A DNA stretch of 64,000 nt, from the IMG/VR virus record IMGVR_UViG_3300028131_000823, positions 62,001 to 126,000 of that record; one strand, 5' to 3'. The notes under the pieces are model-generated. The model was given only the letters and a program-made list of their open reading frames with translations. It ran no database searches and was not told where the DNA came from. The translations under genes were made by a program, and so were the position numbers. This document shows, piece after piece, positions 1 to 64,000 of the stretch (within the stretch, counting starts at the first letter, position 1; each line of letters starts with the position of its first letter).

Positions 1-120
1 AAGATTATAGTCATGAAGCATTCTTAGACAAATTAGATGAATACTATAACGAAAGAATGTTGAAACAATATGCAAAGGATTTTAAAAACCTAGCATAAGA
101 ATAAGTTAGTATTTATAATT

Positions 121-154
121 AAAACCCAAGTTCTCGCAGATCTTGGGTTTTTTT
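121..154 (+). terminator. Rho-independent terminator
   Basis: AACCCAAG...CTTGGGTT hairpin followed by a T-run. Confidence 0.75.
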
Positions 155-240
155 GTTAATAACTTTAGTAAAAAAGTTGCCTCAAAATTTTCACGGGTCA
201 AAGATTATAGTTATATTAGTATTATAATTAAAACTTAAAC
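153..240 (+). promoter_or_regulatory. Early promoter repeat, copy 1
   Basis: TTGTTAATAACT...TTTCACGGGTCAAAGATTATAGTTATATTAGTATTATAATTAAAAC; TTTC-N19-TATATTAG resembles the Bacteroidota -33/-7 promoter; 8 copies in the window. Confidence 0.8.
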
Positions 241-243
241 TAG

Positions 244-519
244 ATGAGCTATACAAATTTTAACAGACATGAATCAATGAATTCAGAAACTAGAAAAGAA
301 ATCATGAACTTAATTAATGATTTAATAAATTACGATGAACAAATAGATAAAAAATTAAGAAGATCTATTGAAAACAAATTATATGGTTTATTTGATGGTT
401 ATTTATATGATAAACTTCAATTGAATGCATTAGAATGTCCAAGTGATTTAGCAAGTAGAATTATGAAAATATATCATAAATGTGCAATGTACCCAAAGTC
501 AAAAACAATTATATTTTAA
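244..519 (+). CDS. Hypothetical early protein
   Basis: ORF directly after the early promoter repeat. Confidence 0.7.
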   Translation: MSYTNFNRHESMNSETRKEIMNLINDLINYDEQIDKKLRRSIENKLYGLFDGYLYDKLQLNALECPSDLASRIMKIYHKCAMYPKSKTIIF

Positions 520-557
520 TCTGATATATAATATAATATTAAAAATAAAATAACAAG

Positions 558-980
558 ATGAACAATATTAAGAATTTTAACGACTTTATTAATGAGTCTC
601 AAGAAATAAACGAAGGTACTCGTTCTCAATTTGGAAAAATTGATAAAAAAGGAAATATAACTTCAGTTTATATGCATTATGATGGTTATCCAGAAAACGT
701 ATTACCTATTTTAAGAAAAGGTTATAAAGGTGGAAAAAATGTAGATTATGTACTTTCACAAGGAAGTGGTTCAGGTCTTGAAGTAAATCCTAAGAAAATT
801 AACTTTTATAAAGATGATAGAGATTCTCAATCAACTGGTAATGTTGCAACAATTGCAAATTATTTATCAGATGTAGAAGATGATGGTGGAGCAGAATACG
901 TTTATTTATGGGATGAAAGATCAAAGCAATGGATGATGGCATCTTATGGTGAAAGAGACTTAAAGGTTGCAGAAGTTTAA
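558..980 (+). CDS. Putative head internal protein (capsid-targeting leader, YxHYDGYP motif)
   Basis: N-terminal MNNIKNFNDFINE; late motif GATATATA at 523-530. Confidence 0.6.
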   Translation: MNNIKNFNDFINESQEINEGTRSQFGKIDKKGNITSVYMHYDGYPENVLPILRKGYKGGKNVDYVLSQGSGSGLEVNPKKINFYKDDRDSQSTGNVATIANYLSDVEDDGGAEYVYLWDERSKQWMMASYGERDLKVAEV

Positions 981-996
981 AAAAATTAAAGTAACA

Positions 997-1308
997 ATGA
1001 AAAACGTAAAATTATTCGAAGAATTTATAAACGAAGATATTGACTCAAATAAAATATTTGAATTAACTGAACTAGAAAAAAAAATTAATGGCTTTACAGG
1101 CCAAGCACAGGTAAAAGCTAAAGTTGGAGTAACGACATTTTCTGTTTCAAAATACATGATAGTGTTTGATTATGACGAAGCTAATAAAGATTTACCATTT
1201 GTATTTAGACCAGATATGAAATCTGCAAAAGTAGCAAAGGATAAATTAGAAAAAACTGACATGTTTACTCCTGAAATGAACTTAAGAATTGAAGAAATTA
1301 AATATTAA
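997..1308 (+). CDS. Putative head internal protein
   Basis: MKNVKLFEEFINE leader; start moved to ATG 997 (A-rich context). Confidence 0.6.
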   Translation: MKNVKLFEEFINEDIDSNKIFELTELEKKINGFTGQAQVKAKVGVTTFSVSKYMIVFDYDEANKDLPFVFRPDMKSAKVAKDKLEKTDMFTPEMNLRIEEIKY

Positions 1309-1326
1309 AATTAAAAAAACAAAGTT

Positions 1327-1782
1327 ATGAAAAATATAAAATTATTCGAAGAGTTTATCAATGAAAACGATATGATGGCTACAACGCCAGCAGAACTTAA
1401 AAAAATGGCTAAAAAATTTAAACAAATCCATTATGACATGGCCTCCGGTGATTTTGAAGAGGAAGATATAGATGCAAACTTTAAATTTATAACAGACTTT
1501 CTTGGAACAGACCAAATAGTTGAAATAGTTGGAGGAGACCATTGGGCTAATCATTCTTCTGGAAAAGAATTAACAGACATTTATAATGATTTAATCACTA
1601 AGATTAAAAACAAGAAAGACCATGAATTAGATTCAGGAGCAGACTATGTTACAGGTACATTAAATGGAGCAAAGGTAGTTTGTCAATACGATGGTTACAG
1701 TACCCCTACTCATTTATCAATTATGATAAACGTTAATGACATTAAAAAGTTTGACATTAAAACAACACCTTTTGTAGTTTAA
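1327..1782 (+). CDS. Putative head internal protein
   Basis: MKNIKLFEEFINE leader. Confidence 0.6.
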   Translation: MKNIKLFEEFINENDMMATTPAELKKMAKKFKQIHYDMASGDFEEEDIDANFKFITDFLGTDQIVEIVGGDHWANHSSGKELTDIYNDLITKIKNKKDHELDSGADYVTGTLNGAKVVCQYDGYSTPTHLSIMINVNDIKKFDIKTTPFVV

Positions 1783-1841
1783 TATTAGGAAGGTATCATT
1801 AAAAAGTTAATAACTAATTAGTAATTTAAAGGAGATTGTAT

Positions 1842-1868
1842 GAAACAATCTCCTTTTTTAGTATATAA
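1842..1868 (+). promoter_or_regulatory. Middle-type promoter GAAACAA-N13-TATATAA overlapping a terminator hairpin
   Basis: One of 11 copies with an exact 13-nt spacer; overlaps the GGAGATTGT/ACAATCTCC hairpin. Confidence 0.7.
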
Positions 1869-1884
1869 GTTTTAAAATAACTAT

Positions 1885-2154
1885 ATGAAAAGTATACTAG
1901 AAGAAGCAGATCAAATTATCAATCACAGAAGCGAAGAAAAAGAAAGACAATATGGCCCTTTCAGCGAGGGTATGGATAGAGCAGCATCTATTTTCAATGG
2001 CATGACTGGCTTAGAAGTTACAGGCAGAGAAATGTACATGGCCCTAATAGCTCTTAAATTTTCAAGAGAAAGTTACAATCATAAAAGAGATAACCTCCTA
2101 GATGCAGTTGCGTATATTCAAGGATTAGACAATTACTTAAACGAAAAAGAATGA
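1885..2154 (+). CDS. DUF6378-like small helical protein (nucleotide-modification associated)
   Basis: SILEEADQII..R...YG and KFSRE..NHKRDNLLDAVAY pattern. Confidence 0.6.
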   Translation: MKSILEEADQIINHRSEEKERQYGPFSEGMDRAASIFNGMTGLEVTGREMYMALIALKFSRESYNHKRDNLLDAVAYIQGLDNYLNEKE

Positions 2155-3239
2155 AAATATTATTTACAGGCTGTACGGCCAAACAAACAGACGATGACGC
2201 TTGGAAAAGAGCAAGAGTTAAAAGAATAGATGATAGTAGTATTATCTGTAATTCATTAAGAAAACAAGGTTACACAGTAGACAGAAAGAAAGTTAAATGG
2301 GGAGATGATCTTTCAGAATATGGACTTGCTATTGTAGGCCTTGGTCAATTTGGTTCTAACAATTATTCAGGTGAAATCTTTAACGCATTATATGCAATTA
2401 ATGAATGTGATAATGTTTTAGTTTTTCATGAAGATTGGAAAATTGACGGTACTATGAAATCATTTAAATCAATGTTAGATGATGAAACTTACGAAAAGAC
2501 TATAGCAAAGAAATGGAGTGACGGGAGACACTTTTATGGTGGAGTTGATAATCAACACTTTAATAAAGATGTTGCAAGACAGGTTATACAAGACATGGTA
2601 GATGCAAAATATGACGCCATTATACCGGCATTCGATTGGGGTAATAAACAACTTGTTAGAGATATTATTGGTAGTAAAAATATTTATAATATAGACCTTA
2701 CTCCTTATGTCCTAGAGAATTGGAATATTTCAACAACATATACTTCTCAAATTAAAGAAAGAAAACATATGTTGGCTTCTCTTGTAAATCATAAGCCATG
2801 GGTAAATAGAAATAAATTATCATGGCCTGTAGATTATTTCGGTGCAAAGAGTATTAAAGAGGCAAAGCAGTTAAAAACTGAAACTGATGTTTTTGAAGCT
2901 TGTGGAAAGTATTGGAGTATTTTATGTCCTGAATATCCTCATGCAGGAAGTGGCTGGTTTAGAATTAGATGGGTTTATGCTGCAATACAAAGGTCAGTAT
3001 TACTTTCAAGTGAAAAAGATACAGAAGCATTAGGTCTTCCTAAAGTTAAAGTAGAATCATTAAGTAATACAGAATTAGAAGATTATGCAAATCAACTTTC
3101 AGAAACTGTACTTAGTTATATGTGGACAAAAGATGTATTTGATGTAAAAATAAAAGAGATAGTAGAAACAGTTGGAGAAAATCTTTCAATTAGTTCACAA
3201 CCTACCACTGGAATTAGTAAACAAACTGCGTTGTTTTAA
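2151..3239 (+). CDS. Putative GT-B glycosyltransferase (T4 beta-glucosyltransferase-like)
   Basis: 362 aa; two Rossmann-like halves (MKILFTG; VDYFGAK...SILCPEYPHAGSGWFRIRW); adjacent to dCTPase and DNA polymerase. Confidence 0.5.
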   Translation: MKILFTGCTAKQTDDDAWKRARVKRIDDSSIICNSLRKQGYTVDRKKVKWGDDLSEYGLAIVGLGQFGSNNYSGEIFNALYAINECDNVLVFHEDWKIDGTMKSFKSMLDDETYEKTIAKKWSDGRHFYGGVDNQHFNKDVARQVIQDMVDAKYDAIIPAFDWGNKQLVRDIIGSKNIYNIDLTPYVLENWNISTTYTSQIKERKHMLASLVNHKPWVNRNKLSWPVDYFGAKSIKEAKQLKTETDVFEACGKYWSILCPEYPHAGSGWFRIRWVYAAIQRSVLLSSEKDTEALGLPKVKVESLSNTELEDYANQLSETVLSYMWTKDVFDVKIKEIVETVGENLSISSQPTTGISKQTALF

Positions 3240-3262
3240 TAAAAATATAAAGAACAAAAGAA

Positions 3263-3727
3263 ATGGCAAACGAAGATAATCAATGTGCAGATTTAGAGGT
3301 TAAAGACCACTACTCAGAAGGTAAAGATACTTTCGGCATGATTTACAATAAACAAAGAGAATTGCAAAGTAGATTAGGTTTAAATTATGAAAACTTAACT
3401 CTTAAAGAAATTGCAGAAATGTGGATGGTAAATAAACATGCAATGTCAGATGAGCTTAATGAAATGTTTGATGCCTTAGGCGGTATTAATGATGGAATTG
3501 GTTCAGCTGCTTGGAAATATTGGAAACAGGATAATAAGAAAGCAGAAACAATGACAGTTGCAGATTTATCAGAAGCTGATAGGTTAGAATTATTTTATGA
3601 ATGGATCGATGGCCTTCATTTCTATATGAACTTTGCACTTGCAATTGGAATGACTAGTGAGGATATTGTCAACCTTTATATGGCAAAACAAAAAGAGAAT
3701 ATTAACAGACAAGAAAGAGGATATTAA
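3263..3727 (+). CDS. All-alpha dCTPase/dUTPase (T4 gp56 / dimeric dUTPase family)
   Basis: DELNEMFD...WKYWK...EWIDGLHF...YMAKQKENINRQERGY. Confidence 0.85.
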   Translation: MANEDNQCADLEVKDHYSEGKDTFGMIYNKQRELQSRLGLNYENLTLKEIAEMWMVNKHAMSDELNEMFDALGGINDGIGSAAWKYWKQDNKKAETMTVADLSEADRLELFYEWIDGLHFYMNFALAIGMTSEDIVNLYMAKQKENINRQERGY

Positions 3728-5127
3728 TGCTATTAGATATTGAACAACGAGATAAAGAAGTAATTGTAAGCTATTATAACACAGAAGGTGAAGTAGCCTT
3801 TAAAAGATACCCAGTTGGTCAATTTCAAAATTGGTATGTAACACATGACAAAGATCGTTACAGACATGAAAGCGCACAAAATTGGGATGGTCGACCTGTT
3901 AAATTATCAAATGCAAGACAATATAATAAATTTTCTTTGATCTATTTTATAGATCAACTTCCAGAAGCTGATAAAAAAGAAATACTTGCATATAATAAAC
4001 CAAGAACATATTTCGTAGACATTGAAACAGAGATTGTAGATGGCTTCCCTAAACCAGAAGAGGCTAAGACACGTATCCTGTCATTCTCTATCATTACACC
4101 AGAAAGAAAGGCTATAGTTTTAGGCTTAAAAGATTTGGATGATATGACAGGTATGCAAGATGATACTAACAAATATTTTAAATCATTGGATAGTGATTGG
4201 AGTCTATCATATTATAAGTTTAAGAATGAATATGATATGGTTTATAACTTTATTCATAAGTTTATGCCTAAGTTTCCAATGATGACAGGTTGGAACTTTA
4301 TTAATTATGATTGGCAATATATTGTTAACCGATGTAAGAGACTACAAATTGATATTAGTGAATCTGCAAAAACAGGTGCAGTTGATAGAATGGATGGCAG
4401 ACCACTTCATATGGGAATACTTGATTATATGCAATTGTATGATAAGTATGATCGTTCTGTAAAGGTTAAAGAATCAAATACCCTTGATTATGTTTCAGGT
4501 CAAATTGTAGGTCTTAAAAAGATTAAATACAATGGCGGCTTACAGGAATTGTATGAAAAAGATTTTAGAAAATATATTTATTATAACATTGTCGATTCAT
4601 GTTTGGTATATTATATAGATCAGAAGATTAAAGCAATGGATGTTCTTTTAACTCTTGCAAATATTACGCAAATGCCACTTTATAAAGCAGCAAGCCCAGT
4701 TGCTATGACAGAAGCATTAATGGCAAGAAAGCTTAAAGAACAAAATAAAATTATTGCAACTGAAAGAAGAGATGACAATAGAAAAGACGGTAGTTATGCC
4801 GGCGCTTTTGTTAAAGAACCAATCGTTGGTTTTTATAGTGGAGTAAGTGCATTTGACTTTGCTTCTCTATACCCTTCAATTATGCGACAATTTAATATTT
4901 CTCCTGATTCTTTTGTTGAAACTGTACAAAAACATGAGATAGAAGAAAAAAGAAAAAATAAAGATTATATTGTTTGTGAAAATGGCGCAGTCTATACAAC
5001 AGAAGATTCTGTCTTGAAAAGAATCCTCACCGACCTGTATAGTCAACGTAAGGAATATAAGGCAAAATCATTTGAATATTTTGAGAAGGCAAGATTAATT
5101 CGAAAAAAAATTAGTCAGCTAAAGTAG
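3727..5127 (+). CDS. Family B DNA polymerase, N-terminal subunit (3'-5' exonuclease, motif A, first fingers helix)
   Basis: DIETE exoI, GWNFINYDWQY exoII, YNIVDS exoIII, FDFASLYPS motif A; lacks motifs B and C. Confidence 0.92.
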   Translation: MLLDIEQRDKEVIVSYYNTEGEVAFKRYPVGQFQNWYVTHDKDRYRHESAQNWDGRPVKLSNARQYNKFSLIYFIDQLPEADKKEILAYNKPRTYFVDIETEIVDGFPKPEEAKTRILSFSIITPERKAIVLGLKDLDDMTGMQDDTNKYFKSLDSDWSLSYYKFKNEYDMVYNFIHKFMPKFPMMTGWNFINYDWQYIVNRCKRLQIDISESAKTGAVDRMDGRPLHMGILDYMQLYDKYDRSVKVKESNTLDYVSGQIVGLKKIKYNGGLQELYEKDFRKYIYYNIVDSCLVYYIDQKIKAMDVLLTLANITQMPLYKAASPVAMTEALMARKLKEQNKIIATERRDDNRKDGSYAGAFVKEPIVGFYSGVSAFDFASLYPSIMRQFNISPDSFVETVQKHEIEEKRKNKDYIVCENGAVYTTEDSVLKRILTDLYSQRKEYKAKSFEYFEKARLIRKKISQLK

Positions 5128-5268
5128 TCAACTTTTGGGAGGTTGAAGATATATAATCCATCAACAACTACACCCAATCAGATGATCAAAATTAGATCAT
5201 CTTTTGTTTTTTAACAGGTTATTAATGTAATAACCAGGAATGTAAAATTTAAAATATATTAAATAAAT

Positions 5269-6267
5269 ATGAATATTTTCAAAGAAAGAATAGAATACAA
5301 GCCATTTGAATATCCAGAATATTATACAGAAGGTTGGCTTCCACAGGCTCAAGCGTTTTGGTTACATACTGAAATTCCAATGCAGAGTGATATAAAAGAT
5401 TGGAAAGAAAACTTAATGCCACATGAAAGAAATCTTGTTGGTAATATTCTTTTAGGCTTTGCTCAAACTGAATGTGCTGTTAGTGATTATTGGACTACAA
5501 TGGTTACTCATTGGTTTCCAAAACATGAGATCAAACAAATGGCCATGATTTTTGGTAGCCAAGAAACTATTCACGCCACAGCCTATTCTTATTTAAATGA
5601 AACTTTAGGTCTTGAAGATTTTGCTGCATTCCTACATGAGCCATCAATGGCAGATAAGTTTGAACATCTTTCAGGAGTAGAAAATGATTATACACATGAG
5701 GATTTACAAAAGAATCCAGCAGCAAGAAGAGAAGTTGCAAGAAGTTTAGCAACATTTTCAGCATTTGCAGAAGGCGTAAGCCTTTATAGTTCATTTGCAG
5801 TCTTATATTCTTTTCAAATGAGAAACTTATTAAAGGGAATTGGTCAACAAATGAAATGGTCAGTTAGAGACGAATCATTACATTCAAAAATGGGTTGTAA
5901 ATTATTTAGACACATGTGTGATGAATATCCTGAACTTAGAGAAGAAGTTAAAAACGATGTAATAAGAGCTGCTGAGATTATGGTAGAAATGGAACATGCA
6001 TTTATTGATAAGATATTTGAAATGGGAAATCTTGAAAATCTTAAAGCAAACGATCTTAAAAACTTTATTTTAAGAAGAACAAATGAAAAACTTATTGAAT
6101 TAGGTTATAACCAACATTTTGAATTTGATACAGAATCAGCAAAAGAACTTGATTGGTTTTATCATTTAACAGGAGGAGTAGAACATAGCGACTTTTTTGC
6201 AATTAGACCAACTGCATATTCTAAAGCAGGTGAAGATGAGGTCTGGGACGAGGAGTCAATTTTTTAA
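5269..6267 (+). CDS. nrdB: Ribonucleotide reductase class Ia beta subunit
   Basis: QAFWLHTE, ETIHATAY, EGVSLYSSF, RDESLH diiron motifs. Confidence 0.95.
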   Translation: MNIFKERIEYKPFEYPEYYTEGWLPQAQAFWLHTEIPMQSDIKDWKENLMPHERNLVGNILLGFAQTECAVSDYWTTMVTHWFPKHEIKQMAMIFGSQETIHATAYSYLNETLGLEDFAAFLHEPSMADKFEHLSGVENDYTHEDLQKNPAARREVARSLATFSAFAEGVSLYSSFAVLYSFQMRNLLKGIGQQMKWSVRDESLHSKMGCKLFRHMCDEYPELREEVKNDVIRAAEIMVEMEHAFIDKIFEMGNLENLKANDLKNFILRRTNEKLIELGYNQHFEFDTESAKELDWFYHLTGGVEHSDFFAIRPTAYSKAGEDEVWDEESIF

Positions 6268-6278
6268 ATATATAAATT

Positions 6279-8114
6279 ATGGAATTATTTGTAGAACAAG
6301 AAGATTCACCTAAGGCTGATAAAATAGCCCAAAAACTAGGATGGATAAAAGGTACTGACTATCCAGTTTGGGGCCACACTGAAATTTATTTAAAGACAAT
6401 TTCTAAAGGATATTGTTTAGAAGGAGAAACACCAAAGGATGCTTATTGGAGAGTAGCAACCACTATTGCAAGAAGACTTAGAAGATCTGATATGGCTAGT
6501 AAGTTCTTTGATTATATTTGGAAGGGTTGGTTAAATTTAGCGTCTCCAGTACTTTCAAACACTGGTACAGAAAGAGGATTGCCAATTTCTTGTTTTGGAA
6601 TTGATGTTGCAGATAGTATTCATGATATTGGTAAAAAGAATCTTGAAATGATGTTACTTGCAAAGAATGGTGGAGGAGTTGGAATTGGCGTAAATCAAAT
6701 TAGACCTGCAGGAACTGAAATTACAGACAATGGAACTTCAGATGGTGTTGTACCATTTTGTAAAATATATGACTCTACAATTCTCGCTACAAATCAAGGA
6801 GCAGTAAGAAGAGGAGCAGCCTCTGTTAATATAGATATTGAACATGATGATTTTTGGGATTGGTTAGAAATTAGAGAACCAAAGGGAGATATAAATAGAC
6901 AATGTTTAAATATGCACCAATGCGTAATTGTTAGTGATGGCTTTATGCAAAAGGTACAAGAAGGAGATAAAGAAGCAAGAAAGAGATGGACTGCACTTAT
7001 TAAAAAACGTAAAGCAACTGGAGAGCCATATATTATGTATAAAGGAAATGTTAATAGAGCAAATCCTGAAGCATATACAAAGAATGGTTTAAAAGTTTAC
7101 ATGACAAATATTTGTAGTGAAATTACATTACATACTGATGAGAATCACAGTTTTGTTTGTTGTTTAAGTTCATTAAACCTTACAAAATATGACGAGTGGA
7201 AAAACACTGATTTAATTAGAACCGCAACGTGGTTTCTTGATGGTGTTATGGAAGAATTTATTCAAAAGGCAAAATACAGACAAGGCTTTGAAAATGCAGT
7301 TCGTTCTGCTGAAAAAGGTAGAGCACTTGGTCTTGGCGTCTTAGGTTGGCATACATATCTACAAGAAAGAGGTATTCCATTCGAAGGTCTTACAGCACAG
7401 TTTGAAACAAGAAAGATATTTTCTCAAATTAAATTAGAGAGCGAAGCAGCAAGTAGAGAACTTGCAGTAGAATATGGAGAACCACTATGGTGTGTTGGTA
7501 CAGGCATGAGAAATACACATTTAAGAGCAGTTGCACCTACGGTAACTAATTCTAAATTAAGTGGCAATGTTAGCCCAGGTATTGAGCCATGGGCCGCTAA
7601 TGTATTTACTGAACAAACTTCTAAAGGTACATTTATTCGTAAAAATGTTTCACTTGTAAGTTTCCTAGAAAAAATTGGTAAAAATACAAATGCAGTTTGG
7701 AACAAGATTCTTGAAGATAATGGTTCGGTTTACGGTCTAGATTTTATTGACAACTACATGGTAGAGCATAACATGTGGGGAGGTAAAGTTATTGAAAAAC
7801 TAGAATGGGAAAGTTTAGATAAAATGGAACAAACTAAATGGGTTGAAGCAAAAGAAGTATTTAAAACATTTAAAGAAATTAATCAACTTGAACTAGTTAA
7901 GCAGGCTGGAGTTAGACAACAATATATCGATCAATCTTGTAGTCTTAATCTTGCGTTTCCAAATACAGCAAGTCCAAAGTTTATTAATTTAGTTCATTTA
8001 GAAGCCTACAAACAAGGTATTAAGACTCTCTATTATATGAGAACTGAAAGCGTATTAAGAGGTGATATTGCCTCAAGTGCAACTAGCGAAGATTGCGTAT
8101 CATGCGATGGCTAA
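6279..8114 (+). CDS. nrdA: Ribonucleotide reductase class Ia alpha subunit
   Basis: LPISCF, TNICSEI, CCLSSLN, APT, KTLYYMR, C-terminal CVSC. Confidence 0.95.
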   Translation: MELFVEQEDSPKADKIAQKLGWIKGTDYPVWGHTEIYLKTISKGYCLEGETPKDAYWRVATTIARRLRRSDMASKFFDYIWKGWLNLASPVLSNTGTERGLPISCFGIDVADSIHDIGKKNLEMMLLAKNGGGVGIGVNQIRPAGTEITDNGTSDGVVPFCKIYDSTILATNQGAVRRGAASVNIDIEHDDFWDWLEIREPKGDINRQCLNMHQCVIVSDGFMQKVQEGDKEARKRWTALIKKRKATGEPYIMYKGNVNRANPEAYTKNGLKVYMTNICSEITLHTDENHSFVCCLSSLNLTKYDEWKNTDLIRTATWFLDGVMEEFIQKAKYRQGFENAVRSAEKGRALGLGVLGWHTYLQERGIPFEGLTAQFETRKIFSQIKLESEAASRELAVEYGEPLWCVGTGMRNTHLRAVAPTVTNSKLSGNVSPGIEPWAANVFTEQTSKGTFIRKNVSLVSFLEKIGKNTNAVWNKILEDNGSVYGLDFIDNYMVEHNMWGGKVIEKLEWESLDKMEQTKWVEAKEVFKTFKEINQLELVKQAGVRQQYIDQSCSLNLAFPNTASPKFINLVHLEAYKQGIKTLYYMRTESVLRGDIASSATSEDCVSCDG

Positions 8115-8165
8115 AATGTGTGGCGCTTCGGTGGCCACGCTTTAGGACCGTTTAATTACGGGTTT

Positions 8166-8200
8166 AAGAGGGAGATCGTTCGCTACGCTCCCTCTTTTTA
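8166..8200 (+). terminator. Rho-independent terminator
   Basis: AAGAGGGAG...CTCCCTCTT followed by a T-run after nrdA. Confidence 0.75.
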
Positions 8201-8227
8201 TAAAAAACAATGATATATAGAAATATT

Positions 8228-9430
8228 ATGATTTTACAATATAACGAATTTTTAACAGAAAAAGAAGTTTCCATATCAAGAAGAAACTTTTATACAAAGG
8301 CTTTTCCACAATTTCTTAATGAAGATGAATTAGTCGAAGCCGCTAATTTAATAAATGAGGGTCTTTTTGATAATCTTTCTTTAGAAAAAATAGAAATGTT
8401 AAATGAGTCAGAACTTTATGAAAGTTTACTTTTAGAATTAAATTTAATACAAAGGCTAAAAGATAAAGCAACAGATGCATATCAAGTTGTAAAAGATAAA
8501 GGTAAAAAAGCTTTAAGTGCTATTCAACAAGGGGTGTTAGCAATTGGAGGTAAAATAGCCAATATTATTAAAAAGATTGTAGAAAATATTAAAGCAGTTG
8601 CTAAAAAAGCATTTGAAGCTGGTAAAAAATTAGCAAATAGCGCAAAGTCAAAAATGATAGCAGCTTTTAAAAATGAATTAGATTCTGGAAAGACTAATGA
8701 CAAAGATGCAATGAAAAACAAACTTAAATCTTTAAAAGACGATGTTCAAAATGGTAAAAAGGTAGGAAAACACGTTATAAAATGGTGTACTAAAGACGTT
8801 GCTAAGGAAACTGCTGACGCAATTATAAAAGGTGCAAAAGAAGATACTGATAAATCAAAGAAAGATAAAGATACAAGTGAATCTATGGGATACAGAAGCA
8901 TGGATTTATTTATGGAACATTCGTTATATAATACATTTTCAGCAGCAATTGATGCAGGTGAAATGGATCTTAATGAAATAGAACAACAATTAAACGAAGC
9001 TGGAGATAAAAAAGCAGCTAAAATTCCATTTATTTCTACTATTGCAAAATTTGTCAATAAGTTTCCACCTTTTAGTATTCTAAAAACGCTTAAAGAAAAA
9101 GGAGCTGAGGTAACAGGAGGATTATTAGGAAATTTATCTAAAATGGCAACTAAAGTAATGGGAGCTCCAGGACCTTATAAGTTTTTAGCAGTTGCTACAT
9201 TCATAGGTCTCGCTCTTGAAATAATAATGAAAGATACTATAAAAACCCTGACTACAAGCGTAATTACTACACTGTTCTTTCCACCAGCTGCTCCATTTAT
9301 TACTGCAGTGTTTAATGCAGCTTATGTACTTGCTGCAATCGCAGCTCTTGAAGTAGTTTTAGGTACTATTGAAGATAATGATGCAGATGATGCAAAGGCA
9401 GCAGCAAAGACATCCTCTAATAAAGCTTAA
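8228..9430 (+). CDS. Putative virion-internal protein with hydrophobic C-terminal helices
   Basis: Late motif at 8212; leader MILQYNEFLTE; Lys/Ala-rich helices followed by hydrophobic segments. Confidence 0.55.
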   Translation: MILQYNEFLTEKEVSISRRNFYTKAFPQFLNEDELVEAANLINEGLFDNLSLEKIEMLNESELYESLLLELNLIQRLKDKATDAYQVVKDKGKKALSAIQQGVLAIGGKIANIIKKIVENIKAVAKKAFEAGKKLANSAKSKMIAAFKNELDSGKTNDKDAMKNKLKSLKDDVQNGKKVGKHVIKWCTKDVAKETADAIIKGAKEDTDKSKKDKDTSESMGYRSMDLFMEHSLYNTFSAAIDAGEMDLNEIEQQLNEAGDKKAAKIPFISTIAKFVNKFPPFSILKTLKEKGAEVTGGLLGNLSKMATKVMGAPGPYKFLAVATFIGLALEIIMKDTIKTLTTSVITTLFFPPAAPFITAVFNAAYVLAAIAALEVVLGTIEDNDADDAKAAAKTSSNKA

Positions 9431-9492
9431 TTTTTATTGAAACAATATTAGTTTATTACATATAAATCTGTAAATAAACTAAATTATTCAAG

Positions 9493-10236
9493 ATGAAATT
9501 ACAAATCGATCGCATAGACCAGCATGCATTTACAAGTTTTGTTAATAGACTAAAGTTAATAGACTCTTTTATCTATTTCAAAATTAAAGATGGTCAAGTT
9601 ATCTCAACAGCTTACTTACCACAAAGAGACGCTGTAAAACACCATTCAGTCCCATTTGAAAGTATTTTTCAAACGGCCGAAGTACCTCAATTAGGTAAAG
9701 AATTAAAGGTTGCATTCTTCGATGCAGGTAGAATTATAGAAGCATTTAAACAATTTGAGCACGATGCAATTCGCTGCGAGATTGAATTCATAGAGAATGA
9801 ACAAGACTTAGTAGCTTCTACTTTTAGAATTTACAATGATGAGTTGGAAATTACTCTAGCATGTTCAGAGCCATCTCTAGGCTTTAAAGATCTTACACCA
9901 GATCAAATCGATGCAATATTTGCAAAAGCGCCAGATTCTTTTCAATTTGGAATTGATAACCACACTATCAATAAACTTAAATCTCTTTTTAATCTTGAAA
10001 AAGATGAGACATTCGATATTAAATCAAATGGAAAAGGTGTTGAAGTTAAAGGTAAGACATTTAATGTATTGGTTAGTCAATCACCAGAAGGAAATGGCGG
10101 CGCAACACTTTACAAAAAATACTTAACATTATTAGACAAGGAAGAGTACAACGTACACGTTTCTGCAAGCAAAGTTGTTTTTGATTCTAATGAGTCAGAT
10201 ACTTTATTAACAATATCAACTTGCCAAACAGCGTAG
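9493..10236 (+). CDS. Probable sliding clamp (gp45/PCNA-like)
   Basis: 247 aa with an alpha/beta pattern; first gene of the replication operon, directly before the PolB C-subunit. Confidence 0.6.
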   Translation: MKLQIDRIDQHAFTSFVNRLKLIDSFIYFKIKDGQVISTAYLPQRDAVKHHSVPFESIFQTAEVPQLGKELKVAFFDAGRIIEAFKQFEHDAIRCEIEFIENEQDLVASTFRIYNDELEITLACSEPSLGFKDLTPDQIDAIFAKAPDSFQFGIDNHTINKLKSLFNLEKDETFDIKSNGKGVEVKGKTFNVLVSQSPEGNGGATLYKKYLTLLDKEEYNVHVSASKVVFDSNESDTLLTISTCQTA

Positions 10237-11445
10237 ATGGAAGTAACTGAAGCTGTAGAAGAAAACATAGATAATTTATCTATAGAAGAATTAGAAGCAC
10301 TTGCTGCTGATTATGACATCATGAGTAATAAGTTCACGGCCTACGAACAGGCCGTGAAACTTTCGTTAAATAGTATCTATGGTGCATTCGGTAATAAGTG
10401 GTTTCATTTTTTTGATATTAACATTGCAGAATCAATTACTCTTCAAGGTCAAAATGCTATTATTTATTCAGAAACAGTATTAAATAAATACTTTAATGAT
10501 TTTTGGCATAAAGACACTAAGTTACATGAAGAACTTGGAATTAAGGTAAAAGGCAAGTTACATAGGCCATCTGTTATTTACATAGATACAGATTCTAACT
10601 ACGTGCAATTTGGTGAAATGTATGATTCTGTAGAATGGTTAGATGAGTCTAAAAAAATGGATGTTACAACATTTACATTAGAAGTTTACAACCGTAGAAT
10701 TAAGGAATTTATTTCTTTAGCGATGAAAAAATATGCAGTTGTTCATAATACTGATAATTTCTTAGTATTTGAACTAGAATCTATTGCATACTCAGGTATT
10801 TGGATGAAAAAGAAAAAGTATATTCAAGATATTGCATGGGAAGATAAGCTTTCTGTAAAAGATAGACACCCTTCTCTTAAAAAGATTAAGACAATTGGCT
10901 ACGATACTATTCAAAGTTCTACTCCATTATTTGCAAGACAAAAATTAGTAGAAGCACTTAAGTTATTGTTCACAAAGGGAACAAAGCCAGGTCCAGTTGA
11001 ATTACAAGAAATGGTACAATTCTTAAAGCAATGTAAAACTGAATTTAAGCTTGTAAATATAGACGATATTTCTTTTAATAGAAGAACTAATAATATCCAA
11101 CAGTATATTATTGACGATAATAAAGAATTTCAAATTGGACTTAAGTGTCCACCAAATGTAAAGGCTGCAGGTTTTTATAACTATCTCTTAAATAATAATT
11201 CTAAATACAAGAATAAGTATAAGATGATAGCAAATGGTGAAAAACTTAGGATCTATAATACAAAGCACCCTATTTGTGATACATTCGCATATTTACCAGG
11301 AGGGCATCCATATGAGATAGCACCTGAAATTGACTACGATACTCAATTTGGAAAATGCATGATTGATCCAATTAACAGAGTTCTTAAAGCAATAGGCTTA
11401 CAAGAATTAGATACAAACCTAATATATGCTTCGGCATTATTTTAA
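10237..11445 (+). CDS. Family B DNA polymerase, C-terminal subunit (motifs B and C, thumb)
   Basis: KLSLNSIYG motif B, YIDTDS motif C, KKKY. Confidence 0.92.
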   Translation: MEVTEAVEENIDNLSIEELEALAADYDIMSNKFTAYEQAVKLSLNSIYGAFGNKWFHFFDINIAESITLQGQNAIIYSETVLNKYFNDFWHKDTKLHEELGIKVKGKLHRPSVIYIDTDSNYVQFGEMYDSVEWLDESKKMDVTTFTLEVYNRRIKEFISLAMKKYAVVHNTDNFLVFELESIAYSGIWMKKKKYIQDIAWEDKLSVKDRHPSLKKIKTIGYDTIQSSTPLFARQKLVEALKLLFTKGTKPGPVELQEMVQFLKQCKTEFKLVNIDDISFNRRTNNIQQYIIDDNKEFQIGLKCPPNVKAAGFYNYLLNNNSKYKNKYKMIANGEKLRIYNTKHPICDTFAYLPGGHPYEIAPEIDYDTQFGKCMIDPINRVLKAIGLQELDTNLIYASALF

Positions 11446-11454
11446 AATAAACAC

Positions 11455-11610
11455 ATGAATATAGAAGACTACGTTTGCGAATTAGTGGCTGAAAACCCAA
11501 ACTATACTGAATTAGGAAAAAAGGTTGCAATTCATTTTAGAGAACATTTCTCAGAAAAAATAAATGAAGCAGCTAAACAAAAAAGAATTAAAGACTATGA
11601 ACCTTTCTAA
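11455..11610 (+). CDS. Small hypothetical protein (51 aa, not in ORF track)
   Basis: MNIEDYVCELVAENPNY... fills the gap in the operon. Confidence 0.45.
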   Translation: MNIEDYVCELVAENPNYTELGKKVAIHFREHFSEKINEAAKQKRIKDYEPF

Positions 11611-11773
11611 AGAAGAACAAACCATATTACAAGAGTATGTTGCAATTCAAAAAGAATTTAATACTTTAAAAAATGAGATGAGTAATATTAAACAAAAGGC
11701 TGAAGTCTTAATAAAAGAATTAAACAATATTAGAGAAAAAGAATCTAAGTTATTCGAAAAAATAAACAAATAA
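11597..11773 (+). CDS. Small coiled-coil hypothetical protein
   Basis: MNLSKEEQ... heptad pattern; downstream ATG preferred. Confidence 0.55.
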   Translation: MNLSKEEQTILQEYVAIQKEFNTLKNEMSNIKQKAEVLIKELNNIREKESKLFEKINK

Positions 11774-11774
11774 A

Positions 11775-12890
11775 ATGGCAAAAAAGAAAGTTGAATTTAA
11801 TTTCAGTGATATTAACGCTGAATTAGCAAATATAAATCCATTAGGTAGTGTAATGGAAAATAGTGATTTTAGTGAAGTTACAGAATATATTGACACAGGT
11901 AATTATCATTTAAATGCATGTGTAAGTGGTAGTTTATTTGGTGGATGGCCAAACAGTAGAACTTGTGCATTAGCTGGCCCTTCTGGAACAGGTAAAACTT
12001 TCCTCATATTAAATAGTGTAAAACGTGCAATTGACATGGGTTACAATGTTATTTTTTATGATAGTGAAGCTGCTGTTGATAAACAATTAATGACAAAGTT
12101 TGGAATTGATTTAGCTAAGGTTAATTATCAACCGGTCAATACTGTACAAGATTTTAGACATTCAATCACAACGATCACAACTAAAATGCAAGAAGTAAAA
12201 AGAACAGGTGGTACAGTACCTAAGGTTATGATTATTCTTGATAGTGCTGGAAACTTGGCAACTCAAAAAGAAATCAATGATGCAGTCAGTGGTAGTGAAA
12301 AGGCTGATATGACAAGAGCCAAAATTCTTAAATCTATTTTTAGAATTATTATGACTCCATTGGCAGATCTTAAAATACCTTTCTTATTTACTAACCACAC
12401 TTATATGACGCAAGGCTTTATTGCACAACAAATAGCAGGTGGAGGTACAGGTCCTGAATATGCAGCATCAATTGTTTTATTCTTAAATAAAGCACAACTT
12501 AAAGAAGGTACTGAGAAAACAGGAATTATAGTTACGGCGAAACCAAACAAAAACAGATTTGCAAAGCCAACTCCAATTAAATTTCATTTACACTTTACTC
12601 AAGGAATGAATCCTTACGTAGGTCTTGAACAATATGTTTCATGGGATGTTTGTGGAGTTGATAGAGGAAGCTTTGATAAAAATGGAAAACCTGAACTTAA
12701 GGCAACTTCAAGAACTTGGATATGTAAGCACTTAGATAATCCAGTCTCAAATAAAGACTTCTTTACTGAAAAGGTATTTACAAAAGAAGTACTTGAAAAA
12801 ATCAATGAGCACATTCAGCCACTGTTTAATTATAGTGCAATGTCAGAAGACGTTGACGTTGATGCAATATTAGAAGAGACTGCAGAATGA
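11775..12890 (+). CDS. uvsX: RecA-like recombinase
   Basis: GPSGTGKT Walker A, YDSEAA, ILDSAGNL. Confidence 0.92.
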   Translation: MAKKKVEFNFSDINAELANINPLGSVMENSDFSEVTEYIDTGNYHLNACVSGSLFGGWPNSRTCALAGPSGTGKTFLILNSVKRAIDMGYNVIFYDSEAAVDKQLMTKFGIDLAKVNYQPVNTVQDFRHSITTITTKMQEVKRTGGTVPKVMIILDSAGNLATQKEINDAVSGSEKADMTRAKILKSIFRIIMTPLADLKIPFLFTNHTYMTQGFIAQQIAGGGTGPEYAASIVLFLNKAQLKEGTEKTGIIVTAKPNKNRFAKPTPIKFHLHFTQGMNPYVGLEQYVSWDVCGVDRGSFDKNGKPELKATSRTWICKHLDNPVSNKDFFTEKVFTKEVLEKINEHIQPLFNYSAMSEDVDVDAILEETAE

Positions 12891-13183
12891 GTTTACAAAT
12901 AAATGAAGATAAACTTCCTATTAAATATATTTTAGGAATACACGACACATTGCCTTCTTACCCAGATGGATTTGACATTTTATATGAAAAAATAAAAAGA
13001 CACATTGGAGATACTAACCACAATTTCACAAAACATGCAAGTATGAAATATCATTTAAAAAACGCAGATCCAGAAAGAGTGGATAAAGCTTTAGCAGAAT
13101 TAGTTAAAGAAGGTTATATTGAACCGGTAAATGAAACAAAAGGTAAAGAGTCCTATAAAATAATAAACAACCCGTTTAATTAA
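12887..13183 (+). CDS. Hypothetical protein, possible winged helix
   Basis: VDKALAELVKEGYIE wHTH-like segment. Confidence 0.5.
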   Translation: MSLQINEDKLPIKYILGIHDTLPSYPDGFDILYEKIKRHIGDTNHNFTKHASMKYHLKNADPERVDKALAELVKEGYIEPVNETKGKESYKIINNPFN

Positions 13184-13189
13184 ACTAGT

Positions 13190-14506
13190 ATGGAATTTAG
13201 CCAAGATTATGAAAAAATGTTTTTTAGGTTTTCATTAGAAAAACCTAAATATTTACAGGCAATTAAGACAAGTTTTTATTCATCTGAAGAGATTGATATA
13301 CTTTCAACTCTTGCTCTTAAGTTTTTTATGAAGTTTAATGAAACTCCTTCAAAGGAACAGTTAAGACTTCTTGTTAAAAATGCAAAAACGGCTAAAGATA
13401 AAATTAGTGATAGTATAATTAATTTAATATTTGAAGTAGACTTAGATCAATATGATGAAGAGTGGCTAACATCTACTGCAGAATCATGGATTAAATGGAG
13501 AAACTTCGATACAACTCTTATTGACACTATTGAGTTTATTAAAACAACAACTGTAACTCCTGAAAATACTGATCATATAATTACAAAGGTTAAGACATTA
13601 ATAAATGAAAGAAATAATCTTACATTTAACAGTGATCTTGGTCTTGATTTTTTCGATGCAGAATCACATGATCAAAAAGAGACTGATAAAATTAGTACAG
13701 GATATAACTTTTTAGATAGAGTATTAGGCGGAGGATATGACAAAGGCGGTAATTTAGTAGTTTATGCGGGTGAACAGAATATTGGTAAATCCATTTTCTT
13801 AGCAAATGACGCAGCTCAATTCGTTAAGATGGGAACCAACACCGCCGTCATTACCGCTGAAATGGCAGCACATAAATTTGTTAAAAGAATCGGAGCAAAC
13901 CTTTTAGGTATTAACATTAGTGACTATAATGAAAAAGGTAAGAATAAAGATTTTATTAAAAGAAAATTAGAAACAGTAGGAAATGGATTTACTCCTCCAG
14001 GTAGTCTACATGTTAGACAATTCCCAACATCTCAAGCTACTGTGCTTGACATTGAAGCCTATCTTGCACAAATTGAAGAAGAAAAAGGAATTAAGTTAGG
14101 TGCAGTTGTTATAGATTATATTAACATCTTAGCAAATTATAGAAATCAAAACACTGAAAATACTTATATGAAGATTAAGCAAATTGCAGAAGATCTTAGA
14201 GCAATGGGTATTAGAAATAATTGGCTAATCGTTACAGCAACTCAAATTACAAGAAGTGGTTACAACTCTTCAGATATTACAATGACCGATATTGCAGAAT
14301 CTGCAGGTCTTTCTCATACTGCTGATGTTATGCTTGGAATTATTCAAGATGATATTATGAGAGCAGCAAATGAATACAGATTAAAAGTCCTTAAAATCAG
14401 AGATGGTGAAGGCAAGGGAACAAAATGCAAGTTAGATATTAACTACTCATATATGAGATTAATGGAAACTGAAGAAATAACAATGAGTAATTTACACGCA
14501 ATATAG
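13190..14506 (+). CDS. DnaB-like replicative helicase (gp41)
   Basis: GEQNIGKS Walker A, VIDYIN, ATQITR, IAESAG. Confidence 0.92.
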   Translation: MEFSQDYEKMFFRFSLEKPKYLQAIKTSFYSSEEIDILSTLALKFFMKFNETPSKEQLRLLVKNAKTAKDKISDSIINLIFEVDLDQYDEEWLTSTAESWIKWRNFDTTLIDTIEFIKTTTVTPENTDHIITKVKTLINERNNLTFNSDLGLDFFDAESHDQKETDKISTGYNFLDRVLGGGYDKGGNLVVYAGEQNIGKSIFLANDAAQFVKMGTNTAVITAEMAAHKFVKRIGANLLGINISDYNEKGKNKDFIKRKLETVGNGFTPPGSLHVRQFPTSQATVLDIEAYLAQIEEEKGIKLGAVVIDYINILANYRNQNTENTYMKIKQIAEDLRAMGIRNNWLIVTATQITRSGYNSSDITMTDIAESAGLSHTADVMLGIIQDDIMRAANEYRLKVLKIRDGEGKGTKCKLDINYSYMRLMETEEITMSNLHAI

Positions 14507-14508
14507 AT

Positions 14509-14952
14509 ATGAGAAATAAGCAAGATAAAATATTTGACAATAATTTTGAAGCTCCAGACACGGAGGGAAAGGGATCTATTAACTTTGATTTAGATCCAGC
14601 AGTAAGAGGTAATCTTTCAGAAGAAGAAAATATACACTACGAAATATTAGCCAGGGATATACATGATTTAATTGAAAATTCAAGATTTAAAAAATTCAAC
14701 GTAATAAATGAATTTACAAGTGTAACTCGTCTTAAGAAAATAGACATCAATGAAGTTTATGGATTTATGGTAGATGAGTTAATTAAAAAATACTCAAGAA
14801 TAGATTTATTTTCTGAGTTATGTAATTATTTTAATATACCTCCAAATAAATTTTATAACTCATTATCAAATGTTTATAAAGAAGATCTAATTATGGAATT
14901 AGATAAAAAAACAGGAGTTCTTTCAAGAAAAAATATTAACAAACTTTTTTAA
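14509..14952 (+). CDS. Hypothetical protein
   Basis: In-operon ORF; ends NKLF. Confidence 0.65.
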   Translation: MRNKQDKIFDNNFEAPDTEGKGSINFDLDPAVRGNLSEEENIHYEILARDIHDLIENSRFKKFNVINEFTSVTRLKKIDINEVYGFMVDELIKKYSRIDLFSELCNYFNIPPNKFYNSLSNVYKEDLIMELDKKTGVLSRKNINKLF

Positions 14953-16074
14953 ATGATTAAGACAAGTGTTTTAAGTAAACCCGTAAAAAGGGTGTGGGTA
15001 TTAGGCGATCTTCACTTTGGAGTTAGGTCTAATTCTATGGAATGGCTACAAATTCAAAAAGATTTTTTTGAACAGCAGTTTATTCCCACATTAAAGAAAT
15101 ATGTAAAACCAGGTGATGTTTTGGTACAGGTAGGAGATACGTTTGACAACCGCCAGAGTATAAACATCAAAGTTTTAAACTATGCCATGGATCTATTCGA
15201 GAGGCTAGGTGAGATATTGCCGGTCCATGTAATTTGTGGCAATCATGATATTTGGGCTAAGAAGACAAATGAAATTACTTCAATAGATACTCTTAAATGG
15301 ATCCCAAATGTACAAGTTTATACAGACCCTGTTGAGTATGTTTGGAATGATAGAAAAATACTACTAATGCCATGGAGAAGAGATTCAGCACATGAGGCAG
15401 AGACATTAGCAGACTATCCAATGAGTAAGATTGTATTTTGCCATTCTGAAGTTAGAGGTATTTACTTAAACGCAAAGGTAAAGAATCAGCATGGAAATGA
15501 AAGTAATATCTATTCAAAATACACGAGAGTATATAGCGGCCACATTCATTATAGACAAGAAAAGGATAAACTCTTAATGGTTGGTGTACCATATCAACTA
15601 ACAAGATCTGATATGAATAACACTAAAGGATTTGATCTTGTAGATTTAAAGGATATGCAAGAAACTTTCTTTGAAAATACAATATCTCCTCACTTTCTTA
15701 GGTATAATATTAAGATGTTATATGATATGCCACTTGAGAATTTTAAGGCACAAATTAAAAATAATTTTGTAGATCTTTATGTTCCTTCTGAAATAGCAAC
15801 ATCATCTGCATTGTCTAATTTAATTAACAGAGTGCAAAAGATTGGAAGAAGAATTGAGCCAAATATTTATCAAGAAGATAATTTTATAGACAAAGATTTA
15901 TATGACTTAGATGAGATAGAAGAAATGCAAAAGAACTATAGTGTTATGGGACTTTGTGAAAAATACATAGATTCTTCTACATTTGATAACAAGTTAAAAA
16001 AACAGATTAAAGACAAATTAAACCAACTTTATAACGGTTGTGTAAATAATTACGACTTAGACAATGAGAATTAA
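14953..16074 (+). CDS. Mre11/SbcD-like nuclease (gp47)
   Basis: GDLHFG, GDTFD, GNHD, SGHIH. Confidence 0.92.
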   Translation: MIKTSVLSKPVKRVWVLGDLHFGVRSNSMEWLQIQKDFFEQQFIPTLKKYVKPGDVLVQVGDTFDNRQSINIKVLNYAMDLFERLGEILPVHVICGNHDIWAKKTNEITSIDTLKWIPNVQVYTDPVEYVWNDRKILLMPWRRDSAHEAETLADYPMSKIVFCHSEVRGIYLNAKVKNQHGNESNIYSKYTRVYSGHIHYRQEKDKLLMVGVPYQLTRSDMNNTKGFDLVDLKDMQETFFENTISPHFLRYNIKMLYDMPLENFKAQIKNNFVDLYVPSEIATSSALSNLINRVQKIGRRIEPNIYQEDNFIDKDLYDLDEIEEMQKNYSVMGLCEKYIDSSTFDNKLKKQIKDKLNQLYNGCVNNYDLDNEN

Positions 16075-17734
16075 TAGTATAGAATTTAAGAATTTTGCAA
16101 GTTATGGTAATCAAGTTCAAACAATTGAGTTTGAAGACCAAGCACAGTTATATTTAACATTAGGTAAAAACGGACATGGCAAAACCACAATAGCTAATAG
16201 TATTATATATGCACTATATGGAAAGGTTGAAGGTGTAAAACTCGCTGATTTGCCAAATAGAATCAACAAAGAATTATGGGTTAAAATAAACTTACAATGT
16301 AAAGACATGTCAGTTGAGATAGAAAGAGGTCTTATGCCAAATAAGTTTAAAGTATTAATCAATGGAGTAGAGTTTGATAAAGCAGGTAAAAAATCTGTAC
16401 AAGAATATTTAGAAGATGAAATTTTTGGAATACCATATCATGTGTTTAAGAATATTATTATTTTAAGTATTAATGATTTTAAGTCTTTTCTGACTATGAA
16501 TTCAAGTGATAAAAAACAAATCATTGATAAGATGTTTGGTTTTTCAGTTTTAAACGATATGTTCAGGAATGTTAAAGAAGAACGCAAGCAAATTAAAATG
16601 GAAATAGATTCTTATGATTCTGAACTTAATCAGATTATGGAATCAATTTCTTCAGTAAGACTTAAACTAAATAACTTAGTTGAAGAGTCTCATAAGAAAG
16701 ATAAAGCAAAGGTTGAAGCCTTAAAAGATGAACTATTAGAACATGGAGATAATGTTAAGAAATTAAACGAGGCGAGAAGCCATATCGATGGTAAAATTGA
16801 AGGAGTAAGAGATGAAGCAAGTAGTATGGGTATTCAGCAGCGAGACCTTGAACGAGAGAATCAATACCTACAGAAAAAAATTGAATTATACGAATCCGGT
16901 TTTTGTGGTTCATGTGAAACAAAGTTAGATACTGATTGGCACCAGAAAAAAGGAGATGAATTTAAAACACAGATTAAAAATAACTCTAAAAATTCAGGTA
17001 AATTAAAAGAAGAAATTACAATAGCTGAAGGAAAAGTAAGTGAATTAAGAAGTAAGAAAAAACAAGTTGAAACTAGAATTAATAACTTAAGGTACTCTAT
17101 TAAAGATATTAAAGAAGCTTTAATTAAAATAAAGGAATCAACTCAAGACTCAACTCAATTTCAACATTTAAAACAAATTATTGAAGAGTTTGAAAAGTCA
17201 GAAGAAAGCAAATCAGGTAAGAGAGAAGAGATAGCACAGCAAGATGCATTTATGACAATCTTAGAAGAAGTCTTAGGAGATGATGGTGTAAAAAACCTTG
17301 CAGTACAAACTATATTACCAGGCTTAAATGCTAATATCGCAATGATGGCTCAAACAATGCACCTTCCATTTCATATTAGATTTAATGAAAAGTTCGATTG
17401 TATTATTAATCATTTAGGGGAAGATATAAATCCTCTAACACTTTCAACAGGTGAAAGAAAGAAGGCTGACTTTATAGTTATTATTGCTATTATTAAAATA
17501 CTAAAACTAAGGTTTCCACAACTTAATCTTATGTTCTTAGATGAGTTATTAAGTTCTGTAGATCAAGATGGAGTCTATAACGTACTTAAAATTCTTAATG
17601 AAGTAATTAAAGAAAACGGACTAAATACATTTGTGATTAATCATACGGAATTACCTCATGAGATCTTTGATCAGAAAATACAGATTCATAGAGAGAATGG
17701 ATTTTCAAAGTTTACTATTGAAAAAATAGAATGA
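16064..17734 (+). CDS. Rad50/SbcC-like ATPase (gp46)
   Basis: GKNGHGKT, CGSC zinc hook, LSTGE signature, LDE. Confidence 0.92.
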   Translation: MRINSIEFKNFASYGNQVQTIEFEDQAQLYLTLGKNGHGKTTIANSIIYALYGKVEGVKLADLPNRINKELWVKINLQCKDMSVEIERGLMPNKFKVLINGVEFDKAGKKSVQEYLEDEIFGIPYHVFKNIIILSINDFKSFLTMNSSDKKQIIDKMFGFSVLNDMFRNVKEERKQIKMEIDSYDSELNQIMESISSVRLKLNNLVEESHKKDKAKVEALKDELLEHGDNVKKLNEARSHIDGKIEGVRDEASSMGIQQRDLERENQYLQKKIELYESGFCGSCETKLDTDWHQKKGDEFKTQIKNNSKNSGKLKEEITIAEGKVSELRSKKKQVETRINNLRYSIKDIKEALIKIKESTQDSTQFQHLKQIIEEFEKSEESKSGKREEIAQQDAFMTILEEVLGDDGVKNLAVQTILPGLNANIAMMAQTMHLPFHIRFNEKFDCIINHLGEDINPLTLSTGERKKADFIVIIAIIKILKLRFPQLNLMFLDELLSSVDQDGVYNVLKILNEVIKENGLNTFVINHTELPHEIFDQKIQIHRENGFSKFTIEKIE

Positions 17735-17744
17735 TATATAATAA

Positions 17745-18518
17745 ATGGCAACATATAATTTAAAATTCAATAGAGACGATAGTGTTATCAGACACCTTAT
17801 AGTGGGTCTTTTAGCTGACTTAAATAAAAAGGTTAGTTTTTATAGACAACTTGATAATGATACTCGATCAGAAATAGATGTCCCCTTTTATTATTCAATT
17901 ACTGGAGATGCTGATTTTTTAAAAGATAATTTTCTTTTTTCAACAGCTAATGGCTTTGAATGTAGTCCAAATCCAGTTGGAGCAGATGGAAATTATGATG
18001 CAATTCCAAGAGGAGTTGTTAATCTTACATCAATGACAGTTGATCCATCAAAGCTTGTAAATAAGAGAAATGTTGGAGAGTACAGTAAGATGAATGATCA
18101 AGGTGTTTTAGAGGGGTATAGGGCAGAGTTTGAACTAATTCCTATGACATTTTCAATTGATATTGAAATACTCTTAAGTAGTCTCTTAGACATCTTTAAA
18201 TGTACTGAACAATTAGTAAAGAAATTATATAAATCTAATCAATATAATGTAGAAGTCGGGCATTTAGAAGAAGGACTATATAGAATGGCAGCCTATTATG
18301 CAATGCCAGACGATTATGGTAAAGAAAGCCCAATTGAATATAGTTTTGACGATAAAGGCAATTATAAAATAACATTCAGTATTGAGGTAAATTCATTTAT
18401 GCCAGCAATAGATTTTGACACAGAGAGACATGCTGGAAATAGAATGTTTAAGATAACTCACGCTTATTCAGATGAAAAACAACTTAACGAATCTTTAGAT
18501 GAGGGTTTAGATATATAA
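17745..18518 (+). CDS. Tail terminator / sheath stabilizer (gp15-like)
   Basis: IRHLIVGLLADLN...IDVPFYY pattern like gp15; late motif at 17733. Confidence 0.65.
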   Translation: MATYNLKFNRDDSVIRHLIVGLLADLNKKVSFYRQLDNDTRSEIDVPFYYSITGDADFLKDNFLFSTANGFECSPNPVGADGNYDAIPRGVVNLTSMTVDPSKLVNKRNVGEYSKMNDQGVLEGYRAEFELIPMTFSIDIEILLSSLLDIFKCTEQLVKKLYKSNQYNVEVGHLEEGLYRMAAYYAMPDDYGKESPIEYSFDDKGNYKITFSIEVNSFMPAIDFDTERHAGNRMFKITHAYSDEKQLNESLDEGLDI

Positions 18519-18549
18519 TTAATATATAAAATAAATAAAAATATTAAAA

Positions 18550-20025
18550 ATGGCACAAGTTACAAAACAAATTATATCACCTGTATTCGTTACTGAAGCA
18601 GGAGATAGTTATATTGCATTAGATGGTAAAGCATTTTTAGTTGGTGAAAATACAATTACTGAAGCAGAAATTACTACAGCTCCTGGTGAGTTTAGAAGTC
18701 TTGTTTTAGCATTAAACAATTTTACATTAACTAATGAAGGTTTAACATGGTTTAATGGAATTAATAGAATTAGATTCGTAAGAGAATCAAACAATTTTTT
18801 CGTTAACAATAGCGAAGTTTTAGCTGAAAGTTTAACAAATCATTTATTAGCAGCAGGTATTGTAAATTATACAAACAAAGCAAAAATTCAACTTTTTGAA
18901 TATGCTGCAAAAAACATCAATAACTTCGTATCTCTTGATTTTGCTCAAAAAATCGAAGAAGGACAGGTTAAATGTTATGTTATGAAATTAAACGAAGACT
19001 TCTACGTTTATAGAATGAATGAAGCAAATAAGATTTATAAGTTTGGTAAATTAGATGCAAATGCTGCATTTGATTATGTTAAAGAGCAAACAGGTTATGA
19101 AATAACTGATATGACTCAAGAACTTTTAGAAGGTGCAAGAAAACAGGCTGCTGAAAAATTAAATAAAATCAGTGTTCTAGAGCAAATGATAGCGTTCTTA
19201 AAAGATCAAAGAGGAGTTATTGCTGAGGCTGATAAATCAATTCAAGAAGTTAAAGAAGCTGATACATTAATTAACAGTGAAATTAAAAGATTAGAAGAAG
19301 AGGTTGAAGCTATTAAAAACGGTACTGAAAAAGTAGAAGAAAGTTGTGGAAAATGTGGAACAGACGGATGTGTTTGTGAAACTGAAGCTACAACTAAAGA
19401 AACTGAAACTGAAGCTACAACTGAAGAAACTGAAGCTACAACTGAAGAAACTGAAACTGAAGCTACAACTGAAGAAACTGAAACTAAAGCTACAACTGAA
19501 GAAACTACTAACGAAGAAGCCGGAGATGAGGCTGGAGTTGAAGCTGAAGATATTAAAAAAGACACAAAGGATATTACAACGCCCGATACAAAGGAAGAAG
19601 CAGATGATTCTGCACCAAGCGATGAAGGCGAAGAAGGTGCTAAAGAAGTAGTTAAAGAAGATAGAAAATCATTTGAAGAATTATTACAAATAGCAGAAGA
19701 TGCTGCAGCTGATATTGAAGCTAATTTAAATGATTTATCAGAACCTAAAAAATCCGAAGAAGATCAAGAAGAATTAGAAGCATCTATGGATGAAGCTACT
19801 AATGAAGCTGAGATTGAAGAAGAATTAGTAACTAGACAAGATGGCTATGTACCAGGAACTCTTAAATACAAAACTGAAGAATATGCAGAAGGTACGGAGG
19901 TTCAAATTGACGCTGAAGCTTATACAACATCTGGTCAAGATGAATCAATTACAGTATTTGCTGATGAAAAACCAATTAAAGTAAATAAAAGAGATGTTGA
20001 ATTAGCTGACGGCGAAACAGTATAA
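18550..20025 (+). CDS. Late acidic protein with Cys cluster and ETEATTEE repeats
   Basis: Late motif at 18510; CGKCGTDGCVC followed by a Glu/Thr repeat. Confidence 0.7.
   Translation: MAQVTKQIISPVFVTEAGDSYIALDGKAFLVGENTITEAEITTAPGEFRSLVLALNNFTLTNEGLTWFNGINRIRFVRESNNFFVNNSEVLAESLTNHLLAAGIVNYTNKAKIQLFEYAAKNINNFVSLDFAQKIEEGQVKCYVMKLNEDFYVYRMNEANKIYKFGKLDANAAFDYVKEQTGYEITDMTQELLEGARKQAAEKLNKISVLEQMIAFLKDQRGVIAEADKSIQEVKEADTLINSEIKRLEEEVEAIKNGTEKVEESCGKCGTDGCVCETEATTKETETEATTEETEATTEETETEATTEETETKATTEETTNEEAGDEAGVEAEDIKKDTKDITTPDTKEEADDSAPSDEGEEGAKEVVKEDRKSFEELLQIAEDAAADIEANLNDLSEPKKSEEDQEELEASMDEATNEAEIEEELVTRQDGYVPGTLKYKTEEYAEGTEVQIDAEAYTTSGQDESITVFADEKPIKVNKRDVELADGETV
19381..19509 (+). repeat. 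In-frame tandem repeat of 21-27 nt units (ACTGAAGCTACAACTGAAGAA)
   Basis: About 5 imperfect units read directly from the sequence. Confidence 0.9.
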
Positions 20026-20097
20026 AAAATTAAATAAAATTTGACGTTAAACTACAAATCTCTCATTTAACTCAAATACAGTAGAAAAGATCAATTG

Positions 20098-20124
20098 GAA
20101 ACAATTGATCTTTTTTTTATATAA
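20098..20124 (+). promoter_or_regulatory. Middle-type promoter driving the gp55-like sigma
   Basis: GAAACAA-N13-TATATAA overlapping an AAAAGATCAATT/AATTGATCTTTT hairpin. Confidence 0.7.
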
Positions 20125-20142
20125 TATCTATAAATTTAAAAG

Positions 20143-20526
20143 ATGCCAAGAAAAAAGAATTATTTAAACAATAAAGACTTATATGCACAAATTGTACAAT
20201 CGTTAGATGATGATAGATTAACAAGAGATGCAGAGAAAATGTTACAGTTACTTGCTGAAAAAGCAATTAATAGATTAACTTATGTAAATGAAGATGATAG
20301 AAAAGATTGTTTGCAATTCGCTCTATTAGATTTATTAAAATATTGGAGAAACTTTAACCCTAAATATACAAACGCATTTGCATACTTTACTGAAATTGCA
20401 AAAAGAGGTTATGCTAAAGGTTGGAATAAGCTTCATCCAAATAAAACAAAGGGAACTATCTCAATGGATAGAATAAATTCTGCAAACTCAAGAGAAGATG
20501 GCGGAGGCGGAATGTTTAATATCTAA
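20143..20526 (+). CDS. Late-transcription sigma factor (gp55-like)
   Basis: NYLNNKDL...D.LQFALLDLLKYWRNFNPK..NAFAYFTEI. Confidence 0.85.
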   Translation: MPRKKNYLNNKDLYAQIVQSLDDDRLTRDAEKMLQLLAEKAINRLTYVNEDDRKDCLQFALLDLLKYWRNFNPKYTNAFAYFTEIAKRGYAKGWNKLHPNKTKGTISMDRINSANSREDGGGGMFNI

Positions 20527-20528
20527 TA

Positions 20529-21002
20529 ATGTCAATAAAAAACGTAAGACCAACAAAGAACTCAGGCTTTAATCAAGGCTACTACAATCCACTATATCCT
20601 AAAAAATATGCTGGCAATCCACCTATAATATACAGAAGTTCATGGGAACTTAAGTTTATGAAGATGTGCGATAATAGAGAGGACATTGTATTATGGTCAA
20701 GCGAGCCAGTTGAAATAAAATACTGGAGTTCAATGGATAAAAAGGAACATTCATATTTTCCAGATTTTTATATAAAGGTAAAGAAAGAAACAGGCTTTGA
20801 AGAAAGTCTCATTGAGATTAAGCCTGAAAGTCATATAGTAAAGCCTGAACCACCTACTAAAAATTCAAAACAGGCATTAAAAAATTATAAATTCCTCGCA
20901 GAACAGTATGTTAAAAATAGAGATAAATATAAATATGCGCAGGAATGGTCTAAGTCAAGAGGATTTAGATTTGTTGTAATGACAGAAAAAAGTCTTAAAT
21001 AA
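20529..21002 (+). CDS. Head completion nuclease (gp4, TnsA-like)
   Basis: P.KYAG...YRSSWE..FM..CD...WSSE...YFPDF...IEIKP. Confidence 0.9.
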   Translation: MSIKNVRPTKNSGFNQGYYNPLYPKKYAGNPPIIYRSSWELKFMKMCDNREDIVLWSSEPVEIKYWSSMDKKEHSYFPDFYIKVKKETGFEESLIEIKPESHIVKPEPPTKNSKQALKNYKFLAEQYVKNRDKYKYAQEWSKSRGFRFVVMTEKSLK

Positions 21003-21586
21003 TGGGAAAGGTTAGAGAAGACATAAAGGAATTAATTAAAGAAGCAAAGAGTAAGACTAGAGCTAAAAGAGCTGCAGAAAATTGGTATCAAACTGGTAAA
21101 AAAACATCAGCTGAAAAAAGTGTACAGCCAATAGGTGGTAGGTTTCAGCCAGGAAAGGTATATATTTTTAGATATACACCAAAATACGCTAAAGAATTAC
21201 CATGGTATGATGCAAACCCAGTCGTATTAGCACTTGATCCTGATGGAAATAATGATGTTGGCATAAACGTTAACCTCTTACCAAGTGATGTTAAAGAAAC
21301 TTTATTAGATAGAGTATATAGTACTTTTGAAAATGAAATTAAAAGAGAATCAATAGGAGGAAGAAAGAACGATGCGCGCCGTCAAAGTCAGCTTTCAATA
21401 ACATGGGAAGAAGCAAAGGGTTTTTTAGCAACTTATAAATTTGCAATTAGACAATACATACCAGGTAGAAAGGTTGGACAGGCAGTGGTCAGTTATGAAA
21501 ATTGGGCAAAGGTAGCACTTTGTGACTTTGCGGATTTAAATGGAACAACATATATTCAACTAGTAAATGAATTTAGAAACAAATAA
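21002..21586 (+). CDS. DNA end protector (gp2-like)
   Basis: GKVYIFRY.PK...LPWYD..P.V...GINVNLLP. Confidence 0.8.
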   Translation: MGKVREDIKELIKEAKSKTRAKRAAENWYQTGKKTSAEKSVQPIGGRFQPGKVYIFRYTPKYAKELPWYDANPVVLALDPDGNNDVGINVNLLPSDVKETLLDRVYSTFENEIKRESIGGRKNDARRQSQLSITWEEAKGFLATYKFAIRQYIPGRKVGQAVVSYENWAKVALCDFADLNGTTYIQLVNEFRNK

Positions 21587-21627
21587 AAAAAATTGAATAT
21601 ATAAATTTATAAACGATATAAGAAATT

Positions 21628-23232
21628 ATGGCAGGTTTTGCAGATAAGGATCCAAGAAATGGTCCATTAAGTAATAAGAGACCTTTTAGGTTAAACAATA
21701 CATTAAAGTTACTTTCATCATTCGGTATGAGATATGATGATATGATACTTAGACAGTCTCAGGCGGTTGGTCCATTAGAAGATAAGTTTGGTTATGGCCA
21801 AATGAATCCAATGGGATTAGATAATGATGATATGTATGCAGCATTTGCTGCCTTGTCAATGGCCGATACTACAATGCGAAAAAACATTCCTTTTTTCGAT
21901 CAACAATATGAAGTAAAAAGAGATGAACTTAGAAGTTTTTCAGTAAACGATGAGATTGAAGATATTTTAGATATACTATGTGACGAAACTATCGTATATG
22001 ATAATAAAAACTTTTTTGCTTCTCCTGAAATCTTAGGAGTTGAAGTTGCAGATGGAATTCAAAAAGATTTAAACAGATATTTTAGACAAATATACCATGC
22101 ATTTGGATTTAACTCAGATCAATCTGCTTGGTACTATTTTAGAAAATGGTTAATTGATGGTTATTTAGCATTTGAAATTATTTATTCACCTGATCAAAAG
22201 GAAATTATTGGTTTTAAAGAACTTGATCCAATTACATTAGTTCCGGGTTATAATAAAGAAGATGGTAAAAAAGTATGGGTACAATTTAAAGATGATCCAG
22301 TAAAAGAAAGAACCTTATATGATTCTCAAATCATTTACCTTTCTTATTCTTCTATAACAACAGCAGGTAGAGTCAGCTATGTTGAAAGACTTATTAGATC
22401 TTTTAACTTATTAAGAATTATGGAACATACTAGAATTATTTGGGCAGTGACTAATAGTTCTTATAGAATGAAATTTGTTATACCAGTCGGTGGTAAATCT
22501 AAAACAAGAGCAAAACAATCACTTGCACAATTAATGAATTCATATAAAGAAGTAGTTGATTTTGATTGGGAGTCTGGTTCTATGACAACCGATGGTAAAC
22601 CTATGCTACAATTTAATAAAGAATATTGGTTACCAAGTAAAGACGGTGACAGCCCTGAGATTGAAACATTAGATGCATCGGGTCCAGACCTTTCAGATAC
22701 AGAAGCACTTAAATATTTTTCAGATAAACTTAAACATGTTTCTAAAATACCTTATTCTAGATTCTTATATGAAGACGGTGGTGGAGATTTTAATCTTGCT
22801 GCTGATGGAATGATTAGAGATGAAATTAAATTTAGCAAGTTTGTAAAGAGACTAAGATCAGCTTTCCAAGAAATATTGGTTAAGCCACTATATTTACAAA
22901 TGTGTATTGCATATAAAGATTTAGCAGAAGATCCAGGTTTTAAAACACAGGTTGCATTAAGATATAATAGAGATAATGACTTTGCAGCTTTAAAAGAAAT
23001 GGAAATCATGGAAAGAAGACTTGATTTTGTTTCTACAATGAGAGACAGTTTAATGACAACTAATCAAGAAACAATGGAAGAGGAATACTACTTTGATATG
23101 GAGTTCTTAGTTGATAGATACTTACAACTGAGCCCAGATGATATTGCTGCAAATGCAGCAGCTAAGAAAAAGGCTGAAAAACAAGATGCAGAAGCTCCGG
23201 AACCAGAGGATCCAATGGGAATGGGAATATAA
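21628..23232 (+). CDS. Portal protein (gp20)
   Basis: RKWLIDG, LRIMEHTRIIW, EYWLP...IETL, DEIKFSKFV.RLR. Confidence 0.92.
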   Translation: MAGFADKDPRNGPLSNKRPFRLNNTLKLLSSFGMRYDDMILRQSQAVGPLEDKFGYGQMNPMGLDNDDMYAAFAALSMADTTMRKNIPFFDQQYEVKRDELRSFSVNDEIEDILDILCDETIVYDNKNFFASPEILGVEVADGIQKDLNRYFRQIYHAFGFNSDQSAWYYFRKWLIDGYLAFEIIYSPDQKEIIGFKELDPITLVPGYNKEDGKKVWVQFKDDPVKERTLYDSQIIYLSYSSITTAGRVSYVERLIRSFNLLRIMEHTRIIWAVTNSSYRMKFVIPVGGKSKTRAKQSLAQLMNSYKEVVDFDWESGSMTTDGKPMLQFNKEYWLPSKDGDSPEIETLDASGPDLSDTEALKYFSDKLKHVSKIPYSRFLYEDGGGDFNLAADGMIRDEIKFSKFVKRLRSAFQEILVKPLYLQMCIAYKDLAEDPGFKTQVALRYNRDNDFAALKEMEIMERRLDFVSTMRDSLMTTNQETMEEEYYFDMEFLVDRYLQLSPDDIAANAAAKKKAEKQDAEAPEPEDPMGMGI

Positions 23233-23252
23233 AAATAGATGATATATAAACT

Positions 23253-23597
23253 ATGAAAATTAAAACATTTAATCAATTTATAACTGAGGCTCAATTAACA
23301 TCTATTAAAGCAGGTGATGATAGTAAAGTAGAGGTCAGCGATCAAAAAACAGCAGATGGTAAAGTTATTTCTGCTCAAGAAATTTTAGGACAAATTATAT
23401 CAGCAGATACTGAAGATGCGTTCAAGGCTTATTTCTATGAAAAATATGGTTCTACTAAATTTGATACAGCAACAATGGGACAAATGATGTCAGCCTATCA
23501 AGATTATTATAAAGAACAAGCTGAAGAAGAGAAGGAAAAAGAAAAAGAAGAGGAAGGCGGAGATGAAGAAGACCCACTAACTGGAATGGATGTTTAA
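23253..23597 (+). CDS. Prohead core/internal protein (gp67/68 position)
   Basis: Leader MKIKTFNQFITE; acidic tail; lies between portal and protease. Confidence 0.6.
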   Translation: MKIKTFNQFITEAQLTSIKAGDDSKVEVSDQKTADGKVISAQEILGQIISADTEDAFKAYFYEKYGSTKFDTATMGQMMSAYQDYYKEQAEEEKEKEKEEEGGDEEDPLTGMDV

Positions 23598-23644
23598 GAA
23601 AAAGACTTTAAGTTAAAGATATATACAAAAAAGAAAAAAACAAA

Positions 23645-25543
23645 ATGGATAGACTTATAAATAAGCCTAGCGATTATAATTTATTAATAGTTGAAAAATC
23701 TTCTAGTGTTTTAGAGCAAACAGGAGAAACAAAGGACTATGTTTTAGAAGGTGTTTTTGGTGAGATTGATGTTAAAAATAAGAATAACAGAATCTATACT
23801 GAAGATGAATATCTTCCACAAATTAAATCGTTACAAGACAAAATCGGAGGTTCTAAATTACTTGGTGAATTAGACCATCCTCAACAATTTGACATTTCTC
23901 TTAAAAACGTATCACACGTTGTCGAAGAGTTAAGGTATGATCAAGAAAACAAGAAAGTAATGGGTAAAATCAGATTATTAGATACTGATGCTGGTAAACA
24001 AGCTAAAGCATTAGTTGATGCTGGTGTACCATTACATATTAGTTCTAGAGCTGCTGGAGAAGTTTCAGAAGGCGGTAAAGTTAAAATCAAACAATTATTT
24101 ACTTATGATTTAGTTGCAGATCCAGGATTTGAGAATGCACAATTAAACAGAGTTAATGAATCTTATGGTTTTGCTAACGATGAAAGCTTATTTATATATG
24201 AAGTATTTAAAAAAGAGATAAATAATAAAACAACAAACGAAAATAAAAAAGAGCAAACAATGGAAGAATTTGTAAAAACAGATGACTTCAACAATTACAC
24301 TAAGTATTTGGCTGAGCAAATAAAAGGATTAAAGTCTACTCTTACAGAATTATCAGAAACTTCAACTGAAGGATCTGCTACTACAAATGAAGACATTAAA
24401 ACCGTAACTGCTCACAATGATCATATTGTTGAATCAATAAACAATTTAACAGAGTATGTTAAATACGTTGCAGAAAAAACTGATCAAAATATTCAATATT
24501 CAGAATATTTAGCAGAAAAAACTGATCAAAATATTCAATATGCTGAGCATATTGCTGAAAAGGCTGATCAAGGAATTTCTTATACTGAACATATTGCTGA
24601 ATCAGTAACTAAATTAAAAGACTATAGCAATTATATTGCTGAATCTTATAATGATGGTACAGAAACTAATGAAAAATTAGTAGAGTATGTTAACTATTTA
24701 AAAGATAACGTACAAAATGTTAGCGAATATGCTAATTATATTGCAGAGTCAATCAATGAAAACCTAGTAGTTGAAGCTGATGATGTTACTGCTAAAGAAT
24801 TTGATGCAGCTGATAAAGATAACGAACTTGAAAAAGTTGGTGATAATTCAGGAGAAGGCACGGTTGCAGATAAAACCGGCGATGCAGGAGTTGATGGTGA
24901 AGATGTAAAATCTGATCTAGAAGAAGTTGACAATGATGAAAAAAGACAAGCTAAAGGTAAAGACGCGAACAGTAAAGCTCCTACTAATTCAGGTGCTGAT
25001 GGTGCTGATGATCCATTAGAATCTTATAAATCAGAAATATCTAGTAAATTAACATCTTTATTAGAATCTGCAAAGACAAAAGAAAATAATGATCCACATT
25101 TCTTTAAATTAGTTGGTTCATCTACTGCTGAAAAATATAATGCATTAAACGAAGATGCAAGAACAGTGGTAAGAACAGAAGTAGAAGGTGCAGGATTTTT
25201 AACTGAATCTCAGATAGTTAGAATTATTGAAAACACTATAACTGTTACTGAAGAAAATAACAATCAACCGTTAGTTCTTTCAGCAATGCCAACAGAATAT
25301 AAAACAAAATGGGAAAATCTTTCTGAAGCTAAGAAAAATCAATTACTTGCACAGTCAAGAACTCACAAAGTTGAGACTGAATATCAAGTAAGAAACTTCT
25401 GGCAAACAAGAGACCTTAGAGAAACTGCACCAGTAATGGAAAAAGTTGCTATGGTAACTGAAAAGAAAGAGGTTGCTACTAAAACACTTCCTTATAACTT
25501 AGATGGTGTTGCAGAAGCAATGGCAAAAAGATTTAAAAAATAA
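23645..25543 (+). CDS. Prohead protease (gp21) fused to a gp22-like scaffold
   Basis: NKNNRIY, GELDHP, ISSRAAG, YDLVADPGF, then about 450 aa of coiled/acidic sequence. Confidence 0.85.
   Translation: MDRLINKPSDYNLLIVEKSSSVLEQTGETKDYVLEGVFGEIDVKNKNNRIYTEDEYLPQIKSLQDKIGGSKLLGELDHPQQFDISLKNVSHVVEELRYDQENKKVMGKIRLLDTDAGKQAKALVDAGVPLHISSRAAGEVSEGGKVKIKQLFTYDLVADPGFENAQLNRVNESYGFANDESLFIYEVFKKEINNKTTNENKKEQTMEEFVKTDDFNNYTKYLAEQIKGLKSTLTELSETSTEGSATTNEDIKTVTAHNDHIVESINNLTEYVKYVAEKTDQNIQYSEYLAEKTDQNIQYAEHIAEKADQGISYTEHIAESVTKLKDYSNYIAESYNDGTETNEKLVEYVNYLKDNVQNVSEYANYIAESINENLVVEADDVTAKEFDAADKDNELEKVGDNSGEGTVADKTGDAGVDGEDVKSDLEEVDNDEKRQAKGKDANSKAPTNSGADGADDPLESYKSEISSKLTSLLESAKTKENNDPHFFKLVGSSTAEKYNALNEDARTVVRTEVEGAGFLTESQIVRIIENTITVTEENNNQPLVLSAMPTEYKTKWENLSEAKKNQLLAQSRTHKVETEYQVRNFWQTRDLRETAPVMEKVAMVTEKKEVATKTLPYNLDGVAEAMAKRFKK
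24466..24600 (+). repeat. 42-nt (14-aa) tandem repeat in the scaffold region
   Basis: YVAEKTDQNIQYSE / YLAEKTDQNIQYAE / HIAEKADQGISYTE. Confidence 0.85.
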
Positions 25544-25627
25544 TAAACAATCGACGATTTGGTGACAGAAGCAGAAAGCCGAAATAATAAGTCGAAATTA
25601 AACAAACAAAAAATAGAAATTTATAAA

Positions 25628-27034
25628 ATGGCAAATTTAATAAATGAAGCTGAAATCAGAGCAACATGGTCTCCAATTATCGAGAGCGCTACTGGTATCA
25701 ACGAAGCTTCAAAATTAGCATGGATGTCTGAGTACTGTCATAATCACAAACTTTATGAAGACGCAAACATCATGTCACTTTCAAACAATCCAGGTCCTAT
25801 GAATATCGGTGGTATGGGTGCAGTAGCATTCCCATCTGATTTTGGTGGTATCGGAGCTGCAGGTACTGCAGATGGTTCAGGTGACAAGTCTCCAACTTTA
25901 CTTCCTTTAGCGATGCAAGTTGCAGCACAAACAATCGGTTTAGATTTAGTTCCAGTTGTACCAATGGCTGGTCCTATGGGTCTTTTATCTTACTTAGACT
26001 TCGTATACGAAGGTGGTAGATTAGACAACGCTGAAGCTCCATTATACATCAAAACAGCTAACACAGCTGCAGGTAACGATGTATTAGCAGGTGTTTCAAG
26101 AATCGATGGTCAAAACATCATACAAATCGTAGATGCATTAACAGTAGATTCGTCTACTAAAATTACAGATAGATATGCTGACGCAGAATTAGTTGCGGCA
26201 TTAAACGATCATATCCCAGGATTTGTAGGTCAAGCAGATGGTAAACCATTTGATAGAGCTACTGGTGAATCTACGGCTGATAATTTAATGGGTCTTTCTT
26301 TATTCTCTAAAGCAATTGAAGCAAAAACTTACCAAGTTGCTGCTGCAGTTACTAGAGAACAAGTTCAAGATTTAAAACAATTCGGTGTTGATGCTGTTGC
26401 TCAAGTTGAGGCAGTTTTAACTAACGAATTAACACAAACTATTAATGATTTAATCATTGACGAAATCAAAACATTAGCGGAAGCTAACATGACTGCATCT
26501 GGAGTTTCTTTAGATGTTGCGTTAACTGTACCAGCTGCAGGTGGTCAAACTGAAGGTTCTGAACACAGAAAAGTATTAACTGGTATTTTAGCTGCTGCTA
26601 ACTTAGTTGCAAACAGAGGTAGAAGAGGTGCAGGTAACTTCGCGGTTGTAGGACCACAAGTTGCTACATTAATTCAATCTGTTGCTGGTTTCGTACCTAA
26701 TCCATTCGCTAACACAGCTACTCAAGCTGCTGGTGCTATTTACCCAGTAGGTTCTGTTGCAGGTGTTCAAGTTTATACTAACCCAAAATGGTCTTGGTCT
26801 TATAACCAAGTATTAGTTGGTAGAAAAGGTGATGGTAATGGTCCAGGTCTTGTATTCATGCCTTACTTAATGGCAGAATCTGTACAAGCAATAGCTGAAG
26901 GAACTATGGCTCCTAAAGTTGCTGTTAAATCAAGATTCGCATTAGTTGCTGCAGGTTTCCACCCTGAAACACAATATGCTGAGTTTACAATTACTACGCC
27001 AAGTGCGGCATTAGATATGATTAACATAGCTTAA
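25628..27034 (+). CDS. Major capsid protein (gp23)
   Basis: DLVPVVPMAGPMGL, TREQVQDLK, INDLII, FMPY, KSRFAL; start MANLINE. Confidence 0.92.
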   Translation: MANLINEAEIRATWSPIIESATGINEASKLAWMSEYCHNHKLYEDANIMSLSNNPGPMNIGGMGAVAFPSDFGGIGAAGTADGSGDKSPTLLPLAMQVAAQTIGLDLVPVVPMAGPMGLLSYLDFVYEGGRLDNAEAPLYIKTANTAAGNDVLAGVSRIDGQNIIQIVDALTVDSSTKITDRYADAELVAALNDHIPGFVGQADGKPFDRATGESTADNLMGLSLFSKAIEAKTYQVAAAVTREQVQDLKQFGVDAVAQVEAVLTNELTQTINDLIIDEIKTLAEANMTASGVSLDVALTVPAAGGQTEGSEHRKVLTGILAAANLVANRGRRGAGNFAVVGPQVATLIQSVAGFVPNPFANTATQAAGAIYPVGSVAGVQVYTNPKWSWSYNQVLVGRKGDGNGPGLVFMPYLMAESVQAIAEGTMAPKVAVKSRFALVAAGFHPETQYAEFTITTPSAALDMINIA

Positions 27035-27061
27035 TAATTACTAATTAGTAAATAATAAATT

Positions 27062-27094
27062 AAGGGTTCTAAGAAATTAGAACCCTTTTTTTTT
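27062..27094 (+). terminator. Rho-independent terminator after MCP
   Basis: AAGGGTTCTAA GAAA TTAGAACCCTT followed by a T-run. Confidence 0.9.
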
Positions 27095-27146
27095 ACATTT
27101 TTTTAATGATATATAGATTATAAGATTATAAATAAAATAAATTAAA

Positions 27147-28010
27147 ATGAAAAAGACATTAATCCTAAATGAGAAGGTTTTAACTATAAGCGAATGGTTA
27201 ACTGAAAACCAACCAGGTGAAATCCAAACAACTCAAACAACCGATATAAAATCAGATATTGATACAATATTAACAAAATTAAAAGATTTAGAAGATAATA
27301 TTGAAGAAGCATTAAATTCATATGAAGAATATGTAACTACTTTAAATGAAAATGAATTAAACGAAGACGAAGCTGGAAAAATAAAAGATTTTGTGTTTAT
27401 TGCTCCTAGAGTAAGAAAGATGCAACAAAAGGCAAATAAAATAAGACTTAATAAAGTAGATCTTGATTTTGCTATAGCAAATGCACCGTCTGATAAAAAG
27501 AAAAGACTTCAAGCTAAAGCTAAAGATTTAGGAAAAGATGTTACAGAATTAGAAGATTCTATAGATGATTATCAAAAAGATTCAGGAGCAACTTATTCTT
27601 TAAAAATCAAAAACATGGAAAGAATTAAAGGTAAACTATCTGCTATTAAAAGAAAGACAGGTCTTGAAGATGATCCAAATAAAAAAGCTGATTTAAAAAG
27701 ACAAATGCAAACTTTAGCCGATGGCTTTAAAGATGAAGCAGAAGCTGCTAAAGAACTTCAAGATAAAGAAGGTCCAAGTAAGGAAGAAATGGCTAAAGAA
27801 AAATTTAAAAATCAAAAGGAAGCATTGATTAAACAAGGTTTTAAACAAGGTGAAGGTCCTGAAGGATCAGATAAGAAAACTATTAAAGACCCTGAAGGAA
27901 ATGCTATTGTTTTCCACAAACCAGAAGTTGAAACAGGTGGAATAGATACAGGATCAGGATATAATGAATCACAATTTGATGGTTCAGGAAGACAAGCTCC
28001 TATTATTTAA
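27147..28010 (+). CDS. Late coiled-coil protein, possibly head-internal
   Basis: Late motif at 27108; ISEWLTE and LNENELNE protease-site-like motifs. Confidence 0.6.
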   Translation: MKKTLILNEKVLTISEWLTENQPGEIQTTQTTDIKSDIDTILTKLKDLEDNIEEALNSYEEYVTTLNENELNEDEAGKIKDFVFIAPRVRKMQQKANKIRLNKVDLDFAIANAPSDKKKRLQAKAKDLGKDVTELEDSIDDYQKDSGATYSLKIKNMERIKGKLSAIKRKTGLEDDPNKKADLKRQMQTLADGFKDEAEAAKELQDKEGPSKEEMAKEKFKNQKEALIKQGFKQGEGPEGSDKKTIKDPEGNAIVFHKPEVETGGIDTGSGYNESQFDGSGRQAPII

Positions 28011-28017
28011 GACTAAA

Positions 28018-28635
28018 ATGATACCTAAGAAAATTCATCAAATTTGGATTGGCAATTCTCCAATTCCTGAAAAGTGCAAATTATTTATGGAACGTATGTA
28101 TAATTTGCACCCTGATTGGGAATATAAATTATGGACAAATGATGATATATTTAAAATTCATTATAAAGAAGATAAATTTTTACAAAGTTATTGGAAAGAC
28201 GTCGATACTCATTTTAAACCAGCACATATCGCAGATAGAGCAAGATTATTAATCTTAAGAGATTTTGGTGGAGTTTACGTAGATGTAGATGCAAATCCTA
28301 TAAGATCATTTAATAATATTATTGAAAATATTAATGAAAATACTTCATTTTTTGGTGGAGTAAGACCTAAGAGCATAGAAGAGAAAAGAGGAGCACTTAT
28401 TGACTGTACTGTTATGGGAGCCTCTAAAGATTCTAGAATTATCAAAGAAGTTTTATCTATTTACAAAAATGTAGATTGGGCATGGGGAGGAAGAGCAATT
28501 TCAGATAAAATGTTTGAATGTTTAGGGCCAGATGTTTCTTTATTTAATTATAAAAGCTTTTACGATACTAAAATAACGGAAGATACTATTGTAATTCATG
28601 ATACTCCAGAAAATAGATTATGGTCTTGGAAATAA
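28018..28635 (+). CDS. GT32/OCH1-like DXD glycosyltransferase
   Basis: MIPKKIHQIWIG, ADRARLLIL..FGGVYVDVD. Confidence 0.88.
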   Translation: MIPKKIHQIWIGNSPIPEKCKLFMERMYNLHPDWEYKLWTNDDIFKIHYKEDKFLQSYWKDVDTHFKPAHIADRARLLILRDFGGVYVDVDANPIRSFNNIIENINENTSFFGGVRPKSIEEKRGALIDCTVMGASKDSRIIKEVLSIYKNVDWAWGGRAISDKMFECLGPDVSLFNYKSFYDTKITEDTIVIHDTPENRLWSWK

Positions 28636-28723
28636 AAAACAAGAGTATATATTGAAAAGGTAAAAATATTTGAAACAATTTATTTAATTATCATATAATA
28701 ATAGTTAAATTAAACACACAAAT

Positions 28724-29239
28724 ATGAAAAAATCAATAATCACAGGTATGCTGTTTTTAGCAATTGTTTCAATTTCTGCACAAGAAAAAGGAACTAAAAA
28801 CACTAAACCTATTAAATATACAAAAGGAACTAATAGTTCTGTTATAGTTGAAAAGGAAGTTAAGACTGAAAAAACTACACCAGTATCTATTAGACCTACA
28901 AACAGTAACTCAACGAATAGAGCTGCTGTGAATTCTACTAACTCTAGAGAAGTTAACACAATGAGACCAGAAAAGGTTAAAGTTAATACTAACAGAGCTG
29001 CACAGAATTCTAACGAAACAATGAGACCAGAAAAGGTTAAAGTTAATACTAACAGAGCTGCTCAAACAACTGTTGAAACAAACAGACCAGAGAAGCCAGT
29101 TATTATTAAAGAAAAAGAAGAAAAAACTAATCTTAATAGAGCTGCTCAGTCTGAGGTTATAACTGATAAACCAGAAAAGGTTAAAGAAGAAAAGCCAAGA
29201 AAAGAAAAGCCTTCTAAAAAAGAAAGAAAAGAAAAGTAG
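28724..29239 (+). CDS. Secreted basic repeat protein
   Basis: Sec signal MKKSIITGMLFLAIVSISA|QEK; 20-aa repeats MRPEKVKVNTNRAAQ. Confidence 0.75.
   Translation: MKKSIITGMLFLAIVSISAQEKGTKNTKPIKYTKGTNSSVIVEKEVKTEKTTPVSIRPTNSNSTNRAAVNSTNSREVNTMRPEKVKVNTNRAAQNSNETMRPEKVKVNTNRAAQTTVETNRPEKPVIIKEKEEKTNLNRAAQSEVITDKPEKVKEEKPRKEKPSKKERKEK
28961..29090 (+). repeat. 60-nt period tandem repeat
   Basis: ATGAGACCAGAAAAGGTTAAAGTTAATACTAACAGAGCTGC at 28961 and 29021. Confidence 0.9.
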
Positions 29240-29245
29240 AATCTT

Positions 29246-29740
29246 TTGAAAATTCAAAAATCAAACAATCCTAAACAAGCCCATCGATATGGTATAAAAC
29301 TCGATGGGCTTCCTAGGAGTATCAGACAATTTCTAATAGAAAATAGAAGCCTAAATGAATGGGCAAATGATGTTCAATTCCTCGAACAAATAATTAGAAT
29401 AGAGTCAAATAATCTCAAACTTAAGAATAGTACAAAAAGAAATAAACTTTATTTTGACTGTACGACAGAGACGCCAGTCCCAATGGACGACTTAGTGGAA
29501 TCTTATGATACTGTAGAATGGACTTGTGCAATCAGTATGAAACCCATTCAATCTAAGTTTAATAATTTCAGTCTAGAAAATTTTATACACCCTGAGTACC
29601 TCGATGTGCTTGAGGCACCGATGGTAGATAGTCGAATACTTAAAAGCAGTGTTGAATTTCGTAAATATTGCAAAAAACTCTTATTAGAAGAACAAAAAGA
29701 GTTCATGAGAGTTATTAAAAAGGGATCAACGATTAATTGA
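29246..29740 (+). CDS. Hypothetical protein
   Basis: 164-aa ORF with a TTG start. Confidence 0.6.
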   Translation: MKIQKSNNPKQAHRYGIKLDGLPRSIRQFLIENRSLNEWANDVQFLEQIIRIESNNLKLKNSTKRNKLYFDCTTETPVPMDDLVESYDTVEWTCAISMKPIQSKFNNFSLENFIHPEYLDVLEAPMVDSRILKSSVEFRKYCKKLLLEEQKEFMRVIKKGSTIN

Positions 29741-30445
29741 TCTTCCTTTCATATTATTGTGCCAATAATGTTTAATATATTTACCACTAGATAGTGCATC
29801 AAATGGCATAACCTTTACATTAATATTACTTCCATTTTTTATACATTTCCATAAAGAGTAATTAACACTTAATTGATCTCTTCTAGAACCATTTACATAT
29901 TCATTAGACCATGTTTTAAACATGTTTATGCAATTGCTATTATTTCTCATTACTATTAACCCAGTTGCAAAAAGTCCATTATTTTTTGGATAATCCTCTT
30001 TATTATATTTTTTAACAACTTTATCAATTATTTCAGCATGATCTAATTTTAGAGCTCTTACAACACTAGCTTCTTTATATACACAGTCTCTTTGAGGGTG
30101 TTTCATGAATGCAACATCGTAATTATTATTATCTAATTCATATTCTTTCATGAAATTATTAAGATCATCTTTTATTAAAACATCCCCATGTACACATACG
30201 ATATTTTCATATAAAGATCCTTTAAATAATTTGTAAAATTCAAGCCTATGCATCATTGCAATTCTTTTTGGATCATCAATAGATTCATATTCTTTAGACA
30301 ATGGTCTAATATCCCAAATATCTGACTTTAATTCTTTATTATCAGTATAAAGTATATAGTCCCATCCTTCTGTTTTAACTAAAGGTTCTTTTAAGCTTCC
30401 ATACTCTCCAACTGTAAATGCGTATATTGCGTTTTTATTACTCAT
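29726..30445 (-). CDS. DUF616-like (GT-A) glycosyltransferase
   Basis: AIYAFTVGEYGSLKEP, WDYILYTDN, HPQRDCVYKEA, RRDQLS; late motif on the minus strand at 30464-30471. Confidence 0.8.
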   Translation of the reverse strand: MSNKNAIYAFTVGEYGSLKEPLVKTEGWDYILYTDNKELKSDIWDIRPLSKEYESIDDPKRIAMMHRLEFYKLFKGSLYENIVCVHGDVLIKDDLNNFMKEYELDNNNYDVAFMKHPQRDCVYKEASVVRALKLDHAEIIDKVVKKYNKEDYPKNNGLFATGLIVMRNNSNCINMFKTWSNEYVNGSRRDQLSVNYSLWKCIKNGSNINVKVMPFDALSSGKYIKHYWHNNMKGRSINR

Positions 30446-30498
30446 GAATATTTATTGTTTGTTTATATATCAACTTAATTAAAATTATATTTTGCTAA

Positions 30499-30582
30499 TT
30501 GTTTATAACTTTTGAAAAAAAGTGTTAAAAAGTTTTCACAAGTCAAAGATTATAGTTATATTAGTATTATAATTAAAACTTA
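30499..30582 (+). promoter_or_regulatory. Early promoter repeat, copy 2
   Basis: Same core GTCAAAGATTATAGTTATATTAGTATTATAATTAAAAC. Confidence 0.8.
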
Positions 30583-30588
30583 ATAATA

Positions 30589-30864
30589 ATGCATAATAAA
30601 AACACAACCATCGATAAAGTAGCTTTAGAATTATTTAATAAACACTACAGTGAATTAAATAAGACTAAACAATTCGAATGTAATCAAGAAATGGTAAACA
30701 ATCCAAAATGGCTAGCTCCTTTCTGGAAGCAGCCAATTTATAAATCAGAAACTCAAAAAATTTGGGATGAAATAATTAACCATGCAAATAAAGCGGGTAA
30801 GGTAGTAGATTGTGGAGCTTGTAAAAACAACGGATGCATCGTTTGTGAAGAAACAAATCATTAA
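30589..30864 (+). CDS. Hypothetical early protein with C-terminal CxxC..CxxC
   Basis: CGAC...CIVC. Confidence 0.6.
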   Translation: MHNKNTTIDKVALELFNKHYSELNKTKQFECNQEMVNNPKWLAPFWKQPIYKSETQKIWDEIINHANKAGKVVDCGACKNNGCIVCEETNH

Positions 30865-30894
30865 TAAATCATATAATAACTAAACAAAAAATAA

Positions 30895-31854
30895 ATGCAA
30901 GCAGTTCAACAACTATTCACAGAAAAATACAGACCTAGTAATCTATCAGAACTTATTTTACCAGAAAGAGTTATGGCCAAATTCAAAGATGGCTTAGTTC
31001 AAAACGTTTTATTAGCTGGTTCTCCAGGTACTGGTAAAACTTCTACTGCAAAGGCTATTGTTAATCAATTCAATATGCCATATCTTTATATTAACGCATC
31101 AACCGATACATCAGTAGATGTTATTAGAACAAGAATTACAGATTTTTGTTCAACTGTTTCAATCATGGATGGACCAAGTTCTATGAAGGTTGTAATACTT
31201 GATGAGGTAGATGGTGTTAGTGATCAGTTTTTTAAAGCATTGCGCGCGACTATGGAAACATTCGCATCAAATAGTAGATTTATAGCCACTTGTAATTACA
31301 TTAATAAATTACCAGATCCTATACTTTCAAGATTTGAAGTTATTAACTTTGATTTTGACAAAGAGGAAGAGGCTGAATTGACTAAAAAATACATGAGAAG
31401 AGTTTATGAGATTTGCACAAAAGAAGAAATGTCAATCGATAAAGCTGCTCTACTTGAATTTGTAAGAAGAAATTTTCCAGATTTAAGAAGTACATTAAAT
31501 AAGTTACAAGGATTTAAGGCACAAGGAACTACAGAAATTAAGGTAGACGATGTTAAGAGATTTAATTCAGTCTATAAAGACGTATTTGAATTAATATTTA
31601 ATGAAACAAATCCTGTTAGTAACTATAAAATACTAGTAAGCAATTATTCTAATAGAGTAGATGATGTGTTACAAAGCTTAGGTGAAGACTTCATCGAATA
31701 CATTCAACAGGAAAAGGCACAAAGTGCAAATCACATTCCTGAAATTGTAGTAGAAGTAGCAAAGCATCAAGCACAAAGGTTACATGTTATTGATCCTGTT
31801 ATTACAATGCTTTCACTTGTATATAAGATACAAGAAATAATTAGAAAAAATTAA
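30895..31854 (+). CDS. Clamp loader ATPase subunit (gp44/RFC small)
   Basis: EKYRP, GSPGTGKT, ILDEVD, SRF. Confidence 0.92.
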   Translation: MQAVQQLFTEKYRPSNLSELILPERVMAKFKDGLVQNVLLAGSPGTGKTSTAKAIVNQFNMPYLYINASTDTSVDVIRTRITDFCSTVSIMDGPSSMKVVILDEVDGVSDQFFKALRATMETFASNSRFIATCNYINKLPDPILSRFEVINFDFDKEEEAELTKKYMRRVYEICTKEEMSIDKAALLEFVRRNFPDLRSTLNKLQGFKAQGTTEIKVDDVKRFNSVYKDVFELIFNETNPVSNYKILVSNYSNRVDDVLQSLGEDFIEYIQQEKAQSANHIPEIVVEVAKHQAQRLHVIDPVITMLSLVYKIQEIIRKN

Positions 31855-31857
31855 ATT

Positions 31858-33090
31858 ATGATGAGAAAAGGCGGACATACATTACTTATTGACGGTAACT
31901 ATTTTTTACATAGTCGCCTCTTTGTTTTACCAAGACCAAAGAATGGTGTAATGTTAGAAGATGAAGCATCGCGTGCTTCACTAATGAGAAAACTTGCAAT
32001 TGATCTTGCATCAGAAGTAAGAAAAATGCGCGGCTTCATAGACAAGGTCGTTGTTGCAGTAGATGCAAGAAGCTGGCGTAAAGATTTATTTCCAACTGCA
32101 GAATATAAAGGCACAAGAAAAGCAGATAGTTCTATAGATTGGAATGCGGTCTATGGTGTATATGAAGAATTTCAAAACATCTTACAAAAACATGGCGTAG
32201 TTGTACATAAAATAGAAGGTGCAGAAGCAGACGATGTATTATTTGGCTGGTCAACTTTACTTATTAACAGAGGTCGCAATTCTATTATATGGACAGGCGA
32301 TAAAGATCTTATTCAGCTTGTTAACTATTCAAAGGCTAATGATTCTTATTCCCTGTGGTATTCCCCGGTACAGAAAAGTCTATATTGTTTCAAGGATTTT
32401 ATTAATGTCTTAGACACATCTGAAACAACTGACACAGACGACCTATTATTTAATCTATCTACATACTCAGGTGTTAGAGAAGAATATAAAATTGCAATTA
32501 AAGATTGGATTCAATCTAATAAAGTTAAATTAACAGAAGTTAATTGCGACGAATTTATGTTCAATAAGCTATTGATTGGCGATAAGTCAGATAATATCCC
32601 ATCAGTTGTGTTATGGCAGAAAGAAATGAAAGGCGGCAAACTTAGAACATATTCAATTACAGAAAAACTCGCAGATAAAATATTTCAACAATACAATAAA
32701 GAAAATAGTCAATTTGTTATCGATCAATTGTTTAATAAAGATGAAATAGAAAAACTCGCAGATGTAGTTTATAGAGTTATAGGTAAATCATCAATTGCAC
32801 AAATTAAAAATAACATCTCACAGAATATGAGTCTAATGATGTTGCATACTAAAGTTATTCCAGATGCAATTCAAAATGAAATATATTCAAGTGTAGAATC
32901 AGAATTAAAAGTATTAGAAGGTACAGATCTTTCTCAATTGACTAATAAAGAAAAAATCTTAGAAGGTACAGGTTGGCTAAAGGTTAGTCAAACACCAAAG
33001 CAATATGATGCCTTTGCAAATATTCCTGAAACAAAAGAGAAAAAGAAGTTAAAACTAGTAGGTAAGAAAACAAACACTAAACTTTTTTAA
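31858..33090 (+). CDS. rnh: 5'-3' exonuclease / T4 RNase H
   Basis: LLIDGN, YKGTRK, EADD, GDKD, GDKSDNIP. Confidence 0.88.
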   Translation: MMRKGGHTLLIDGNYFLHSRLFVLPRPKNGVMLEDEASRASLMRKLAIDLASEVRKMRGFIDKVVVAVDARSWRKDLFPTAEYKGTRKADSSIDWNAVYGVYEEFQNILQKHGVVVHKIEGAEADDVLFGWSTLLINRGRNSIIWTGDKDLIQLVNYSKANDSYSLWYSPVQKSLYCFKDFINVLDTSETTDTDDLLFNLSTYSGVREEYKIAIKDWIQSNKVKLTEVNCDEFMFNKLLIGDKSDNIPSVVLWQKEMKGGKLRTYSITEKLADKIFQQYNKENSQFVIDQLFNKDEIEKLADVVYRVIGKSSIAQIKNNISQNMSLMMLHTKVIPDAIQNEIYSSVESELKVLEGTDLSQLTNKEKILEGTGWLKVSQTPKQYDAFANIPETKEKKKLKLVGKKTNTKLF

Positions 33091-33091
33091 T

Positions 33092-33517
33092 ATGTTAGAT
33101 GAAACTAAACTTTTTGACTTTGTAAAAATCATGTTTACAAAGAGAGATAGTTATGCAAATGTAAAAGAATCTTCTAAAAAGAGACATCATTTTATGATTA
33201 ATCGTTTTATGTCAATTAAGTTTCCAGCAAATGCACAATTATTTAATTTTAATGGCATTAATGGAAGTAAAGTAATTGATTCTTGGCAAATGGTTGCAAG
33301 TCGTTTTAATAAAGTGCCAGGTTGGATATATACTAGAACAAAGAGTTCTAATAAAAATGTTAAAGAAAAATATCAGCCATCTGATGAAGCTTTAAGATTT
33401 TATATGGAAAAAAACGAAATTGGTAAGAGAGAAGTAGAAGAATTAAAGGAGTTTAATAAAGAACAATTTTACTCTGATCTTAAGAAATTAGAAAATCAAA
33501 TAAAAGTTTATGCCTAG
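33092..33517 (+). CDS. Possible clamp loader small subunit (gp62-like)
   Basis: LFDFV...FMINRFMS...W pattern resembles gp62; close to gp44. Confidence 0.45.
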   Translation: MLDETKLFDFVKIMFTKRDSYANVKESSKKRHHFMINRFMSIKFPANAQLFNFNGINGSKVIDSWQMVASRFNKVPGWIYTRTKSSNKNVKEKYQPSDEALRFYMEKNEIGKREVEELKEFNKEQFYSDLKKLENQIKVYA

Positions 33518-34145
33518 ATATTTATTTCCAGAAGTAATCGCAGTTACTTTATATAAATATAATTCAATAGATGGAAAACTTTATACATTAATATGTAACG
33601 AGTGTAAAATTAAACAACATCAAAATACTATATTAGTAAGAAGAGAAGACATCGCTAGACTTTTATATAAATACTTTAGAAATGAAGTAGATGATTTGCC
33701 TTTAATCCCTCATGAGGTTTTACATAAAAAGGCAAACACTGTCTATTTTCTTAAAAAGATATTAGAAGAAATGCCTAACTTAAGATGGTTTCAAATATCT
33801 TATTCTAAAAATAGTAGATTTACTAGATTGAGTGAAAATACAAAAGGTGAAAAAACTTTAAACTTTGAGTTTAAGGCTATTAGAGGTAGTTTTAGAACTT
33901 TTGATTTTTTTAAAGAAAAAGACATGGAGTTTGTTAATTATGTTTTAAAAGAAGTAGGTTGCATAAAAAATATTAATTATTCTTTAGTAAAATTAAAAGC
34001 TCTTTCAGATAGACTTGAAAAACTAGGAGTAACTGATGACCAAAATGTAAAAAATGTCTGCGATAGAATTTTACAAGAATTTGATTATTGGTATGAAGAC
34101 AATCCAGAAGCGTTAATAATTACTGACTATTTGGAAGATATATAG
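33510..34145 (+). CDS. Hypothetical protein
   Basis: In-operon ORF. Confidence 0.65.
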   Translation: MPRYLFPEVIAVTLYKYNSIDGKLYTLICNECKIKQHQNTILVRREDIARLLYKYFRNEVDDLPLIPHEVLHKKANTVYFLKKILEEMPNLRWFQISYSKNSRFTRLSENTKGEKTLNFEFKAIRGSFRTFDFFKEKDMEFVNYVLKEVGCIKNINYSLVKLKALSDRLEKLGVTDDQNVKNVCDRILQEFDYWYEDNPEALIITDYLEDI

Positions 34146-34164
34146 CAAAAAGAAGCCTTGCTAT

Positions 34165-34413
34165 ATGGAAAATAAAAAATCTTATTTAGAAAAGATATTA
34201 ATGGACGTCGATGGTCAGCCATCGTCTAAAAGACTTATTACATTAATTTCTTTTGTTTTAATTTCAACTGCATTTATTGTAAACATTTTTGTTGAAATTC
34301 CATTAAAGGAATATATGTTTGAAGGCATGTTATGGTTAGCAGGCGCAGGCCTTGGTTTTACTACTGTTGAAAAATTTAGTAGAAAAACAGGTGTTTCAGG
34401 AGACGAGGATTAA
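34165..34413 (+). CDS. Holin-like protein with two TM helices
   Basis: DGQPSSKR followed by two hydrophobic helices; late motif at 34137. Confidence 0.5.
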   Translation: MENKKSYLEKILMDVDGQPSSKRLITLISFVLISTAFIVNIFVEIPLKEYMFEGMLWLAGAGLGFTTVEKFSRKTGVSGDED

Positions 34414-34436
34414 TTATAAAATCAGATAAATAAAAT

Positions 34437-36398
34437 ATGGTTACAGGTTATATAGCAACTGAAGTCGGAGATAAGATAATTGCAAAATTAGTAGACCCTT
34501 ATTTAAAGGTTAAAAAAATTTTAGATTGGAATATTAAGACTGCATTTTCAAATGAATTTACAGTTGGTAAATTAACATTTGAGACAGGAAATTCCACAGT
34601 CACTGGTCTCGGTACAAATTTAGACTTAAACAATGGAGACATCGTAATGGCAGGTGGTTATGAGTTTGTAGTAGATAATACTCCTAATATTGAAACTTTA
34701 GTTTTACAAACACCTTCACAAGTAGATCTCACTGATGTTACCTTTTATGTTAAGACAGATCAATATAATTATTTTAGCTATGAATTTAGATGGAGCCAAA
34801 ATGATATTATAGAAAAAGGTGGAGAACATGCTGAATGGCATCCACTCACAAAGGGAACTTTAGTAGGGGAATTATTAGATATAGATTTTGATCCAAGTAA
34901 ACCTCTTTGGTTAGAGATTAGATCAACTGTCGAAGACATACAACCACTACATGATCTTATATTTTTAAGCATTACATATACAATAGAATATGAAGATGGA
35001 ACAGTCGTTGAATGTCCACAAACATGTGTAGACTGCGAACCATTTGAATTAGACGGATGCACTAATATTATAGTAGAATGCGATACTGCTAATTTATATA
35101 ATCCTTATGGTTTACAAAAACCAGCACATCTTTATAAGAGTCTTTCAAATCTTGCAAACAACGTCTATGGCCATAATGTAACTTATTATAGAGTAGAGCC
35201 AAACGTAAGAAGTAGAGACGTTATTTTAAAAGAATATTCGTTATATGACGTAATTGAAAAGGCAAGTATTAAGGTAATGGTACCTAATAATGAGTTTCCA
35301 ACAGAGCAGGCTAATTTTGATATATTTGGAATGGGATTTGAAGACTTTGAAATCCACATTACAGGTGAAGAATTCAGAAAACATTTTAGTGAGAATAAAA
35401 TTCCACGCAGTAGAGACTATTTATATTTTCCTTTTAACAATAAAATGTACGAGGTTAGTATGACAAGTCTCGCAGATGAATTTAATAGAGAACTTACATA
35501 TTTTAAAGTAATGTTGAAAAAATATGAAAATAGGACTTCAACAAATAAAGAAGGTTTTGAAGAAGATCTTACAGATTTAGTAAAAGGAGTTGAAGAAATA
35601 TTTGGAGAAGAAATTAAAGAAGAGCAAGAAAAGGTTACAAAACCTCTGCAATATCAAAGTACTCACCATAGGGCACAGGATGGAGTTAGAAAATTTGTAC
35701 ATAAAGATCTTGCATTAAACGATATTAATCTTAAAAATAGATGGACTGTTGTTACAAGAAATTATTATGACATGTCAACTGTATTAGCAGATGAATTTCA
35801 AGCACCTGCTGTTGTTTATGAAGCTATGTCTAATTTAAAAATGAATGAAAATAGGGCATTTACGTTTTGGGTAAACCCAACAAATACTTTTAATTTTACA
35901 GATAGTGAAAATCATGAAATAATAGATGGTACTAATATTCTAGACAAGGGCTTAATTATAAGTATATCAAATATGTACATTAAAATTATTATAAATGCAC
36001 AAGAGTATTCATTTTTACACAATATAATTTTAAGTAAAGATAAATGGTACGGGGTTGTAGTTAATTTAAGTAATACATATGGAGAGGTAAGTGCATATAT
36101 TTATGTATTAGACAAACAAAATAATTATACAGATCCAACTGGCCAAACTGACTTAGAACAAGGGTTCGCTGGTAATTTAGAAACATTATCCCCTCATATT
36201 TGGGAAACTGATGTTAATTGGAGTCTTAGAGGAAATAAATTTAATGTAACTAATATTAGAATGTTTGATAAGACAATTGAAGAGGAGCAACACACGAACG
36301 TATTGCAGCAATATGTTGTAAGAGACTCTCAACGTGCTTTAATAATTGATAATGCAATACCTTCATTACAGCTACAAAAATATGGTAGTTCAAGATAA
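34437..36398 (+). CDS. Neck protein (gp14-like core) with N- and C-terminal extensions
   Basis: YGHNVTYY..., FGMGFED, P...DYLYFP...KMYEV, YFKVMLKKYE. Confidence 0.65.
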   Translation: MVTGYIATEVGDKIIAKLVDPYLKVKKILDWNIKTAFSNEFTVGKLTFETGNSTVTGLGTNLDLNNGDIVMAGGYEFVVDNTPNIETLVLQTPSQVDLTDVTFYVKTDQYNYFSYEFRWSQNDIIEKGGEHAEWHPLTKGTLVGELLDIDFDPSKPLWLEIRSTVEDIQPLHDLIFLSITYTIEYEDGTVVECPQTCVDCEPFELDGCTNIIVECDTANLYNPYGLQKPAHLYKSLSNLANNVYGHNVTYYRVEPNVRSRDVILKEYSLYDVIEKASIKVMVPNNEFPTEQANFDIFGMGFEDFEIHITGEEFRKHFSENKIPRSRDYLYFPFNNKMYEVSMTSLADEFNRELTYFKVMLKKYENRTSTNKEGFEEDLTDLVKGVEEIFGEEIKEEQEKVTKPLQYQSTHHRAQDGVRKFVHKDLALNDINLKNRWTVVTRNYYDMSTVLADEFQAPAVVYEAMSNLKMNENRAFTFWVNPTNTFNFTDSENHEIIDGTNILDKGLIISISNMYIKIIINAQEYSFLHNIILSKDKWYGVVVNLSNTYGEVSAYIYVLDKQNNYTDPTGQTDLEQGFAGNLETLSPHIWETDVNWSLRGNKFNVTNIRMFDKTIEEEQHTNVLQQYVVRDSQRALIIDNAIPSLQLQKYGSSR

Positions 36399-36428
36399 TC
36401 GAATATATAGATTATAAAACTATAGATA

Positions 36429-37082
36429 ATGTCAGAGAAAAAGAAAACTATTTCAGAACAAGCCGACGAGATTAAAAAAGAGTTAGAAGATCTTTTAGGC
36501 CCAGATGAAAAAATAGACGTAGAGCAAGATCCAAGCGATTTGCCAGTTCCTAAATTTCATAATGCAACTCCAGCAATTAATTATGGTGATATGAAAGCTG
36601 GCGCTGAAAAGCAGGCTAAGAAAACTATCACAAGTCTTATGCAATTTTATCTCGAAGCTGACATTATAGAGAAGGATGAATATTTAATGGCTAAAAAGAA
36701 AATGGACGAAATGACAATGAGTTCATTAGTCTATCAATTAAATGCAGGTGAGAGAGCCCTAACTACATTGTTAGAAACTATAGAAGGTGGAGAACTTGCA
36801 CCTAGAATGTTCGAGGTACTTGCCACACTACAGAAATCAATGTTAGATATTATTAAGAGCCAGACAATGTATTTAATGGCAACTGAAGAAAGTACAAAGA
36901 GAATTGCAAGAGACATTGAACTTTATAAAAAGAGAGACGATGACCAAGAGTTAGACAGTAGAGTCGGTGGTAATAACTCAAGTGCAAATATACAAAGAGG
37001 TACTAAAGACCTTATGAATCAAATCCAGGCTGGAATTCAACAAGCTGATATAGAAGACGCAGAGACAGAAGACAATGAGTGA
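36429..37082 (+). CDS. Terminase small subunit (gp16-like)
   Basis: PRMFEVLATLQKS; GTKDLMNQI; overlaps the large subunit start. Confidence 0.75.
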   Translation: MSEKKKTISEQADEIKKELEDLLGPDEKIDVEQDPSDLPVPKFHNATPAINYGDMKAGAEKQAKKTITSLMQFYLEADIIEKDEYLMAKKKMDEMTMSSLVYQLNAGERALTTLLETIEGGELAPRMFEVLATLQKSMLDIIKSQTMYLMATEESTKRIARDIELYKKRDDDQELDSRVGGNNSSANIQRGTKDLMNQIQAGIQQADIEDAETEDNE

Positions 37083-38889
37083 TAATTTTTGGATACCAAA
37101 AGAAACTGATCAAGCTACAAGTGACCGATTAGTGTGGTCTACTAAAAAAGTAGAAGACCTTGAAGTTGCGATGGACCAAGGTTATAAGCCTCAGGTTAAA
37201 ATGCCATTTTATGAAGGTAGACAATTTTTAAGAAGAGGTAATATTGTTTTTGAATATACAGATGAAGAAATTCAAGAACTTGCAAGGTGTGCTGCAGATA
37301 TTGTTTATTTTGCAGAGAAATACGCAGTGGTTCTTACAGATGAGGGTATTCAACAAGTAAAATTGAGAGACTATCAAAAGGATATGTTGAGAGCCTTTCA
37401 AGAAAATAGATTTAATATATGTCTTGCAAGTAGGCAAATGGGTAAGACTGTTATGGCATCTATATTTAATGCCTGGTTTTTAACATTCTCTACAGACAAG
37501 AATACATTACTGCTTGCAAATAAATCAGATACTACAAAAGAAATTATAGATAAAGCAAAGGTTGTTATAGAAAACTTACCTTTCTTTATGAAGCCAGGAA
37601 TTACAAAGTATGATGTAATGAATGTAAAGTGTGATAATGGAAGTAGACTTGTAGGGCAAAGTACAACTGCAAAGGCAGGTATTGGTTTTACAATTCACCT
37701 CTTGTTCTTGGATGAGTTTGCCCACATTCACCCTTCAATTGTTGATACTTTTTACGAAAACGTTTATCCAACACTTTCAGCGTCTAAGGTTTCAAGGATT
37801 ATTATTACAAGTACGCCAAATGGCTTTAACAAATTTTATAAGATTTATAGTGCCGCTGAGCGAGGAGATAATGAATATGCTCCAATGAGAATAGATTGGT
37901 GGCAACATCCAGATAGAGATGATGCATGGTATAAAAGAGAACTTGGAAACTTAGGAAGCATAGAAGCATTCAATAGACAATATGGAAATGAATTTGTAAG
38001 TTCATCAAATCTTTTATTAGATCCAGGTTCTATGAAGAATTTAAGAAGTAAAATGAAAGACTATCAATTTCATGAAATAGATGAATTTGTAGATGCACAA
38101 ATAGAAACTAAAGGTTTTTTAAGTTGGCATCCTGGATTTGATGTCGAAACATTAGGAGACCAAGACAAATATTGGCTACTTTCAGTCGATATTGCTGAAG
38201 GCAATGGGGGTGACTACTCAATCATTAATATATTTAGAGTTGATCCAATGACAAAAAAGGAAATGGATAATCTGGCAACGCCTGGTGCAATGTATGACTT
38301 CTTTAAACTTAATCAAGTAGGCACATTTAGATCAAATGAACATGTAATAGAAGATTTTGCAAAATGCTTATATATTATAAGCGTAGATCTTTTATATAGT
38401 GAAAACGTTAAGATGGTTATAGAATTTAATACATATGGTTCTGTATTACTTAAATATTTACAAACAGTATTTCCAAGAAGAAATGATTTTGATGAAGAGA
38501 TGGTGCTTAGATTTAAACATAGACATGATGCAAAAGGAGTTAAACATGGTATTAAAATAAAAAATGATAACAAGCCAATATTTTGTCAAAATTTTAAATC
38601 GTTGTTTGAAACTAATAGAATGAATATAACTGAATTTGAAACTGCAAATGAAATAAGTCTTTTTGGTACACTACCAAGTGGCAAATATGGTGCACAAATG
38701 GGACATGATGACCTTGCAATGTCAAGTATAATTGCAACTGAATTTTTTAACACAACGGCATATGCAGATTCAATAGAAGAATTACTAGATATTATAGATC
38801 CAGAAATTCATGACTATATGGAATTAACACTGTATAAAGACAGTCAAGAACAAGGAGACCTTAACTTTGACATTTACGACTTATTATAG
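37075..38889 (+). CDS. Terminase large subunit (gp17)
   Basis: LRDYQ, SRQMGKT, LDEFAH, STPNG, VDIAEG.GGDYS, HDDLAMS. Confidence 0.95.
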   Translation: MSDNFWIPKETDQATSDRLVWSTKKVEDLEVAMDQGYKPQVKMPFYEGRQFLRRGNIVFEYTDEEIQELARCAADIVYFAEKYAVVLTDEGIQQVKLRDYQKDMLRAFQENRFNICLASRQMGKTVMASIFNAWFLTFSTDKNTLLLANKSDTTKEIIDKAKVVIENLPFFMKPGITKYDVMNVKCDNGSRLVGQSTTAKAGIGFTIHLLFLDEFAHIHPSIVDTFYENVYPTLSASKVSRIIITSTPNGFNKFYKIYSAAERGDNEYAPMRIDWWQHPDRDDAWYKRELGNLGSIEAFNRQYGNEFVSSSNLLLDPGSMKNLRSKMKDYQFHEIDEFVDAQIETKGFLSWHPGFDVETLGDQDKYWLLSVDIAEGNGGDYSIINIFRVDPMTKKEMDNLATPGAMYDFFKLNQVGTFRSNEHVIEDFAKCLYIISVDLLYSENVKMVIEFNTYGSVLLKYLQTVFPRRNDFDEEMVLRFKHRHDAKGVKHGIKIKNDNKPIFCQNFKSLFETNRMNITEFETANEISLFGTLPSGKYGAQMGHDDLAMSSIIATEFFNTTAYADSIEELLDIIDPEIHDYMELTLYKDSQEQGDLNFDIYDLL

Positions 38890-38950
38890 AATACTCTAGA
38901 TTTAGGTAGATATATAGATTATAAAAACTAAAAAAAAATAGATAAAAATT

Positions 38951-41227
38951 ATGGCACTTAGTCCTCAATTATTACAATTCAAATCTTCGGGAGTTTACCG
39001 TTTAGAATTTGATAAGTCCCAGGTATCAAGTATATCTGCTGAGACAATAAGATTAGTTGCGGGTCACTCAAGAAAGGGACCTTACAACACGCCGGTTTTC
39101 GTTGAAGATACAGAAACTTTTGTTTTAATCTTTGGTGGAATCGACAAAAAATTAGAAAAGAAAGGAATGTTCTTTCACAGATCATGTTTAGAAGCATTAA
39201 AAAGAGGTCCAATCCTTGCTATGAACTTAGCAAGTTTTGATTCTAATGATGTAGCTTCTTATGCTAAAATTAGTACAGATGGTTCTGATGATGCAGCTGC
39301 AAACGTTTCAGCTACAGATGAATTTGCAAAATTTCATAATACTGATAAGTTTATGTTTCCATCTGATCAATCAGTTTTAGAAACATTAGGAGATTTAGAA
39401 ACATCTCTTACAGCTTTAAATTTAGTAAACATCGGTCAAAAAAACATTACAGTTATTGTAAGACAAGCACAGGATTTAGATAATTCTTTTAATGTTATTG
39501 CAAGAGAGTGGTATGGTGAAGACAATATTCCAGATGGAATTAACGAGTTTGATTATATTTCAGACTACATGGTAGATGTTTTAGTATTTCAAGGAAAATT
39601 CGAAGCTTCTGCAATGGATTTAGATCCAGTTTATGGAGATTATTTTACTTCAACTGGTTTATTAAAAGATAAATTAGTAGATTTTGCAAATGAAAGACAA
39701 GTTAGTTTATTAGCACAATATACTGGTTCAATTATCCCAGGATTTACAGATTTAGAAGGTAATGGTTTATACGTTGAACAACAAATAAACGCAGAGTCTA
39801 GAAGAACAGGTTTATTCTGTGCAATTAATGAAGCTGCAGTTGAAGCTGGAAATACTGATTTAATAGGTAACGCATATGATGCGACAGATGCTAATACTTT
39901 ACTTTCATATAGTTTAAGTGCAGGTGATAGATCAATTGATTTTTCTGGAACTGACTTTGTATTTGCTGCAACAGGTTCATCATTTACATTTACGTCAGCA
40001 AATAACGATGCATTGACATTATCTGTAGGCGATTATATGCCAGCATCTGCTGCTGATACTTTAGCTAGAGTAACAAGAATTTCTAAAACAACAACAGGCG
40101 TTTCTCCAAATGAAATAAGTGTTTATACTGTGAGTTGTTCACAACCAGTTGACGCTACATTTGATCCAGCTACTGATCTTGCTGTTAAATCATTTGAAGC
40201 TTCTGCTACTGAATATTCTTTATTTAATTTAAATAAAGCAACAATTGATGATCAAACAATTCAAAATTGTTTAACTGCATTCTCAAGTGGAGGTGTTAAA
40301 GCTGCATTAGTAGATAGAGACGTCATTGATTTAAGATATATTGTTGATTCTTTTGGATCTTATGAAGGTGGTATATTAAATAAAGCTGAATTTACACAAA
40401 TTGCAAAAGAGAGACAAAACGTTTCTTGTATTTTAAATGCTCCAACTGTTGAAGAATTTAAAAAATCTACAGATCCATCCTTTACAGATGCATTTACTGG
40501 AAGTTTTGAAACAAGATTTGTAAAAGACGGAGGTGATTTATCACAGAATCCAACTGGTACATATTCTTTACCTTCAATTGGAGATGGTGCTAATTACGGA
40601 TTCTACTATGGTCCTGGTTTAAATGTAAGAGAAAACGGTAAAGTAACAGTTGTTCCACCAGCGGCTTATGTTTCTAATAACTACATTGATAAATTTACAG
40701 ATTCATTACCATGGTCAATCGTCGCAGGTCCAAGAAGAGGAGTTATTGGCGGTACTAATGTAATTGGAGCTGAATATCCATTTGATAAATCAGATAGAGA
40801 TAACTTAGAACCATTTGGTTATAACCCAATCGTATTCGAAAGAGGAGTTGGTCTTGTAATTAAAGGTAATAAAACTGCACAACAGACTATTAAGTCTGCT
40901 TTAAGTTCTGCTCACGTTAGAGAAGTATTAATTTACATTGAAAACGGTATTGCAGATATTCTTAAAGATTATGTTTTTGAATTTAACACTGCACAAACAA
41001 GATTAGAGATTAAAACTCTTGCAGATTCATTTATGGAATCAGTTCTTGCAGATCAAGGTGTTTACGCTTATAAAAACGTAATGGATCAGACAAATAATAC
41101 TAATGAAATTATCGATAACAACATGGGTATCTTAGATACATTTGTTGAACCGGTTAAAGGTTTAGAGATTATAGTTCATAGAACAACAATCTTAAATACT
41201 GGAGAAATCGCAACAGGTAACTTCTAA
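38951..41227 (+). CDS. Tail sheath protein (gp18)
   Basis: SSGVYRLEFD; C-terminal PWSIVAGPRRG, NPI, GNKT. Confidence 0.92.
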   Translation: MALSPQLLQFKSSGVYRLEFDKSQVSSISAETIRLVAGHSRKGPYNTPVFVEDTETFVLIFGGIDKKLEKKGMFFHRSCLEALKRGPILAMNLASFDSNDVASYAKISTDGSDDAAANVSATDEFAKFHNTDKFMFPSDQSVLETLGDLETSLTALNLVNIGQKNITVIVRQAQDLDNSFNVIAREWYGEDNIPDGINEFDYISDYMVDVLVFQGKFEASAMDLDPVYGDYFTSTGLLKDKLVDFANERQVSLLAQYTGSIIPGFTDLEGNGLYVEQQINAESRRTGLFCAINEAAVEAGNTDLIGNAYDATDANTLLSYSLSAGDRSIDFSGTDFVFAATGSSFTFTSANNDALTLSVGDYMPASAADTLARVTRISKTTTGVSPNEISVYTVSCSQPVDATFDPATDLAVKSFEASATEYSLFNLNKATIDDQTIQNCLTAFSSGGVKAALVDRDVIDLRYIVDSFGSYEGGILNKAEFTQIAKERQNVSCILNAPTVEEFKKSTDPSFTDAFTGSFETRFVKDGGDLSQNPTGTYSLPSIGDGANYGFYYGPGLNVRENGKVTVVPPAAYVSNNYIDKFTDSLPWSIVAGPRRGVIGGTNVIGAEYPFDKSDRDNLEPFGYNPIVFERGVGLVIKGNKTAQQTIKSALSSAHVREVLIYIENGIADILKDYVFEFNTAQTRLEIKTLADSFMESVLADQGVYAYKNVMDQTNNTNEIIDNNMGILDTFVEPVKGLEIIVHRTTILNTGEIATGNF

Positions 41228-41242
41228 AAAATATAAATTTTA

Positions 41243-41275
41243 TTAAGAGGGTTGAAATATACCCTCTTAATTTTT
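41243..41275 (+). terminator. Rho-independent terminator
   Basis: TTAAGAGGGT...ACCCTCTTAA followed by Ts. Confidence 0.7.
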
Positions 41276-41320
41276 AAAGAAATTTTAAAGATATATAATT
41301 AAAAATAAAAGAAAAACAAA

Positions 41321-41875
41321 ATGGCATTACCACATTATTCAAACGATCAAACTAGTAAGAAGGGTAAGAATTTCGAACCAGTATTAGCTAATATGTTTGA
41401 GGTAACTATTCTTCCTCCAGCAGGCGTTGGTGGCCAAGAACAGTTAATTCAACATGTAAATTCAATTAGTGGTTTAGAACTTCATAAAGAATTAGGAGTT
41501 GTAGATCAAAAATTTAAATGGTCAACTAGATCTTATTCTGGTATTCCTGCTGATTCATTCTTAGATGTTACTGTGAATTTTTCATTAAACTTAAACGATG
41601 CAAATCAAATGTATCTATATAAAACAATGAGAGATTGGTACAGATTAGCATACAATCCAGAAACTGGTGAAGTTGGTCTTAAAAAAGACTATGTAGGAAC
41701 ATTAGTTATAGTACAATTTAACAGAGCAGGTGATATTTATAGAAAAATCACATGTGAAGATTGTTTTATTACTTCAGGTCTTAACCCAAATGCAGAATTA
41801 AATTATGAAACTGCAGATGCTCAAGCATTAGATGTTACTTGGAGAGTTAACACATGGGCTGAGGAATTAGTTTAA
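41321..41875 (+). CDS. Tail tube protein (gp19)
   Basis: NMFEVTI, MRDWYRL, YVGTLVIVQFNRAG; follows the sheath gene. Confidence 0.85.
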   Translation: MALPHYSNDQTSKKGKNFEPVLANMFEVTILPPAGVGGQEQLIQHVNSISGLELHKELGVVDQKFKWSTRSYSGIPADSFLDVTVNFSLNLNDANQMYLYKTMRDWYRLAYNPETGEVGLKKDYVGTLVIVQFNRAGDIYRKITCEDCFITSGLNPNAELNYETADAQALDVTWRVNTWAEELV

Positions 41876-41896
41876 AAAAAATTAGAGTTTAAAATT

Positions 41897-41926
41897 TAGA
41901 GAAGATGTAAGTCTTCTCTATTTTTT
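41897..41926 (+). terminator. Rho-independent terminator
   Basis: TAGAGAAGA...TCTTCTCTA followed by a T-run. Confidence 0.75.
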
Positions 41927-41958
41927 GCTTGGTAAAAATATTATATTATTATAATAAT

Positions 41959-42153
41959 ATGTCAAAGGAAGACTACATAGTAAACAAATTAATTAAAAAA
42001 ATTCAAGTGCTTTTAACAGAACCTGAGTTTGAAGAATTAAATCACATTATATTAAGTAAGGCAATGGCTGAAAAACAAAGGCCTAAATCTGTTAGTGCTT
42101 TTGTAAGAGATTTAATACAGAAAGAAATTAAAAAAAATTCTGAAACAAAATAA
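41959..42153 (+). CDS. Possible ribbon-helix-helix protein
   Basis: KIQVLLT strand, helix, then SVSAFVRDLIQKEI. Confidence 0.45.
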   Translation: MSKEDYIVNKLIKKIQVLLTEPEFEELNHIILSKAMAEKQRPKSVSAFVRDLIQKEIKKNSETK

Positions 42154-42186
42154 AAAACAATTATATAATCTAACAAACACATCAAC

Positions 42187-43191
42187 ATGAGTGAAGACAA
42201 TAAAGATTTTGATAAGTTCTTAAATAAGAAAGAACAAGAAGGAGGAGCATTTGAAAATACTTCTCAAGAATCTACAAATAAAGAAAATGTAGAAACAGTT
42301 GATCCTATTGAGGATACGATAAATAAACAAGGATTAGGCTCAGTAAATATGTCTAAATTTGGAAAGCAAAATGCTGAAAGTTCAAACTTTCATTTAGGCT
42401 ATCATTCAGTTGATATGGAAACTCTTTTTTCTAGAGGACGTTTCTATCCACAAGATACTAAAATTTCTATTAGATCAGCAAAGGTTGCTGAAATTAGACA
42501 TTTTTCAACAATGAATGAAAATAGTCTTTTAGATATCGAAGAAAAATTAAACGGTATTGTTAAAGCGTGTATGAGAATTGAAGCTCCTAATAAAAAACTT
42601 TCTTATAAAGATCTTTTAGAAGAAGATAGAATAGCAATTCTTTTACAAATTAGAGATTTATCATTTCCAGAAGCTGAAAATAAATTAATGTTAAAGGCTG
42701 AAAATAGTTATGGAACAACTAAAGATGTTGAATTAGCCACAAGAAACTTTATTACTACTGAAATTCCAGCAGAAATTGAAAAGTATTATGATGCAGTTGC
42801 AAGATGTTTTAGAATCCAAACTAAAAGTTCAGGTGAAATCTTAATGAAGCCACCATGCATTGGCGTAATGGAAGAAGTTACAAAATATATTAAAGAACAG
42901 CAAGAAAAAAAGAAAAGATGGGATCAAGCATTTATTCAAATCTTACCATATATTCAACTTGATTGGAGAGGATTTAATCAAACAGAAATATTTAATTCTG
43001 AGGTTGCATTCCAAGGATGGAACGAAAAGAAATACATGGTAACATATAGACTTGCAGAGAAAATGAAAATAGGTGCAGAGCCTGAAATGTTAGTAGACGT
43101 AGATGGAGAAGACGTTAGTGTCCCTCTTCAGTTCCCAGGTGGAATCAAAAGTCTTTTCATTATTTCAGATCTCGCTGGAGAACTTCTTTAA
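42187..43191 (+). CDS. Baseplate hub / tail assembly chaperone (gp26-like)
   Basis: LFSRGRFYP, IRSAKVAE, DRIAILLQIR; lies before the tape measure gene. Confidence 0.7.
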   Translation: MSEDNKDFDKFLNKKEQEGGAFENTSQESTNKENVETVDPIEDTINKQGLGSVNMSKFGKQNAESSNFHLGYHSVDMETLFSRGRFYPQDTKISIRSAKVAEIRHFSTMNENSLLDIEEKLNGIVKACMRIEAPNKKLSYKDLLEEDRIAILLQIRDLSFPEAENKLMLKAENSYGTTKDVELATRNFITTEIPAEIEKYYDAVARCFRIQTKSSGEILMKPPCIGVMEEVTKYIKEQQEKKKRWDQAFIQILPYIQLDWRGFNQTEIFNSEVAFQGWNEKKYMVTYRLAEKMKIGAEPEMLVDVDGEDVSVPLQFPGGIKSLFIISDLAGELL

Positions 43192-43432
43192 GACTAAATT
43201 CTATCTGGGGTTTCATTTACATCTCCAGCCTAGCGAAATAGATAATCTCGAGTATTATGAGTATTTCTATTATGTTCAAAACCTTTCTGATCATTTGAAA
43301 AAACAAAACAAATCAGAAAGCGAACAAAATGAACAAGCGCAAGAACAATATGGTAATTATAAGCAGAAGATGCCTAATATGAACCAATATAAATCTCCTA
43401 AGATGCCAAGCATTAAGATGCCAAAAATCTGA
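43103..43432 (+). CDS. gp51-like C-terminal chaperone segment, probably made by frameshift from the upstream ORF
   Basis: SLENFFKTKFYL..HLHLQPSEIDNLEYYE resembles T4-like gp51; overlaps the upstream ORF in the +1 frame. Confidence 0.6.
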   Translation: MEKTLVSLFSSQVESKVFSLFQISLENFFKTKFYLGFHLHLQPSEIDNLEYYEYFYYVQNLSDHLKKQNKSESEQNEQAQEQYGNYKQKMPNMNQYKSPKMPSIKMPKI

Positions 43433-43462
43433 GATATATAAAGAAAAAACAGTGTTAAACAT

Positions 43463-46400
43463 TTGAGCGCTTTTAAATCTCCATTTGAAAAATTAAGCTA
43501 CGAAGCACAAAGGGAAATTGCAGATTCTGTACAACCTGGAGGTGCAATGTATGATCTTTTAGAAGACATTGCAGATAATATTAATCAATTAAATGCTAGA
43601 GAATCTGAGGTCAAAAGAGTATCTCTTTTTGGTGGACTAACTATCAAAGAGGCTTTAGCATGGAAATTTTTAGGAGAAAAAGGACTTAAAGCAATAGGCG
43701 AAGGATTTGGGGCAATAGCAGATGTTATTGACGGTATGAAAACCGGGGGTGATGAAGCAAAGGAAAAGATGGAGGCAATTGCTTCAGGATTAGAAGCAAT
43801 AAAAGGACTTGGAAAAGCCATCTTTGAATTTGCAGGATATTTATTACTAGCAACGCCGTTACTAATGATAGGAGTATTAGCGGCTCCATTATTTGCACTT
43901 AGTTTATTTATAATAACAATGGCACTGTCATTTGCAGCAAAGCCTTTAGCAGATAAACAGACTCAAGAGGCTTTAGTAGCTATGGGAGATATTGGAATGG
44001 GCTTGCTAAAACTAGGAGGAAGTCTTCTTGTTTTTGCATTAATTTCTCCATTTGCAATAATAGGAGTAATAGCAGCATTTATAGTTATATCAACACTTGG
44101 GCTAGCCTTCAAAGTACTAGATGCACTTGGAATTACAGATGACATGGAAAAAATGGCAAAAGCACTTGCAATGACAGGATTAGCAATATTATCATTAGGG
44201 GTTTCATTAGCTCTTTTTAGATTAATGCATCCTTCAGAAATGGAGCTTTTAAAACTATCAGTAGCGGTAGGACTTACTATAATTGGATTTGCATTAGCCT
44301 TTGGAATTATTGGCATATTTAAAGACGAAATAATGGACGGTGCGTATGCATTAATGCTTACTGGACTAGCAATAGTAGTCTTAGGACTTTCTATGTACTT
44401 ATTTAATATGGCTCTTCAAGGAATTGATGATAAATGGGAATTTTTACTTCAACTAGGTATTACACTAGGTGGATTAGGACTTGTAATGTTTGTCATAGGA
44501 AAGGATGCAGAAGGTGTTGCAATGGGAGCAGGTGCAATGATAGTTGCAGGAATAGCAATAATAGCAATAGCAATAGGGGTTAAAATATTTTCATCTGCTA
44601 TAGAAGGCTTAGATAGTCCATGGGAATTTTTAGCACAGGTAGGAGTTACGGTTGCAGGGCTTGGTCTTGCGATGGCAGGTGCTGGTCTTATTGCGCCGAT
44701 GATTGCATTAGGTGCAGGAGCAATGATACTGGCAGGTGGAGCATTAATCGCCATAGCAATAGGCGTTAAATTAATGAGTAAAGTATTTGAGGGAAATGCA
44801 TGGGCAAACATGGTAGCAGATTCAGGAAGAGTAACTGAATCAACACTTGGATTTGGAGGAGGCAGACCAATGAGTAATTTAGAAGTACTAATGACTGCAA
44901 TTGGCTATTCATTTATGTGGAATCCATTTCAAGCTATTGGTATAGCAGGAGGTGCAGGTGCAATGCTATTAGCAGGTGCAGCAATGGTCTCAATAGGTAA
45001 AGGAATTGAAAAATTTCAAGGGTTAAGCATCGACTATGATACTTTTCCAGATCAACTTAGCACACTTACAAATACACTAGCTGAAACATTTGGTAAAATA
45101 GGTGAAGATTATGGTGGAGCTGGTTTATTTGGTTTAGGTGGAGGACTTGTTTATCAAGGAATTCAAAGTGTAATGGGAATGGGTAACGCTCTTAGTAGTA
45201 TTGCATATGGAATGTCAAAAATGGCTAAATTAGAATTTCCAACATATAACCCAGATGGAAGTGTCAAAGAAATTATTACATTGAATAGTGGTACTATGAA
45301 AACTATTAATGAAAATGTAGCAGATATGGTATCAAGTCTCGCAACCGCATTTGGAGACATAGGTAAAAAATACCCTTCTAAAAGTGCCGGAGGAGTTATG
45401 GGCTTTCTTGGATTTACAAAAGAAAACCCAGTTACGGCAGGTATTAGAGCAGTTAGTGGAATGGGAGGAGCAATTGGAGGAATTGCTAACGGAATGAAAG
45501 ATATGGCAGCTCTTAAATTTAATGTATATGGAGATCCAAGTAAACCTGAAAAAATTACAGAAATAATAGATTTAACTAAAGGCGATATGCTAAAAAAGGT
45601 AGGAGATAATATAATGAAATTAGTCTCTACGCTGGTTGATGGATTTGCAGCCATAGGAAAGACTTATAAAGATTGGAGAACAGCAGGAGATGCTGCAAGA
45701 GGACTTTCACTTGCACAGGAGATGGGACCTATACTTGGAGATATTGTTCAATCAATGTCTGAGTTTGCAAAAGGAGGAATGGAAGAAGTGCCTAAGAAAA
45801 TAAATGAATTTTTAGTAGAATTTGCAAAAAACTTACAAGAACTTGCAAAGGTAGATGGCAGTGCCGTTAAGTCAGTAGGAAATGGAATTGAATGGTTTTT
45901 TGATGCATTTCAAGATGAACAAGAAGGTATAGATGTAATGATAGCAATGGGCAAAGAAGCAGATGCATTAAATAATGTATCTTCATTCATAGAAAAAATA
46001 GGAGCAGTTCCAGCAACTATTACTAAAACTGCAGATGCAATTAAAACAATGAGTATTTCCATGCCAAAAATGAGCCTTTTATTTTTAGGAGATGCAACAG
46101 ACTTTGTTGAAGAATCTGGTAAATTTGGAAATCACGTTATTGTAGGAAGGGCTATAAAGGATATTACAAATAGTATGGTAACTTTAGGTGAAGTAAACGT
46201 TGAAGGTTTTCCAACTATGTTAGACTTTATAGAAGATCTTGAAGACATTGATTTAAGCGATATTAAAAAAGATTTAAGACATGTTGCAAAATCTTATCAA
46301 ATGATAGGAGAAACAACAAATAGTTTAGATATTGAAGCAATCGTAGAAACTTCAAATATGTTTAAAGCTCTTGCGTATCTTTCTGAACAAGGAGGAGAAG

Positions 46401-46720
46401 ATGCAATCGAAGCACTCGGTGATGATTTAATAGAAGCAGTCGAAAAACTTGCATTAATGATAGCAGACTTTGGAGGAACAGTTGAAGAAGCAAGAGAAGG
46501 TAATCAATCATTTATAGATGGAGCAATAGACACTATTAAATCTGGAGCTAAAACTCTTTTCGGAGGAGGTTTTAGTTCAGGAGGAGGAAGTACATCGAAT
46601 TCACAAAGCACTGTTGTTAACAACACAGATCAATCTGCCCTTCTTGCTGAAATTAAAAGACTACAAAATATTTTAATGTCAGGTGAAGCTACATTCCAAG
46701 TAGAAAGTAACGCGTTTTAA
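43463..46720 (+). CDS. Tape measure protein
   Basis: 1085 aa, Ala/Gly/Leu-rich hydrophobic repeats; follows the chaperone; late motif at 43433. Confidence 0.8.
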   Translation: MSAFKSPFEKLSYEAQREIADSVQPGGAMYDLLEDIADNINQLNARESEVKRVSLFGGLTIKEALAWKFLGEKGLKAIGEGFGAIADVIDGMKTGGDEAKEKMEAIASGLEAIKGLGKAIFEFAGYLLLATPLLMIGVLAAPLFALSLFIITMALSFAAKPLADKQTQEALVAMGDIGMGLLKLGGSLLVFALISPFAIIGVIAAFIVISTLGLAFKVLDALGITDDMEKMAKALAMTGLAILSLGVSLALFRLMHPSEMELLKLSVAVGLTIIGFALAFGIIGIFKDEIMDGAYALMLTGLAIVVLGLSMYLFNMALQGIDDKWEFLLQLGITLGGLGLVMFVIGKDAEGVAMGAGAMIVAGIAIIAIAIGVKIFSSAIEGLDSPWEFLAQVGVTVAGLGLAMAGAGLIAPMIALGAGAMILAGGALIAIAIGVKLMSKVFEGNAWANMVADSGRVTESTLGFGGGRPMSNLEVLMTAIGYSFMWNPFQAIGIAGGAGAMLLAGAAMVSIGKGIEKFQGLSIDYDTFPDQLSTLTNTLAETFGKIGEDYGGAGLFGLGGGLVYQGIQSVMGMGNALSSIAYGMSKMAKLEFPTYNPDGSVKEIITLNSGTMKTINENVADMVSSLATAFGDIGKKYPSKSAGGVMGFLGFTKENPVTAGIRAVSGMGGAIGGIANGMKDMAALKFNVYGDPSKPEKITEIIDLTKGDMLKKVGDNIMKLVSTLVDGFAAIGKTYKDWRTAGDAARGLSLAQEMGPILGDIVQSMSEFAKGGMEEVPKKINEFLVEFAKNLQELAKVDGSAVKSVGNGIEWFFDAFQDEQEGIDVMIAMGKEADALNNVSSFIEKIGAVPATITKTADAIKTMSISMPKMSLLFLGDATDFVEESGKFGNHVIVGRAIKDITNSMVTLGEVNVEGFPTMLDFIEDLEDIDLSDIKKDLRHVAKSYQMIGETTNSLDIEAIVETSNMFKALAYLSEQGGEDAIEALGDDLIEAVEKLALMIADFGGTVEEAREGNQSFIDGAIDTIKSGAKTLFGGGFSSGGGSTSNSQSTVVNNTDQSALLAEIKRLQNILMSGEATFQVESNAF

Positions 46721-46749
46721 ACAAATTTCTTTTTTCATATATAAATAGT

Positions 46750-46974
46750 ATGAAAACAACAGAAACTACGTTTTATGAATCAAGTACAATTAAATGTTCA
46801 CAATATAATTTTAAAGATAAAATAATGTTAGTAACATTTAATTCAGGGATAACGTATCAATATGATAACGTCGATATTAAAACTTATGAAAAGTTCTCTA
46901 TGGCTGAATCACAAGGTAAGGCCCTAAACGAGCATATTAAAAATACAGAAATTAAAGCAACTAAAGTAGTATAA
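46750..46974 (+). CDS. KTSC domain protein
   Basis: ESSTI...Y......LVTFNSG..YQY..V....Y..F..AESQGK..N..IK. Confidence 0.85.
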   Translation: MKTTETTFYESSTIKCSQYNFKDKIMLVTFNSGITYQYDNVDIKTYEKFSMAESQGKALNEHIKNTEIKATKVV

Positions 46975-46994
46975 ATATTTAAATTAATAAAAAA

Positions 46995-47132
46995 ATGTCA
47001 AGAGTAAAAGCAGCAGGAAATGGAAATATAGACGGCATAAGCAAGAAAAGAAAAGGAGTTCATGCTAAGTCAAGTTCAAAAAATAAAAATTCAAAAAAAT
47101 ATAAAAAGCCTTATAGTAGAGGAGGAAGATAG
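46995..47132 (+). CDS. Small very basic protein (45 aa, not in ORF track)
   Basis: MSRVKAAG...KKRKGVHAKSSSKNKNSKKYKKPYSRGGR; stop abuts the next ATG. Confidence 0.65.
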   Translation: MSRVKAAGNGNIDGISKKRKGVHAKSSSKNKNSKKYKKPYSRGGR

Positions 47133-47984
47133 ATGAACGTTTTACAAAAATACATTACATATTGTGAAAAGAAAGGAATTGCTTTTCAAATGGATAATCA
47201 TGTAAGACCTTATGACGATACGACACTTTTTTGTCCAGCTGGCATGCAGCAGTTTAAAGATCGTTTTAAAAATCCAGATAATACTACAGTTGCAAATGTT
47301 CAATCCTGTTTAAGACTACAAGACATTGACGAGATAGGAGATGGAAGCCATCTTTTATACTTTAACATGTTAGGTCTTTTTAGTTTTGGAGAAATGACAG
47401 TTAACCAAGCCGTTGAATTTTGGATGGAATTTGTACAAGAAGAACTTAAAATCCAAGTAGACTGTGCAACAATTCATTCTGATAAGTTTGATAATTGGAA
47501 ATGGATGTATGATATTTATAAAACTCCATTAAAATTAGACGATGAATGTATTTGGACTGATGGAGAAATGGGAGGTTATTGTACAGAGTTTTACCATAAA
47601 GGAATAGAAATAGGTAATATAGTAAATACGTCAGATAAATTTATAGATGTCGGGTTTGGACTTGAAAGACTTGAGGCTATAGTTAATGGCACTGAGGTAA
47701 AGAGTGCAAACGAGACACTTGAAGAGACTATTTTAAAGATAGCAGATTCTGGTTATAAGCCAGGTCCACAGAAACAAGGATATGTACTTCGTAAACTTCT
47801 TAGAATCTTATACAATAATAATGGTTATATGGATCATCCATTTTTTAAGAGGGAAGTTGAAAGACAAGAAAAAACAAAACTTAGGTATCTTAGACTTAAG
47901 GAAAAGCACCAAGATAAAGATAAAGAATGGTGGTTTGATACACATGGTATCGATATTGATGAAATGAACGAATTAGGACTATGA
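47133..47984 (+). CDS. alaS: Compact alanyl-tRNA synthetase (catalytic core and tRNA-recognition helices only)
   Basis: TLFCPAGMQQFK, QSCLR, FNMLGLFSFG, IWT.GE.GG.CTEFY, IEIGNIV, IDVGFGLERL, QGYVLRKLLR, FDTHG. Confidence 0.85.
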   Translation: MNVLQKYITYCEKKGIAFQMDNHVRPYDDTTLFCPAGMQQFKDRFKNPDNTTVANVQSCLRLQDIDEIGDGSHLLYFNMLGLFSFGEMTVNQAVEFWMEFVQEELKIQVDCATIHSDKFDNWKWMYDIYKTPLKLDDECIWTDGEMGGYCTEFYHKGIEIGNIVNTSDKFIDVGFGLERLEAIVNGTEVKSANETLEETILKIADSGYKPGPQKQGYVLRKLLRILYNNNGYMDHPFFKREVERQEKTKLRYLRLKEKHQDKDKEWWFDTHGIDIDEMNELGL

Positions 47985-48529
47985 CGATAAAAGAATCTTA
48001 TATAAAGGGTTTATTTGAAATAGTTCCTCAAACATTTAAAGATGATAGAGGAGAATTTGTAGAAACTTATAATGAGGAAAAATTAAAAGACATTATTCCA
48101 TATCAATTTGTACAAGACAATCAAAGTATTTCTAAAAAAGGAGTCTTTAGAGGCATTCATATGCAAATGGGAGATTGGGCTCAAGGTAAACTTGTAAGAG
48201 TTTCAAGCGGTGCAGCCATTGATTATGCTGTAGATCTTAGACCAGATTCTGCGACTTTTGGTCAATGGGATAGTGTAATGTTAACACCTGAAGCAAATAA
48301 TCAATATTGGGTTCCACCTGGATTTGGACATGCATTTTTAGCATTAGAAGATAATACAACATTTTGTTATAAATGTACTAATTTATATAATAAGGAAAGT
48401 GAAGAATGTATAAAGTGGAACGATAGTGATATTTATTTAGAATTTTTACATTATAATGGAGACATATTAGTTTCTGAAAAAGACGAACAAGGAATTACAC
48501 TAAAAGAATTTAAAAACAAACATTGTTAA
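47981..48529 (+). CDS. rmlC: dTDP-4-dehydrorhamnose 3,5-epimerase
   Basis: DDRGEF.E, FVQDNQS.S..GVFRGIH, QGKLVRV, VDLR..S.TFGQW, GFGHAF. Confidence 0.92.
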   Translation: MTIKESYIKGLFEIVPQTFKDDRGEFVETYNEEKLKDIIPYQFVQDNQSISKKGVFRGIHMQMGDWAQGKLVRVSSGAAIDYAVDLRPDSATFGQWDSVMLTPEANNQYWVPPGFGHAFLALEDNTTFCYKCTNLYNKESEECIKWNDSDIYLEFLHYNGDILVSEKDEQGITLKEFKNKHC

Positions 48530-48574
48530 GCCCTTAATATTTAGATATATAAATAAAGTAAAGAAAACAACATT

Positions 48575-49246
48575 ATGAAATATACTAAATTATTTGAAGA
48601 ATTTGTAAATGAAGCTAAATTCTCATTCGGGAAAAAAGGAATTATGCAAAGAGCTCAGGAAATCCTAGACATGGCCAAAGATTCTAAAGATTTAGGCTTT
48701 ATAGAAAAAATAGCAAATAGCGGTAATTTACCAGATTATAATCAACATGTAAATATTAATGTTGAAAAACCAGATCAATATAAAATATTACAAGGAAGCA
48801 ACGCATTGTTATTAGCAAAGGAAATTAAAAAAGTTATTAAAAAATATAAAAAACACGAGGTTGTCGATGAAATGAGAGGACGTTTAGTATCTAAAGACGG
48901 AAAAGTCCTTCATGAATTTAAACCAGATGGAAAAATCCTAGGAGTTGCAAATAGACATGCCATGAATTTACCATTCTTTTCCGCCGATACTAATGAACCA
49001 TCATTTATAATTGGAGTAAACTGCGGTGATAGAATTAATAATAGCATTAAGGAAAAAATGTTTAATGAGGTCTATCAGTTATTATTTGTATTTAACGAGT
49101 CTAACAATATTGATAGAGGTGTAAGTATAGAGGTTATCTCATATGATGATGACCACAGTATTATTGGATTGGCTGTAAGAAGTAAAGATAATTTAATTAG
49201 TGGTTCTGCTGCAATGACGGCAAAATCGATAATGGAAGTAAAGTAA
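48575..49246 (+). CDS. Putative head internal protein
   Basis: Late motif at 48544; leader MKYTKLFEEFVNE. Confidence 0.6.
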   Translation: MKYTKLFEEFVNEAKFSFGKKGIMQRAQEILDMAKDSKDLGFIEKIANSGNLPDYNQHVNINVEKPDQYKILQGSNALLLAKEIKKVIKKYKKHEVVDEMRGRLVSKDGKVLHEFKPDGKILGVANRHAMNLPFFSADTNEPSFIIGVNCGDRINNSIKEKMFNEVYQLLFVFNESNNIDRGVSIEVISYDDDHSIIGLAVRSKDNLISGSAAMTAKSIMEVK

Positions 49247-49356
49247 ACTTAACATTTTTAAGATGAAAAAATACATTAACAAATACACACTAACATGGGC
49301 TGCATATCTGATAGCAGCATCTATTGCGCTTTACCTATTATACTGGTATGGGTAAA

Positions 49357-49443
49357 TTGTTCATAACTTTTTAAAAAAAGTGCTCTAAAATTTTCACGAG
49401 TCAAAGATTATAGTTATATTAGTATTATAATTAAAACTTAAAC
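49357..49443 (+). promoter_or_regulatory. Early promoter repeat, copy 3
   Basis: Conserved repeat core. Confidence 0.8.
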
Positions 49444-49446
49444 AAA

Positions 49447-49899
49447 ATGGAAATAATAGAAAATTTAAAACATGTAAGTAGCAACACTGTATTTGCTGGT
49501 ACTGTTACTCAAAAAGACAATAAAGGTAAACAATTAAAATTTACGGTTTCAAATCATTTAGAAGAAGGAGTTGAATACAAATTCAGATATACTTGTAAAT
49601 GTAGAGCTGGATTTTTAAATATCAATAACCAAACAGCTACGCCTGAACAATTTATCTCATCAACTTATGCTTTTTTAGATAATGTACAAGTTTTGAAAAA
49701 ATTCGATGACGGTACTGAACATTGGTTTAATGTATTAACTACTAAAGGTGGTAAATTTCACTCAATTGATAAAGCATTCTTAAACCACTTAAAAGTAACT
49801 CACATGCACAATGCTTGGAAAAAAATGGTTGACTATGATCTTTGGAAAAATATGAACACAAAAACCCATGCCAGTTACGCATATAAAATAAACAAATAA
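49447..49899 (+). CDS. Hypothetical early protein
   Basis: Follows the early repeat. Confidence 0.7.
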   Translation: MEIIENLKHVSSNTVFAGTVTQKDNKGKQLKFTVSNHLEEGVEYKFRYTCKCRAGFLNINNQTATPEQFISSTYAFLDNVQVLKKFDDGTEHWFNVLTTKGGKFHSIDKAFLNHLKVTHMHNAWKKMVDYDLWKNMNTKTHASYAYKINK

Positions 49900-50174
49900 T
49901 ATGTCGGATTTAATTGCAATAATCGGAGTAATCGCAGCAACTTATTTAATGGGTTGGCTACGAGGCTCTGAAACAGAAAGAACAAGAATTAGAAGAATGT
50001 TAAACTATACCATGGATGAATGGGAAGAACTGTTTAAAAAACACAAAGATGAGTAATGTAATAAATAATAATCTTTTGGAAAAGTTTTTTCAAAAGTATC
50101 TAGACTTAGGTTATACTGATAAAGAAGCAGAATTAAAAGCAAATAACGACTTTTGGGAAACTTTAAACGTTTAA

Positions 50175-50262
50175 TTGTTCATAACTTTTTGAAAAAAGTT
50201 GCCTCTAGATTTTTTTATGTCAAAGATTATAGTTATATTAGTATTATAATTAAAACTTAAAC
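50175..50262 (+). promoter_or_regulatory. Early promoter repeat, copy 4
   Basis: Conserved core with a variant -33 region. Confidence 0.75.
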
Positions 50263-50265
50263 AAA

Positions 50266-50451
50266 ATGAATAATATAGAAAAATTAGAGAAAAGCCTAAG
50301 TTTCCATACAGAAATGGGAAACATTGGTATGGTTAATACTCTTAAGCCACTGCTTATAAAAAAAATAAAAGATCTTCTTTTATTTAACATGGACATGGGA
50401 AATAAAGGTATGACTAGTATTCTTACTAACAAACTTAATAAACTTAAATAA
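50266..50451 (+). CDS. Small hypothetical early protein
   Basis: Follows the early repeat. Confidence 0.55.
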   Translation: MNNIEKLEKSLSFHTEMGNIGMVNTLKPLLIKKIKDLLLFNMDMGNKGMTSILTNKLNKLK

Positions 50452-50588
50452 TATGAATTGGAATAAAATAATAGATCAATTAGATGACAAGATGGATTAT
50501 ATGGGAGAATCAAAAATGATGCACAATAGATATTGGGTGCACAGAGCTGCCATGACAATGAAAAAATTAATTAATCACAAATTAACAC

Positions 50589-50972
50589 TTGAAAAAAATG
50601 GAAAATAAAATTAAAGCAGAATGGTATGAAGATATATTAGAAGCATTAGGTGCTGAAAATATAACAAGTAAAACTCAAAAGAAAAATGGTACTTCAATGT
50701 GGAGATTAAGAACCGGAGAAACTGTTGCAGAATATTCTAGTGGATATGTTAGAAAAATAATATATGCTAATCATTATAATGGCAAAAGGTTTCAATATAC
50801 TTGTTGGCAACTAAACCCAACTGAAACTTATGAAAAATCTTATACAAGTCCATTTAATGGAGAGACTTATAATCATACAGGTAAAGATAGAATTATGCTT
50901 TGCACAAGAGAAGAAAGAATGGAAAAACTTGTAAATTATGCAACTAAAAAAATGTTAAAAAAAGTTGCCTAA
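50589..50972 (+). CDS. Hypothetical protein
   Basis: ORF in the early cluster; true start may be the downstream ATG. Confidence 0.6.
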   Translation: MKKMENKIKAEWYEDILEALGAENITSKTQKKNGTSMWRLRTGETVAEYSSGYVRKIIYANHYNGKRFQYTCWQLNPTETYEKSYTSPFNGETYNHTGKDRIMLCTREERMEKLVNYATKKMLKKVA

Positions 50973-51025
50973 AAATTTTCACGGGTCAAAGATTATAGTT
51001 ATATTAGTATTATAAATTTAAAACG
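50958..51025 (+). promoter_or_regulatory. Early promoter repeat, copy 5
   Basis: Conserved core. Confidence 0.8.
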
Positions 51026-51032
51026 TAAAAAA

Positions 51033-51500
51033 ATGACAGATCAAAAATGGGTAATATTCGACTTAGATGGAACTTTAGCGAATATAGATACAAGAAGAAA
51101 GCTTGCAACTAAGCCAAATGGTAAAATAGATTGGGATATATTTTTCGATCCTGCAAATATAAAGTTAGATCAGCCAAATCATGCTGTGATAAAAATGGCT
51201 CAAATTCTTGCAGAGTCTGGTCACATGATCGCTATCTTTAGTGGTAGAAGTAAAGGTACTCAATTGACTACTAAGAGTTGGTTGGTTAAACACAAAGTAC
51301 CTTTTCATGTAATTAAGATGAGACCAACTGGCAAAGATTGGATGTTTAAGCCAGACGATCAACTTAAACAAAACTGGTTAGATGATTTATTTCCAGATAA
51401 AAGCAACATTGTTTGTGTCTTTGATGACAGAGATAAAGTTGTAAAAATGTGGAGAAATAACGACCTAACATGTATGCAAGTTGCTCCAGGCGACTTTTAA
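51033..51500 (+). CDS. HAD-family 3'-phosphatase (T4 PseT phosphatase-like)
   Basis: IFDLDGTLA, FSGR, MRP.G...PDDQLK, FDDR. Confidence 0.88.
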   Translation: MTDQKWVIFDLDGTLANIDTRRKLATKPNGKIDWDIFFDPANIKLDQPNHAVIKMAQILAESGHMIAIFSGRSKGTQLTTKSWLVKHKVPFHVIKMRPTGKDWMFKPDDQLKQNWLDDLFPDKSNIVCVFDDRDKVVKMWRNNDLTCMQVAPGDF

Positions 51501-51536
51501 TAAACAATATTAATTTTATTCATATAATATAAAGAA

Positions 51537-51761
51537 ATGATAGAAATTTTAGGATATACAGCAACTGCTTTAATTATATTTTCATTTACGATAGAAAATA
51601 TAAAAAGATTAAGAACCGTTAATACAATAGGATGTTTTTTATTTACAATATATGGGCTTTATATTTTAAGCATTCCAATTATAATTACCAACATGGTGAT
51701 TATGGCAATAAACTTACATCAACTTTTAAAAATTATAAAAGAAGAAAGTGGACTTGAATAG
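51537..51761 (+). CDS. YgjV-like small membrane protein
   Basis: EILGY.AT...SF....RLR..N.IG..LF.IYG; 3 TM helices. Confidence 0.6.
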   Translation: MIEILGYTATALIIFSFTIENIKRLRTVNTIGCFLFTIYGLYILSIPIIITNMVIMAINLHQLLKIIKEESGLE

Positions 51762-51880
51762 TTATTATGCAATGACAGCTTCTAAAAGAAATGGCACACC
51801 CATTGAGTATGAAATGGAAGCAATGGGATATGTAAAAGATTATTATATAGGCTCAGGTGCATGGCACTGGAAAAAAAGTG

Positions 51881-51945
51881 AAAAAAAGTGTTAAAAAGTT
51901 TTCACGGGTCAAAGATTATAGTTATATTAGTATTATAATTAAAAC
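51881..51945 (+). promoter_or_regulatory. Early promoter repeat, copy 6
   Basis: Conserved core before the ligase gene. Confidence 0.8.
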
Positions 51946-51956
51946 AAAGATAAAAT

Positions 51957-53249
51957 ATGTTAGAAAAAATAAAAGCTTTTGTAGAGCAAAGTAACTCATC
52001 AAACTCAAACTTAGACAAGTTAAAAGTATTAGAACAGTTTAAGGATGATCTAGAGGTCACTAGAATGCTCAAGTATGTATACTCACCATTTAAACAATAT
52101 TATGTTACTTCAAAAAATCTAAAGAAGAGAAGTGACCTAATGAACTCTCACACTGACAATAATTTGTTTAATTTATTAGATAGATTAAACAATAGAGAAA
52201 TTACAGGCCATACTGCAATTGCAGAAGTTAATGGTTTTATTAATAACAATGAAGAATACGCAGATCTTATTTATAATATTATTGATAGGAATCTTAAAAC
52301 AAGATCTACGACTTCGATGATTAATAAAATTATTCCAGGCTGTGTTCCAACATTTGATGTAGCATTGGCATCTGCGTATGATGATAAAACTAAAAAGAAA
52401 GTAAATTTCATAGAAGACGATTGGTACCTTAGCAGGAAACTTGATGGTGTTAGATGTCTTGCAATCTTTAATGAATGGGGAGAAGTAAGTCTCTACTCAA
52501 GAAGTGGTAAATCATTTCTTACATTAGAGAATGTTAGACAAGAACTTGAAAGTTTAGAACTTACAAACATGGTAATGGATGGTGAAATATGCATGGTAGA
52601 CGAAGATGGAAATGAGGACTTTCAATCAATTATTAAAGAGATTAAAAGAAAGAACCACATAATTGAAAAGCCATTATTTCAAGCATTTGATTTAATTACA
52701 GCAGAGGATTTTGCAAATAAAGTTTCAAAAGAGCCCTTATATCTTAGACTACAGACGCTTGAGATGATTCTAGGCAATCCAAACCTAGAGTATATTAAAT
52801 ATTTACAACAGTATTTAACTACTGGTGAGGACATGGTAAAGGAACAAATGGCAATCGCAGCTAAAGAAGGTTGGGAAGGTTTGATGCTAAGAAAAGACGA
52901 TGTTTATAAAGGTAAGAGAAGCCAAGACATTTTAAAGGTTAAAAAAATGTTTGATGCTGAATATGTCGTAGTAGGTCTTGAAAATGCAATTAACAGAGTA
53001 ATTGTAGATGGTAAAGAAGTAGATGAGATGATGCTTAAAAATGTAGTTATAGAACATAAAGGCAATAGAGTACAAGTTGGCAGTGGCTTTAGTCTTGAAC
53101 AAAAAAGAAACTTTTTTGAAAATCCTAATAAAATATTAAACAAAACCATAACTGTGCAATACTTCGAAGAAACTACAAATCAAGAAGGAGAACATTCACT
53201 AAGGTTCCCAGTAATTAAAGCAGTCTACGAAGAAGCCAGGGATTTTTAA
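51957..53249 (+). CDS. ATP-dependent DNA ligase (gp30-like)
   Basis: RKLDGVR, DGEI, EGLMLRK, KVK, VGSGF, LRFP. Confidence 0.93.
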   Translation: MLEKIKAFVEQSNSSNSNLDKLKVLEQFKDDLEVTRMLKYVYSPFKQYYVTSKNLKKRSDLMNSHTDNNLFNLLDRLNNREITGHTAIAEVNGFINNNEEYADLIYNIIDRNLKTRSTTSMINKIIPGCVPTFDVALASAYDDKTKKKVNFIEDDWYLSRKLDGVRCLAIFNEWGEVSLYSRSGKSFLTLENVRQELESLELTNMVMDGEICMVDEDGNEDFQSIIKEIKRKNHIIEKPLFQAFDLITAEDFANKVSKEPLYLRLQTLEMILGNPNLEYIKYLQQYLTTGEDMVKEQMAIAAKEGWEGLMLRKDDVYKGKRSQDILKVKKMFDAEYVVVGLENAINRVIVDGKEVDEMMLKNVVIEHKGNRVQVGSGFSLEQKRNFFENPNKILNKTITVQYFEETTNQEGEHSLRFPVIKAVYEEARDF

Positions 53250-53259
53250 AGAAAACAAA

Positions 53260-53523
53260 ATGAAAAAAGCGCTAAAACTAGTACAATTTTTTATAATTTT
53301 AATTCTTTTATCTTGTATTATAATTTTAAGAAAAAATATAAAAAATTCAGAAAATAAACATAAGCAAAAGGAAGCTTTATTAGTAGATCAATATTTAGAC
53401 TTACAGATAGACAACAGTAAATTATTAGACCATATTAATTTATTAGACGATGAAATAAAAATATTAGGATCATGTTGTGCAAATGAGGGTTTAACTGCTA
53501 AAGACGCAGAATATGGCGATTAG
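53260..53523 (+). CDS. Membrane-anchored coiled-coil protein (spanin-like candidate)
   Basis: N-terminal TM, then heptads; close to the lysozyme-like gene. Confidence 0.4.
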   Translation: MKKALKLVQFFIILILLSCIIILRKNIKNSENKHKQKEALLVDQYLDLQIDNSKLLDHINLLDDEIKILGSCCANEGLTAKDAEYGD

Positions 53524-53679
53524 ACTTCGAAGCAGAAGAATGAGACACAGGCTTTATGTAGAAGCAAGAATCCATGAATTGCACCAGAAAATAGTTAAAC
53601 AAGTAATAGAAAAAGGAACAGTAAACCACAAGGCAAGAGAATTATTATTAAAATACCATAGTAAATTAAATAAAAAATT

Positions 53680-54198
53680 ATGATTTTTGAAACAATTTCA
53701 GTACCTAAATTTTCAACACTATTAGTACCATTAGCATTTATAGCAGGTTCAATGAAAGAAGAACCTAAAGAAGAATTTTGCATAGATGATAGTAATTTAG
53801 TAATAGAAAAAAAGATAGTAGAAAAACAATTAATTGTCGATTCTACTCTAATACATGCATTAATAAACGTAGAAAGCAGAGGAAATGCAAAATGCATAGG
53901 AGATACGCATCTTGCAGAGCCATCAATTGGCGTCTTACAAATACGTCCAATTATGGTTAGAGAAGTTAATAGAATCCTAAAAATTCAAGGTTCTAAGAAG
54001 CGTTATAAAAGAAAAGACAGATATAGTAGAACAAAATCTATTGAAATGTTTGTTATTTGGAGAGACTTTCATCACAGAGGAGCAAGTGATGAAACAATTG
54101 CAAAATGTTGGAATGGCGGCCCAAAAGGCAGAAAGCTAATTAAGACTCAGCATTATTGGAATAAAGTACAAAAAGAACTTAAAGAAATAAGAGGATGA
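53680..54198 (+). CDS. Lysozyme-like / lytic transglycosylase with N-terminal hydrophobic anchor
   Basis: ALINVESRG...GVLQI...WNGGP. Confidence 0.8.
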   Translation: MIFETISVPKFSTLLVPLAFIAGSMKEEPKEEFCIDDSNLVIEKKIVEKQLIVDSTLIHALINVESRGNAKCIGDTHLAEPSIGVLQIRPIMVREVNRILKIQGSKKRYKRKDRYSRTKSIEMFVIWRDFHHRGASDETIAKCWNGGPKGRKLIKTQHYWNKVQKELKEIRG

Positions 54199-54428
54199 AA
54201 AATTTAGAAAATAGACTTAGGCTTTTTATAAATTGGCTTGAAGACGCAGAGTTCTATAGAGATCACTATAGAGATGGACAACTTGAGACAATGATTAAGA
54301 ATGCACAAGAAGAAACTTGTAGAAAAGTGGCAGATTATTTAAGAGAAGTTTTAGATATGTCAGATGCTGCAGTTAATGAGTGTTTAGATAAGCCAGAAAT
54401 TTTAGACGTAGACGAACAAGAAAAATGA
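54195..54428 (+). CDS. Hypothetical protein
   Basis: Overlapping start/stop in the operon. Confidence 0.6.
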   Translation: MKNLENRLRLFINWLEDAEFYRDHYRDGQLETMIKNAQEETCRKVADYLREVLDMSDAAVNECLDKPEILDVDEQEK

Positions 54429-54607
54429 ATATAGATCAATCATATGATAATGCTTATAGATTATACATGGGTGAAATAGACTATGATGATTTAGGCGAAG
54501 AGTTTTGGTTACCGGTTGACCATACAGATAGAGATGTAATATTAAAACATTATGAAAATGAAGAAGAATATGAACGTTGCCAAAAAATAGTAAATGCAGT
54601 TAGTTAG
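54425..54607 (+). CDS. Hypothetical protein (UVR-like YERCQKI tail)
   Basis: Overlapping start/stop in the operon. Confidence 0.55.
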   Translation: MNIDQSYDNAYRLYMGEIDYDDLGEEFWLPVDHTDRDVILKHYENEEEYERCQKIVNAVS

Positions 54608-54977
54608 TACACACCCAATAAAAAAATCAGATTTAGGCTTTCATGGAAACTTGTTTGGAGGGAAACTTCTGGCTTGGTTAGATGCAGCCGCAGCAAGCTA
54701 TGCAGCAGAAATGTGCGATACTCCAAGAATGGTAACAAAATGTATCGATAAATGTGTTTTCACAAAGCCAGCAAAGGAAGGTCAACTACTAAAAATGTAT
54801 GCTAAGATAGATAGTATAGGAACAACTTCTATAGATTTATATTTAGAAGCCAGAAGCCATAATGTTTATAATGGCAAACAAAATATTATTTTACAAACAA
54901 ATATAAAGTTTGTAAGAATTGATGAGATGGGAGATGCAATTCCAATTTCAGAAAGAGTAAAGGATAAATTTAAATAA
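54594..54977 (+). CDS. Hotdog-fold acyl-CoA thioesterase (YciA-like)
   Basis: GNLFGGKLLAWLDAAA, F..P...G, G.TSI. Confidence 0.88.
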   Translation: MQLVSTHPIKKSDLGFHGNLFGGKLLAWLDAAAASYAAEMCDTPRMVTKCIDKCVFTKPAKEGQLLKMYAKIDSIGTTSIDLYLEARSHNVYNGKQNIILQTNIKFVRIDEMGDAIPISERVKDKFK

Positions 54978-54983
54978 AATAAA

Positions 54984-55730
54984 ATGGCACATATACAATG
55001 GGGCGGATATAAATGGCGTCCAAGAGAAAAATGGGGAACATATCACCCTGACAAAACATATTGCTATTATGATAGAAGCGCAATAGAAATAAATGAAAAG
55101 GACGAAATGATCTTAAAGACTCAAATGAATCCAAAAACATTTAAAGGCAAGTCACTTCATTATAATTCAGAATTAACAGAGCTTGAAATTCCAATAGGAG
55201 TAGGTTTAGTATCAAGCGTTGATGGCTTTGGCTATGGATATTTTGAAATAGAAGCTAAGTTACCAACAGGTAAGAATCTATGGCCTGCATTTTGGATGAG
55301 TCCATTTGAAAGTTGGCCACCTGAAATTGATGTCTTTGAGGCTTATTCAAAAAACAAAGAACACTTTTTTCATTTTAATCTTTTTAATCCATTTGGCTTT
55401 TGGAGAGTTGAAACTAATTTTCACTGTGGAAAGCAACCCGATAATTATAATTTAGGAGCAAAGACACATTGGCTAGGTTGGAAAAATCCAGCAAAACACT
55501 TTAATAAATTTGGATGTTTATGGACTGAAGATGTGATTAAAATATTTTATAATGATAGACTAGTTAGAGAGCTTAAAGATCCAAAGTTATTAGATGAATA
55601 TCGTGGTAAATCAATGAATGTAAAAATAAATGCACATGTTGATGCAGGTGTAGATGTAAACAATCACCCTACTTCAGAATATGTTGTAAGAAATTTTAAA
55701 TATAAATCTTTATCAGAGTTAAACAATTAA
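54984..55730 (+). CDS. GH16 glycoside hydrolase (laminarinase-like)
   Basis: YGYFEIEAKLP.G...WPAFWM, EIDVFE catalytic motif. Confidence 0.88.
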   Translation: MAHIQWGGYKWRPREKWGTYHPDKTYCYYDRSAIEINEKDEMILKTQMNPKTFKGKSLHYNSELTELEIPIGVGLVSSVDGFGYGYFEIEAKLPTGKNLWPAFWMSPFESWPPEIDVFEAYSKNKEHFFHFNLFNPFGFWRVETNFHCGKQPDNYNLGAKTHWLGWKNPAKHFNKFGCLWTEDVIKIFYNDRLVRELKDPKLLDEYRGKSMNVKINAHVDAGVDVNNHPTSEYVVRNFKYKSLSELNN

Positions 55731-55751
55731 TTTTTTTAGTATATAATAAAC

Positions 55752-55919
55752 ATGGAAGAAGCTGAATACAACAAGATAGAAATAGAAATTTTAAAGGAAA
55801 TGGAAAGCCTATTAGCGAGTGAAACTAATACTTCCAATTTAAAAGAAATACAAGGACTAAGAGAAAAACTTAGGAAATTAAGATTAGAGAACTTAGATAA
55901 GTCAAACATTCGTAATTAA
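55752..55919 (+). CDS. Small coiled-coil protein (55 aa, not in ORF track)
   Basis: Follows the middle-type promoter at 55720-55746. Confidence 0.55.
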   Translation: MEEAEYNKIEIEILKEMESLLASETNTSNLKEIQGLREKLRKLRLENLDKSNIRN

Positions 55920-55926
55920 ATAATAC

Positions 55927-56400
55927 ATGAAAATAATATTAGTAGGCAAGGCAGCAGCAGGTAAAGATTATTTTAGAGCAAGGCTGGCAGATAAAGGATT
56001 TAAAGGAGCTGTAAGCCACACAACAAGATCTCCAAGAGAAACAGAAACAGAAGGTGTAGATTATTATTATACAGATGATGAGACCTTTATGAAAATTGTA
56101 GAATCAGGTGATATGCTTGAGTATATGGATTTTAAAGGTTGGAAATATGGAATGACAAGAGAAGAATATGAAAAAAGTGATGTTTTAATTATGTCACCAG
56201 ATGGTCTTAAGTTATTACCAGAAGAAATTAAAAAGGAATGTTTAATAATTTATTTAGACATTAACCCTACCACAAGGTTAACTAGATTAATCTTGAGAGA
56301 TGATAAAGCTTACCATCCAATGTCAAGAGAGATAGAGGATATGAAGCAATTTAACGAATTCGAAGATTATGATCTACGAGTGACCAATCCAGAATTTTAG
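55927..56400 (+). CDS. gmk: Guanylate kinase-like protein
   Basis: GKAAAGKD, VSHTTRSPR..E.EGVDYY, E.......YG. Confidence 0.88.
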   Translation: MKIILVGKAAAGKDYFRARLADKGFKGAVSHTTRSPRETETEGVDYYYTDDETFMKIVESGDMLEYMDFKGWKYGMTREEYEKSDVLIMSPDGLKLLPEEIKKECLIIYLDINPTTRLTRLILRDDKAYHPMSREIEDMKQFNEFEDYDLRVTNPEF

Positions 56401-56434
56401 GATATATAAATAGTAATTTTAAAACAAACAAACA

Positions 56435-56971
56435 ATGACGAATTTAGAAGATTTAAAAACAGAAAGAACAGAACTTGAAGGTAAAGTTACTGAACTTGCA
56501 AAGGCAAATGCGGCTATGATTTTTAACGTAGAAGTTGAAGACGTATCAATGATTAAAACAATACAAGACCACCTAAATAAAGGATATACTTGGGAAACTA
56601 AGAATGCAGCAATTGTTGTAACTTTATTTGATAGGTTAAAGGCAGAAAGAAGTAGAATTAAAAAAGAACTTGAAACAGCAGGTGACGATTATAAAGTAAC
56701 ACTAGAGCTTAAGGCTTATGAGTTAAATGGTCTCTATCAAGCACTCTTAAATGTACAAGGAACTGGCGTTGAAAGCGCAAGAAAATTTGTAAAGATGCTT
56801 ACAATGGTAGGTGAGTCAGTGACTAATGCAATGAATGAACTTACTGAATCTAATAAAGAAATTTCAGAAATGCATGTTAGATTAAGAGATCTTGACACTA
56901 ACATTACTGCAATTGAAAATACGGAAGAAGTTGAACCTACTTTAGAAACTGCAGATGAGACAAAAGGCTAA
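56435..56971 (+). CDS. Late coiled-coil hypothetical protein
   Basis: Late motif at 56401. Confidence 0.65.
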   Translation: MTNLEDLKTERTELEGKVTELAKANAAMIFNVEVEDVSMIKTIQDHLNKGYTWETKNAAIVVTLFDRLKAERSRIKKELETAGDDYKVTLELKAYELNGLYQALLNVQGTGVESARKFVKMLTMVGESVTNAMNELTESNKEISEMHVRLRDLDTNITAIENTEEVEPTLETADETKG

Positions 56972-57491
56972 GAGTCAAAAAAGATTAGACTTCATGGAAT
57001 TAATTTCTGAAGCTATTACACAAGACGATATATTTAATACAATTGATTATAAAAACAAGACTGAAGATCAAATCAAACAATTTGTTTATCCTCATCTTGT
57101 ACAATCACTAACTCAATATTTAGTTGAAAATACTGACACTACTGCTGAAAAAGCAAAAGCAAAGGTAAAAAGAAACTTAAAATGGGAAGGCGATGTTAAT
57201 ACTACCGTACACCATACATTATTTATGGGAACATTAAATAGACCAGATATGGTACTAGAAATGAACGGTATGAATATCGCAATTGAGTTTAGAAGAGGCG
57301 AAAGTGGAAATAGCTTAAGAAGTGGAATCGGACAAAGCCTTGTTTATTCAACAAATTATGATTTTGTAATGTATCTTTTTATTGATACATCAAAAGACCA
57401 AAGAATCAAGAATGCTCAAACAGGCACGAAAGAAGCTCAGTTAATGATGGATCTTTGGAATAGATACAACATTAAATTCACAGTAGCCTAA
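56955..57491 (+). CDS. Restriction-endonuclease-fold (PD-(D/E)xK-like) protein
   Basis: RPDMV...IAIEFRR...IGQSLVY. Confidence 0.6.
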   Translation: MRQKAKSQKRLDFMELISEAITQDDIFNTIDYKNKTEDQIKQFVYPHLVQSLTQYLVENTDTTAEKAKAKVKRNLKWEGDVNTTVHHTLFMGTLNRPDMVLEMNGMNIAIEFRRGESGNSLRSGIGQSLVYSTNYDFVMYLFIDTSKDQRIKNAQTGTKEAQLMMDLWNRYNIKFTVA

Positions 57492-58015
57492 TGGGTAAAA
57501 CATTTATAACAGGTAATATGCAATTAGGGCGCCAATCAGCTATTGGAAAATGGAAGCGCCCTTATAGCACAGTAGATTCAATGACTTCTGATTTAATTAA
57601 AAATTGGAATGAGGTTGTAACTAATGAAGACGTTGTATATCATCTTGGTAATTTTGCATGGGATCCTAAAACAGCATATGATTCATTGCTTTTATTAAAA
57701 GGTAAAAAGATTTTTATGATAATTGGAGAAAATGATCAGCCAATTCTAGATCTTTATAATAAGGGCAATTTACCTAAAAATGTAAAAATATTAGATCCAT
57801 ATTTTTCAATAGACGTTTTAAAGATATGTTTAAACTACTGGCCTATGCAGGAATGGCCTAAAAAATCTAAAAAGTATTATGGAGTTATAGGCTATCCAAC
57901 TCGTAAATACAAAACAGTACCAAAAAAGAGAATGATAAATTGTAGCACTGATCAATGTAACTTTAAGCCACAGGATATTAATTCACTGATGGACTTATTA
58001 AAAGAAATAACATGA
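57491..58015 (+). CDS. Degenerate calcineurin-like metallophosphoesterase
   Basis: Scaffold conserved (M...LIKNWNEVV..EDVVYHLG) but metal ligands substituted. Confidence 0.7.
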   Translation: MGKTFITGNMQLGRQSAIGKWKRPYSTVDSMTSDLIKNWNEVVTNEDVVYHLGNFAWDPKTAYDSLLLLKGKKIFMIIGENDQPILDLYNKGNLPKNVKILDPYFSIDVLKICLNYWPMQEWPKKSKKYYGVIGYPTRKYKTVPKKRMINCSTDQCNFKPQDINSLMDLLKEIT

Positions 58016-58128
58016 TGACATTTTTCGAATTCACATTTCAATCAATATGGCACTTTCTCGGAATGGTGCTACTAATTTCTATCGTGGGCAATACCGTCCT
58101 TGATTTAATAAAAATTTTTAAGAAATAA

Positions 58129-58216
58129 TTGTTAATAACTTTTAGGAAAAAAGTGCCTAAAAGTTTTCACGGGTCAAAGATTATAGTTATATTAGTATTA
58201 TAATTAAAACTTAAAC
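58129..58216 (+). promoter_or_regulatory. Early promoter repeat, copy 7
   Basis: Conserved core. Confidence 0.8.
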
Positions 58217-58408
58217 ATGACAAACATAATCGACACTTGGACTAAAAAAGAATTTTTACAGGTAATGAGCGACGCCTATAAAGACGCACACGGGATTAGA
58301 CCTAGAGGAATTAAATATTCTGAATGGTCTTTAGCAGAACTTAAAGATGAGTTCTTAATGCTGTGTTCAATCGCAGCCGAAAATGAACAGTGGGATAGAG
58401 AACATTAA
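58217..58408 (+). CDS. Small hypothetical early protein
   Basis: SDAYKDAHGIRPRG motif; follows the early repeat. Confidence 0.65.
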   Translation: MTNIIDTWTKKEFLQVMSDAYKDAHGIRPRGIKYSEWSLAELKDEFLMLCSIAAENEQWDREH

Positions 58409-58409
58409 A

Positions 58410-58495
58410 TTGTTCATAACTTTTGAAAAAAAGTGCCCAAAAAATTTCACGGGTCAAAAATTATAGTTATATTAGTATTATAAATTAAAAACGTA
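58410..58495 (+). promoter_or_regulatory. Early promoter repeat, copy 8 (drives the ECF sigma)
   Basis: Conserved core. Confidence 0.8.
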
Positions 58496-58508
58496 AAAAA
58501 CAATAAAT

Positions 58509-59117
58509 ATGCCAAAAACAAAAATCACTTACAGAGAATTAGCAGAAAACTTCGTAGCAACAAGATCACATAAAGATTATAATGCAATTTACAATAGAGT
58601 AAAGCCAGGTCTTAAAACTTATATCTACAAAATAGTAAAAGACAACAGTATCGCAAGCGACTTAACATCAAATGTGCTAATTAAACTGTGGACTAAAATC
58701 GATCAATATAAACCAGAATGGCAAATTACAACATGGTTATACAAGATCGCATTCAATGAAGCCCTAGGTTATATTAAAGAAAGAAACAAAAAATCATCAC
58801 TTGATCAACTAAGAGAATTCGGTGTGCAAGTAGGTGATGATGGTATTATTAATGGTTCTGCAAATGGACTCTTAATGGAATACGAACAAAAAACTGAAAA
58901 TGACTACATTGAAGAAGACGAAGAGCTTATGCAAAAATACGAAAGTGCACTTAAAGCAATTGTAGATCTTAAGCCAATGTACAAAGAAATCATGGAAGAT
59001 AGACTTTTAAAAGGTATGAAATATGAAGACATTTCTGCAAAACATAAGGTCAATTTACAAACAGTTAAAAACAGAATCCGTAGAGGTAAAACATTAATCG
59101 CAGAAAAAATATCATAA
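58509..59117 (+). CDS. ECF-type (group 4) sigma factor
   Basis: Region 2 ASDL...V.IKLW....Y......TWLYKIA.N; region 4 GMKYEDIS......TVKNRIRRG. Confidence 0.88.
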   Translation: MPKTKITYRELAENFVATRSHKDYNAIYNRVKPGLKTYIYKIVKDNSIASDLTSNVLIKLWTKIDQYKPEWQITTWLYKIAFNEALGYIKERNKKSSLDQLREFGVQVGDDGIINGSANGLLMEYEQKTENDYIEEDEELMQKYESALKAIVDLKPMYKEIMEDRLLKGMKYEDISAKHKVNLQTVKNRIRRGKTLIAEKIS

Positions 59118-59139
59118 TCTTAAATCTTAAAAAAATAAA

Positions 59140-59388
59140 ATGAATAATCAAACAAACGATAGAAAGACAAGCCAATTATTAGCAAACTTAAATAAAAGAG
59201 CATTGATGCTTGTAGAAATTTACAACTACTATGAACAAGTTGGAGAAGACATTGATAAAGAAAAAATTGATATGTTAACTGATCAAAAACTAGAAGATCT
59301 ACATGGTCACTGTATGTGGGAGATGGATCAGTTTGAAACTCAGGAAGAAAAAGATATTAAGAATGGTTTGTACGGTGAGGAATATTAA
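59140..59388 (+). CDS. Hypothetical protein
   Basis: ORF downstream of the sigma gene. Confidence 0.6.
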   Translation: MNNQTNDRKTSQLLANLNKRALMLVEIYNYYEQVGEDIDKEKIDMLTDQKLEDLHGHCMWEMDQFETQEEKDIKNGLYGEEY

Positions 59389-59429
59389 TAGGATATATAA
59401 ACAAATCTAAAACATAACATATAATAAAC

Positions 59430-59714
59430 ATGGAAGAACAAACACATATTTTAGACATTTTAATAGAAAAAATATCTAAAGGATTAGATAAAGATGTTAA
59501 AGTTTACTTAGCAATGGATGACGATAAAAAGGAATTACTTGCTATAAAAAAAGGAGATGATGAAAGAGGCTTAGACCTTGCACAAATAGTCAACTCTTAT
59601 GGATTTTATAGAATTTATCAAGCAGATTCTGAAGAAGAAGCACTAGATAAATTAGCTGAAGGACTTGTTAAGTCTATAACAAATATGTTAGAGACAGAAA
59701 ATTCTGAAAAATAA
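59430..59714 (+). CDS. Hypothetical protein
   Basis: Preceded by both late and middle motifs. Confidence 0.6.
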   Translation: MEEQTHILDILIEKISKGLDKDVKVYLAMDDDKKELLAIKKGDDERGLDLAQIVNSYGFYRIYQADSEEEALDKLAEGLVKSITNMLETENSEK

Positions 59715-59720
59715 AAAGAT

Positions 59721-59794
59721 GGGGGTATAGCTCAGTTGGCTAGAGCGCCTGCCTTGCACGCAGGAGGCCGTGGGTTCGAATCCCTCTACCTCCA
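59721..59794 (+). tRNA. tRNA-Ala(UGC)
   Basis: Cloverleaf GGGGGTA/TACCTCC with G3:U70, discriminator A, anticodon TGC; no encoded CCA. Confidence 0.92.
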
Positions 59795-59805
59795 CTATCT
59801 TAATT

Positions 59806-60636
59806 ATGAAAAATCTTATATTAACCGCTAGTCTTGGAGATAGACCTTTTAAAAAATATGCGTTCTTTTCAATGGAAGAATATGCTAAAAAAACAAATGC
59901 AGATTTTATAGTAGCAGAAGATATAGAAATTCCAAAAGAATTAAAAGAACTAAAAGTAGGTAGAGGAAATAATACATCGTATTTAAAAAAGATACTGTGG
60001 ATAAGAAAATATTTAAAAGAATACGATAAAGTATTATGGCTAGATGACACATGTTACGTGAATCCAAATTGTCCAAATTTATTTAATTTTGTTCCAAGTG
60101 GATATGTGGCAGCTGCTTCTGAATCTCAATTAATGTATGTTGGCTTTAAAGAAGCATATAAGGATTTTTTAAAAAGGTGGACCATTTATAAAAACGAAAG
60201 AGACACTACATTTAATACAGGTGTTATTTTATATACTAAAGAGTGTAAACATATGTTTAGTAATGATAATTTACTAAATACAATTGCTAAATTGTGTTTG
60301 ACTTCTCAATGGCCACAACAATTACTTACAAACTATTTGATAATAATTAATAATATTCCAAGAATTGTTTTAGATTCTAAATTTAATAGAATGCATATAT
60401 GTGAAAAATACGAACCATATATAGAAAGACGCGAATTAATTAGTGAGAAAGAAGGTAAAATAAAAGACGTGTCAGATGAATTTTTTAAAAAAAATTTTAA
60501 ATTTAATAAAAAGCTTTTAAAACAAGATCCATTTGTATATGAGGCATTTATATATCACCTTGCAGGAAAATCAAAAGAAGTTAGAGAAAACCTTCTTAAA
60601 CAAATACATAAAACTTTTTCAAAAGTAAAAATATGA
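59806..60636 (+). CDS. GT-A glycosyltransferase (GT8/GT34-like)
   Basis: YAKKTNADF, YDKVLWLDD, FNTGVILY, QQLL. Confidence 0.7.
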   Translation: MKNLILTASLGDRPFKKYAFFSMEEYAKKTNADFIVAEDIEIPKELKELKVGRGNNTSYLKKILWIRKYLKEYDKVLWLDDTCYVNPNCPNLFNFVPSGYVAAASESQLMYVGFKEAYKDFLKRWTIYKNERDTTFNTGVILYTKECKHMFSNDNLLNTIAKLCLTSQWPQQLLTNYLIIINNIPRIVLDSKFNRMHICEKYEPYIERRELISEKEGKIKDVSDEFFKKNFKFNKKLLKQDPFVYEAFIYHLAGKSKEVRENLLKQIHKTFSKVKI

Positions 60637-61064
60637 AAATAGGAATTACATGTTCAACATTTGACCTTTTACATGCAGGTCATATTAAAATGCTAGAAGA
60701 AGCCAAGAGTCAATGTGACTACCTAATATGTGCTCTTCAAACAGATCCAACAATTGACAGACCAGGTACAAAAAATAAGCCAATTCAATCTTTAGTAGAA
60801 AGGTTTATTCAATTAGAAGGTTGTAGTTACGTGGATAAAATATTACCATATCAAACTGAGAAAGACTTAATTGATATTTTTAGTTCATTTAAACTTGATG
60901 TAAGAATTATAGGTGGAGAATATTTTGGCAAGGAATTTACAGCAAAAGACATTTGTGAAAAAAGAGGTATTGAAATCTTTTACAACAAAAGAGATCATGG
61001 GTTTTCAAGCACTGAATTAAGAAATAGAATTTTTGAATTAGAACTTAAAAAAAGAAACAAATAA
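60633..61064 (+). CDS. TagD-like cytidylyltransferase
   Basis: TFDLLHAGH (HxGH), ER...L....YVD, FSSTELR. Confidence 0.88.
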   Translation: MKIGITCSTFDLLHAGHIKMLEEAKSQCDYLICALQTDPTIDRPGTKNKPIQSLVERFIQLEGCSYVDKILPYQTEKDLIDIFSSFKLDVRIIGGEYFGKEFTAKDICEKRGIEIFYNKRDHGFSSTELRNRIFELELKKRNK

Positions 61065-61113
61065 AAACTTCTTTATATAATATTAGTAAATTAATAAAAA
61101 TAAAACATAAATT

Positions 61114-61296
61114 ATGACAGAATTATTAGAACAATTACAAACAACTTTAGATAGTATTCAAGATGATGCTTCAAAGTTCAATGAAAAAGGCAACAAGGCT
61201 GCTGGTACTAGAGTAAGAAAAGGAATGCAAGCTATTAAAGCTTTAGCACAAGACGTAAGAGTACACGTTTCTGAAACTAATAAAGCTAACGGTTAA
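61114..61296 (+). CDS. Hc1-like histone H1-like protein
   Basis: EKGNKAAGTRVRK motif typical of Bacteroidota Hc1 homologs. Confidence 0.75.
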   Translation: MTELLEQLQTTLDSIQDDASKFNEKGNKAAGTRVRKGMQAIKALAQDVRVHVSETNKANG

Positions 61297-61373
61297 ATTA
61301 CAAAATTAGTAGACAGGTTACATGACCTTCTAGGCACCTCTAGATAACTTTGTTTCCTGTCTATTATGTTTTT

Positions 61374-61447
61374 GCCTTTGTAGCTCAGCTGGCTAGAGCA
61401 GCTGATTTGTAATCAGCAGGTCGTGGGTTCGAGTCCCTCCAAAGGCT
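61374..61447 (+). tRNA. tRNA-Thr(UGU)
   Basis: GCCTTTG/CAAAGGC acceptor, GCTGA-TT TGT AA-TCAGC anticodon arm; no CCA. Confidence 0.92.
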
Positions 61448-61460
61448 CTAAATAAAAATT

Positions 61461-61952
61461 ATGAAACTAACAAGTATTTTATATTGGTTATATCAACCCT
61501 TTAGTTATTGGTATAACTTTATTCTAGAATTTAGAATTTGGTTTATTTTTCAAACTACTACTAAGCGAAACAGAAAAAAACTCGAAGAACGTGATTTAAG
61601 AGTCGATTGGATCGGTAGAGTTTATGGTGTTGTGAATATGCCAGATGAAGTTTTAGGTGCTGCTGAGGAAATACAACAAGCCTTTGTATTAAAACAACTT
61701 GGCCAATTCGGAGGTATCTTAAATGAACTTAAATTATCAAACGTTGTCTATCCACAGATGCAAGAAATTAAAGGCAGTGGAGCATATCTTGTTATATTTT
61801 GGCCAGTTCTTGATCGATTAAATGTATTTGCAATTATCGGTAGTATATTATATACTCTAATCTATGCATTTATTGTTTATTTAATAGCAAGAATTTTTAT
61901 AATCAATGAAGTATTTGGAAACTTATTTGATTTTATCAATAAATTATTATAA
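61461..61952 (+). CDS. Membrane hypothetical protein
   Basis: LRVDWIGRVYGVVN; hydrophobic termini. Confidence 0.7.
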   Translation: MKLTSILYWLYQPFSYWYNFILEFRIWFIFQTTTKRNRKKLEERDLRVDWIGRVYGVVNMPDEVLGAAEEIQQAFVLKQLGQFGGILNELKLSNVVYPQMQEIKGSGAYLVIFWPVLDRLNVFAIIGSILYTLIYAFIVYLIARIFIINEVFGNLFDFINKLL

Positions 61953-62707
61953 TGGAAGAAGTAAAAAGAGTCCACAAAGATGGCAAAAGGTTTTATCAAG
62001 TCACAAAGGATAATAAGGTAATTGCAACACTACCTTCTGTAACTACGGTTATGGGAGAGATGTCAGATAAGAGTGGCCTTGAAAAATGGAAAAAAAGAGT
62101 TGGTGAAAAAGAGGCAAATAGAATTAGTCAGCTATCCATGAATAGAGGTACAATTATGCACCGTCAAATAGAATTATATAAAGGATTTGCAGGTACTCCA
62201 GAAGAAATGAAAGAACAGCTTACTGAAGTTTGTAAGACCGATGAAGAAATTAACGAAATAGTAAAATTAGAGAATGGTGAATTATATTTAGAAGAAGCAT
62301 GGAAAATGTTTGATAAATTCTTTTATAATCAAAGTAGATTCTTTTCAAGAATAGATGAGGTATTGGATGCTGAAAGGTTTCTTTGGACTCTTAAAGGTGG
62401 TGAATATGCAGGTACGCTTGATAATGTATCAAGAATGAAAGATGGCAGCGTACAAATCATAGACTATAAAAATAGTAGAAGACCTAAAAGAATTGAATGG
62501 GTTAGAGATTATTTTAGACAAACTGCAGCATATTGGGTAGCCTATTGGGATAGAACAGGTATTAAAGCTGATGGAGCTGAAATATGGATAGCCAATGAAG
62601 AGGATGATATGCCACAGTGTTTTACATTGGATCAAGAAGACCTAATGGATAATTATAAAAGCTTTATGGAAACAAGAAAGGCTTTCAAGAACAAGTTCGG
62701 ATATTAA
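61952..62707 (+). CDS. PD-(D/E)xK Cas4-like exonuclease
   Basis: PSVTT, RGT.MH, AGTLD, IIDYKNS, QTAAY. Confidence 0.85.
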   Translation: MEEVKRVHKDGKRFYQVTKDNKVIATLPSVTTVMGEMSDKSGLEKWKKRVGEKEANRISQLSMNRGTIMHRQIELYKGFAGTPEEMKEQLTEVCKTDEEINEIVKLENGELYLEEAWKMFDKFFYNQSRFFSRIDEVLDAERFLWTLKGGEYAGTLDNVSRMKDGSVQIIDYKNSRRPKRIEWVRDYFRQTAAYWVAYWDRTGIKADGAEIWIANEEDDMPQCFTLDQEDLMDNYKSFMETRKAFKNKFGY

Positions 62708-62741
62708 GAGGATATATAATCCTATAAAAAAACTTAAAGAC

Positions 62742-64000
62742 ATGTTTAAAAATTTATCTGAAAAGTTATTTCCTTTTTTAATAGCATTAACTGCACTATC
62801 CGTAAGTGCCTCTGCGGCGTTTTATTCAGTCAGTGGTTTAAGTAAACTTTTTGCAGGTGCAAGTCTTGCGGTTATCATAATGGCAGGTAGTCTTGAAGTT
62901 GCTAAACTAGTTATCGCATCATTATTATATCAATATAGAAATACAATTCCAAAAATGCTTAAGTATTATTTAACAATAGCATGTTTTGTTTTAGTATTAA
63001 TAACATCAATGGGTATTTATGGATTTTTAAGTGCGGCATATCAAGAAACTGCAAATAAAGAAGGTAATAGAGATGCACAAATTACTTTAATAGAAACTAA
63101 GAGAGATAATGTACAAGGTCAATTAGATGTTTATACCGAAGAAAAATCTAATATTGATGAGGCAGTTACAGAATTAAGAAAAGGACTTTCAAATAATAAA
63201 GTTCAATGGAGAGATAAAGAAACAGGTCAAATTATTACATCAACTTCAAGTAGAACAAGAAAAGCTTTAGAAAAACAACTTGATCAGGCTATAGGCCGAC
63301 AAGATGTTATTAACGAAAAAGTAGATGTATTAAATGAAAAACTATTTAATTTTGAAGCTGAAATAGTTGAAGCAAAAATAGGAGACGGTAGTGCAGGTGA
63401 ACTTGGCCCATTAAAATATTTAGCAAGTGTTACAGGAGTTCCAATGGATAAAATTATTAATGTGCTTTTATTAATTATAATATTTGTATTTGATCCACTT
63501 GCAATTGCATTGGTAATTGCAGCTAACTTTGCATTTGAAAGACTTAAGAAAAAACAAAAGGAATGGATTGAAGATAAGGCATTTTCAGAACACGTTGATG
63601 AAATTCTACATGAAGATGAAGAAAACATTTTAGATGTGAATTCACCTTTACCAGGAGAAGAACATAAAGAAGATGAATGGGGAAGTGAAGGCCCACCATG
63701 GTATGACGAGGACTATGATGAAGATTCACCAAATAAAGAATTAAAACAAGCTGATGAAAGATATAAAGAAAACTTAACGGAAGAAGAAGAAGCTTGGAAA
63801 GATGAAATAGATGAAACTGAACATTTATTATCTTTAGAAAAAAATAAAGAATATTTAGAAGATTCAATAGAACAAGCTGAGGAAATAGAAAAAACCTTTC
63901 AAGGAAGTGAAGGACTTTTAAAAGAGACTAAAGAAGAATCAAACAAAAATGGTTTTTTAAATAAAGAAACTAAAAAAGAAGAAACTAAAAAAGATTTATT
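62742..64000 (+). CDS. Membrane and coiled-coil protein, truncated by the window end (not in ORF track)
   Basis: AAFYSVSGL, LEVAKL, YGFLSAAYQ, GELGPLKYLA, FDPLAI; acidic tail; late motif at 62711. Confidence 0.8.
   Translation, partial: MFKNLSEKLFPFLIALTALSVSASAAFYSVSGLSKLFAGASLAVIIMAGSLEVAKLVIASLLYQYRNTIPKMLKYYLTIACFVLVLITSMGIYGFLSAAYQETANKEGNRDAQITLIETKRDNVQGQLDVYTEEKSNIDEAVTELRKGLSNNKVQWRDKETGQIITSTSSRTRKALEKQLDQAIGRQDVINEKVDVLNEKLFNFEAEIVEAKIGDGSAGELGPLKYLASVTGVPMDKIINVLLLIIIFVFDPLAIALVIAANFAFERLKKKQKEWIEDKAFSEHVDEILHEDEENILDVNSPLPGEEHKEDEWGSEGPPWYDEDYDEDSPNKELKQADERYKENLTEEEEAWKDEIDETEHLLSLEKNKEYLEDSIEQAEEIEKTFQGSEGLLKETKEESNKNGFLNKETKKEETKKDL

What the first reader, a model, noticed from the sequence alone, without database searches (positions are those of the whole stretch)
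1842..61080. Middle-promoter class KAAACAA-N13-YATATAA, probably read by the phage ECF sigma: a three-tier cascade
Seen: 11 intergenic copies with an invariant 13-nt spacer, at 1842, 9439, 20098, 28672, 30850, 42142, 46718, 51501, 55720, 59398 and 61054. They precede the GT/dCTPase/PolB operon, the clamp-PolB-uvsX-helicase operon, the clamp loader, the mini-AlaRS operon and the gp55-like late sigma. The ECF sigma (58509) itself sits behind an early-type repeat. Known: ECF sigmas commonly read an AAC-containing -35, whereas T4 uses MotA/AsiA for middle transcription. Inference: host sigma transcribes the ECF sigma, which transcribes gp55, which drives late genes. This would be a sigma relay in a T4-like genome.
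Basis: partly seen in the sequence, partly recalled or inferred. Interest (0 to 1): 0.72.

Follow-up and report, generated by a model that had tools for sequence, protein, structure and literature searches.

The report
Phage sigma-factor relay with three promoters
An uncultured marine T4-like phage, probably of flavobacteria, carries three sharply distinct promoter types wired as a relay (host sigma to a phage ECF-type sigma to a phage gp55-type sigma to structural genes), so it appears to replace T4's MotA/AsiA middle-gene switch with a sigma factor of its own.

Summary
All 11 sites exist, all on the + strand (0.02 expected). The core is (G/T)AAAC-N16-ATATAA: 32 genome-wide at spacer 16 against 1-5 at any other spacer. 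These sites precede replication, recombination and nucleotide-metabolism genes, tRNAs and the gp55-like late sigma (20143-20526), never recognisable structural genes. A second box, GATATATA(A), with no upstream element, precedes portal, protease, neck/terminase, sheath and tube genes. An ~85-nt repeat with a Bacteroidota sigmaA-like -7 box (TATATTAG) precedes ORFans, ligase and the ECF-type sigma (58509-59117). This wiring is conserved: 46 of 46 distinct gp55 upstream regions in relatives keep GAAAC-N16-(A/G)TATAA. The motif tracks the sigma. It is enriched in two distant lineages whose sigma keeps the region 4.2 helix (one only 39% identical), and is absent from two sigma-less Tenacibaculum phages and from a lineage with a different helix. 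The residues aligned with sigmaE's -35 contacts (K, N, R) fit GAAAC. No MotA/AsiA was found. Corrections: the gene behind 61054 is an Hc1 histone-like gene, and the -10 (ATATAA) is atypical for ECF sigmas. Verdict: a new variant of the known phage sigma cascades.

The parts
1842..1868 (+). Class A (middle) promoter. Its -35 GAAAC lies in the loop of a terminator hairpin (about 1828-1859). It heads the 89-aa ORF, the 362-aa ORF, the NTP pyrophosphohydrolase and the PolB N-terminal half.
9439..9465 (+). Class A promoter heading the probable sliding clamp, PolB C-terminal half, UvsX, DnaB-like helicase and SbcD/SbcC.
20084..20124 (+). Terminator hairpin (GATCAATTG/CAATTGATC plus T8) fused with the class A promoter at 20098-20124. 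GAAA forms the loop. It heads the gp55-like gene and is conserved in 46/46 distinct relatives' regions, with compensatory stem changes.
20143..20526 (+). gp55-like late sigma (127 aa).
   Evidence: phrog_234 at 2.1e-10; homologs in PTm1, pT24, LR756500.1, G001 and G002
28672..28698 (+). Class A promoter heading two ORFs of unknown function (171 and 164 aa).
30850..30876 (+). Class A promoter heading the clamp loader and an exonuclease.
42142..42168 (+). Class A promoter heading a 334-aa ORF (phrog of unknown function).
46718..46744 (+). Class A promoter heading the KTSC-domain ORF and the AlaRS-core fragment operon.
51501..51527 (+). Class A promoter heading a 74-aa membrane-like ORF.
55720..55746 (+). 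Class A promoter heading a 55-aa ORF (ATG 5 nt after the box) and guanylate kinase.
58127..58210 (+). Early repeat (stem-loop plus T-run, GTCAAA-N9-TATATTAG) heading a 63-aa ORF.
58408..58492 (+). Early repeat directly upstream of the ECF-type sigma gene.
   Evidence: an equivalent element lies upstream of the sigma in relatives
58509..59117 (+). ECF-type (group IV) sigma factor, 202 aa. It is the only Sigma70_r2 hit in the contig.
59392..59424 (+). Overlapping class B box (59392-59400) and class A promoter (59398-59424). They head a 94-aa ORF, tRNA-Ala, a GT8 glycosyltransferase and a cytidylyltransferase.
61054..61080 (+). Class A promoter heading the Hc1 histone-like gene, tRNA-Thr, a 163-aa ORF and a PD-(D/E)XK nuclease.
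17733..17741 (+). Class B (late) box GATATATAA ahead of the gp15-like tail sheath stabiliser.
   Evidence: (weak Pfam hit, below cut-off)
21596..21605 (+). Class B variant GAATATATAA ahead of the portal gene. It is GATATATA in most relatives.
23241..23249 (+). Class B box ahead of the 114-aa ORF / prohead protease / major head protein block. A second box, GATATATAC, lies at 23618.
38909..38917 (+). Class B variant GATATATAG ahead of the tail sheath gene.
41290..41298 (+). Class B box ahead of the tail tube gene.

Best explanation
The motif is the middle-promoter class of this phage, best written (G/T)AAAC-N16-ATATAA.

I infer that it is read by host core RNA polymerase carrying the phage's own ECF-type sigma (58509-59117). 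Region 4.2 of the sigma would read GAAAC at -35, and region 2 would read (C/T)ATATA at about -12 to -7.

The relay would run in three steps:
- Host sigmaA reads the early repeat (T-run, GTCAAA-N9-TATATTAG) and makes the ECF sigma together with ORFan early genes.
- The ECF sigma turns on about 30 promoters. These head replication, recombination and nucleotide-metabolism genes, tRNAs, an Hc1 histone-like gene and the gp55-like sigma.
- The gp55-like sigma, which lacks a -35-reading domain, reads the -10-only box GATATATA(A) ahead of head, neck, terminase and tail genes.

The gp55 gene is insulated from upstream late transcription by a terminator whose loop is the -35 element.

Shown here: the three motif classes, their statistics, strand and position bias, their gene sets, their conservation in relatives, the co-occurrence of motif and sigma, and the residue pattern of the sigma. 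Inferred: which protein reads which motif, the timing, and the leaderless start sites.
For: Motif reality:
- 11 sites against 0.02 expected.
- Spacer 16 gives 32 sites against 1-5 at other spacers, and + against - is 32 to 1.
- Only 2 of 32 sites overlap a strong hairpin, so terminators do not explain the motif.

Regulon:
- PolB halves, UvsX, helicase, SbcCD, clamp loader, gp55, guanylate kinase, NTP pyrophosphohydrolase, dCMP deaminase, gp32-like SSB, DNA methyltransferase, and tRNA-Ala, Thr, Glu and Gln.
- This matches the T4 middle-gene definition (PMC2988021).
- No recognisable structural gene lies behind a class A site.

Conservation:
- 46/46 distinct gp55 upstream regions keep GAAAC-N16-(A/G)TATAA while the flanks and hairpin stems diverge.
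- In 51 distinct relatives' loci there are 62 class A and 133 class B hits on the coding strand and 0 on the other.
- Relatives with sigma at 60-72% identity keep A, B and an early-type element before the sigma gene.

Link to the sigma:
- It is the only sigma-domain gene in the contig besides gp55.
- The closest solved relative is E. coli sigmaE.
- At sigmaE's base-contact positions R171/S172/R176 (PMC1540707) the phage sigma has K/N/R.
- The helix LQT(V/I)KNRIRRGK is invariant down to 52% identity.
- The helix is kept as QTVKNRIARGRK in LR756500.1 (39% identity), whose genome has 38 AAAC-N16-ATATAA sites on its coding strand against 6, with controls of 6-7.
- G001 (52% identity) has GAAAC-N17-TATAA at 15 against 2, with controls 1/2.
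- PTm1 and pT24 lack the sigma and show no enrichment.
- G002, with a different helix, shows none for GAAAC-N17-TATAA (1/1 against 2/1).

Geometry: this matches the ECF promoters described in PMC5758882, with sigmaW tGAAACnTTTt and spacers of 14-17 bp.

Rival machinery: no MotA_activ, MotCF or AsiA hit above cut-off.
Against: - There is no transcript, start-site or binding evidence of any kind.
- The -10 ATATAA is unlike the CGT-type -10 of most ECF sigmas, including the flavobacterial ECF motif (PMC9723704; PMC5758882).
- The -10 cores of classes A and B are nearly the same sequence in the same inferred register. A single reader for both, or cross-reading, is therefore not excluded.
- Co-occurrence of motif and sigma is confounded with relatedness, because the lineages that keep both are also the closest by tail sheath.
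- G002 shows some excess for AAAC-N16-ATATAA (7+7 against 1+3), so the 'different helix, no motif' point is not clean.
- The contig is estimated at 75% complete, so a MotA/AsiA-like gene or another regulator could lie in the missing part or be too diverged for Pfam.
- The host is inferred, not known.
Confidence: 0.7

Rival explanations
1. A T4-style activator mechanism. The upstream KAAACAA box is bound by a phage (or host) DNA-binding activator that works with a host sigma reading the ATATAA -10, as MotA/AsiA do in T4. The ECF-type sigma would then serve some other, smaller set of promoters.
For: The formal geometry resembles a MotA box: a 7-9 bp box lying 12 +/- 1 bp from the -10, against 13 bp here (PMC2988021). 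The -10 is A/T-rich, not ECF-like CGT. Many early ORFans have no assigned function and could include such a factor. The contig is only about 75% complete.
Against: No MotA_activ, MotCF or AsiA match was found. The inferred host-type sigmaA box TAnnTTTG fits the early repeat (TATATTAG) but not YATATAAT. The box contains the ECF hallmark AAC at ECF spacing. The sigma's contact residues fit GAAAC and track the motif across lineages. No other over-represented motif is left for the ECF sigma to read.
Confidence: 0.15
2. Classes A and B are read by one and the same phage sigma through the shared ATATA -10 core. Either the ECF sigma also uses GATATATAA as an extended -10, or the gp55-like protein reads both and is helped at class A sites by an upstream factor. 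The cascade would then have two tiers, not three.
For: Aligned on the frequent ATG 5 nt (A) or 3 nt (B) downstream, both boxes place nATATA at -12 to -7 and differ mainly at -12 (Y against G) and at -6 to -4. The two boxes overlap physically at 59392-59424 and 46718-46744. nrdB/nrdA lie behind a class B box, so the functional split is not perfect.
Against: Class B has no upstream conservation at all. The classic T4 late box TATAAATA is not strand-biased here (30 against 26), which leaves class B as the only candidate target for the gp55-like protein. The gene sets behind A and B separate cleanly into replication against virion genes.
Confidence: 0.08
3. The motif is read by a host ECF sigma that infection stress induces, and the phage-encoded sigma is redundant or has another role.
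For: Flavobacteria carry several ECF sigmas (7 in F. psychrophilum; PMC9723704). AAC-type -35 boxes are common to the whole group (PMC1540707).
Against: The flavobacterial ECF motif mapped so far has a CGT -10. The motif tracks the presence and helix of the phage sigma across phage lineages. Sigma-less phages of related hosts lack it.
Confidence: 0.05

Closest known systems
Bacillus phage SPO1 sigma cascade (host sigmaA, then gp28, then gp33/gp34)
   Same: It is a three-tier temporal relay in which a phage sigma made from host-type early promoters switches on middle genes, including the factor(s) for late transcription (summarised in PMC13401047; the details come from my general knowledge).
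   Different: SPO1 is not T4-like. Its late factors are not gp55-type. Here the middle sigma is a two-domain ECF-type protein, and the late step uses the T4 gp55 lineage with a -10-only box.
T4 middle and late transcription (MotA/AsiA sigma appropriation, then gp55/gp33/gp45)
   Same: The genome type is the same, the middle regulon has the same content (replication, recombination, nucleotide metabolism, tRNAs, late-switch factors), and the late promoter logic is -10-only (PMC2988021 and PMC2988020). The upstream box is at a similar distance from the -10.
   Different: No MotA or AsiA was found. The upstream box is an ECF-type GAAAC, not TGCTT. The -10 does not match the inferred host sigmaA box. 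The late box is GATATATA(A), not TATAAATA. A gp33 homolog was not searched for.
phiEco32 / phage 7-11 phage-encoded sigma (podoviruses)
   Same: A small phage-encoded sigma redirects host core polymerase to phage-specific middle/late promoters that were found as over-represented intergenic motifs (PMC4331800).
   Different: Those promoters are single compact boxes (tAATGTAtA, TGATGT..TATA) without a separate -35. The phages are unrelated podoviruses and have no gp55-type second sigma.
'Group 2' jumbo phages with both minimal and fuller sigma factors (Iyer et al. 2021)
   Same: That survey already notes that T4-like jumbo phages can carry a minimal (gp55-like) sigma together with a more complete sigma (PMC7824862).
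   Different: It is a gene-content statement only. It defines no promoters, wiring or cascade, and it calls the fuller sigmas RpoD-like, whereas this one is ECF-type (r2 plus r4_2 only).
PeSL promoter-early stem-loop cassettes of T4-type phages
   Same: The early repeat here is a near-identical stem-loop/T-run plus promoter cassette. It is repeated 11-13 times ahead of small ORFan genes, like PeSLs (PMC2839356 and PMC4122927).
   Different: The sequence is unrelated. The promoter box is Bacteroidota-like (TATATTAG), not sigma70-like. A role in gene shuffling was not tested.

Membership tests
ECF (group IV) sigma factor, for the 58509-59117 protein | Has sigma regions 2 and 4 and lacks regions 1.1 and 3 | tested here: met
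   Pfam Sigma70_r2 (residues 27-93) and Sigma70_r4_2 (147-195) only, in a 202-aa protein. The best solved relatives are sigmaE, sigmaH and sigmaW.
ECF (group IV) sigma factor, for the 58509-59117 protein | Cognate promoter has an AAC-containing -35 and a spacer of 14-17 bp | tested here: met
GAAAC-N16-ATATAA (or N15 to YATATAA), with a sharp spacer preference. The reference values come from PMC5758882 and PMC1540707.
ECF (group IV) sigma factor, for the 58509-59117 protein | -10 element of the CGT type | tested here: not met
   The -10 is (C/T)ATATAA. CGT is typical but not universal, so this argues for an unusual specificity, not against membership of the protein family.
ECF (group IV) sigma factor, for the 58509-59117 protein | Co-transcribed anti-sigma factor and autoregulatory promoter | tested here: not met
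   The downstream 82-aa ORF has no Pfam or PHROG match and no HxxxCxxC motif. The sigma gene is preceded by the early repeat, not by class A. A phage relay would not need either feature.
ECF (group IV) sigma factor, for the 58509-59117 protein | Binds core RNA polymerase and directs initiation at its promoter | not testable with these tools
   This needs in vitro transcription or ChIP.
T4 gp55-type late sigma, for 20143-20526 | Homology to gp55 (region 2-like only, no -35-reading domain) | tested here: met
   phrog_234 'late sigma transcription factor' at 2.1e-10 over residues 3-93 of a 127-aa protein. Homologs are found in T4-like Tenacibaculum phages.
T4 gp55-type late sigma, for 20143-20526 | Late promoters consist of a -10 box only, upstream of virion genes | tested here: met
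   GATATATA(A): 33 on + against 3 on -, with no upstream conservation. It lies ahead of the portal, protease, neck/terminase, sheath and tube genes and is syntenically conserved. The box sequence differs from T4's TATAAATA.
T4 gp55-type late sigma, for 20143-20526 | Works with the gp33 co-activator and the gp45 sliding clamp | not tested
   A probable clamp at 9493-10236 rests on a language-model lead only. No gp33 search was made.
T4 MotA/AsiA sigma appropriation | Genome encodes MotA (activation and DNA-binding domains) and AsiA | tested here: not met
   PF09114 gave only a 13.6-bit sub-threshold hit inside nrdA. PF09158 and PF09010 gave none. The contig is about 75% complete, so absence is not absolute.
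T4 MotA/AsiA sigma appropriation | Middle promoters combine a host-sigma -10 with a MotA box (TGCTT) 12 +/- 1 bp upstream | tested here: not met
   The box is GAAAC(A/T)(A/T), and the -10 YATATAA does not match the Bacteroidota sigmaA box TAnnTTTG. The host assignment is inferred.
Bacteroidota sigmaA-type promoter, for the early repeat | -7 box TAnnTTTG, with a T-rich/TTTG element about 19-21 bp upstream | tested here: inconclusive
   TATATTAG has one mismatch, and the box is TATATTTG in relative L003. The upstream element is only a T-run (TTTTC / TTTTTTTATG). The reference consensus is from PMC9723704.

The most novel reading that the evidence does not exclude
A widespread family of marine T4-like phages of Bacteroidota has replaced sigma appropriation with a dedicated ECF-type middle sigma of a new specificity: GAAAC at -35 and an A/T-only ATATA -10 in place of CGT.

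This sigma and the gp55-type late sigma would read almost the same -10 core in the same register. In that case promoter class is set by the presence of the -35 box and by one base at -12 (pyrimidine for middle, G for late).

Many of these transcripts would be leaderless. At key nodes, gp55 among them, the -35 is built into the loop of the upstream terminator, which makes a single compact stop-and-restart element.
Probability: 0.35. Interest if true: 0.75.

Novelty: new variant of a known kind. Interest (0 to 1): 0.62.

Why it matters
T4 is the textbook case of a phage that reprograms host RNA polymerase without a conventional middle sigma. How the many T4-like phages that lack MotA/AsiA time their middle genes is largely unknown.

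This family appears common. The sigma has at least 857 homologs in marine metagenomes, and the gp55 gene has at least 488 related viral contigs. It offers a fully specified and directly testable answer:
- three short promoter consensus sequences;
- two small phage sigmas;
- conserved wiring between them.

It would also give a natural ECF sigma/promoter pair with an unusual A/T-only -10, which is of interest for orthogonal expression tools in Bacteroidota, where standard promoters do not work. The three motifs can also be used straight away to assign temporal classes to the many unannotated genes of these uncultured phages.

Tried and rejected
(1) RNA evidence. 

(2) Terminator artefact. I considered that GAAACAA plus a T-rich spacer might just be terminator hairpins, because the gp55 and 1842 sites are. 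I rejected this: only 2 of 32 sites have a strong hairpin.

(3) Sigma70-type reading. GAAACA as a poor TTGACA gives a spacer of only 14-15 bp to the -10 hexamer, and the likely host does not use TTGACA/TATAAT. Rejected by inspection.

(4) Early repeat as a sigma70-like promoter (TTCACG-N16-TATATT). The TTCACG part is not kept at constant spacing in relatives, whereas GTCAAA-N9-TATATTAG is. I therefore prefer the Bacteroidota -7 box reading, but it is not proven.

(5) gp55 wiring in LR756500.1. No class A site lies directly upstream of its gp55. The gene seems to sit inside an operon, with the nearest site about 4 kb upstream. That wiring is not shown outside the family and G001.

(6) Anti-sigma. 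The 82-aa ORF after the sigma gave no match in Pfam or PHROGs.

(7) Nearest annotated phages. A DNA search found only tRNA and cytidylyltransferase fragments, so there is no close cultured relative.

(8) PHROG and Pfam scans of most early-repeat genes and several class B genes returned nothing. Their temporal class rests on the promoter alone.

Full report
**What the window is**

The window is bases 62001-126000 of a single 204,977-bp viral contig. The contig comes from IMG/VR, is linear, and CheckV estimates it at 75% complete. G+C is 30.8%, and 239 of 265 candidate ORFs lie on the + strand.

The core genes are T4-like:
- PolB split into two halves, UvsX, a DnaB-like helicase, SbcD/SbcC and a clamp loader.
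- A gp55-like factor.
- Portal, prohead protease, major head protein, large terminase, tail sheath and tail tube.

By tail sheath, the nearest records are:
- the 462-kb uncultured phage LR756500.1, at 47% identity;
- Tenacibaculum phages PTm1, PTm5 and pT24, Flavobacterium phage MaF61, the Lak phages and Sphingomonas phage PAU, all at 31-36%.

Several features point to a Bacteroidota host, probably a marine flavobacterium:
- an Hc1 histone-like gene;
- a sigma homolog binned in a Flavobacteriales MAG;
- depletion of Shine-Dalgarno motifs, at 5.7% of genes against 13% of random 15-mers, with A-rich start contexts. This is as described for Bacteroidetes in the abstract of PMC6847099.

The host is inferred, not shown.

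**The observation**

The pattern KAAACAA-N13-YATATAA finds exactly the 11 reported sites, all on the + strand, against 0.02 expected. There are 17 in the whole contig, again all +.

Relaxing the pattern shows what carries the signal. AAAC-Nx-ATATAA occurs 32 times on the + strand at x = 16, against 1-5 times at every other spacer from 8 to 25, and 0-3 times on the - strand.

The position-specific counts give (G/T)AAAC(A/T)(A/T)t...(C/T)ATATAA(T):
- The base before AAAC is G in 15 sites, T in 12, A in 5 and C in 0.
- The base before ATATAA is T in 15 sites, C in 13, A in 2 and G in 2.

**Three promoter classes, not one**

TATATAA occurs in 46 intergenic regions, more than class A can account for. 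Aligning all intergenic ATATAA boxes separates a second class, GATATATA(A):
- 33 copies on + against 3 on -.
- No conserved base upstream of it.

A third element is an ~85-nt near-identical repeat present in 11-13 copies:

AATTGTTaATAACTtTTGAAAAAAAGTG-N8-TTTTCACGGGTCAAAGATTATAGTTATATTAGTATTATAATTAAAAC

It ends 21-26 nt before an ATG. It begins with a stem-loop (AACTTTT...AAAAGTT) followed by a T-run.

**Gene sets behind each class**

Early repeats precede:
- small ORFans (244, 30589, 49447, 50266, 58217);
- a PNKP-type phosphatase (51033);
- an ATP-dependent DNA ligase (51957);
- the ECF-type sigma (58509).

Class A precedes:
- NTP pyrophosphohydrolase plus the PolB N-terminal half;
- a probable clamp plus the PolB C-terminal half, UvsX, helicase and SbcCD;
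- the gp55-like gene;
- clamp loader plus an exonuclease;
- the KTSC / AlaRS-fragment operon;
- guanylate kinase;
- the tRNA-Ala / glycosyltransferase / cytidylyltransferase group;
- Hc1, tRNA-Thr and a PD-(D/E)XK nuclease;
- outside the window: dCMP deaminase, a gp32-like SSB (two tandem sites), a glycosyltransferase, a DNA methyltransferase and a tRNA-Glu/tRNA-Gln pair.

Class B and its one-base variants precede:
- a gp15-like sheath stabiliser (a weak Pfam hit);
- portal;
- the protease / major head protein block;
- the neck and terminase block;
- sheath and tube;
- a 1085-aa ORF.

The class A set is what T4 calls middle genes: replication, recombination, nucleotide metabolism, tRNAs and the factors that switch on late transcription (PMC2988021). 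One oddity is that nrdB/nrdA lie behind a class B box at 5148.

**Conservation**

The sigma has 857 homologs at E < 1e-5, mostly from marine metagenomes, some on contigs of 145-250 kb.

In three relatives whose sigma is 60-72% identical, classes A (as TGAAAC-N16-ATATAA) and B are present around the sigma gene. The sigma gene is preceded by a related early element, T-run + ATGTCAAA-N9-TATATT(A/T)G. The same holds in a group at 52% identity.

For gp55, 69 related viral contigs gave 46 distinct upstream regions:
- All 46 carry GAAAC-N16-(A/G)TATAA.
- 37 carry the exact AAAC-N16-ATATAA.
- In these regions GAAAC sits in the loop of a hairpin. The stem changes by compensatory substitutions (GATCAATTG, GCCCATT, GGGCTAAAT, GCCCG...) and is followed by a T-run.

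This is a terminator fused to the promoter. The stem is conserved as structure, while the loop and the -10 are conserved as sequence at fixed spacing.

In the phage itself only two sites (1842 and 20098) have such a hairpin, so the motif is not a by-product of terminators.

Across 51 distinct gp55-portal loci there are 62 class A and 133 class B hits on the coding strand and none on the other. The class B hits fall in syntenic positions.

**Does the motif belong to the sigma?**

Four lines of evidence bear on this.

First, the protein is a two-domain ECF-type sigma. It is the only Sigma70_r2 match in the contig.

Second, the geometry is right. ECF promoters have an AAC-containing -35 and spacers of 14-17 bp. 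For sigmaW the -35 is tGAAACnTTTt (PMC5758882).

Third, residues. The crystal structure of sigmaE region 4 on GGAACTT shows three base-specific contacts (PMC1540707):
- R176 contacts the G two bases 5' of AAC.
- Residue 172 contacts the next base, with Ser pairing with G and Thr with A across ECF sigmas.
- R171 contacts the G opposite the C of AAC.

In the HMMER alignment to 1OR7 (chain index = native numbering + 3) the phage sigma reads T-V-K-N-R-I-R-R-G against T169-V-R171-S172-R-I-F-R176-A. That places K, N and R at the three contact positions. An Asn facing an A, a conserved Arg facing the G/T, and a Lys facing the G opposite C are all compatible with GAAAC. This step is an inference from alignment.

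Fourth, phyletic pattern:

| Lineage | Sigma | Region 4.2 helix | Motif counts |
|---|---|---|---|
| Own family, down to 52% identity | present | LQT(V/I)KNRIRRGK, invariant | enriched |
| LR756500.1 | 39% identical, large insertion in region 4 | QTVKNRIARGRK | AAAC-N16-ATATAA: 38 on coding strand, 6 on the other, controls 6-7 |
| G001 | 52% identical | same helix | GAAAC-N17-TATAA: 15 against 2, controls 1/2; its gp55 follows a terminator and then AAAC-N16-GTATAA |
| PTm1, pT24 | none | - | no enrichment; their gp55 genes follow a terminator but no such motif |
| G002 | 34% identical | DTIKTLIRQSR | GAAAC-N17-TATAA: 1/1 against 2/1; a small excess for the looser pattern |

This correlation is partly confounded by relatedness, but it goes the right way in every lineage examined.

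**Rivals**

- *T4-style activator plus host sigma.* It is weakened by the absence of MotA/AsiA matches and by the poor fit of YATATAAT to the Bacteroidota sigmaA box TAnnTTTG (PMC9723704). The early repeat's TATATTAG fits that box much better.
- *A single reader for classes A and B.* It is made unlikely by gp55 lying behind class A, by gp55-type proteins having no -35-reading domain (PMC2988020), and by the clean split of gene sets.
- *A host ECF sigma.* It is possible but does not explain why the motif follows the phage sigma.

**Weak points**

- No start sites or binding data exist.
- ATATAA is an atypical ECF -10.
- The two phage -10 boxes are nearly identical, so cross-reading cannot be excluded.
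- Host and timing are inferred.

**Extra features of the architecture**

Thirteen of the 32 class A sites have an ATG 5-6 nt after ATATAA (nine at exactly 5). Six class B sites have an ATG 3 nt after the 9-mer. This implies many leaderless mRNAs.

If the A of the ATG is taken as +1, both boxes are in the same register: Y(-12)ATATA(-7)A for class A and G(-12)ATATA(-7)TAA for class B. Leaderless mRNAs are rare (5.5%) in Flavobacterium itself.

At 59392-59424 a class B box and a class A promoter overlap, so that the end of the late box supplies the -35 TAAAC.

**Comparison with what is known**

- Phage sigma cascades are classical (SPO1).
- Small phage sigmas reading phage-specific boxes are known (phiEco32 and 7-11; PMC4331800).
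- A survey has noted that T4-like jumbo phages may carry both a minimal and a fuller sigma (PMC7824862).
- Repeated early promoter/stem-loop cassettes are known as PeSLs (PMC2839356 and PMC4122927).
- I found no description of these three consensus sequences, of an ECF-type middle sigma in a T4-like phage, or of this wiring. The library searched is limited to open-access papers and preprints.

**Verdict**

I rate it a new variant of a known kind, with about 0.7 confidence that the ECF-type sigma is the reader of the motif.

Noticed in passing
window 3727-5127 and 10237-11445: The family B DNA polymerase is split into two genes about 5 kb apart, with nrdB/nrdA and a 406-aa ORF between them. The N-terminal half matches phrog_262 positions 76-495 and the C-terminal half positions 499-840. 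Each half lies in a different class A operon.
   Followed up: partly
window 61114-61296: A 60-aa Hc1 histone-H1-like protein (PF07432, E 1.3e-22) is encoded behind a class A promoter. A homolog sits in the same place in relative L002. This is a chromatin-compacting protein family in a phage middle regulon.
   Followed up: partly
window 47133-47984: A 283-aa protein matches only the first 189 positions of the class II alanyl-tRNA synthetase core (PF01411, 6e-23). It is transcribed behind class A site 46718 together with a KTSC-domain ORF.
   Followed up: partly
window 20084-20124 and 1828-1868; loci L005-L084: These are terminator-promoter fusions. The -35 GAAAC forms the loop of a strong hairpin (dG about -15 to -17 kcal/mol), and the terminator's T-run is the promoter spacer. 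The gp55 copy is conserved in 46 distinct relatives with compensatory stem changes.
   Followed up: yes
genome-wide; in the window for example 55720-55754 and 59398-59432: 13 of 32 class A sites have the ATG 5-6 nt after ATATAA, and 6 class B sites have it 3 nt after the 9-mer. This suggests frequent leaderless mRNAs, which are rare (5.5%) in Flavobacterium itself.
   Followed up: partly
window 59392-59424 (also 46718-46744): Late and middle promoters overlap physically. In GATATATAAACAA..., the 3' end of the class B box supplies the class A -35. At 46736 the class A -10 extends to CATATATAA.
   Followed up: no
window 189-236, 30534-30580, 49392-49440, 50210-50260, 50977-51025, 51900-51950, 58127-58210, 58408-58492: The early repeat is an ~85-nt near-identical cassette (stem-loop, T-run, then promoter) ahead of ORFan genes. 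It resembles the PeSL mobile regulatory cassettes of T4-type phages. In two copies outside the window (genome 140 and 154303) the middle is replaced by a GC-rich hairpin plus T7.
   Followed up: partly
window 5148-8114: The ribonucleotide reductase genes nrdB/nrdA lie behind a class B (late-type) box with a 112-nt leader, not behind class A. This is unexpected for nucleotide-metabolism genes.
   Followed up: no
whole contig: Shine-Dalgarno-like 4-mers are depleted upstream of start codons (5.7% of genes against 13% of random 15-mers) and the start contexts are A-rich. About 90% of ORFs are on one strand.
   Followed up: partly
LR756500.1 (locus L089, ORF 1306-2067 on the - strand): The sigma homolog of this 462-kb phage carries an insertion of about 50 residues inside region 4, between the helix preceding the HTH and the recognition helix. 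It still keeps the recognition helix, and the genome keeps the same promoter motif.
   Followed up: partly
The two tRNA genes in the stretch may be the cause, but I did not probe this.
   Followed up: no

What the first reader, a model, noticed from the sequence alone, without database searches (positions are those of the whole stretch)
1885..5127. Putative DNA hypermodification cassette: DUF6378-like, BGT-like glycosyltransferase, dCTPase, PolB
Seen: four overlapping or adjacent genes behind one middle promoter. Known: in T4, gp56 dCTPase removes the canonical nucleotide and the GT-B enzyme BGT glucosylates hmC. The 362-aa ORF matches BGT in size and layout, although I cannot confirm homology. 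No hydroxymethylase or TS-like gene is in this window. Inference: the genome carries a sugar-modified pyrimidine, possibly with a non-glucose sugar given rmlC and other sugar genes, and the chemistry may be new for Bacteroidota phages.
Basis: inference. Interest (0 to 1): 0.68.

Follow-up and report, generated by a model that had tools for sequence, protein, structure and literature searches.

The report
Phage DNA sugar-modification gene cassette
A large marine T4-like phage carries, just upstream of its split DNA polymerase, a gene set (a small DUF6378 protein, a T4 beta-glucosyltransferase-like enzyme and a T4 gp56-type dCTPase) that most likely puts a sugar on hydroxymethylcytosine in its DNA. 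This is a new family within a known kind of anti-restriction chemistry.

Summary
The four ORFs are real and tightly packed, with terminator-like hairpins on both sides.

- **362-aa ORF:** it has no Pfam or NCBIfam match. It folds confidently (pLDDT 93) as a minimal GT-B, and T4 beta-glucosyltransferase is the closest solved structure (Z 18.4).
- **154-aa ORF:** a clear T4 gp56 dCTPase homologue (32% identity, E 4e-23).
- **"PolB":** only the N-terminal half of a split polymerase. The C-terminal half lies at 10237-11445.

Comparative genomics supports a role in DNA modification:
- In at least 11 small-phage contigs the same DUF6378-GT pair is fused into an operon with a T4 gp42-type dCMP hydroxymethylase.
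- In T4-like relatives the slot between DUF6378 and gp56 holds other modules instead: a T4 alpha-glucosyltransferase homologue, or a 5-hmdU-DNA-kinase module.

The 205-kb contig holds no hydroxymethylase. The assembly breaks in repeat-rich fibre genes. A relative whose contig bridges both ends of ours carries the hydroxymethylase exactly in the unassembled interval.

Those genes fit glycosylation of collagen-like fibres better.

Verdict: a new family-level member of the known hmC-glycosylation kind. The chemistry is untested.

The parts
1828..1856 (+). terminator-like hairpin followed by a T-run. It closes the upstream unit 29 bases before the cassette.
   Evidence: 12-pair stem; sequence read
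1885..2154 (+). DUF6378 protein, 89 aa, all-helical. It is the conserved partner of the glycosyltransferase and of dCMP hydroxymethylases in other phages. Its biochemical role is unknown.
   Evidence: Pfam PF19905 4.7e-11. 63-78% identical across unrelated phages. Present in 19 of 23 GT-bearing records. Directly upstream of the GT in 9 small-phage loci. omega 0.05-0.15. AF2 pLDDT 81, no fold match.
2151..3239 (+). 362-aa minimal GT-B glycosyltransferase, a predicted DNA 5-hydroxymethylcytosine glycosyltransferase. It belongs to a large uncurated family.
   Evidence: No Pfam or NCBIfam hit. AF2 pLDDT 93.2, pTM 0.90. Foldseek top hit T4 BGT, E 6e-6. VIA Z 18.4, 299 residues aligned, over the next family SenB at 16.9. 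656 clusters at 50% identity with E<=1e-3. Operon with dCMP hydroxymethylase in 11 loci. omega 0.07-0.18.
3263..3727 (+). 154-aa all-alpha NTP pyrophosphatase, homologue of T4 gp56 dCTPase/dUTPase
   Evidence: BLASTP against T4 gp56: 32% identity over the full length, E 4e-23. PF08761 29.3 bits against a cut-off of 22.9. phrog_173 4e-20. tblastn finds 1394 phage records, dominated by T-even-type phages, many annotated dCTP pyrophosphatase. omega 0.03-0.14.
3727..5127 (+). N-terminal half of a split family-B DNA polymerase (3'-5' exonuclease domain plus the start of the polymerase domain)
   Evidence: PF03104 and PF00136 positions 18-137 of 453. phrog_262 positions 76-495 of 856. 70-72% identical in relatives G018, G039, G041, G042 and G044.
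5180..5202 (+). terminator-like hairpin followed by a T-run after the polymerase N-half
10237..11445 (+). C-terminal half of the split family-B DNA polymerase. It is separated from the N-half by nrdB, nrdA and two unknown ORFs.
   Evidence: PF00136 positions 154-385. nrdB and nrdA at 5269-6267 and 6279-8114. The arrangement is conserved in G018.
55927..56400 (+). guanylate-kinase-like nucleoside monophosphate kinase. It is a candidate, by inference only, for phosphorylating the modified dCMP.
   Evidence: PF00625 1.5e-15. No T4 gp1 homologue in the genome.

Best explanation
Window 1885-3727 is a cytosine-hypermodification cassette of the T4 type.

Proposed steps:
1. The gp56-like enzyme hydrolyses dCTP/dCDP (and dUTP) to the monophosphate.
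2. A gp42-type dCMP hydroxymethylase makes 5-hm-dCMP. It is not on this contig, but it lies in the unassembled interval in the relative whose contig bridges both ends of ours.
3. Kinases raise 5-hm-dCMP to the triphosphate, and the split PolB incorporates it.
4. After replication, the 362-aa GT-B enzyme transfers a hexose from a common host NDP-sugar (most likely UDP-glucose) onto the hydroxymethyl group in duplex DNA, as T4 BGT does.
5. DUF6378 is an obligate but biochemically undefined partner of this pathway.

The slot between DUF6378 and gp56 is a swappable island. Related phages carry other post-replicative modifiers there.

Shown: the folds, the homologies, the gene neighbourhoods and purifying selection. 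Inferred: the acceptor base, the sugar, and the presence of the hydroxymethylase in this very phage.
For: **Fold.** pLDDT 93 GT-B model. T4 BGT ranks first by Foldseek (E 6e-6) and by VIA (Z 18.4, 299 of 351 residues; T4 AGT Z 14).

**gp56 homology.** E 4e-23. Homologues among cultured phages are dominated by T-even-type phages, many annotated dCTP pyrophosphatase.

**Operon.** DUF6378-GT-hydroxymethylase lie adjacent in 11 of 14 small-phage and other loci examined. All five GT-bearing records that are >=90% complete have a TS homologue.

**Hydroxymethylase type.** All these TS homologues keep Cys, and the motif RSND...D carries Asp at the T4 gp42 D179 position. Their best PDB hits are the CMP and dCMP hydroxymethylases.

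**Collinear relative.** G018 (GT 71% identical) has the cassette plus ThyA plus the hydroxymethylase.

**Island.** The same slot holds a T4 AGT homologue in G042 (PF11440, 3e-18) and a 5-hmdU DNA kinase domain in G039 (PF18723, 5e-8).

**Actinophages.** DSL-LC01 has the GT, a GT paralogue, a gp56-like protein and a DUF6378 homologue clustered beside a C5-methylase. Gordonia phage Sixama has the same set, but no DUF6378 homologue was detected in the stretch examined.

**Selection.** omega is about 0.1 on all three genes.

**Gap.** ENA contig k141_299544 carries collinear homologues of both ends of our contig: 78-80% identity on the left flank, 87-95% on the right. Between them it holds ClpA-hydroxymethylase-ClpP.
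Against: - No TS-family gene is found in 204,977 bases, in the 5.4-kb extension, or in the first 16 kb of a ~90%-identical contig, even with an exhaustive profile search (best E 0.31).
- There is no TET/JBP and no C5-methylase.
- Several sites where other relatives carry the hydroxymethylase are continuous in this genome and hold other genes.
- No sequence-level match to the T4 BGT family: PF09198 did not hit, and hhalign probability is 0.5-32%.
- Generic GT-B enzymes score only 1.5-4 Z units lower.
- Some relatives have the hydroxymethylase but not this GT, so the link is not one-to-one.
- No chemistry has been measured.
Confidence: 0.68

Rival explanations
1. Orphaned cassette. This phage lineage has lost the hydroxymethylase. 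The gp56-like enzyme then works with the phage dCMP deaminase and the host thymidylate synthase to shift pools from dC to dT for a 30% GC genome, and as a dUTPase. The GT-B is retained for another acceptor, or the loss is too recent for decay to show.
For: - No TS homologue on the contig.
- A dCMP deaminase is present at genome 8955-9389, but there is no ThyA, ThyX or trimeric dUTPase.
- GC is 27-37%.
- Positions that are syntenic with G018, G039 and G042 lack the hydroxymethylase block, and ClpA and ClpP are absent too.
Against: - GT, DUF6378 and gp56 all show omega of about 0.1 out to dS 0.65.
- The nearest relative that spans the assembly gap has ClpA-hydroxymethylase-ClpP exactly there.
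- CheckV rates the contig 75% complete.
- In T4, an active dCTPase without a substitute nucleotide stops DNA synthesis (established T4 genetics).
Confidence: 0.17
2. The GT-B glycosylates something other than DNA (virion or collagen-like fibre proteins, or a host envelope glycan), like the phage's many other glycosyltransferases. Its position next to replication genes is then incidental.
For: - The genome encodes many other GTs (GT2, GT4, GT8, GT14, GT25, GT32, TOD1-like), an rml pathway, UGM and sulfotransferases.
- The GT-B fold alone does not give the acceptor.
- 65% of mined phage GT contigs have no base-modification neighbour (bioRxiv 10.1101/2023.12.21.572611).
Against: - This family is fused into operons with the dCMP hydroxymethylase in 11 loci, including complete 30-kb genomes that lack UGM.
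- The same slot in relatives holds known DNA-modifying families, AGT and the 5-hmdU DNA kinase.
- The solved DNA glucosyltransferase BGT is the best structural match.
Confidence: 0.08
3. The acceptor is a different hydroxylated pyrimidine: 5-hydroxycytosine as in RB69/DLP3, or 5-hydroxymethyluracil. The sugar is galactofuranose supplied by the phage UGM.
For: - TS homologues can make 5hodCMP, and RL38J1 uses a phage UGM for DNA galactosylation (PMC13326640).
- This genome has a UGM at 143434-144519.
- In actinophage DSL-LC01 a UGM lies directly downstream of the GT homologue.
Against: - All TS homologues linked to this GT family keep Asp at the E. coli D169 position (RSND), whereas all tested 5hodCMP synthases have Asn there (PMC13326640). 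They also have Asp, not Asn, at the cytosine/uracil specificity position.
- Of the 15 records searched, 9 of which carry this GT (among them all five >=90% complete), only our own genome has a UGM.
Confidence: 0.07

Closest known systems
T4 hmC glucosylation system (gp42 dCMP hydroxymethylase, gp56 dCTPase, beta-glucosyltransferase; PDB 1J39/1QKJ)
   Same: - A gp56 homologue (32% identity).
- A minimal ~350-aa GT-B whose nearest solved structure is BGT.
- A position in the replication module next to gene 43.
- A gp42-type hydroxymethylase (Asp at D179) in relatives.
   Different: - No detectable sequence similarity to BGT (not Pfam PF09198).
- A conserved DUF6378 partner that T4 lacks.
- The hydroxymethylase is not adjacent, and is not on this contig.
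- No gp1 dNMP kinase homologue.
- The polymerase is split.
T4 alpha-glucosyltransferase (Pfam PF11440)
   Same: A true AGT homologue occupies the identical slot (DUF6378 - X - gp56 - PolB) in the related contig G042.
   Different: The protein in this window is not an AGT homologue (AGT structures Z 14 against BGT 18.4; no PF11440 hit).
GT-B / thymidylate-synthase-homologue gene clusters mined from metaviromes (Pyle et al., bioRxiv 10.1101/2023.12.21.572611)
   Same: A phage GT-B enzyme next to a ThyS homologue, implying pre-replicative hmC followed by glycosylation. Their neighbourhoods include DNA polymerase and dCMP deaminase.
   Different: I could not check whether this particular family and its DUF6378 partner are in their set. 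Here the ThyS homologue is distant, not clustered.
Arabinosyl-5-hydroxycytosine pathway of RB69 / DLP3 / HY126 (PMC13326640; PDB 9IQZ)
   Same: A T4-like phage with a gp56-type dCTPase, a TS homologue and GT-B DNA glycosyltransferases. The HY126 GT is among the Foldseek hits (E 2.4e-4).
   Different: The linked TS homologues here lack the D169N signature. There are no arabinose-5-phosphate isomerase or UDP-arabinose genes. The GTs of that system resemble GT4 enzymes rather than BGT.
5-hmdU DNA kinase-based thymidine hypermodification (Pfam PF18723)
   Same: A homologous kinase domain sits in the same island in relatives G039 and G041.
   Different: Absent from this window. It shows what the island is for, not what this GT does.

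Membership tests
T4 beta-glucosyltransferase family (Pfam PF09198 / CAZy GT63) | Sequence match to the family profile | tested here: not met
   No PF09198 hit at E<=0.1. Profile against the PDB gave nothing. hhalign of a 41-sequence profile against T4 BGT gave probability 0.5%. A 203-sequence profile gave probability 32%, with 42 columns aligned in the equivalent N-terminal region.
T4 beta-glucosyltransferase family (Pfam PF09198 / CAZy GT63) | Compact two-Rossmann GT-B fold of ~350 aa with BGT as the nearest structure | tested here: met
   pLDDT 93.2. Foldseek ranks 1-3 are BGT. VIA Z 18.1-18.4, rmsd 4.4-4.8, 296-299 residues aligned, spanning 1-340 of the model against 1-351 of BGT.
T4 beta-glucosyltransferase family (Pfam PF09198 / CAZy GT63) | Catalytic Asp100 base and the UDP-binding Arg191/Arg195/Arg269/Glu272 equivalents | tested here: inconclusive
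   The family has nearly invariant E94-D95-W96 after strand 4, invariant E244, and a G266-S-G-W-F-R271-x-R273 motif. No residue-level superposition was available to equate these with the BGT residues.
T4 beta-glucosyltransferase family (Pfam PF09198 / CAZy GT63) | Encoded together with a dCMP hydroxymethylase | tested here: inconclusive
   Met in relatives: 11 operons, 5 of 5 complete genomes, and G018. Not met on the phage's own contig. Present in the unassembled interval of the bridging relative.
T4 beta-glucosyltransferase family (Pfam PF09198 / CAZy GT63) | Transfers glucose from UDP-glucose to 5hmC in duplex DNA | not testable with these tools
   Needs an enzyme assay or nucleoside mass spectrometry.
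T4 gp56 dCTPase/dUTPase (all-alpha NTP pyrophosphatase, Pfam PF08761) | Full-length homology to T4 gp56 | tested here: met
   32% identity over 154 against 171 aa, E 4e-23. PF08761 29.3 bits against a cut-off of 22.9.
T4 gp56 dCTPase/dUTPase (all-alpha NTP pyrophosphatase, Pfam PF08761) | Hydrolyses dCTP/dCDP | not testable with these tools
   Specificity (dCTP or dUTP only) cannot be read from the sequence. No solved relative was found by sequence.
DUF6378 (Pfam PF19905) | Profile match above the gathering score | tested here: met
   43.2 bits against 27.1.
Family-B DNA polymerase (T4 gp43 type) | Exonuclease and polymerase domains in one chain | tested here: not met
   The domains are split between 3727-5127 and 10237-11445. 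Together they cover the family profile.
Post-replicative methyltransferase + TET/5mYOX + GT pathway (PMC8256090) | C5-cytosine methyltransferase and a TET/JBP dioxygenase in the genome | tested here: not met
   PF00145 and PF12851: no match at E<=1 in 204,977 bases.
5-hydroxycytosine (5hodCMP synthase) glycosylation pathway (PMC13326640) | TS homologue with Asn at the E. coli ThyA D169 position | tested here: not met
   All 14 linked TS homologues read RSND at that position, so Asp is kept, as in T4 gp42. The criterion comes from PMC13326640 section 28.

The most novel reading that the evidence does not exclude
The phage really has no thymidylate-synthase-family hydroxymethylase, yet it keeps a gp56-type dCTPase and a BGT-like DNA glycosyltransferase under purifying selection. 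It would then make its acceptor base by an enzyme of an unknown family, or glycosylate DNA at a site never described. DUF6378 would be part of that route.
Probability: 0.1. Interest if true: 0.85.

Novelty: new member of a known kind. Interest (0 to 1): 0.52.

Why it matters
Glycosylated hydroxymethylcytosine is the classic phage shield against restriction enzymes and CRISPR, and it is known in detail mainly from T-even coliphages. Three points would extend that picture.

1. A large uncurated glycosyltransferase family (656 clusters at 50% identity) appears here as a BGT-like DNA glycosyltransferase. It is spread across small marine phages, actinophages and ~200-kb T4-like phages.
2. DUF6378 is a highly conserved partner that no one has studied.
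3. In the T4-like relatives, one genomic slot swaps between BGT-like, AGT-like and DNA-kinase modules. That is a natural system for studying how phages diversify their DNA chemistry.

All three points can be tested directly with cloned genes and hmC-DNA.

Tried and rejected
- **Sequence searches with the 362-aa protein:** Pfam, PHROGs (only an unnamed family), NCBIfam and the PDB gave nothing.
- **Profile-profile against T4 BGT:** stayed below significance.
- **DUF6378:** a PDB sequence search, Foldseek and an exhaustive VIA search gave no credible fold match (best Z 5.6). Small MazG/HisE pyrophosphatases at Z 4.3-4.9 are within noise.
- **406-aa ORF at 8210-9430 as a substitute base-modifying enzyme:** rejected. 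It is Lys/Ala-rich with a hydrophobic tail, has no family hit, and the Atlas scores are <=0.79.
- **UGM as the sugar donor source for this GT family:** rejected as a general rule.
- **T4 gp1 kinase homologue:** none found.
- **The 353-361-aa proteins after DUF6378 in G039, G041 and G044:** not detectably related to this GT.
- **A premature conclusion, withdrawn:** for a while I inferred from synteny that the contig closes on itself across one collagen-like gene and truly lacks the hydroxymethylase. Searches overturned this. The two collagen-like genes are different, and a relative carries about 15 kb, including the hydroxymethylase, between them.
- **Closing the gap:** attempts through IMG/VR and exact-protein look-ups on this phage's own strain failed, because every assembly stops in the fibre repeats. 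The ENA record could not be searched as a whole.
Full report
**Setting.** The window is bases 62001-126000 of a 204,977-base IMG/VR viral contig that CheckV rates 75% complete. GC is about 30%, and nearly all genes lie on one strand. It encodes T4-type portal, prohead protease, gp23 capsid, terminase, sheath, clamp loader, UvsX, gp41 helicase, gp46/47 and ligase proteins. The nearest capsid relatives are an uncultured 462-kb phage (50% identity), Prevotella Lak phages (35-38%) and Tenacibaculum phage pT24 (28%). A Bacteroidota host is therefore plausible but untested.

**The observation.** Four ORFs lie at 1885-2154, 2151-3239, 3263-3727 and 3727-5127. They overlap by 4 bases and by 1 base, with one 23-base gap. 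Terminator-like hairpins sit at 1828-1856 and 5180-5202. A specific 'middle promoter' cannot be shown. Sigma-70-like matches do not exceed shuffled sequence, and the phage's conserved ~95-nt intergenic element is absent upstream of 1885.

**What each gene is.**
- *1885-2154:* matches Pfam DUF6378.
- *3263-3727:* aligns over its whole length with T4 gp56 dCTPase/dUTPase (32% identity, E 4e-23). Its 1394 homologues among cultured phages are dominated by T-even-type phages, many annotated dCTP pyrophosphatase.
- *3727-5127:* covers only the exonuclease domain and the first part of the polymerase domain of a family-B polymerase. The rest is a separate ORF at 10237-11445, beyond nrdB and nrdA. The split is conserved in relatives.
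- *2151-3239:* has no Pfam, NCBIfam or PDB sequence match. With an alignment of 41 homologues AlphaFold gives a confident model (pLDDT 93.2, pTM 0.90) of two Rossmann-like domains. Foldseek ranks T4 beta-glucosyltransferase first (E 6e-6). VIA-align gives Z 18.4 over 299 residues, ahead of SenB (16.9), GT4 enzymes (about 15) and T4 AGT (14). At the sequence level it does not hold.

**The family.** A full-library profile search finds 656 clusters (at 50% identity) with E<=1e-3, and 234 with E<=1e-30. Nearly all are 320-370 aa.

**Evidence from neighbourhoods.** This carries the functional argument.
- *Co-occurrence with a TS homologue.* Of 38 IMG/VR records carrying the GT, 15 have a thymidylate-synthase homologue. 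That includes all five records that are >=90% complete, which are ~30-kb phages, two of them with terminal repeats.
- *Operon structure.* In 11 of 14 loci examined the order is DUF6378 - GT - TS homologue, with gaps under 200 bases or overlaps.
- *Type of TS homologue.* All keep the catalytic Cys, and the motif RSND...D has Asp at the position of T4 gp42 D179. Their best PDB matches are CMP hydroxymethylase MilA and T4 dCMP hydroxymethylase. They also keep Asp at the E. coli D169 position, which is Asn in all tested 5-hydroxy-dCMP synthases (PMC13326640). The predicted product is therefore 5hm-dCMP, not 5ho-dCMP.
- *DUF6378.* It occurs in 19 of 23 GT-bearing records. It also lies within 2 kb of hydroxymethylases on contigs that lack this GT. 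It is 63-78% identical across otherwise unrelated phages.
- *Actinophages.* In DSL-LC01 a GT homologue, a second paralogue, a gp56-like dUTPase_2 protein and a DUF6378 homologue cluster with a C5-methylase inside the replication module. Gordonia phage Sixama carries the same set, except that no DUF6378 homologue was detected in the stretch examined.

**The island.** G018 is a 170-kb contig collinear with this genome. It has the same DUF6378 - GT - gp56 - PolB-N arrangement (79, 71, 48 and 69% identity), plus a true ThyA and a 284-aa hydroxymethylase elsewhere. Four other relatives keep DUF6378, gp56 and PolB-N but carry different genes between them:
- G042 has a 407-aa homologue of T4 alpha-glucosyltransferase (PF11440, 66 bits against a cut-off of 25).
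- G039 and G041 have a 5-hmdU-DNA-kinase-domain protein (PF18723, 33 bits against 25), with an inositol-phosphate-synthase-like protein and an FkbM methyltransferase.
- G044 has three other proteins.

These relatives have the hydroxymethylase but not this GT. The slot is therefore a swappable post-replicative DNA-modification island, and the 362-aa GT is one of its alternative cargoes.

**The missing hydroxymethylase.**
- *What the contig lacks.* It has no TS-family gene by PF00303, by a dedicated profile, or by an exhaustive six-frame hmmsearch (best E 0.31). It also has no ThyX, TET/JBP, C5-methylase or trimeric dUTPase. It does have a dCMP deaminase.
- *Sites in other relatives.* Sites where G018, G039 and G042 carry the gene are continuous here and hold other genes.
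- *The assembly break.* The contig's 3' end stops inside collagen-like repeats in every assembly I could find. A 96%-identical contig (G004) extends 5.4 kb beyond the 5' end and stops inside another repeat-rich fibre gene.
- *The bridging relative.* ENA contig k141_299544 spans both breaks. Its left flank (Branch, DUF2827, Impact_N, PMM and LOG genes) is collinear with genome 194-204 kb at 78-80% identity. Its right flank matches the 5.4-kb extension and genome 42-2035 at 87-95% identity. Between the flanks lie fibre paralogues, PrsW, an RNaseH-like gene, ClpA, a 296-aa hydroxymethylase with the same RSND...D motif, ClpP, a 745-aa collagen-like gene and two fibre genes.
- *Conclusion.* By synteny the hydroxymethylase should lie in the roughly 15-20 kb that no assembly of this strain has resolved. 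I put that at about 0.8. It is not shown.

**Selection.** Among relatives at 85-99% nucleotide identity, omega is 0.07-0.18 for the GT, 0.05-0.15 for DUF6378 and 0.03-0.14 for gp56. There are no stops or frameshifts.

**The sugar.** The genome does encode:
- rmlA-, rmlB-, rmlC- and rmlD-like genes, UGM, UDP-glucose dehydrogenase and PMM;
- APS kinase and several sulfotransferases;
- many GTs.

These genes lie among collagen-like proteins, beside a GT25 fused to an OGFOD2-like dioxygenase domain. That resembles collagen hydroxylysine glycosylation. Of the 15 records searched for UGM, 9 of which carry this GT (among them all five >=90% complete), only our own genome has one. The complete small phages carrying this GT thus have no UGM, so a common host NDP-sugar, most simply UDP-glucose, is the parsimonious donor. 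A phage UGM does feed DNA galactosylation in RL38J1 (PMC13326640), so a furanose cannot be excluded.

**Comparison with the known.** The logic is that of T4: dCTPase, hydroxymethylase, then post-replicative glycosylation. GT-B enzymes next to ThyS homologues have already been mined in bulk from metaviromes (bioRxiv 10.1101/2023.12.21.572611). New here are this GT family's assignment, its BGT-like architecture without sequence similarity, the DUF6378 partnership and the swappable island in large marine T4-like phages.

**Verdict.** This is a new member of a known kind, of moderate interest.

Noticed in passing
window 3727-5127 and 10237-11445: The family-B DNA polymerase is split into two ORFs 5.1 kb apart, with nrdB, nrdA and two unknown ORFs between them. 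The split is conserved in at least five related contigs.
   Followed up: partly
window 153-239, 30497-30607, 49352-49463, 50233-50295, 50975-51038, 58127-58215, 58406-58500 (and at least 4 more copies elsewhere in the genome): A ~95-nt, almost invariant intergenic element ends a few bases before start codons. It is probably a phage-specific promoter or 5' leader. One copy lies at the very start of the contig.
   Followed up: partly
window 27964-28635, 29726-30445 (-), 47981-48529, 54984-55730, 59770-60636; genome 126-204 kb: There is an unusually large glycan toolkit: GT32, TOD1-like GT, rmlC, GH16 and GT8 in the window. Outside it lie rmlA/B/D-like genes, UGM, UDP-glucose dehydrogenase, PMM, APS kinase, several sulfotransferases, GT2 x3, GT4 and GT14, plus a GT25-OGFOD2-like dioxygenase fusion next to collagen-like proteins. 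This suggests glycosylated or sulfated collagen-like fibres.
   Followed up: partly
window 47133-47984; genome 152114-153646: An alanyl-tRNA synthetase N-terminal fragment (283 aa) lies directly upstream of rmlC. A 510-aa Gln/Glu-tRNA-synthetase-like gene and a CCA-adding enzyme lie elsewhere in the genome. tRNA-Ala and tRNA-Thr are at window 59721-59795 and 61374-61448.
   Followed up: no
window 58509-59117: A phage-encoded sigma-70-family factor (regions 2 and 4) sits just after two copies of the conserved intergenic element.
   Followed up: no
window 8210-9430: A 406-aa Lys/Ala-rich, helical protein with a hydrophobic C-terminus lies between nrdA and the polymerase C-half. It has no family match and no homologue in the collinear relative G018.
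   Followed up: partly
genome 8955-9389 (outside the window): A dCMP deaminase is present although the contig has no ThyA, ThyX or trimeric dUTPase. The collinear relative G018 has a true ThyA inserted between the homologues of two genes that are adjacent here (genome 127834-128417).
   Followed up: partly
genome 203.8-204.977 kb; L083 10898-11743; L333 4979-9630: Families of fibre genes share a ~150-aa N-terminal domain but carry different collagen-like or coiled-coil repeat bodies. These repeats are where every short-read assembly of this phage breaks.
   Followed up: partly
L095 11964-13159 (related contig G043): In one relative DUF6378 is followed by a Dam-type adenine methyltransferase instead of a glycosyltransferase, 1.1 kb downstream of the hydroxymethylase. 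This is further evidence that DUF6378 travels with DNA-modifying enzymes.
   Followed up: no
genome 143434-144519: The UGM found in this contig was not detected in G003, a contig whose GT gene is 99% identical and whose span should cover that region. UGM may therefore be strain-variable.
   Followed up: no

What the first reader, a model, noticed from the sequence alone, without database searches (positions are those of the whole stretch)
47133..47984. Phage-encoded minimal alanyl-tRNA synthetase lacking editing and C-Ala domains
Seen: a 283-aa ORF carrying AlaRS class II motifs in order. By-eye alignment to E. coli AlaRS (numbering from memory) retains R69 (CLR), W170, E209/N212 (IEIGN), D235/G237 (IDVGFGLERL), the GYVLRK helix and the YDTYG-like motif FDTHG (about D400, which reads G3:U70). 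The protein stops there. The Asn of SNE (about N303, the other G3:U70 contact) appears replaced by Pro (PGPQKQGY). Known: aaRS genes are rare in phages, and bacterial AlaRS is about 870 aa with a cis-editing domain. Inference: this is an unusually small, non-editing alanine ligase. It could keep tRNA-Ala charged when host translation is attacked, mischarge Ser/Gly, have relaxed tRNA specificity, or alanylate a non-tRNA acceptor. It sits in a middle-promoter operon with KTSC, a basic peptide and rmlC.
Basis: partly seen in the sequence, partly recalled or inferred. Interest (0 to 1): 0.8.

Follow-up and report, generated by a model that had tools for sequence, protein, structure and literature searches.

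The report
Miniature alanyl-tRNA synthetase in jumbo phage
A large marine T4-like phage carries a well-conserved 283-residue, loop-trimmed version of alanyl-tRNA synthetase that keeps every alanine-activating residue but has no proofreading or C-terminal tRNA-binding domains; it belongs to a big uncharacterised family in jumbo phages and Alphaproteobacteria that may be the smallest natural AlaRS.

Summary
ORF 47133-47984 (+) encodes a 283-aa protein homologous to the AlaRS aminoacylation and tRNA-recognition domains. It aligns globally to E. coli AlaRS 6-414, and the predicted fold (pLDDT 91) matches AlaRS441 best. It differs by ten loop deletions (107 aa) and by lacking everything after residue 414. 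It is not a fragment: more than 1,300 database clusters are about 280 aa, dN/dS is 0.04-0.10, and both domains are equally constrained. Alanine-activation residues are invariant even in 32%-identical members. The canonical G3:U70-reading positions vary (window: Pro for N303; Asp kept for D400). No editing/C-Ala half was found in the window, and none on carrier contigs. No protein is a recurrent neighbour. tRNA genes are, with tRNA-Ala enriched near the gene (OR 4.7, p=5e-4), mostly G3:U70/A73, plus tmRNA in three loci. The window has its own G3:U70 tRNA-Ala. Homologues also sit in Rhizobium and other Alphaproteobacteria behind a conserved out-of-frame uORF. Best reading: a stand-alone, non-editing alanine-activating enzyme that probably charges tRNA-Ala acceptor stems. 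Activity is untested. The 'middle-promoter operon with rmlC' is not supported. New variant of a known kind.

The parts
47133..47984 (+). Mini-AlaRS ORF, 283 aa plus stop; the stop overlaps the rmlC start (ATGA)
47133..47702 (+). Residues 1-190: trimmed class II aminoacylation domain, equivalent to E. coli AlaRS about 6-250 minus six deleted loops
   Evidence: hhalign; AlphaFold secondary structure; Foldseek
47301..47387 (+). Motif 2 region, residues 57-85 (Q57, C59, R61=R69, D64, G69, H73, F77, M79, G81, F83, S84), all invariant or nearly so
47547..47624 (+). Alanine/ATP pocket strands, residues 139-164: W141=W170, E152, E159=E209, N162=N212, V164=V214
47643..47669 (+). Motif 3, residues 171-179 (I-D-V-G-F-G-L-E-R): D172=D235, G174=G237, R179 = motif 3 Arg
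47703..47981 (+). Residues 191-283: shortened helical remnant of the tRNA-recognition domain (E. coli about 251-414); as constrained as the catalytic domain
47760..47804 (+). Residues 210-224: P-G-P-Q-K-Q-G-Y-V-L-R-K-L-L-R, the acceptor-stem recognition helix; P212 stands at the N303 position
47928..47948 (+). Residues 266-272: W-W-F-D-T-H-G, equivalent of E. coli L-Y-D-T-Y-G; D269=D400
47120..47126 (+). AGGAGGA Shine-Dalgarno for the mini-AlaRS, lying inside the 3' end of the upstream 45-aa ORF, whose TAG stop directly abuts the ATG
   Evidence: sequence read
59721..59795 (+). Phage tRNA-Ala(UGC) with G3:U70 and A73, a candidate substrate 11.7 kb downstream
46750..46974 (+). KTSC-domain ORF (context only; a neighbour only in the >=91% identity clade)
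46995..47132 (+). 45-aa highly basic ORF (context only; conserved only in the close clade, no family match)
47981..48529 (+). rmlC (dTDP-4-dehydrorhamnose 3,5-epimerase), context only; present next to the gene in 4 of 77 viral loci

Best explanation
The gene encodes a stand-alone, miniaturised, non-editing alanyl-tRNA synthetase. Step 1 is inferred from conserved active-site residues: the trimmed class II core binds ATP and L-alanine and forms alanyl-adenylate, using R61 (motif 2), E159, N162, V164, W141, D172, G174 and R179 (motif 3). Step 2 is inferred from the retained helical subdomain and from genomic association: the GYVLRK helix and the WWFDTHG loop dock on the acceptor stem of G3:U70/A73 RNAs, and alanine is transferred to A76. 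Those RNAs would be the phage's own and the host's tRNA-Ala, and possibly tmRNA. There is no elbow binding because C-Ala is absent, and no proofreading because the editing domain is absent. The biological role is also inferred. In this phage the gene follows the tail genes with no terminator between them, and it would add Ala-tRNA charging capacity during infection. The major capsid protein is 14.5% Ala and the tape measure 11.9%, and about 90% of Ala codons are GCA or GCU, which the phage tRNA-Ala(UGC) reads.
For: - **Homology and fold:** Pfam PF01411; PDB AlaRS fragments; AlphaFold pLDDT 91.1 and pTM 0.83; best structural match E. coli AlaRS441, TMq 0.77; global profile alignment to E. coli 6-414, E 2.5e-62, with 40 of 52 canonical >=90%-conserved positions identical.
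- **Activation residues:** invariant in 67 close members and in 26 divergent members down to 32% identity.
- **Miniaturisation pattern:** ten clean loop deletions and no insertions.
- **Selection:** dN/dS 0.04-0.10. The C-terminal domain is as constrained as the catalytic one.
- **Family size:** 1,314 clusters, the top ones all about 280 aa; 2,374 representatives at E<1e-3, with a score gap to canonical AlaRS.
- **Genomic association:** the gene often lies in tRNA arrays. tRNA-Ala is enriched within 2 kb (16 of 72 against 8 of 140, OR 4.7, p=5e-4 after de-duplication). 23 of 28 flanking tRNA-Ala genes have G3:U70 plus A73. tmRNA lies within 2 kb in three loci. The window has its own G3:U70 tRNA-Ala.
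- **No partner:** no recurrent protein neighbour and no editing half in the window or on carrier contigs.
- **Alanine demand:**
- **Expression:** the region is present in four seawater metatranscriptome assemblies.
Against: - No biochemical data exist for any family member.
- The protein ends at the equivalent of E. coli residue 414. It is therefore shorter than the N461 fragment, which itself binds tRNA-Ala poorly and fails to complement. Tight acceptor binding would need compensating features that I cannot demonstrate.
- The canonical G3:U70-reading positions are not conserved across the family (position 212 is P/N/A/S/H; position 269 is D/E/N/other).
- The C-terminal FDTHG equivalence rests on a moderate local score.
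- About half of the viral loci show no tRNA within 10 kb.
- The bacteria that carry a homologue are expected, on general knowledge, to have a canonical alaS as well, so the function may not be simple redundancy.
- The metatranscriptome contigs could derive from DNA carry-over.
Confidence: 0.55

Rival explanations
1. It is an alanine-adenylating enzyme whose acceptor is not tRNA. It makes Ala-AMP (or activates a close analogue such as Gly, Ser or lactate) and transfers it to a protein, a carrier protein or a small molecule, as other aaRS paralogues do.
For: Activation residues are the most strictly conserved part, whereas the G3:U70-reading positions vary. The protein is shorter than the minimal E. 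coli charging fragment. The homologues in bacteria would be paralogues alongside the canonical AlaRS those bacteria are expected to have. The aaRS-paralogue literature has precedents for non-tRNA acceptors (PMC9437257).
Against: No carrier protein, biosynthetic gene or other conserved partner is found next to it, either in 32 representative viral loci or across bacterial genera. The only recurrent neighbours are tRNA genes, with tRNA-Ala enriched. The tRNA-recognition helix and the WWFDTHG loop are among the best-conserved segments (0.80).
Confidence: 0.2
2. It is one subunit of a split synthetase. It needs a separately encoded partner for tRNA binding or editing, like N. equitans AlaRS-alpha/beta or the bacterial GlyRS alpha/beta, or it recruits the host AlaRS or AlaX in trans.
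For: The size and the layout (catalytic core plus a small helical domain) resemble the GlyRS alpha-subunit, the second-best fold match at TM about 0.47. N. equitans AlaRS-alpha alone is only weakly active (PMC11392972). Only +/-10 kb of most carrier contigs could be inspected.
Against: No ORF in the 64-kb window resembles the AlaRS C-terminal half. None of the 35 viral contigs encoding such a half carries the mini gene. No protein family recurs near the gene. The bacterial copies are solitary.
Confidence: 0.1
3. It is an AcmF-like Ala-tRNA-dependent alanyl transferase. It binds already charged Ala-tRNA-Ala and passes the alanine to another molecule.
For: AcmF is also a truncated AlaRS-like protein with only the aminoacylation and tRNA-recognition domains (PMC12945691). 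The link with tRNA-Ala genes would fit this too.
Against: AcmF has lost most ATP- and Ala-activation residues and carries N219Q and D232E. The phage family keeps the equivalent N162 and D172, plus R61 and R179, invariant. No biosynthetic cluster is present.
Confidence: 0.05
4. It is a non-catalytic binder or decoy for tRNA-Ala or tmRNA, for example a regulator or a counter-defence protein, or else a decaying gene fragment.
For: The truncated architecture. aaRS-derived domains are sometimes reused as RNA binders.
Against: The invariance of every catalytic residue over a family reaching 32% identity is not expected for a mere binder. dN/dS of 0.04-0.10 and hundreds of intact copies of about 280 aa exclude decay. 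There is no defence-system match.
Confidence: 0.04

Closest known systems
E. coli AlaRS N-terminal fragments (AlaRS441 crystal fragment, PDB 3HXU; N461)
   Same: Same fold and domain order, with the best structural match (TMq 0.77). Same motif 2, motif 3 and alanine-pocket residues. Bacterial-type sequence.
   Different: The phage protein is natural rather than engineered. It is 107 residues shorter within the shared span through ten loop deletions, and it stops at the equivalent of residue 414. W211 is replaced by Gly and N169 by Cys. N461 binds tRNA poorly and does not complement.
Tupanvirus mini-AlaRS (TuAlaRS, 461 aa; PMC10036535)
   Same: Virus-encoded. [quoted passage not shown] Has Pro at the conserved Asn position of the recognition helix. 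The virus also encodes G3:U70 tRNA-Ala genes.
   Different: TuAlaRS has a full-size catalytic plus tRNA-recognition module (461 aa), is related to its eukaryotic host's enzyme, and has Thr instead of the conserved Asp. The phage protein has 283 aa, keeps the Asp, and belongs to a separate clade found in phages and Alphaproteobacteria. TuAlaRS is experimentally active; this protein is untested.
AcmF, AlaRS-like alanyl transferase of ascamycin biosynthesis (PMC12945691)
   Same: A truncated AlaRS-like protein with only the aminoacylation and tRNA-recognition domains.
   Different: AcmF has lost the activation residues (N219Q, D232E), uses Ala-tRNA-Ala as donor, and sits in a biosynthetic cluster. 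The phage family keeps those residues invariant and has no cluster.
Nanoarchaeum equitans split AlaRS (alpha subunit; PMC11392972)
   Same: A natural AlaRS piece without an editing domain. Alone it shows weak, G3:U70-independent minihelix charging.
   Different: It works with a beta subunit encoded elsewhere. No beta-like gene was found for the phage family.
Bacterial GlyRS alpha-subunit (about 290 aa)
   Same: Similar size and layout, and the second-best fold class (TM about 0.45-0.48).
   Different: Sequence profiles assign the phage protein to AlaRS, not GlyRS. GlyRS-alpha depends on a beta subunit.

Membership tests
Canonical alanine--tRNA ligase (alaS; TIGR00344 equivalog) | Class II catalytic core with AlaRS motif 2, motif 3 and the alanine pocket (R69, W170, N212, V214, D235, G237) | tested here: met
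   All are present and invariant
Canonical alanine--tRNA ligase (alaS; TIGR00344 equivalog) | Complete tRNA-recognition domain with the G3:U70-reading Asn (N303) and Asp (D400) | tested here: inconclusive
   The domain is shortened and ends at E. coli 414. The window protein has P212 and D269. These positions vary across the family
Canonical alanine--tRNA ligase (alaS; TIGR00344 equivalog) | Editing domain (tRNA_SAD, HxxxH/CxxxH) | tested here: not met
   Absent from the protein, from the window and from carrier contigs
Canonical alanine--tRNA ligase (alaS; TIGR00344 equivalog) | C-Ala (DHHA1-like) domain | tested here: not met
   Absent
Canonical alanine--tRNA ligase (alaS; TIGR00344 equivalog) | Score above the curated equivalog cut-off | tested here: not met
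   82.8 bits against a cutoff of 457
Canonical alanine--tRNA ligase (alaS; TIGR00344 equivalog) | Alanylation of tRNA-Ala | not testable with these tools
   Needs biochemistry
Viral mini-AlaRS (TuAlaRS type) | Only aminoacylation plus tRNA-recognition domains; no editing or C-Ala domain | tested here: met
Viral mini-AlaRS (TuAlaRS type) | Full-length (about 460 aa) aminoacylation module, including the C-terminal helices of the recognition domain | tested here: not met
   283 aa; ten deletions; ends at E. coli 414; TuAlaRS has 461 aa
Viral mini-AlaRS (TuAlaRS type) | Common descent with TuAlaRS (related to the eukaryotic host's AlaRS) | tested here: inconclusive
   The family forms its own clade against ten canonical AlaRS sequences drawn from a metagenome and genome protein database. 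The giant-virus AlaRS entries in BFVD are 464-513 aa and only structurally similar. TuAlaRS itself was not in the tree.
AcmF-like Ala-tRNA-dependent transferases | Loss of ATP and alanine activation residues (N to Q, D to E) | tested here: not met
   N162 and D172 are invariant, unlike AcmF
Split AlaRS (N. equitans alpha/beta) or GlyRS alpha/beta type | A separately encoded partner subunit | tested here: not met
   None in the window, none on carrier contigs, and no recurrent neighbour. Whole genomes were not inspected.

The most novel reading that the evidence does not exclude
The roughly 280-aa protein is by itself a complete alanyl-RNA synthetase, about 40% smaller than any AlaRS shown to be active. 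It would recognise only the top of the acceptor stem, in a way that no longer depends on the canonical Asn/Asp pair. Jumbo phages would use it together with their own tRNA-Ala, and in some lineages tmRNA. Alphaproteobacteria would have domesticated it under an unusual uORF-coupled translational control. It would be a natural minimal 'operational RNA code' enzyme.
Probability: 0.35. Interest if true: 0.8.

Novelty: new variant of a known kind. Interest (0 to 1): 0.62.

Why it matters
AlaRS is noted for keeping the same four-domain architecture throughout life. The only characterised natural exception retrieved in my searches is the 461-aa Tupanvirus enzyme. If this widespread, strongly conserved 280-aa form is active, it would do three things. 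First, it would define the true minimal unit for alanine activation and acceptor-stem recognition. Second, it would test how G3:U70 can be read without the canonical residues and without C-Ala. Third, it would show that large phages, and some bacteria, run a proofreading-free alanine charging route alongside the canonical enzyme. It would also be a compact scaffold for engineering. If it is not a tRNA synthetase, it is a new alanine-adenylating paralogue whose acceptor is unknown, which is also worth finding.

Tried and rejected
- **Megablast against GenBank phages:** no match. tblastn found only one full-length relative, the 635-kb uncultured phage LR745206.1. Cultured phages give no handle.
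- **Promoter and terminator scan:** counts at chance level, so nothing can be said about a 'middle promoter'.
- **PHROGs:** no family for the short form, only a weak hit to a full-length AlaRS profile of unknown function.
- **PADLOC:** no defence-system match.
- **Conserved neighbours:** none among proteins, either in bacteria or in phages. KTSC, the basic peptide and rmlC are lineage-specific, so I dropped the idea that they form a functional unit with the gene.
- **Longer family members:** the extra residues carry no recognisable domain.
- **Split-enzyme search:** negative.
- **Bacterial leader:** I looked for a -1 slippery heptamer by eye and found none. Termination-reinitiation at an overlapping near-cognate codon fits better, but it is untested.
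- **First acceptor-stem script:** it mis-registered tRNAs whose genes encode CCA. I corrected it.
- **The 88-nt 'tRNA-Ala(AGC)' calls:** the anticodon stem is mismatched, so I did not count them as genuine.
- **Literature searches:** no paper describing this short family was found. One query was rejected for syntax.

Full report
**1. Observation**

The window contains an ATG-initiated ORF of 283 codons at 47133-47984 on the + strand. It matches Pfam tRNA-synt_2c at 81.6 bits (cutoff 30.3), but only over profile positions 2-189 of 552. It scores far below the NCBIfam alaS equivalog cutoff, 82.8 against 457. Its best sequence matches among solved structures are AlaRS catalytic fragments.

R69, W170, N212, D235 and G237 follow mature-protein numbering, while N303 and D400 follow Met1 numbering.

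**2. What it is**

A profile of 67 family members aligns to a profile of 25 canonical AlaRS sequences with probability 100% (E 6.9e-46). In global mode, window residues 1-283 align to E. coli 6-414 (E 2.5e-62).

The equivalences are:
- R61 = R69
- W141 = W170
- E159 = E209
- N162 = N212
- V164 = V214
- D172 = D235
- G174 = G237
- R179 = the motif 3 arginine
- GYVLRK (216-221) = GYVLRR
- P212 = N303
- D269 = D400

The last equivalence has a moderate local score (P = 2.5e-4). Of 52 positions that are at least 90% conserved in canonical AlaRS over this span, 40 are identical in the mini family, 3 are deleted and 9 are changed.

An AlphaFold model built on the family alignment is confident (pLDDT 91.1, pTM 0.83). 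Its best structural matches are AlaRS catalytic fragments, led by E. coli AlaRS441 (TMq 0.77, about 405 alignment columns). GlyRS alpha-subunits come a distant second at about 0.47. Among predicted viral structures, only giant-virus AlaRS proteins of 464-513 aa resemble it.

**3. Anatomy**

Compared with E. coli 6-414, the protein differs by ten deletions of 4-27 residues, 107 in total, and has no insertion of three or more residues. It ends at the equivalent of residue 414. It therefore lacks the last part of the tRNA-recognition domain, the editing domain and C-Ala.

This pattern is loop trimming around an intact core. It is what a streamlined enzyme looks like, not a decaying one.

**4. The family**

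The large protein database returns 1,314 clusters at E <= 1e-3, and the 120 best are all 245-309 aa. An exhaustive search of 50%-identity representatives finds full-length members of about 265-330 aa down to 32% identity. They score 120-338 bits, whereas canonical AlaRS enzymes score about 90 bits or less.

Against close relatives, dN/dS is 0.04-0.10. The C-terminal helical part is as constrained as the catalytic part. Mean conservation is 0.67 against 0.70, the GYVLR and WWFDTHG segments reach 0.80, and dN/dS is 0.04-0.14 in both.

In 26 divergent representatives, the activation residues R61, W141, E152, E159, V164, D172, G174, G176 and R179 are present in 26 of 26, and N162 in 25 of 26. The G3:U70-reading positions vary: position 212 is P 9, N 7, A 3, S 3, H 2, plus one Q and one D; position 269 is D 14, E 7, N 2, plus one each of H, G and T. 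In the closer set, Asn is the commonest residue at position 212 (37 of 67) and Pro marks the window's subclade (23 of 67).

Databases label these proteins 'alanine--tRNA ligase-related protein'. I found no paper that characterises them.

**5. Genomic context**

The window comes from a T4-like myovirus. It carries portal gp20, a prohead protease, MCP gp23, terminase, sheath, UvsX-like, gp41-like, gp46/47-like, clamp loader, RNase H, RNR and DNA ligase genes. Its own contig in IMG/VR is 204,977 bp (L010, 100% identity).

The gene follows the tape-measure gene, a KTSC ORF and a 45-aa basic ORF, and it overlaps the start of rmlC. No terminator-like site lies between these genes, and a GGAGG sits 7 nt before the ATG. 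These neighbours are lineage-specific: KTSC, the basic ORF and the tape measure occur in 8 of 77 viral loci, and rmlC in 4 of 77. A 91%-identical relative has no rmlC. Other carriers, on contigs up to 607 kb, place the gene next to RNR and adenylate kinase or among unknown genes. No protein family recurs near it in 32 representative loci.

tRNA genes do recur.
- **tRNA-Ala share by distance:** before de-duplication, tRNA-Ala made up 15 of 53 tRNA and tmRNA genes within 1 kb, 22 of 94 within 2 kb, and 11 of 158 between 2 and 10 kb.
- **After de-duplication to 36 clusters:** 16 of 72 against 8 of 140 (odds ratio 4.7, Fisher p = 5e-4).
- **Examples:** three tRNA-Ala isoacceptors lie directly upstream in L066, one lies 65 bp upstream in L069, and one abuts the stop codon in L050.
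- **Identity elements:** 23 of 28 distinct flanking tRNA-Ala genes have G3:U70 and A73.
- **tmRNA:** a permuted tmRNA lies about 300 bp downstream in L020 and L023, and a standard tmRNA lies 1.9 kb away in L082. That tmRNA is alanylated by AlaRS is established knowledge.
- **In the window:** a tRNA-Ala(UGC) with G3:U70 and A73 sits at 59721-59795.

No ORF in the window resembles the AlaRS C-terminal half. None of the 35 viral contigs that encode such a half carries the mini gene.

**6. Cellular homologues**

The same family, at 41-56% identity, is present in many Rhizobium, Neorhizobium, Inquilinus, Phyllobacterium, Caulobacteraceae and other genomes. No neighbouring gene is conserved between genera.

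In a tree, the mini family is monophyletic against canonical AlaRS (support 100). The deepest branch is viral, and most alphaproteobacterial copies (9 of 11 bacterial rows) fall in one subclade that also holds phage sequences (support 96). This suggests a phage-centred family with transfer into bacteria. The long outgroup branch makes the direction tentative.

The distribution in Alphaproteobacteria, the permuted tmRNA in the sister phage clade, and the 30% G+C marine setting hint at an alphaproteobacterial host rather than Bacteroidota. This is only a hint.

**7. Expression**

Contigs assembled from four seawater metatranscriptome libraries carry the region with no mismatches and bridge the gene junctions. 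DNA carry-over cannot be excluded, so this is weak support.

**8. Mechanism and rivals**

The evidence strongly supports an enzyme that forms alanyl-adenylate. I put that part at about 0.85.

[quoted passage not shown] TuAlaRS has Pro at the same position and still charges tRNA-Ala and microhelices.

Three points count against it. The protein is shorter than E. coli N461, which binds tRNA poorly. The recognition positions vary. The bacteria that carry a homologue are expected, on general knowledge, to have a canonical AlaRS as well.

A demand-side rationale exists. The capsid protein is 14.5% Ala and the tape measure 11.9%, against 6.4% overall, and about 90% of Ala codons are GCA or GCU.

The rivals are:
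- **A non-tRNA acceptor.** Weakened by the absence of any conserved partner.
- **A split enzyme.** No partner was found.
- **An AcmF-like transferase.** Excluded by the retained N162 and D172.
- **A non-catalytic binder or a pseudogene.** Excluded by the conservation and selection data.

**9. Comparison and novelty**

It works like the aminoacylation module of AlaRS. It is not a member of the canonical alaS equivalog: the editing domain, C-Ala and the score cutoff are all not met. It is also not of the TuAlaRS type, given its size, lineage and truncated recognition domain.

It is best described as a new, miniaturised variant of AlaRS. It forms a large uncharacterised family, not a peculiarity of this phage.

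Noticed in passing
L088:9975-10010, L101:9975-10010 and about 65 other bacterial loci (L087-L164): The alphaproteobacterial homologues have no canonical in-frame start codon. Instead there is a strongly conserved leader: a perfect Shine-Dalgarno (AGGAGG), an ATG in the +1 frame, and a 6-7-codon uORF (M-[ST]-x-R-[DE]-A-stop). The uORF stop is kept as TGA, TAA or TAG, and it overlaps an in-frame near-cognate codon (CTG, TTG, ATA or ATC). This looks like termination-reinitiation coupling or another translational control. I saw no -1 slippery heptamer.
   Followed up: partly
window 3727-5127 and 10237-11445: The B-family DNA polymerase is split into two ORFs about 5 kb apart. One carries the exonuclease domain plus the start of the polymerase domain, and the other carries the rest of the polymerase domain. 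They are separated by the two RNR subunit genes and two unknown ORFs. From memory, split gene 43 is known in some T4-like phages.
   Followed up: no
L020:11081-11386, L023:11083-11388, L082:2291-2670: Phage-encoded tmRNAs lie within 2 kb of the mini-AlaRS gene. Two are of the permuted (two-piece) type (Rfam RF04321) with the predicted tag GNQNHMSIAA. From memory, permuted tmRNA is typical of Alphaproteobacteria, some Betaproteobacteria and cyanobacteria, so this is a host hint.
   Followed up: partly
L064:8561-8648, L067:9341-9428, L080:9332-9419: ARAGORN calls an 88-nt 'tRNA-Ala(AGC)' with a long variable arm, T3:A70 and a mismatched anticodon stem, next to the mini-AlaRS. The anticodon assignment is doubtful. 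It may be a type II tRNA (Ser, Leu or Tyr-like) or an unusual tRNA.
   Followed up: partly
window 58509-59117: A phage-encoded sigma factor with Sigma70 region 2 and region 4 domains (ECF-like) lies just upstream of the tRNA-Ala gene.
   Followed up: no
window 54984-55730 and 59770-60636: There is a glycoside hydrolase family 16 gene and a family 8 glycosyltransferase. Together with rmlC (47981-48529), they indicate sugar-related auxiliary functions in this phage. The listed GTG start of the glycosyltransferase ORF overlaps the 3' end of tRNA-Ala, so its true start is probably further downstream.
   Followed up: no
window 46995-47132: A 45-aa, extremely basic ORF (rich in K, R, S and N) is translationally coupled to the mini-AlaRS. 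It is conserved at only 60-87% identity in the non-identical relatives whose AlaRS is 91-100% identical, and it has no family match. Whether it is a real protein, for example an RNA-binding helper, is open.
   Followed up: partly
window 48575-48616: In the metatranscriptome assemblies, contigs of related phages share only this 42-nt stretch at the start of ORF 48575-49246 and diverge on both sides. This suggests a mosaic recombination junction just downstream of rmlC.
   Followed up: no
L005:2574-7983: In a 393-kb carrier contig, the RNR large-subunit gene upstream of the mini-AlaRS is broken into pieces. The pieces are interspersed with intein-splicing, DUF723 and GIY-YIG-like ORFs.
   Followed up: no
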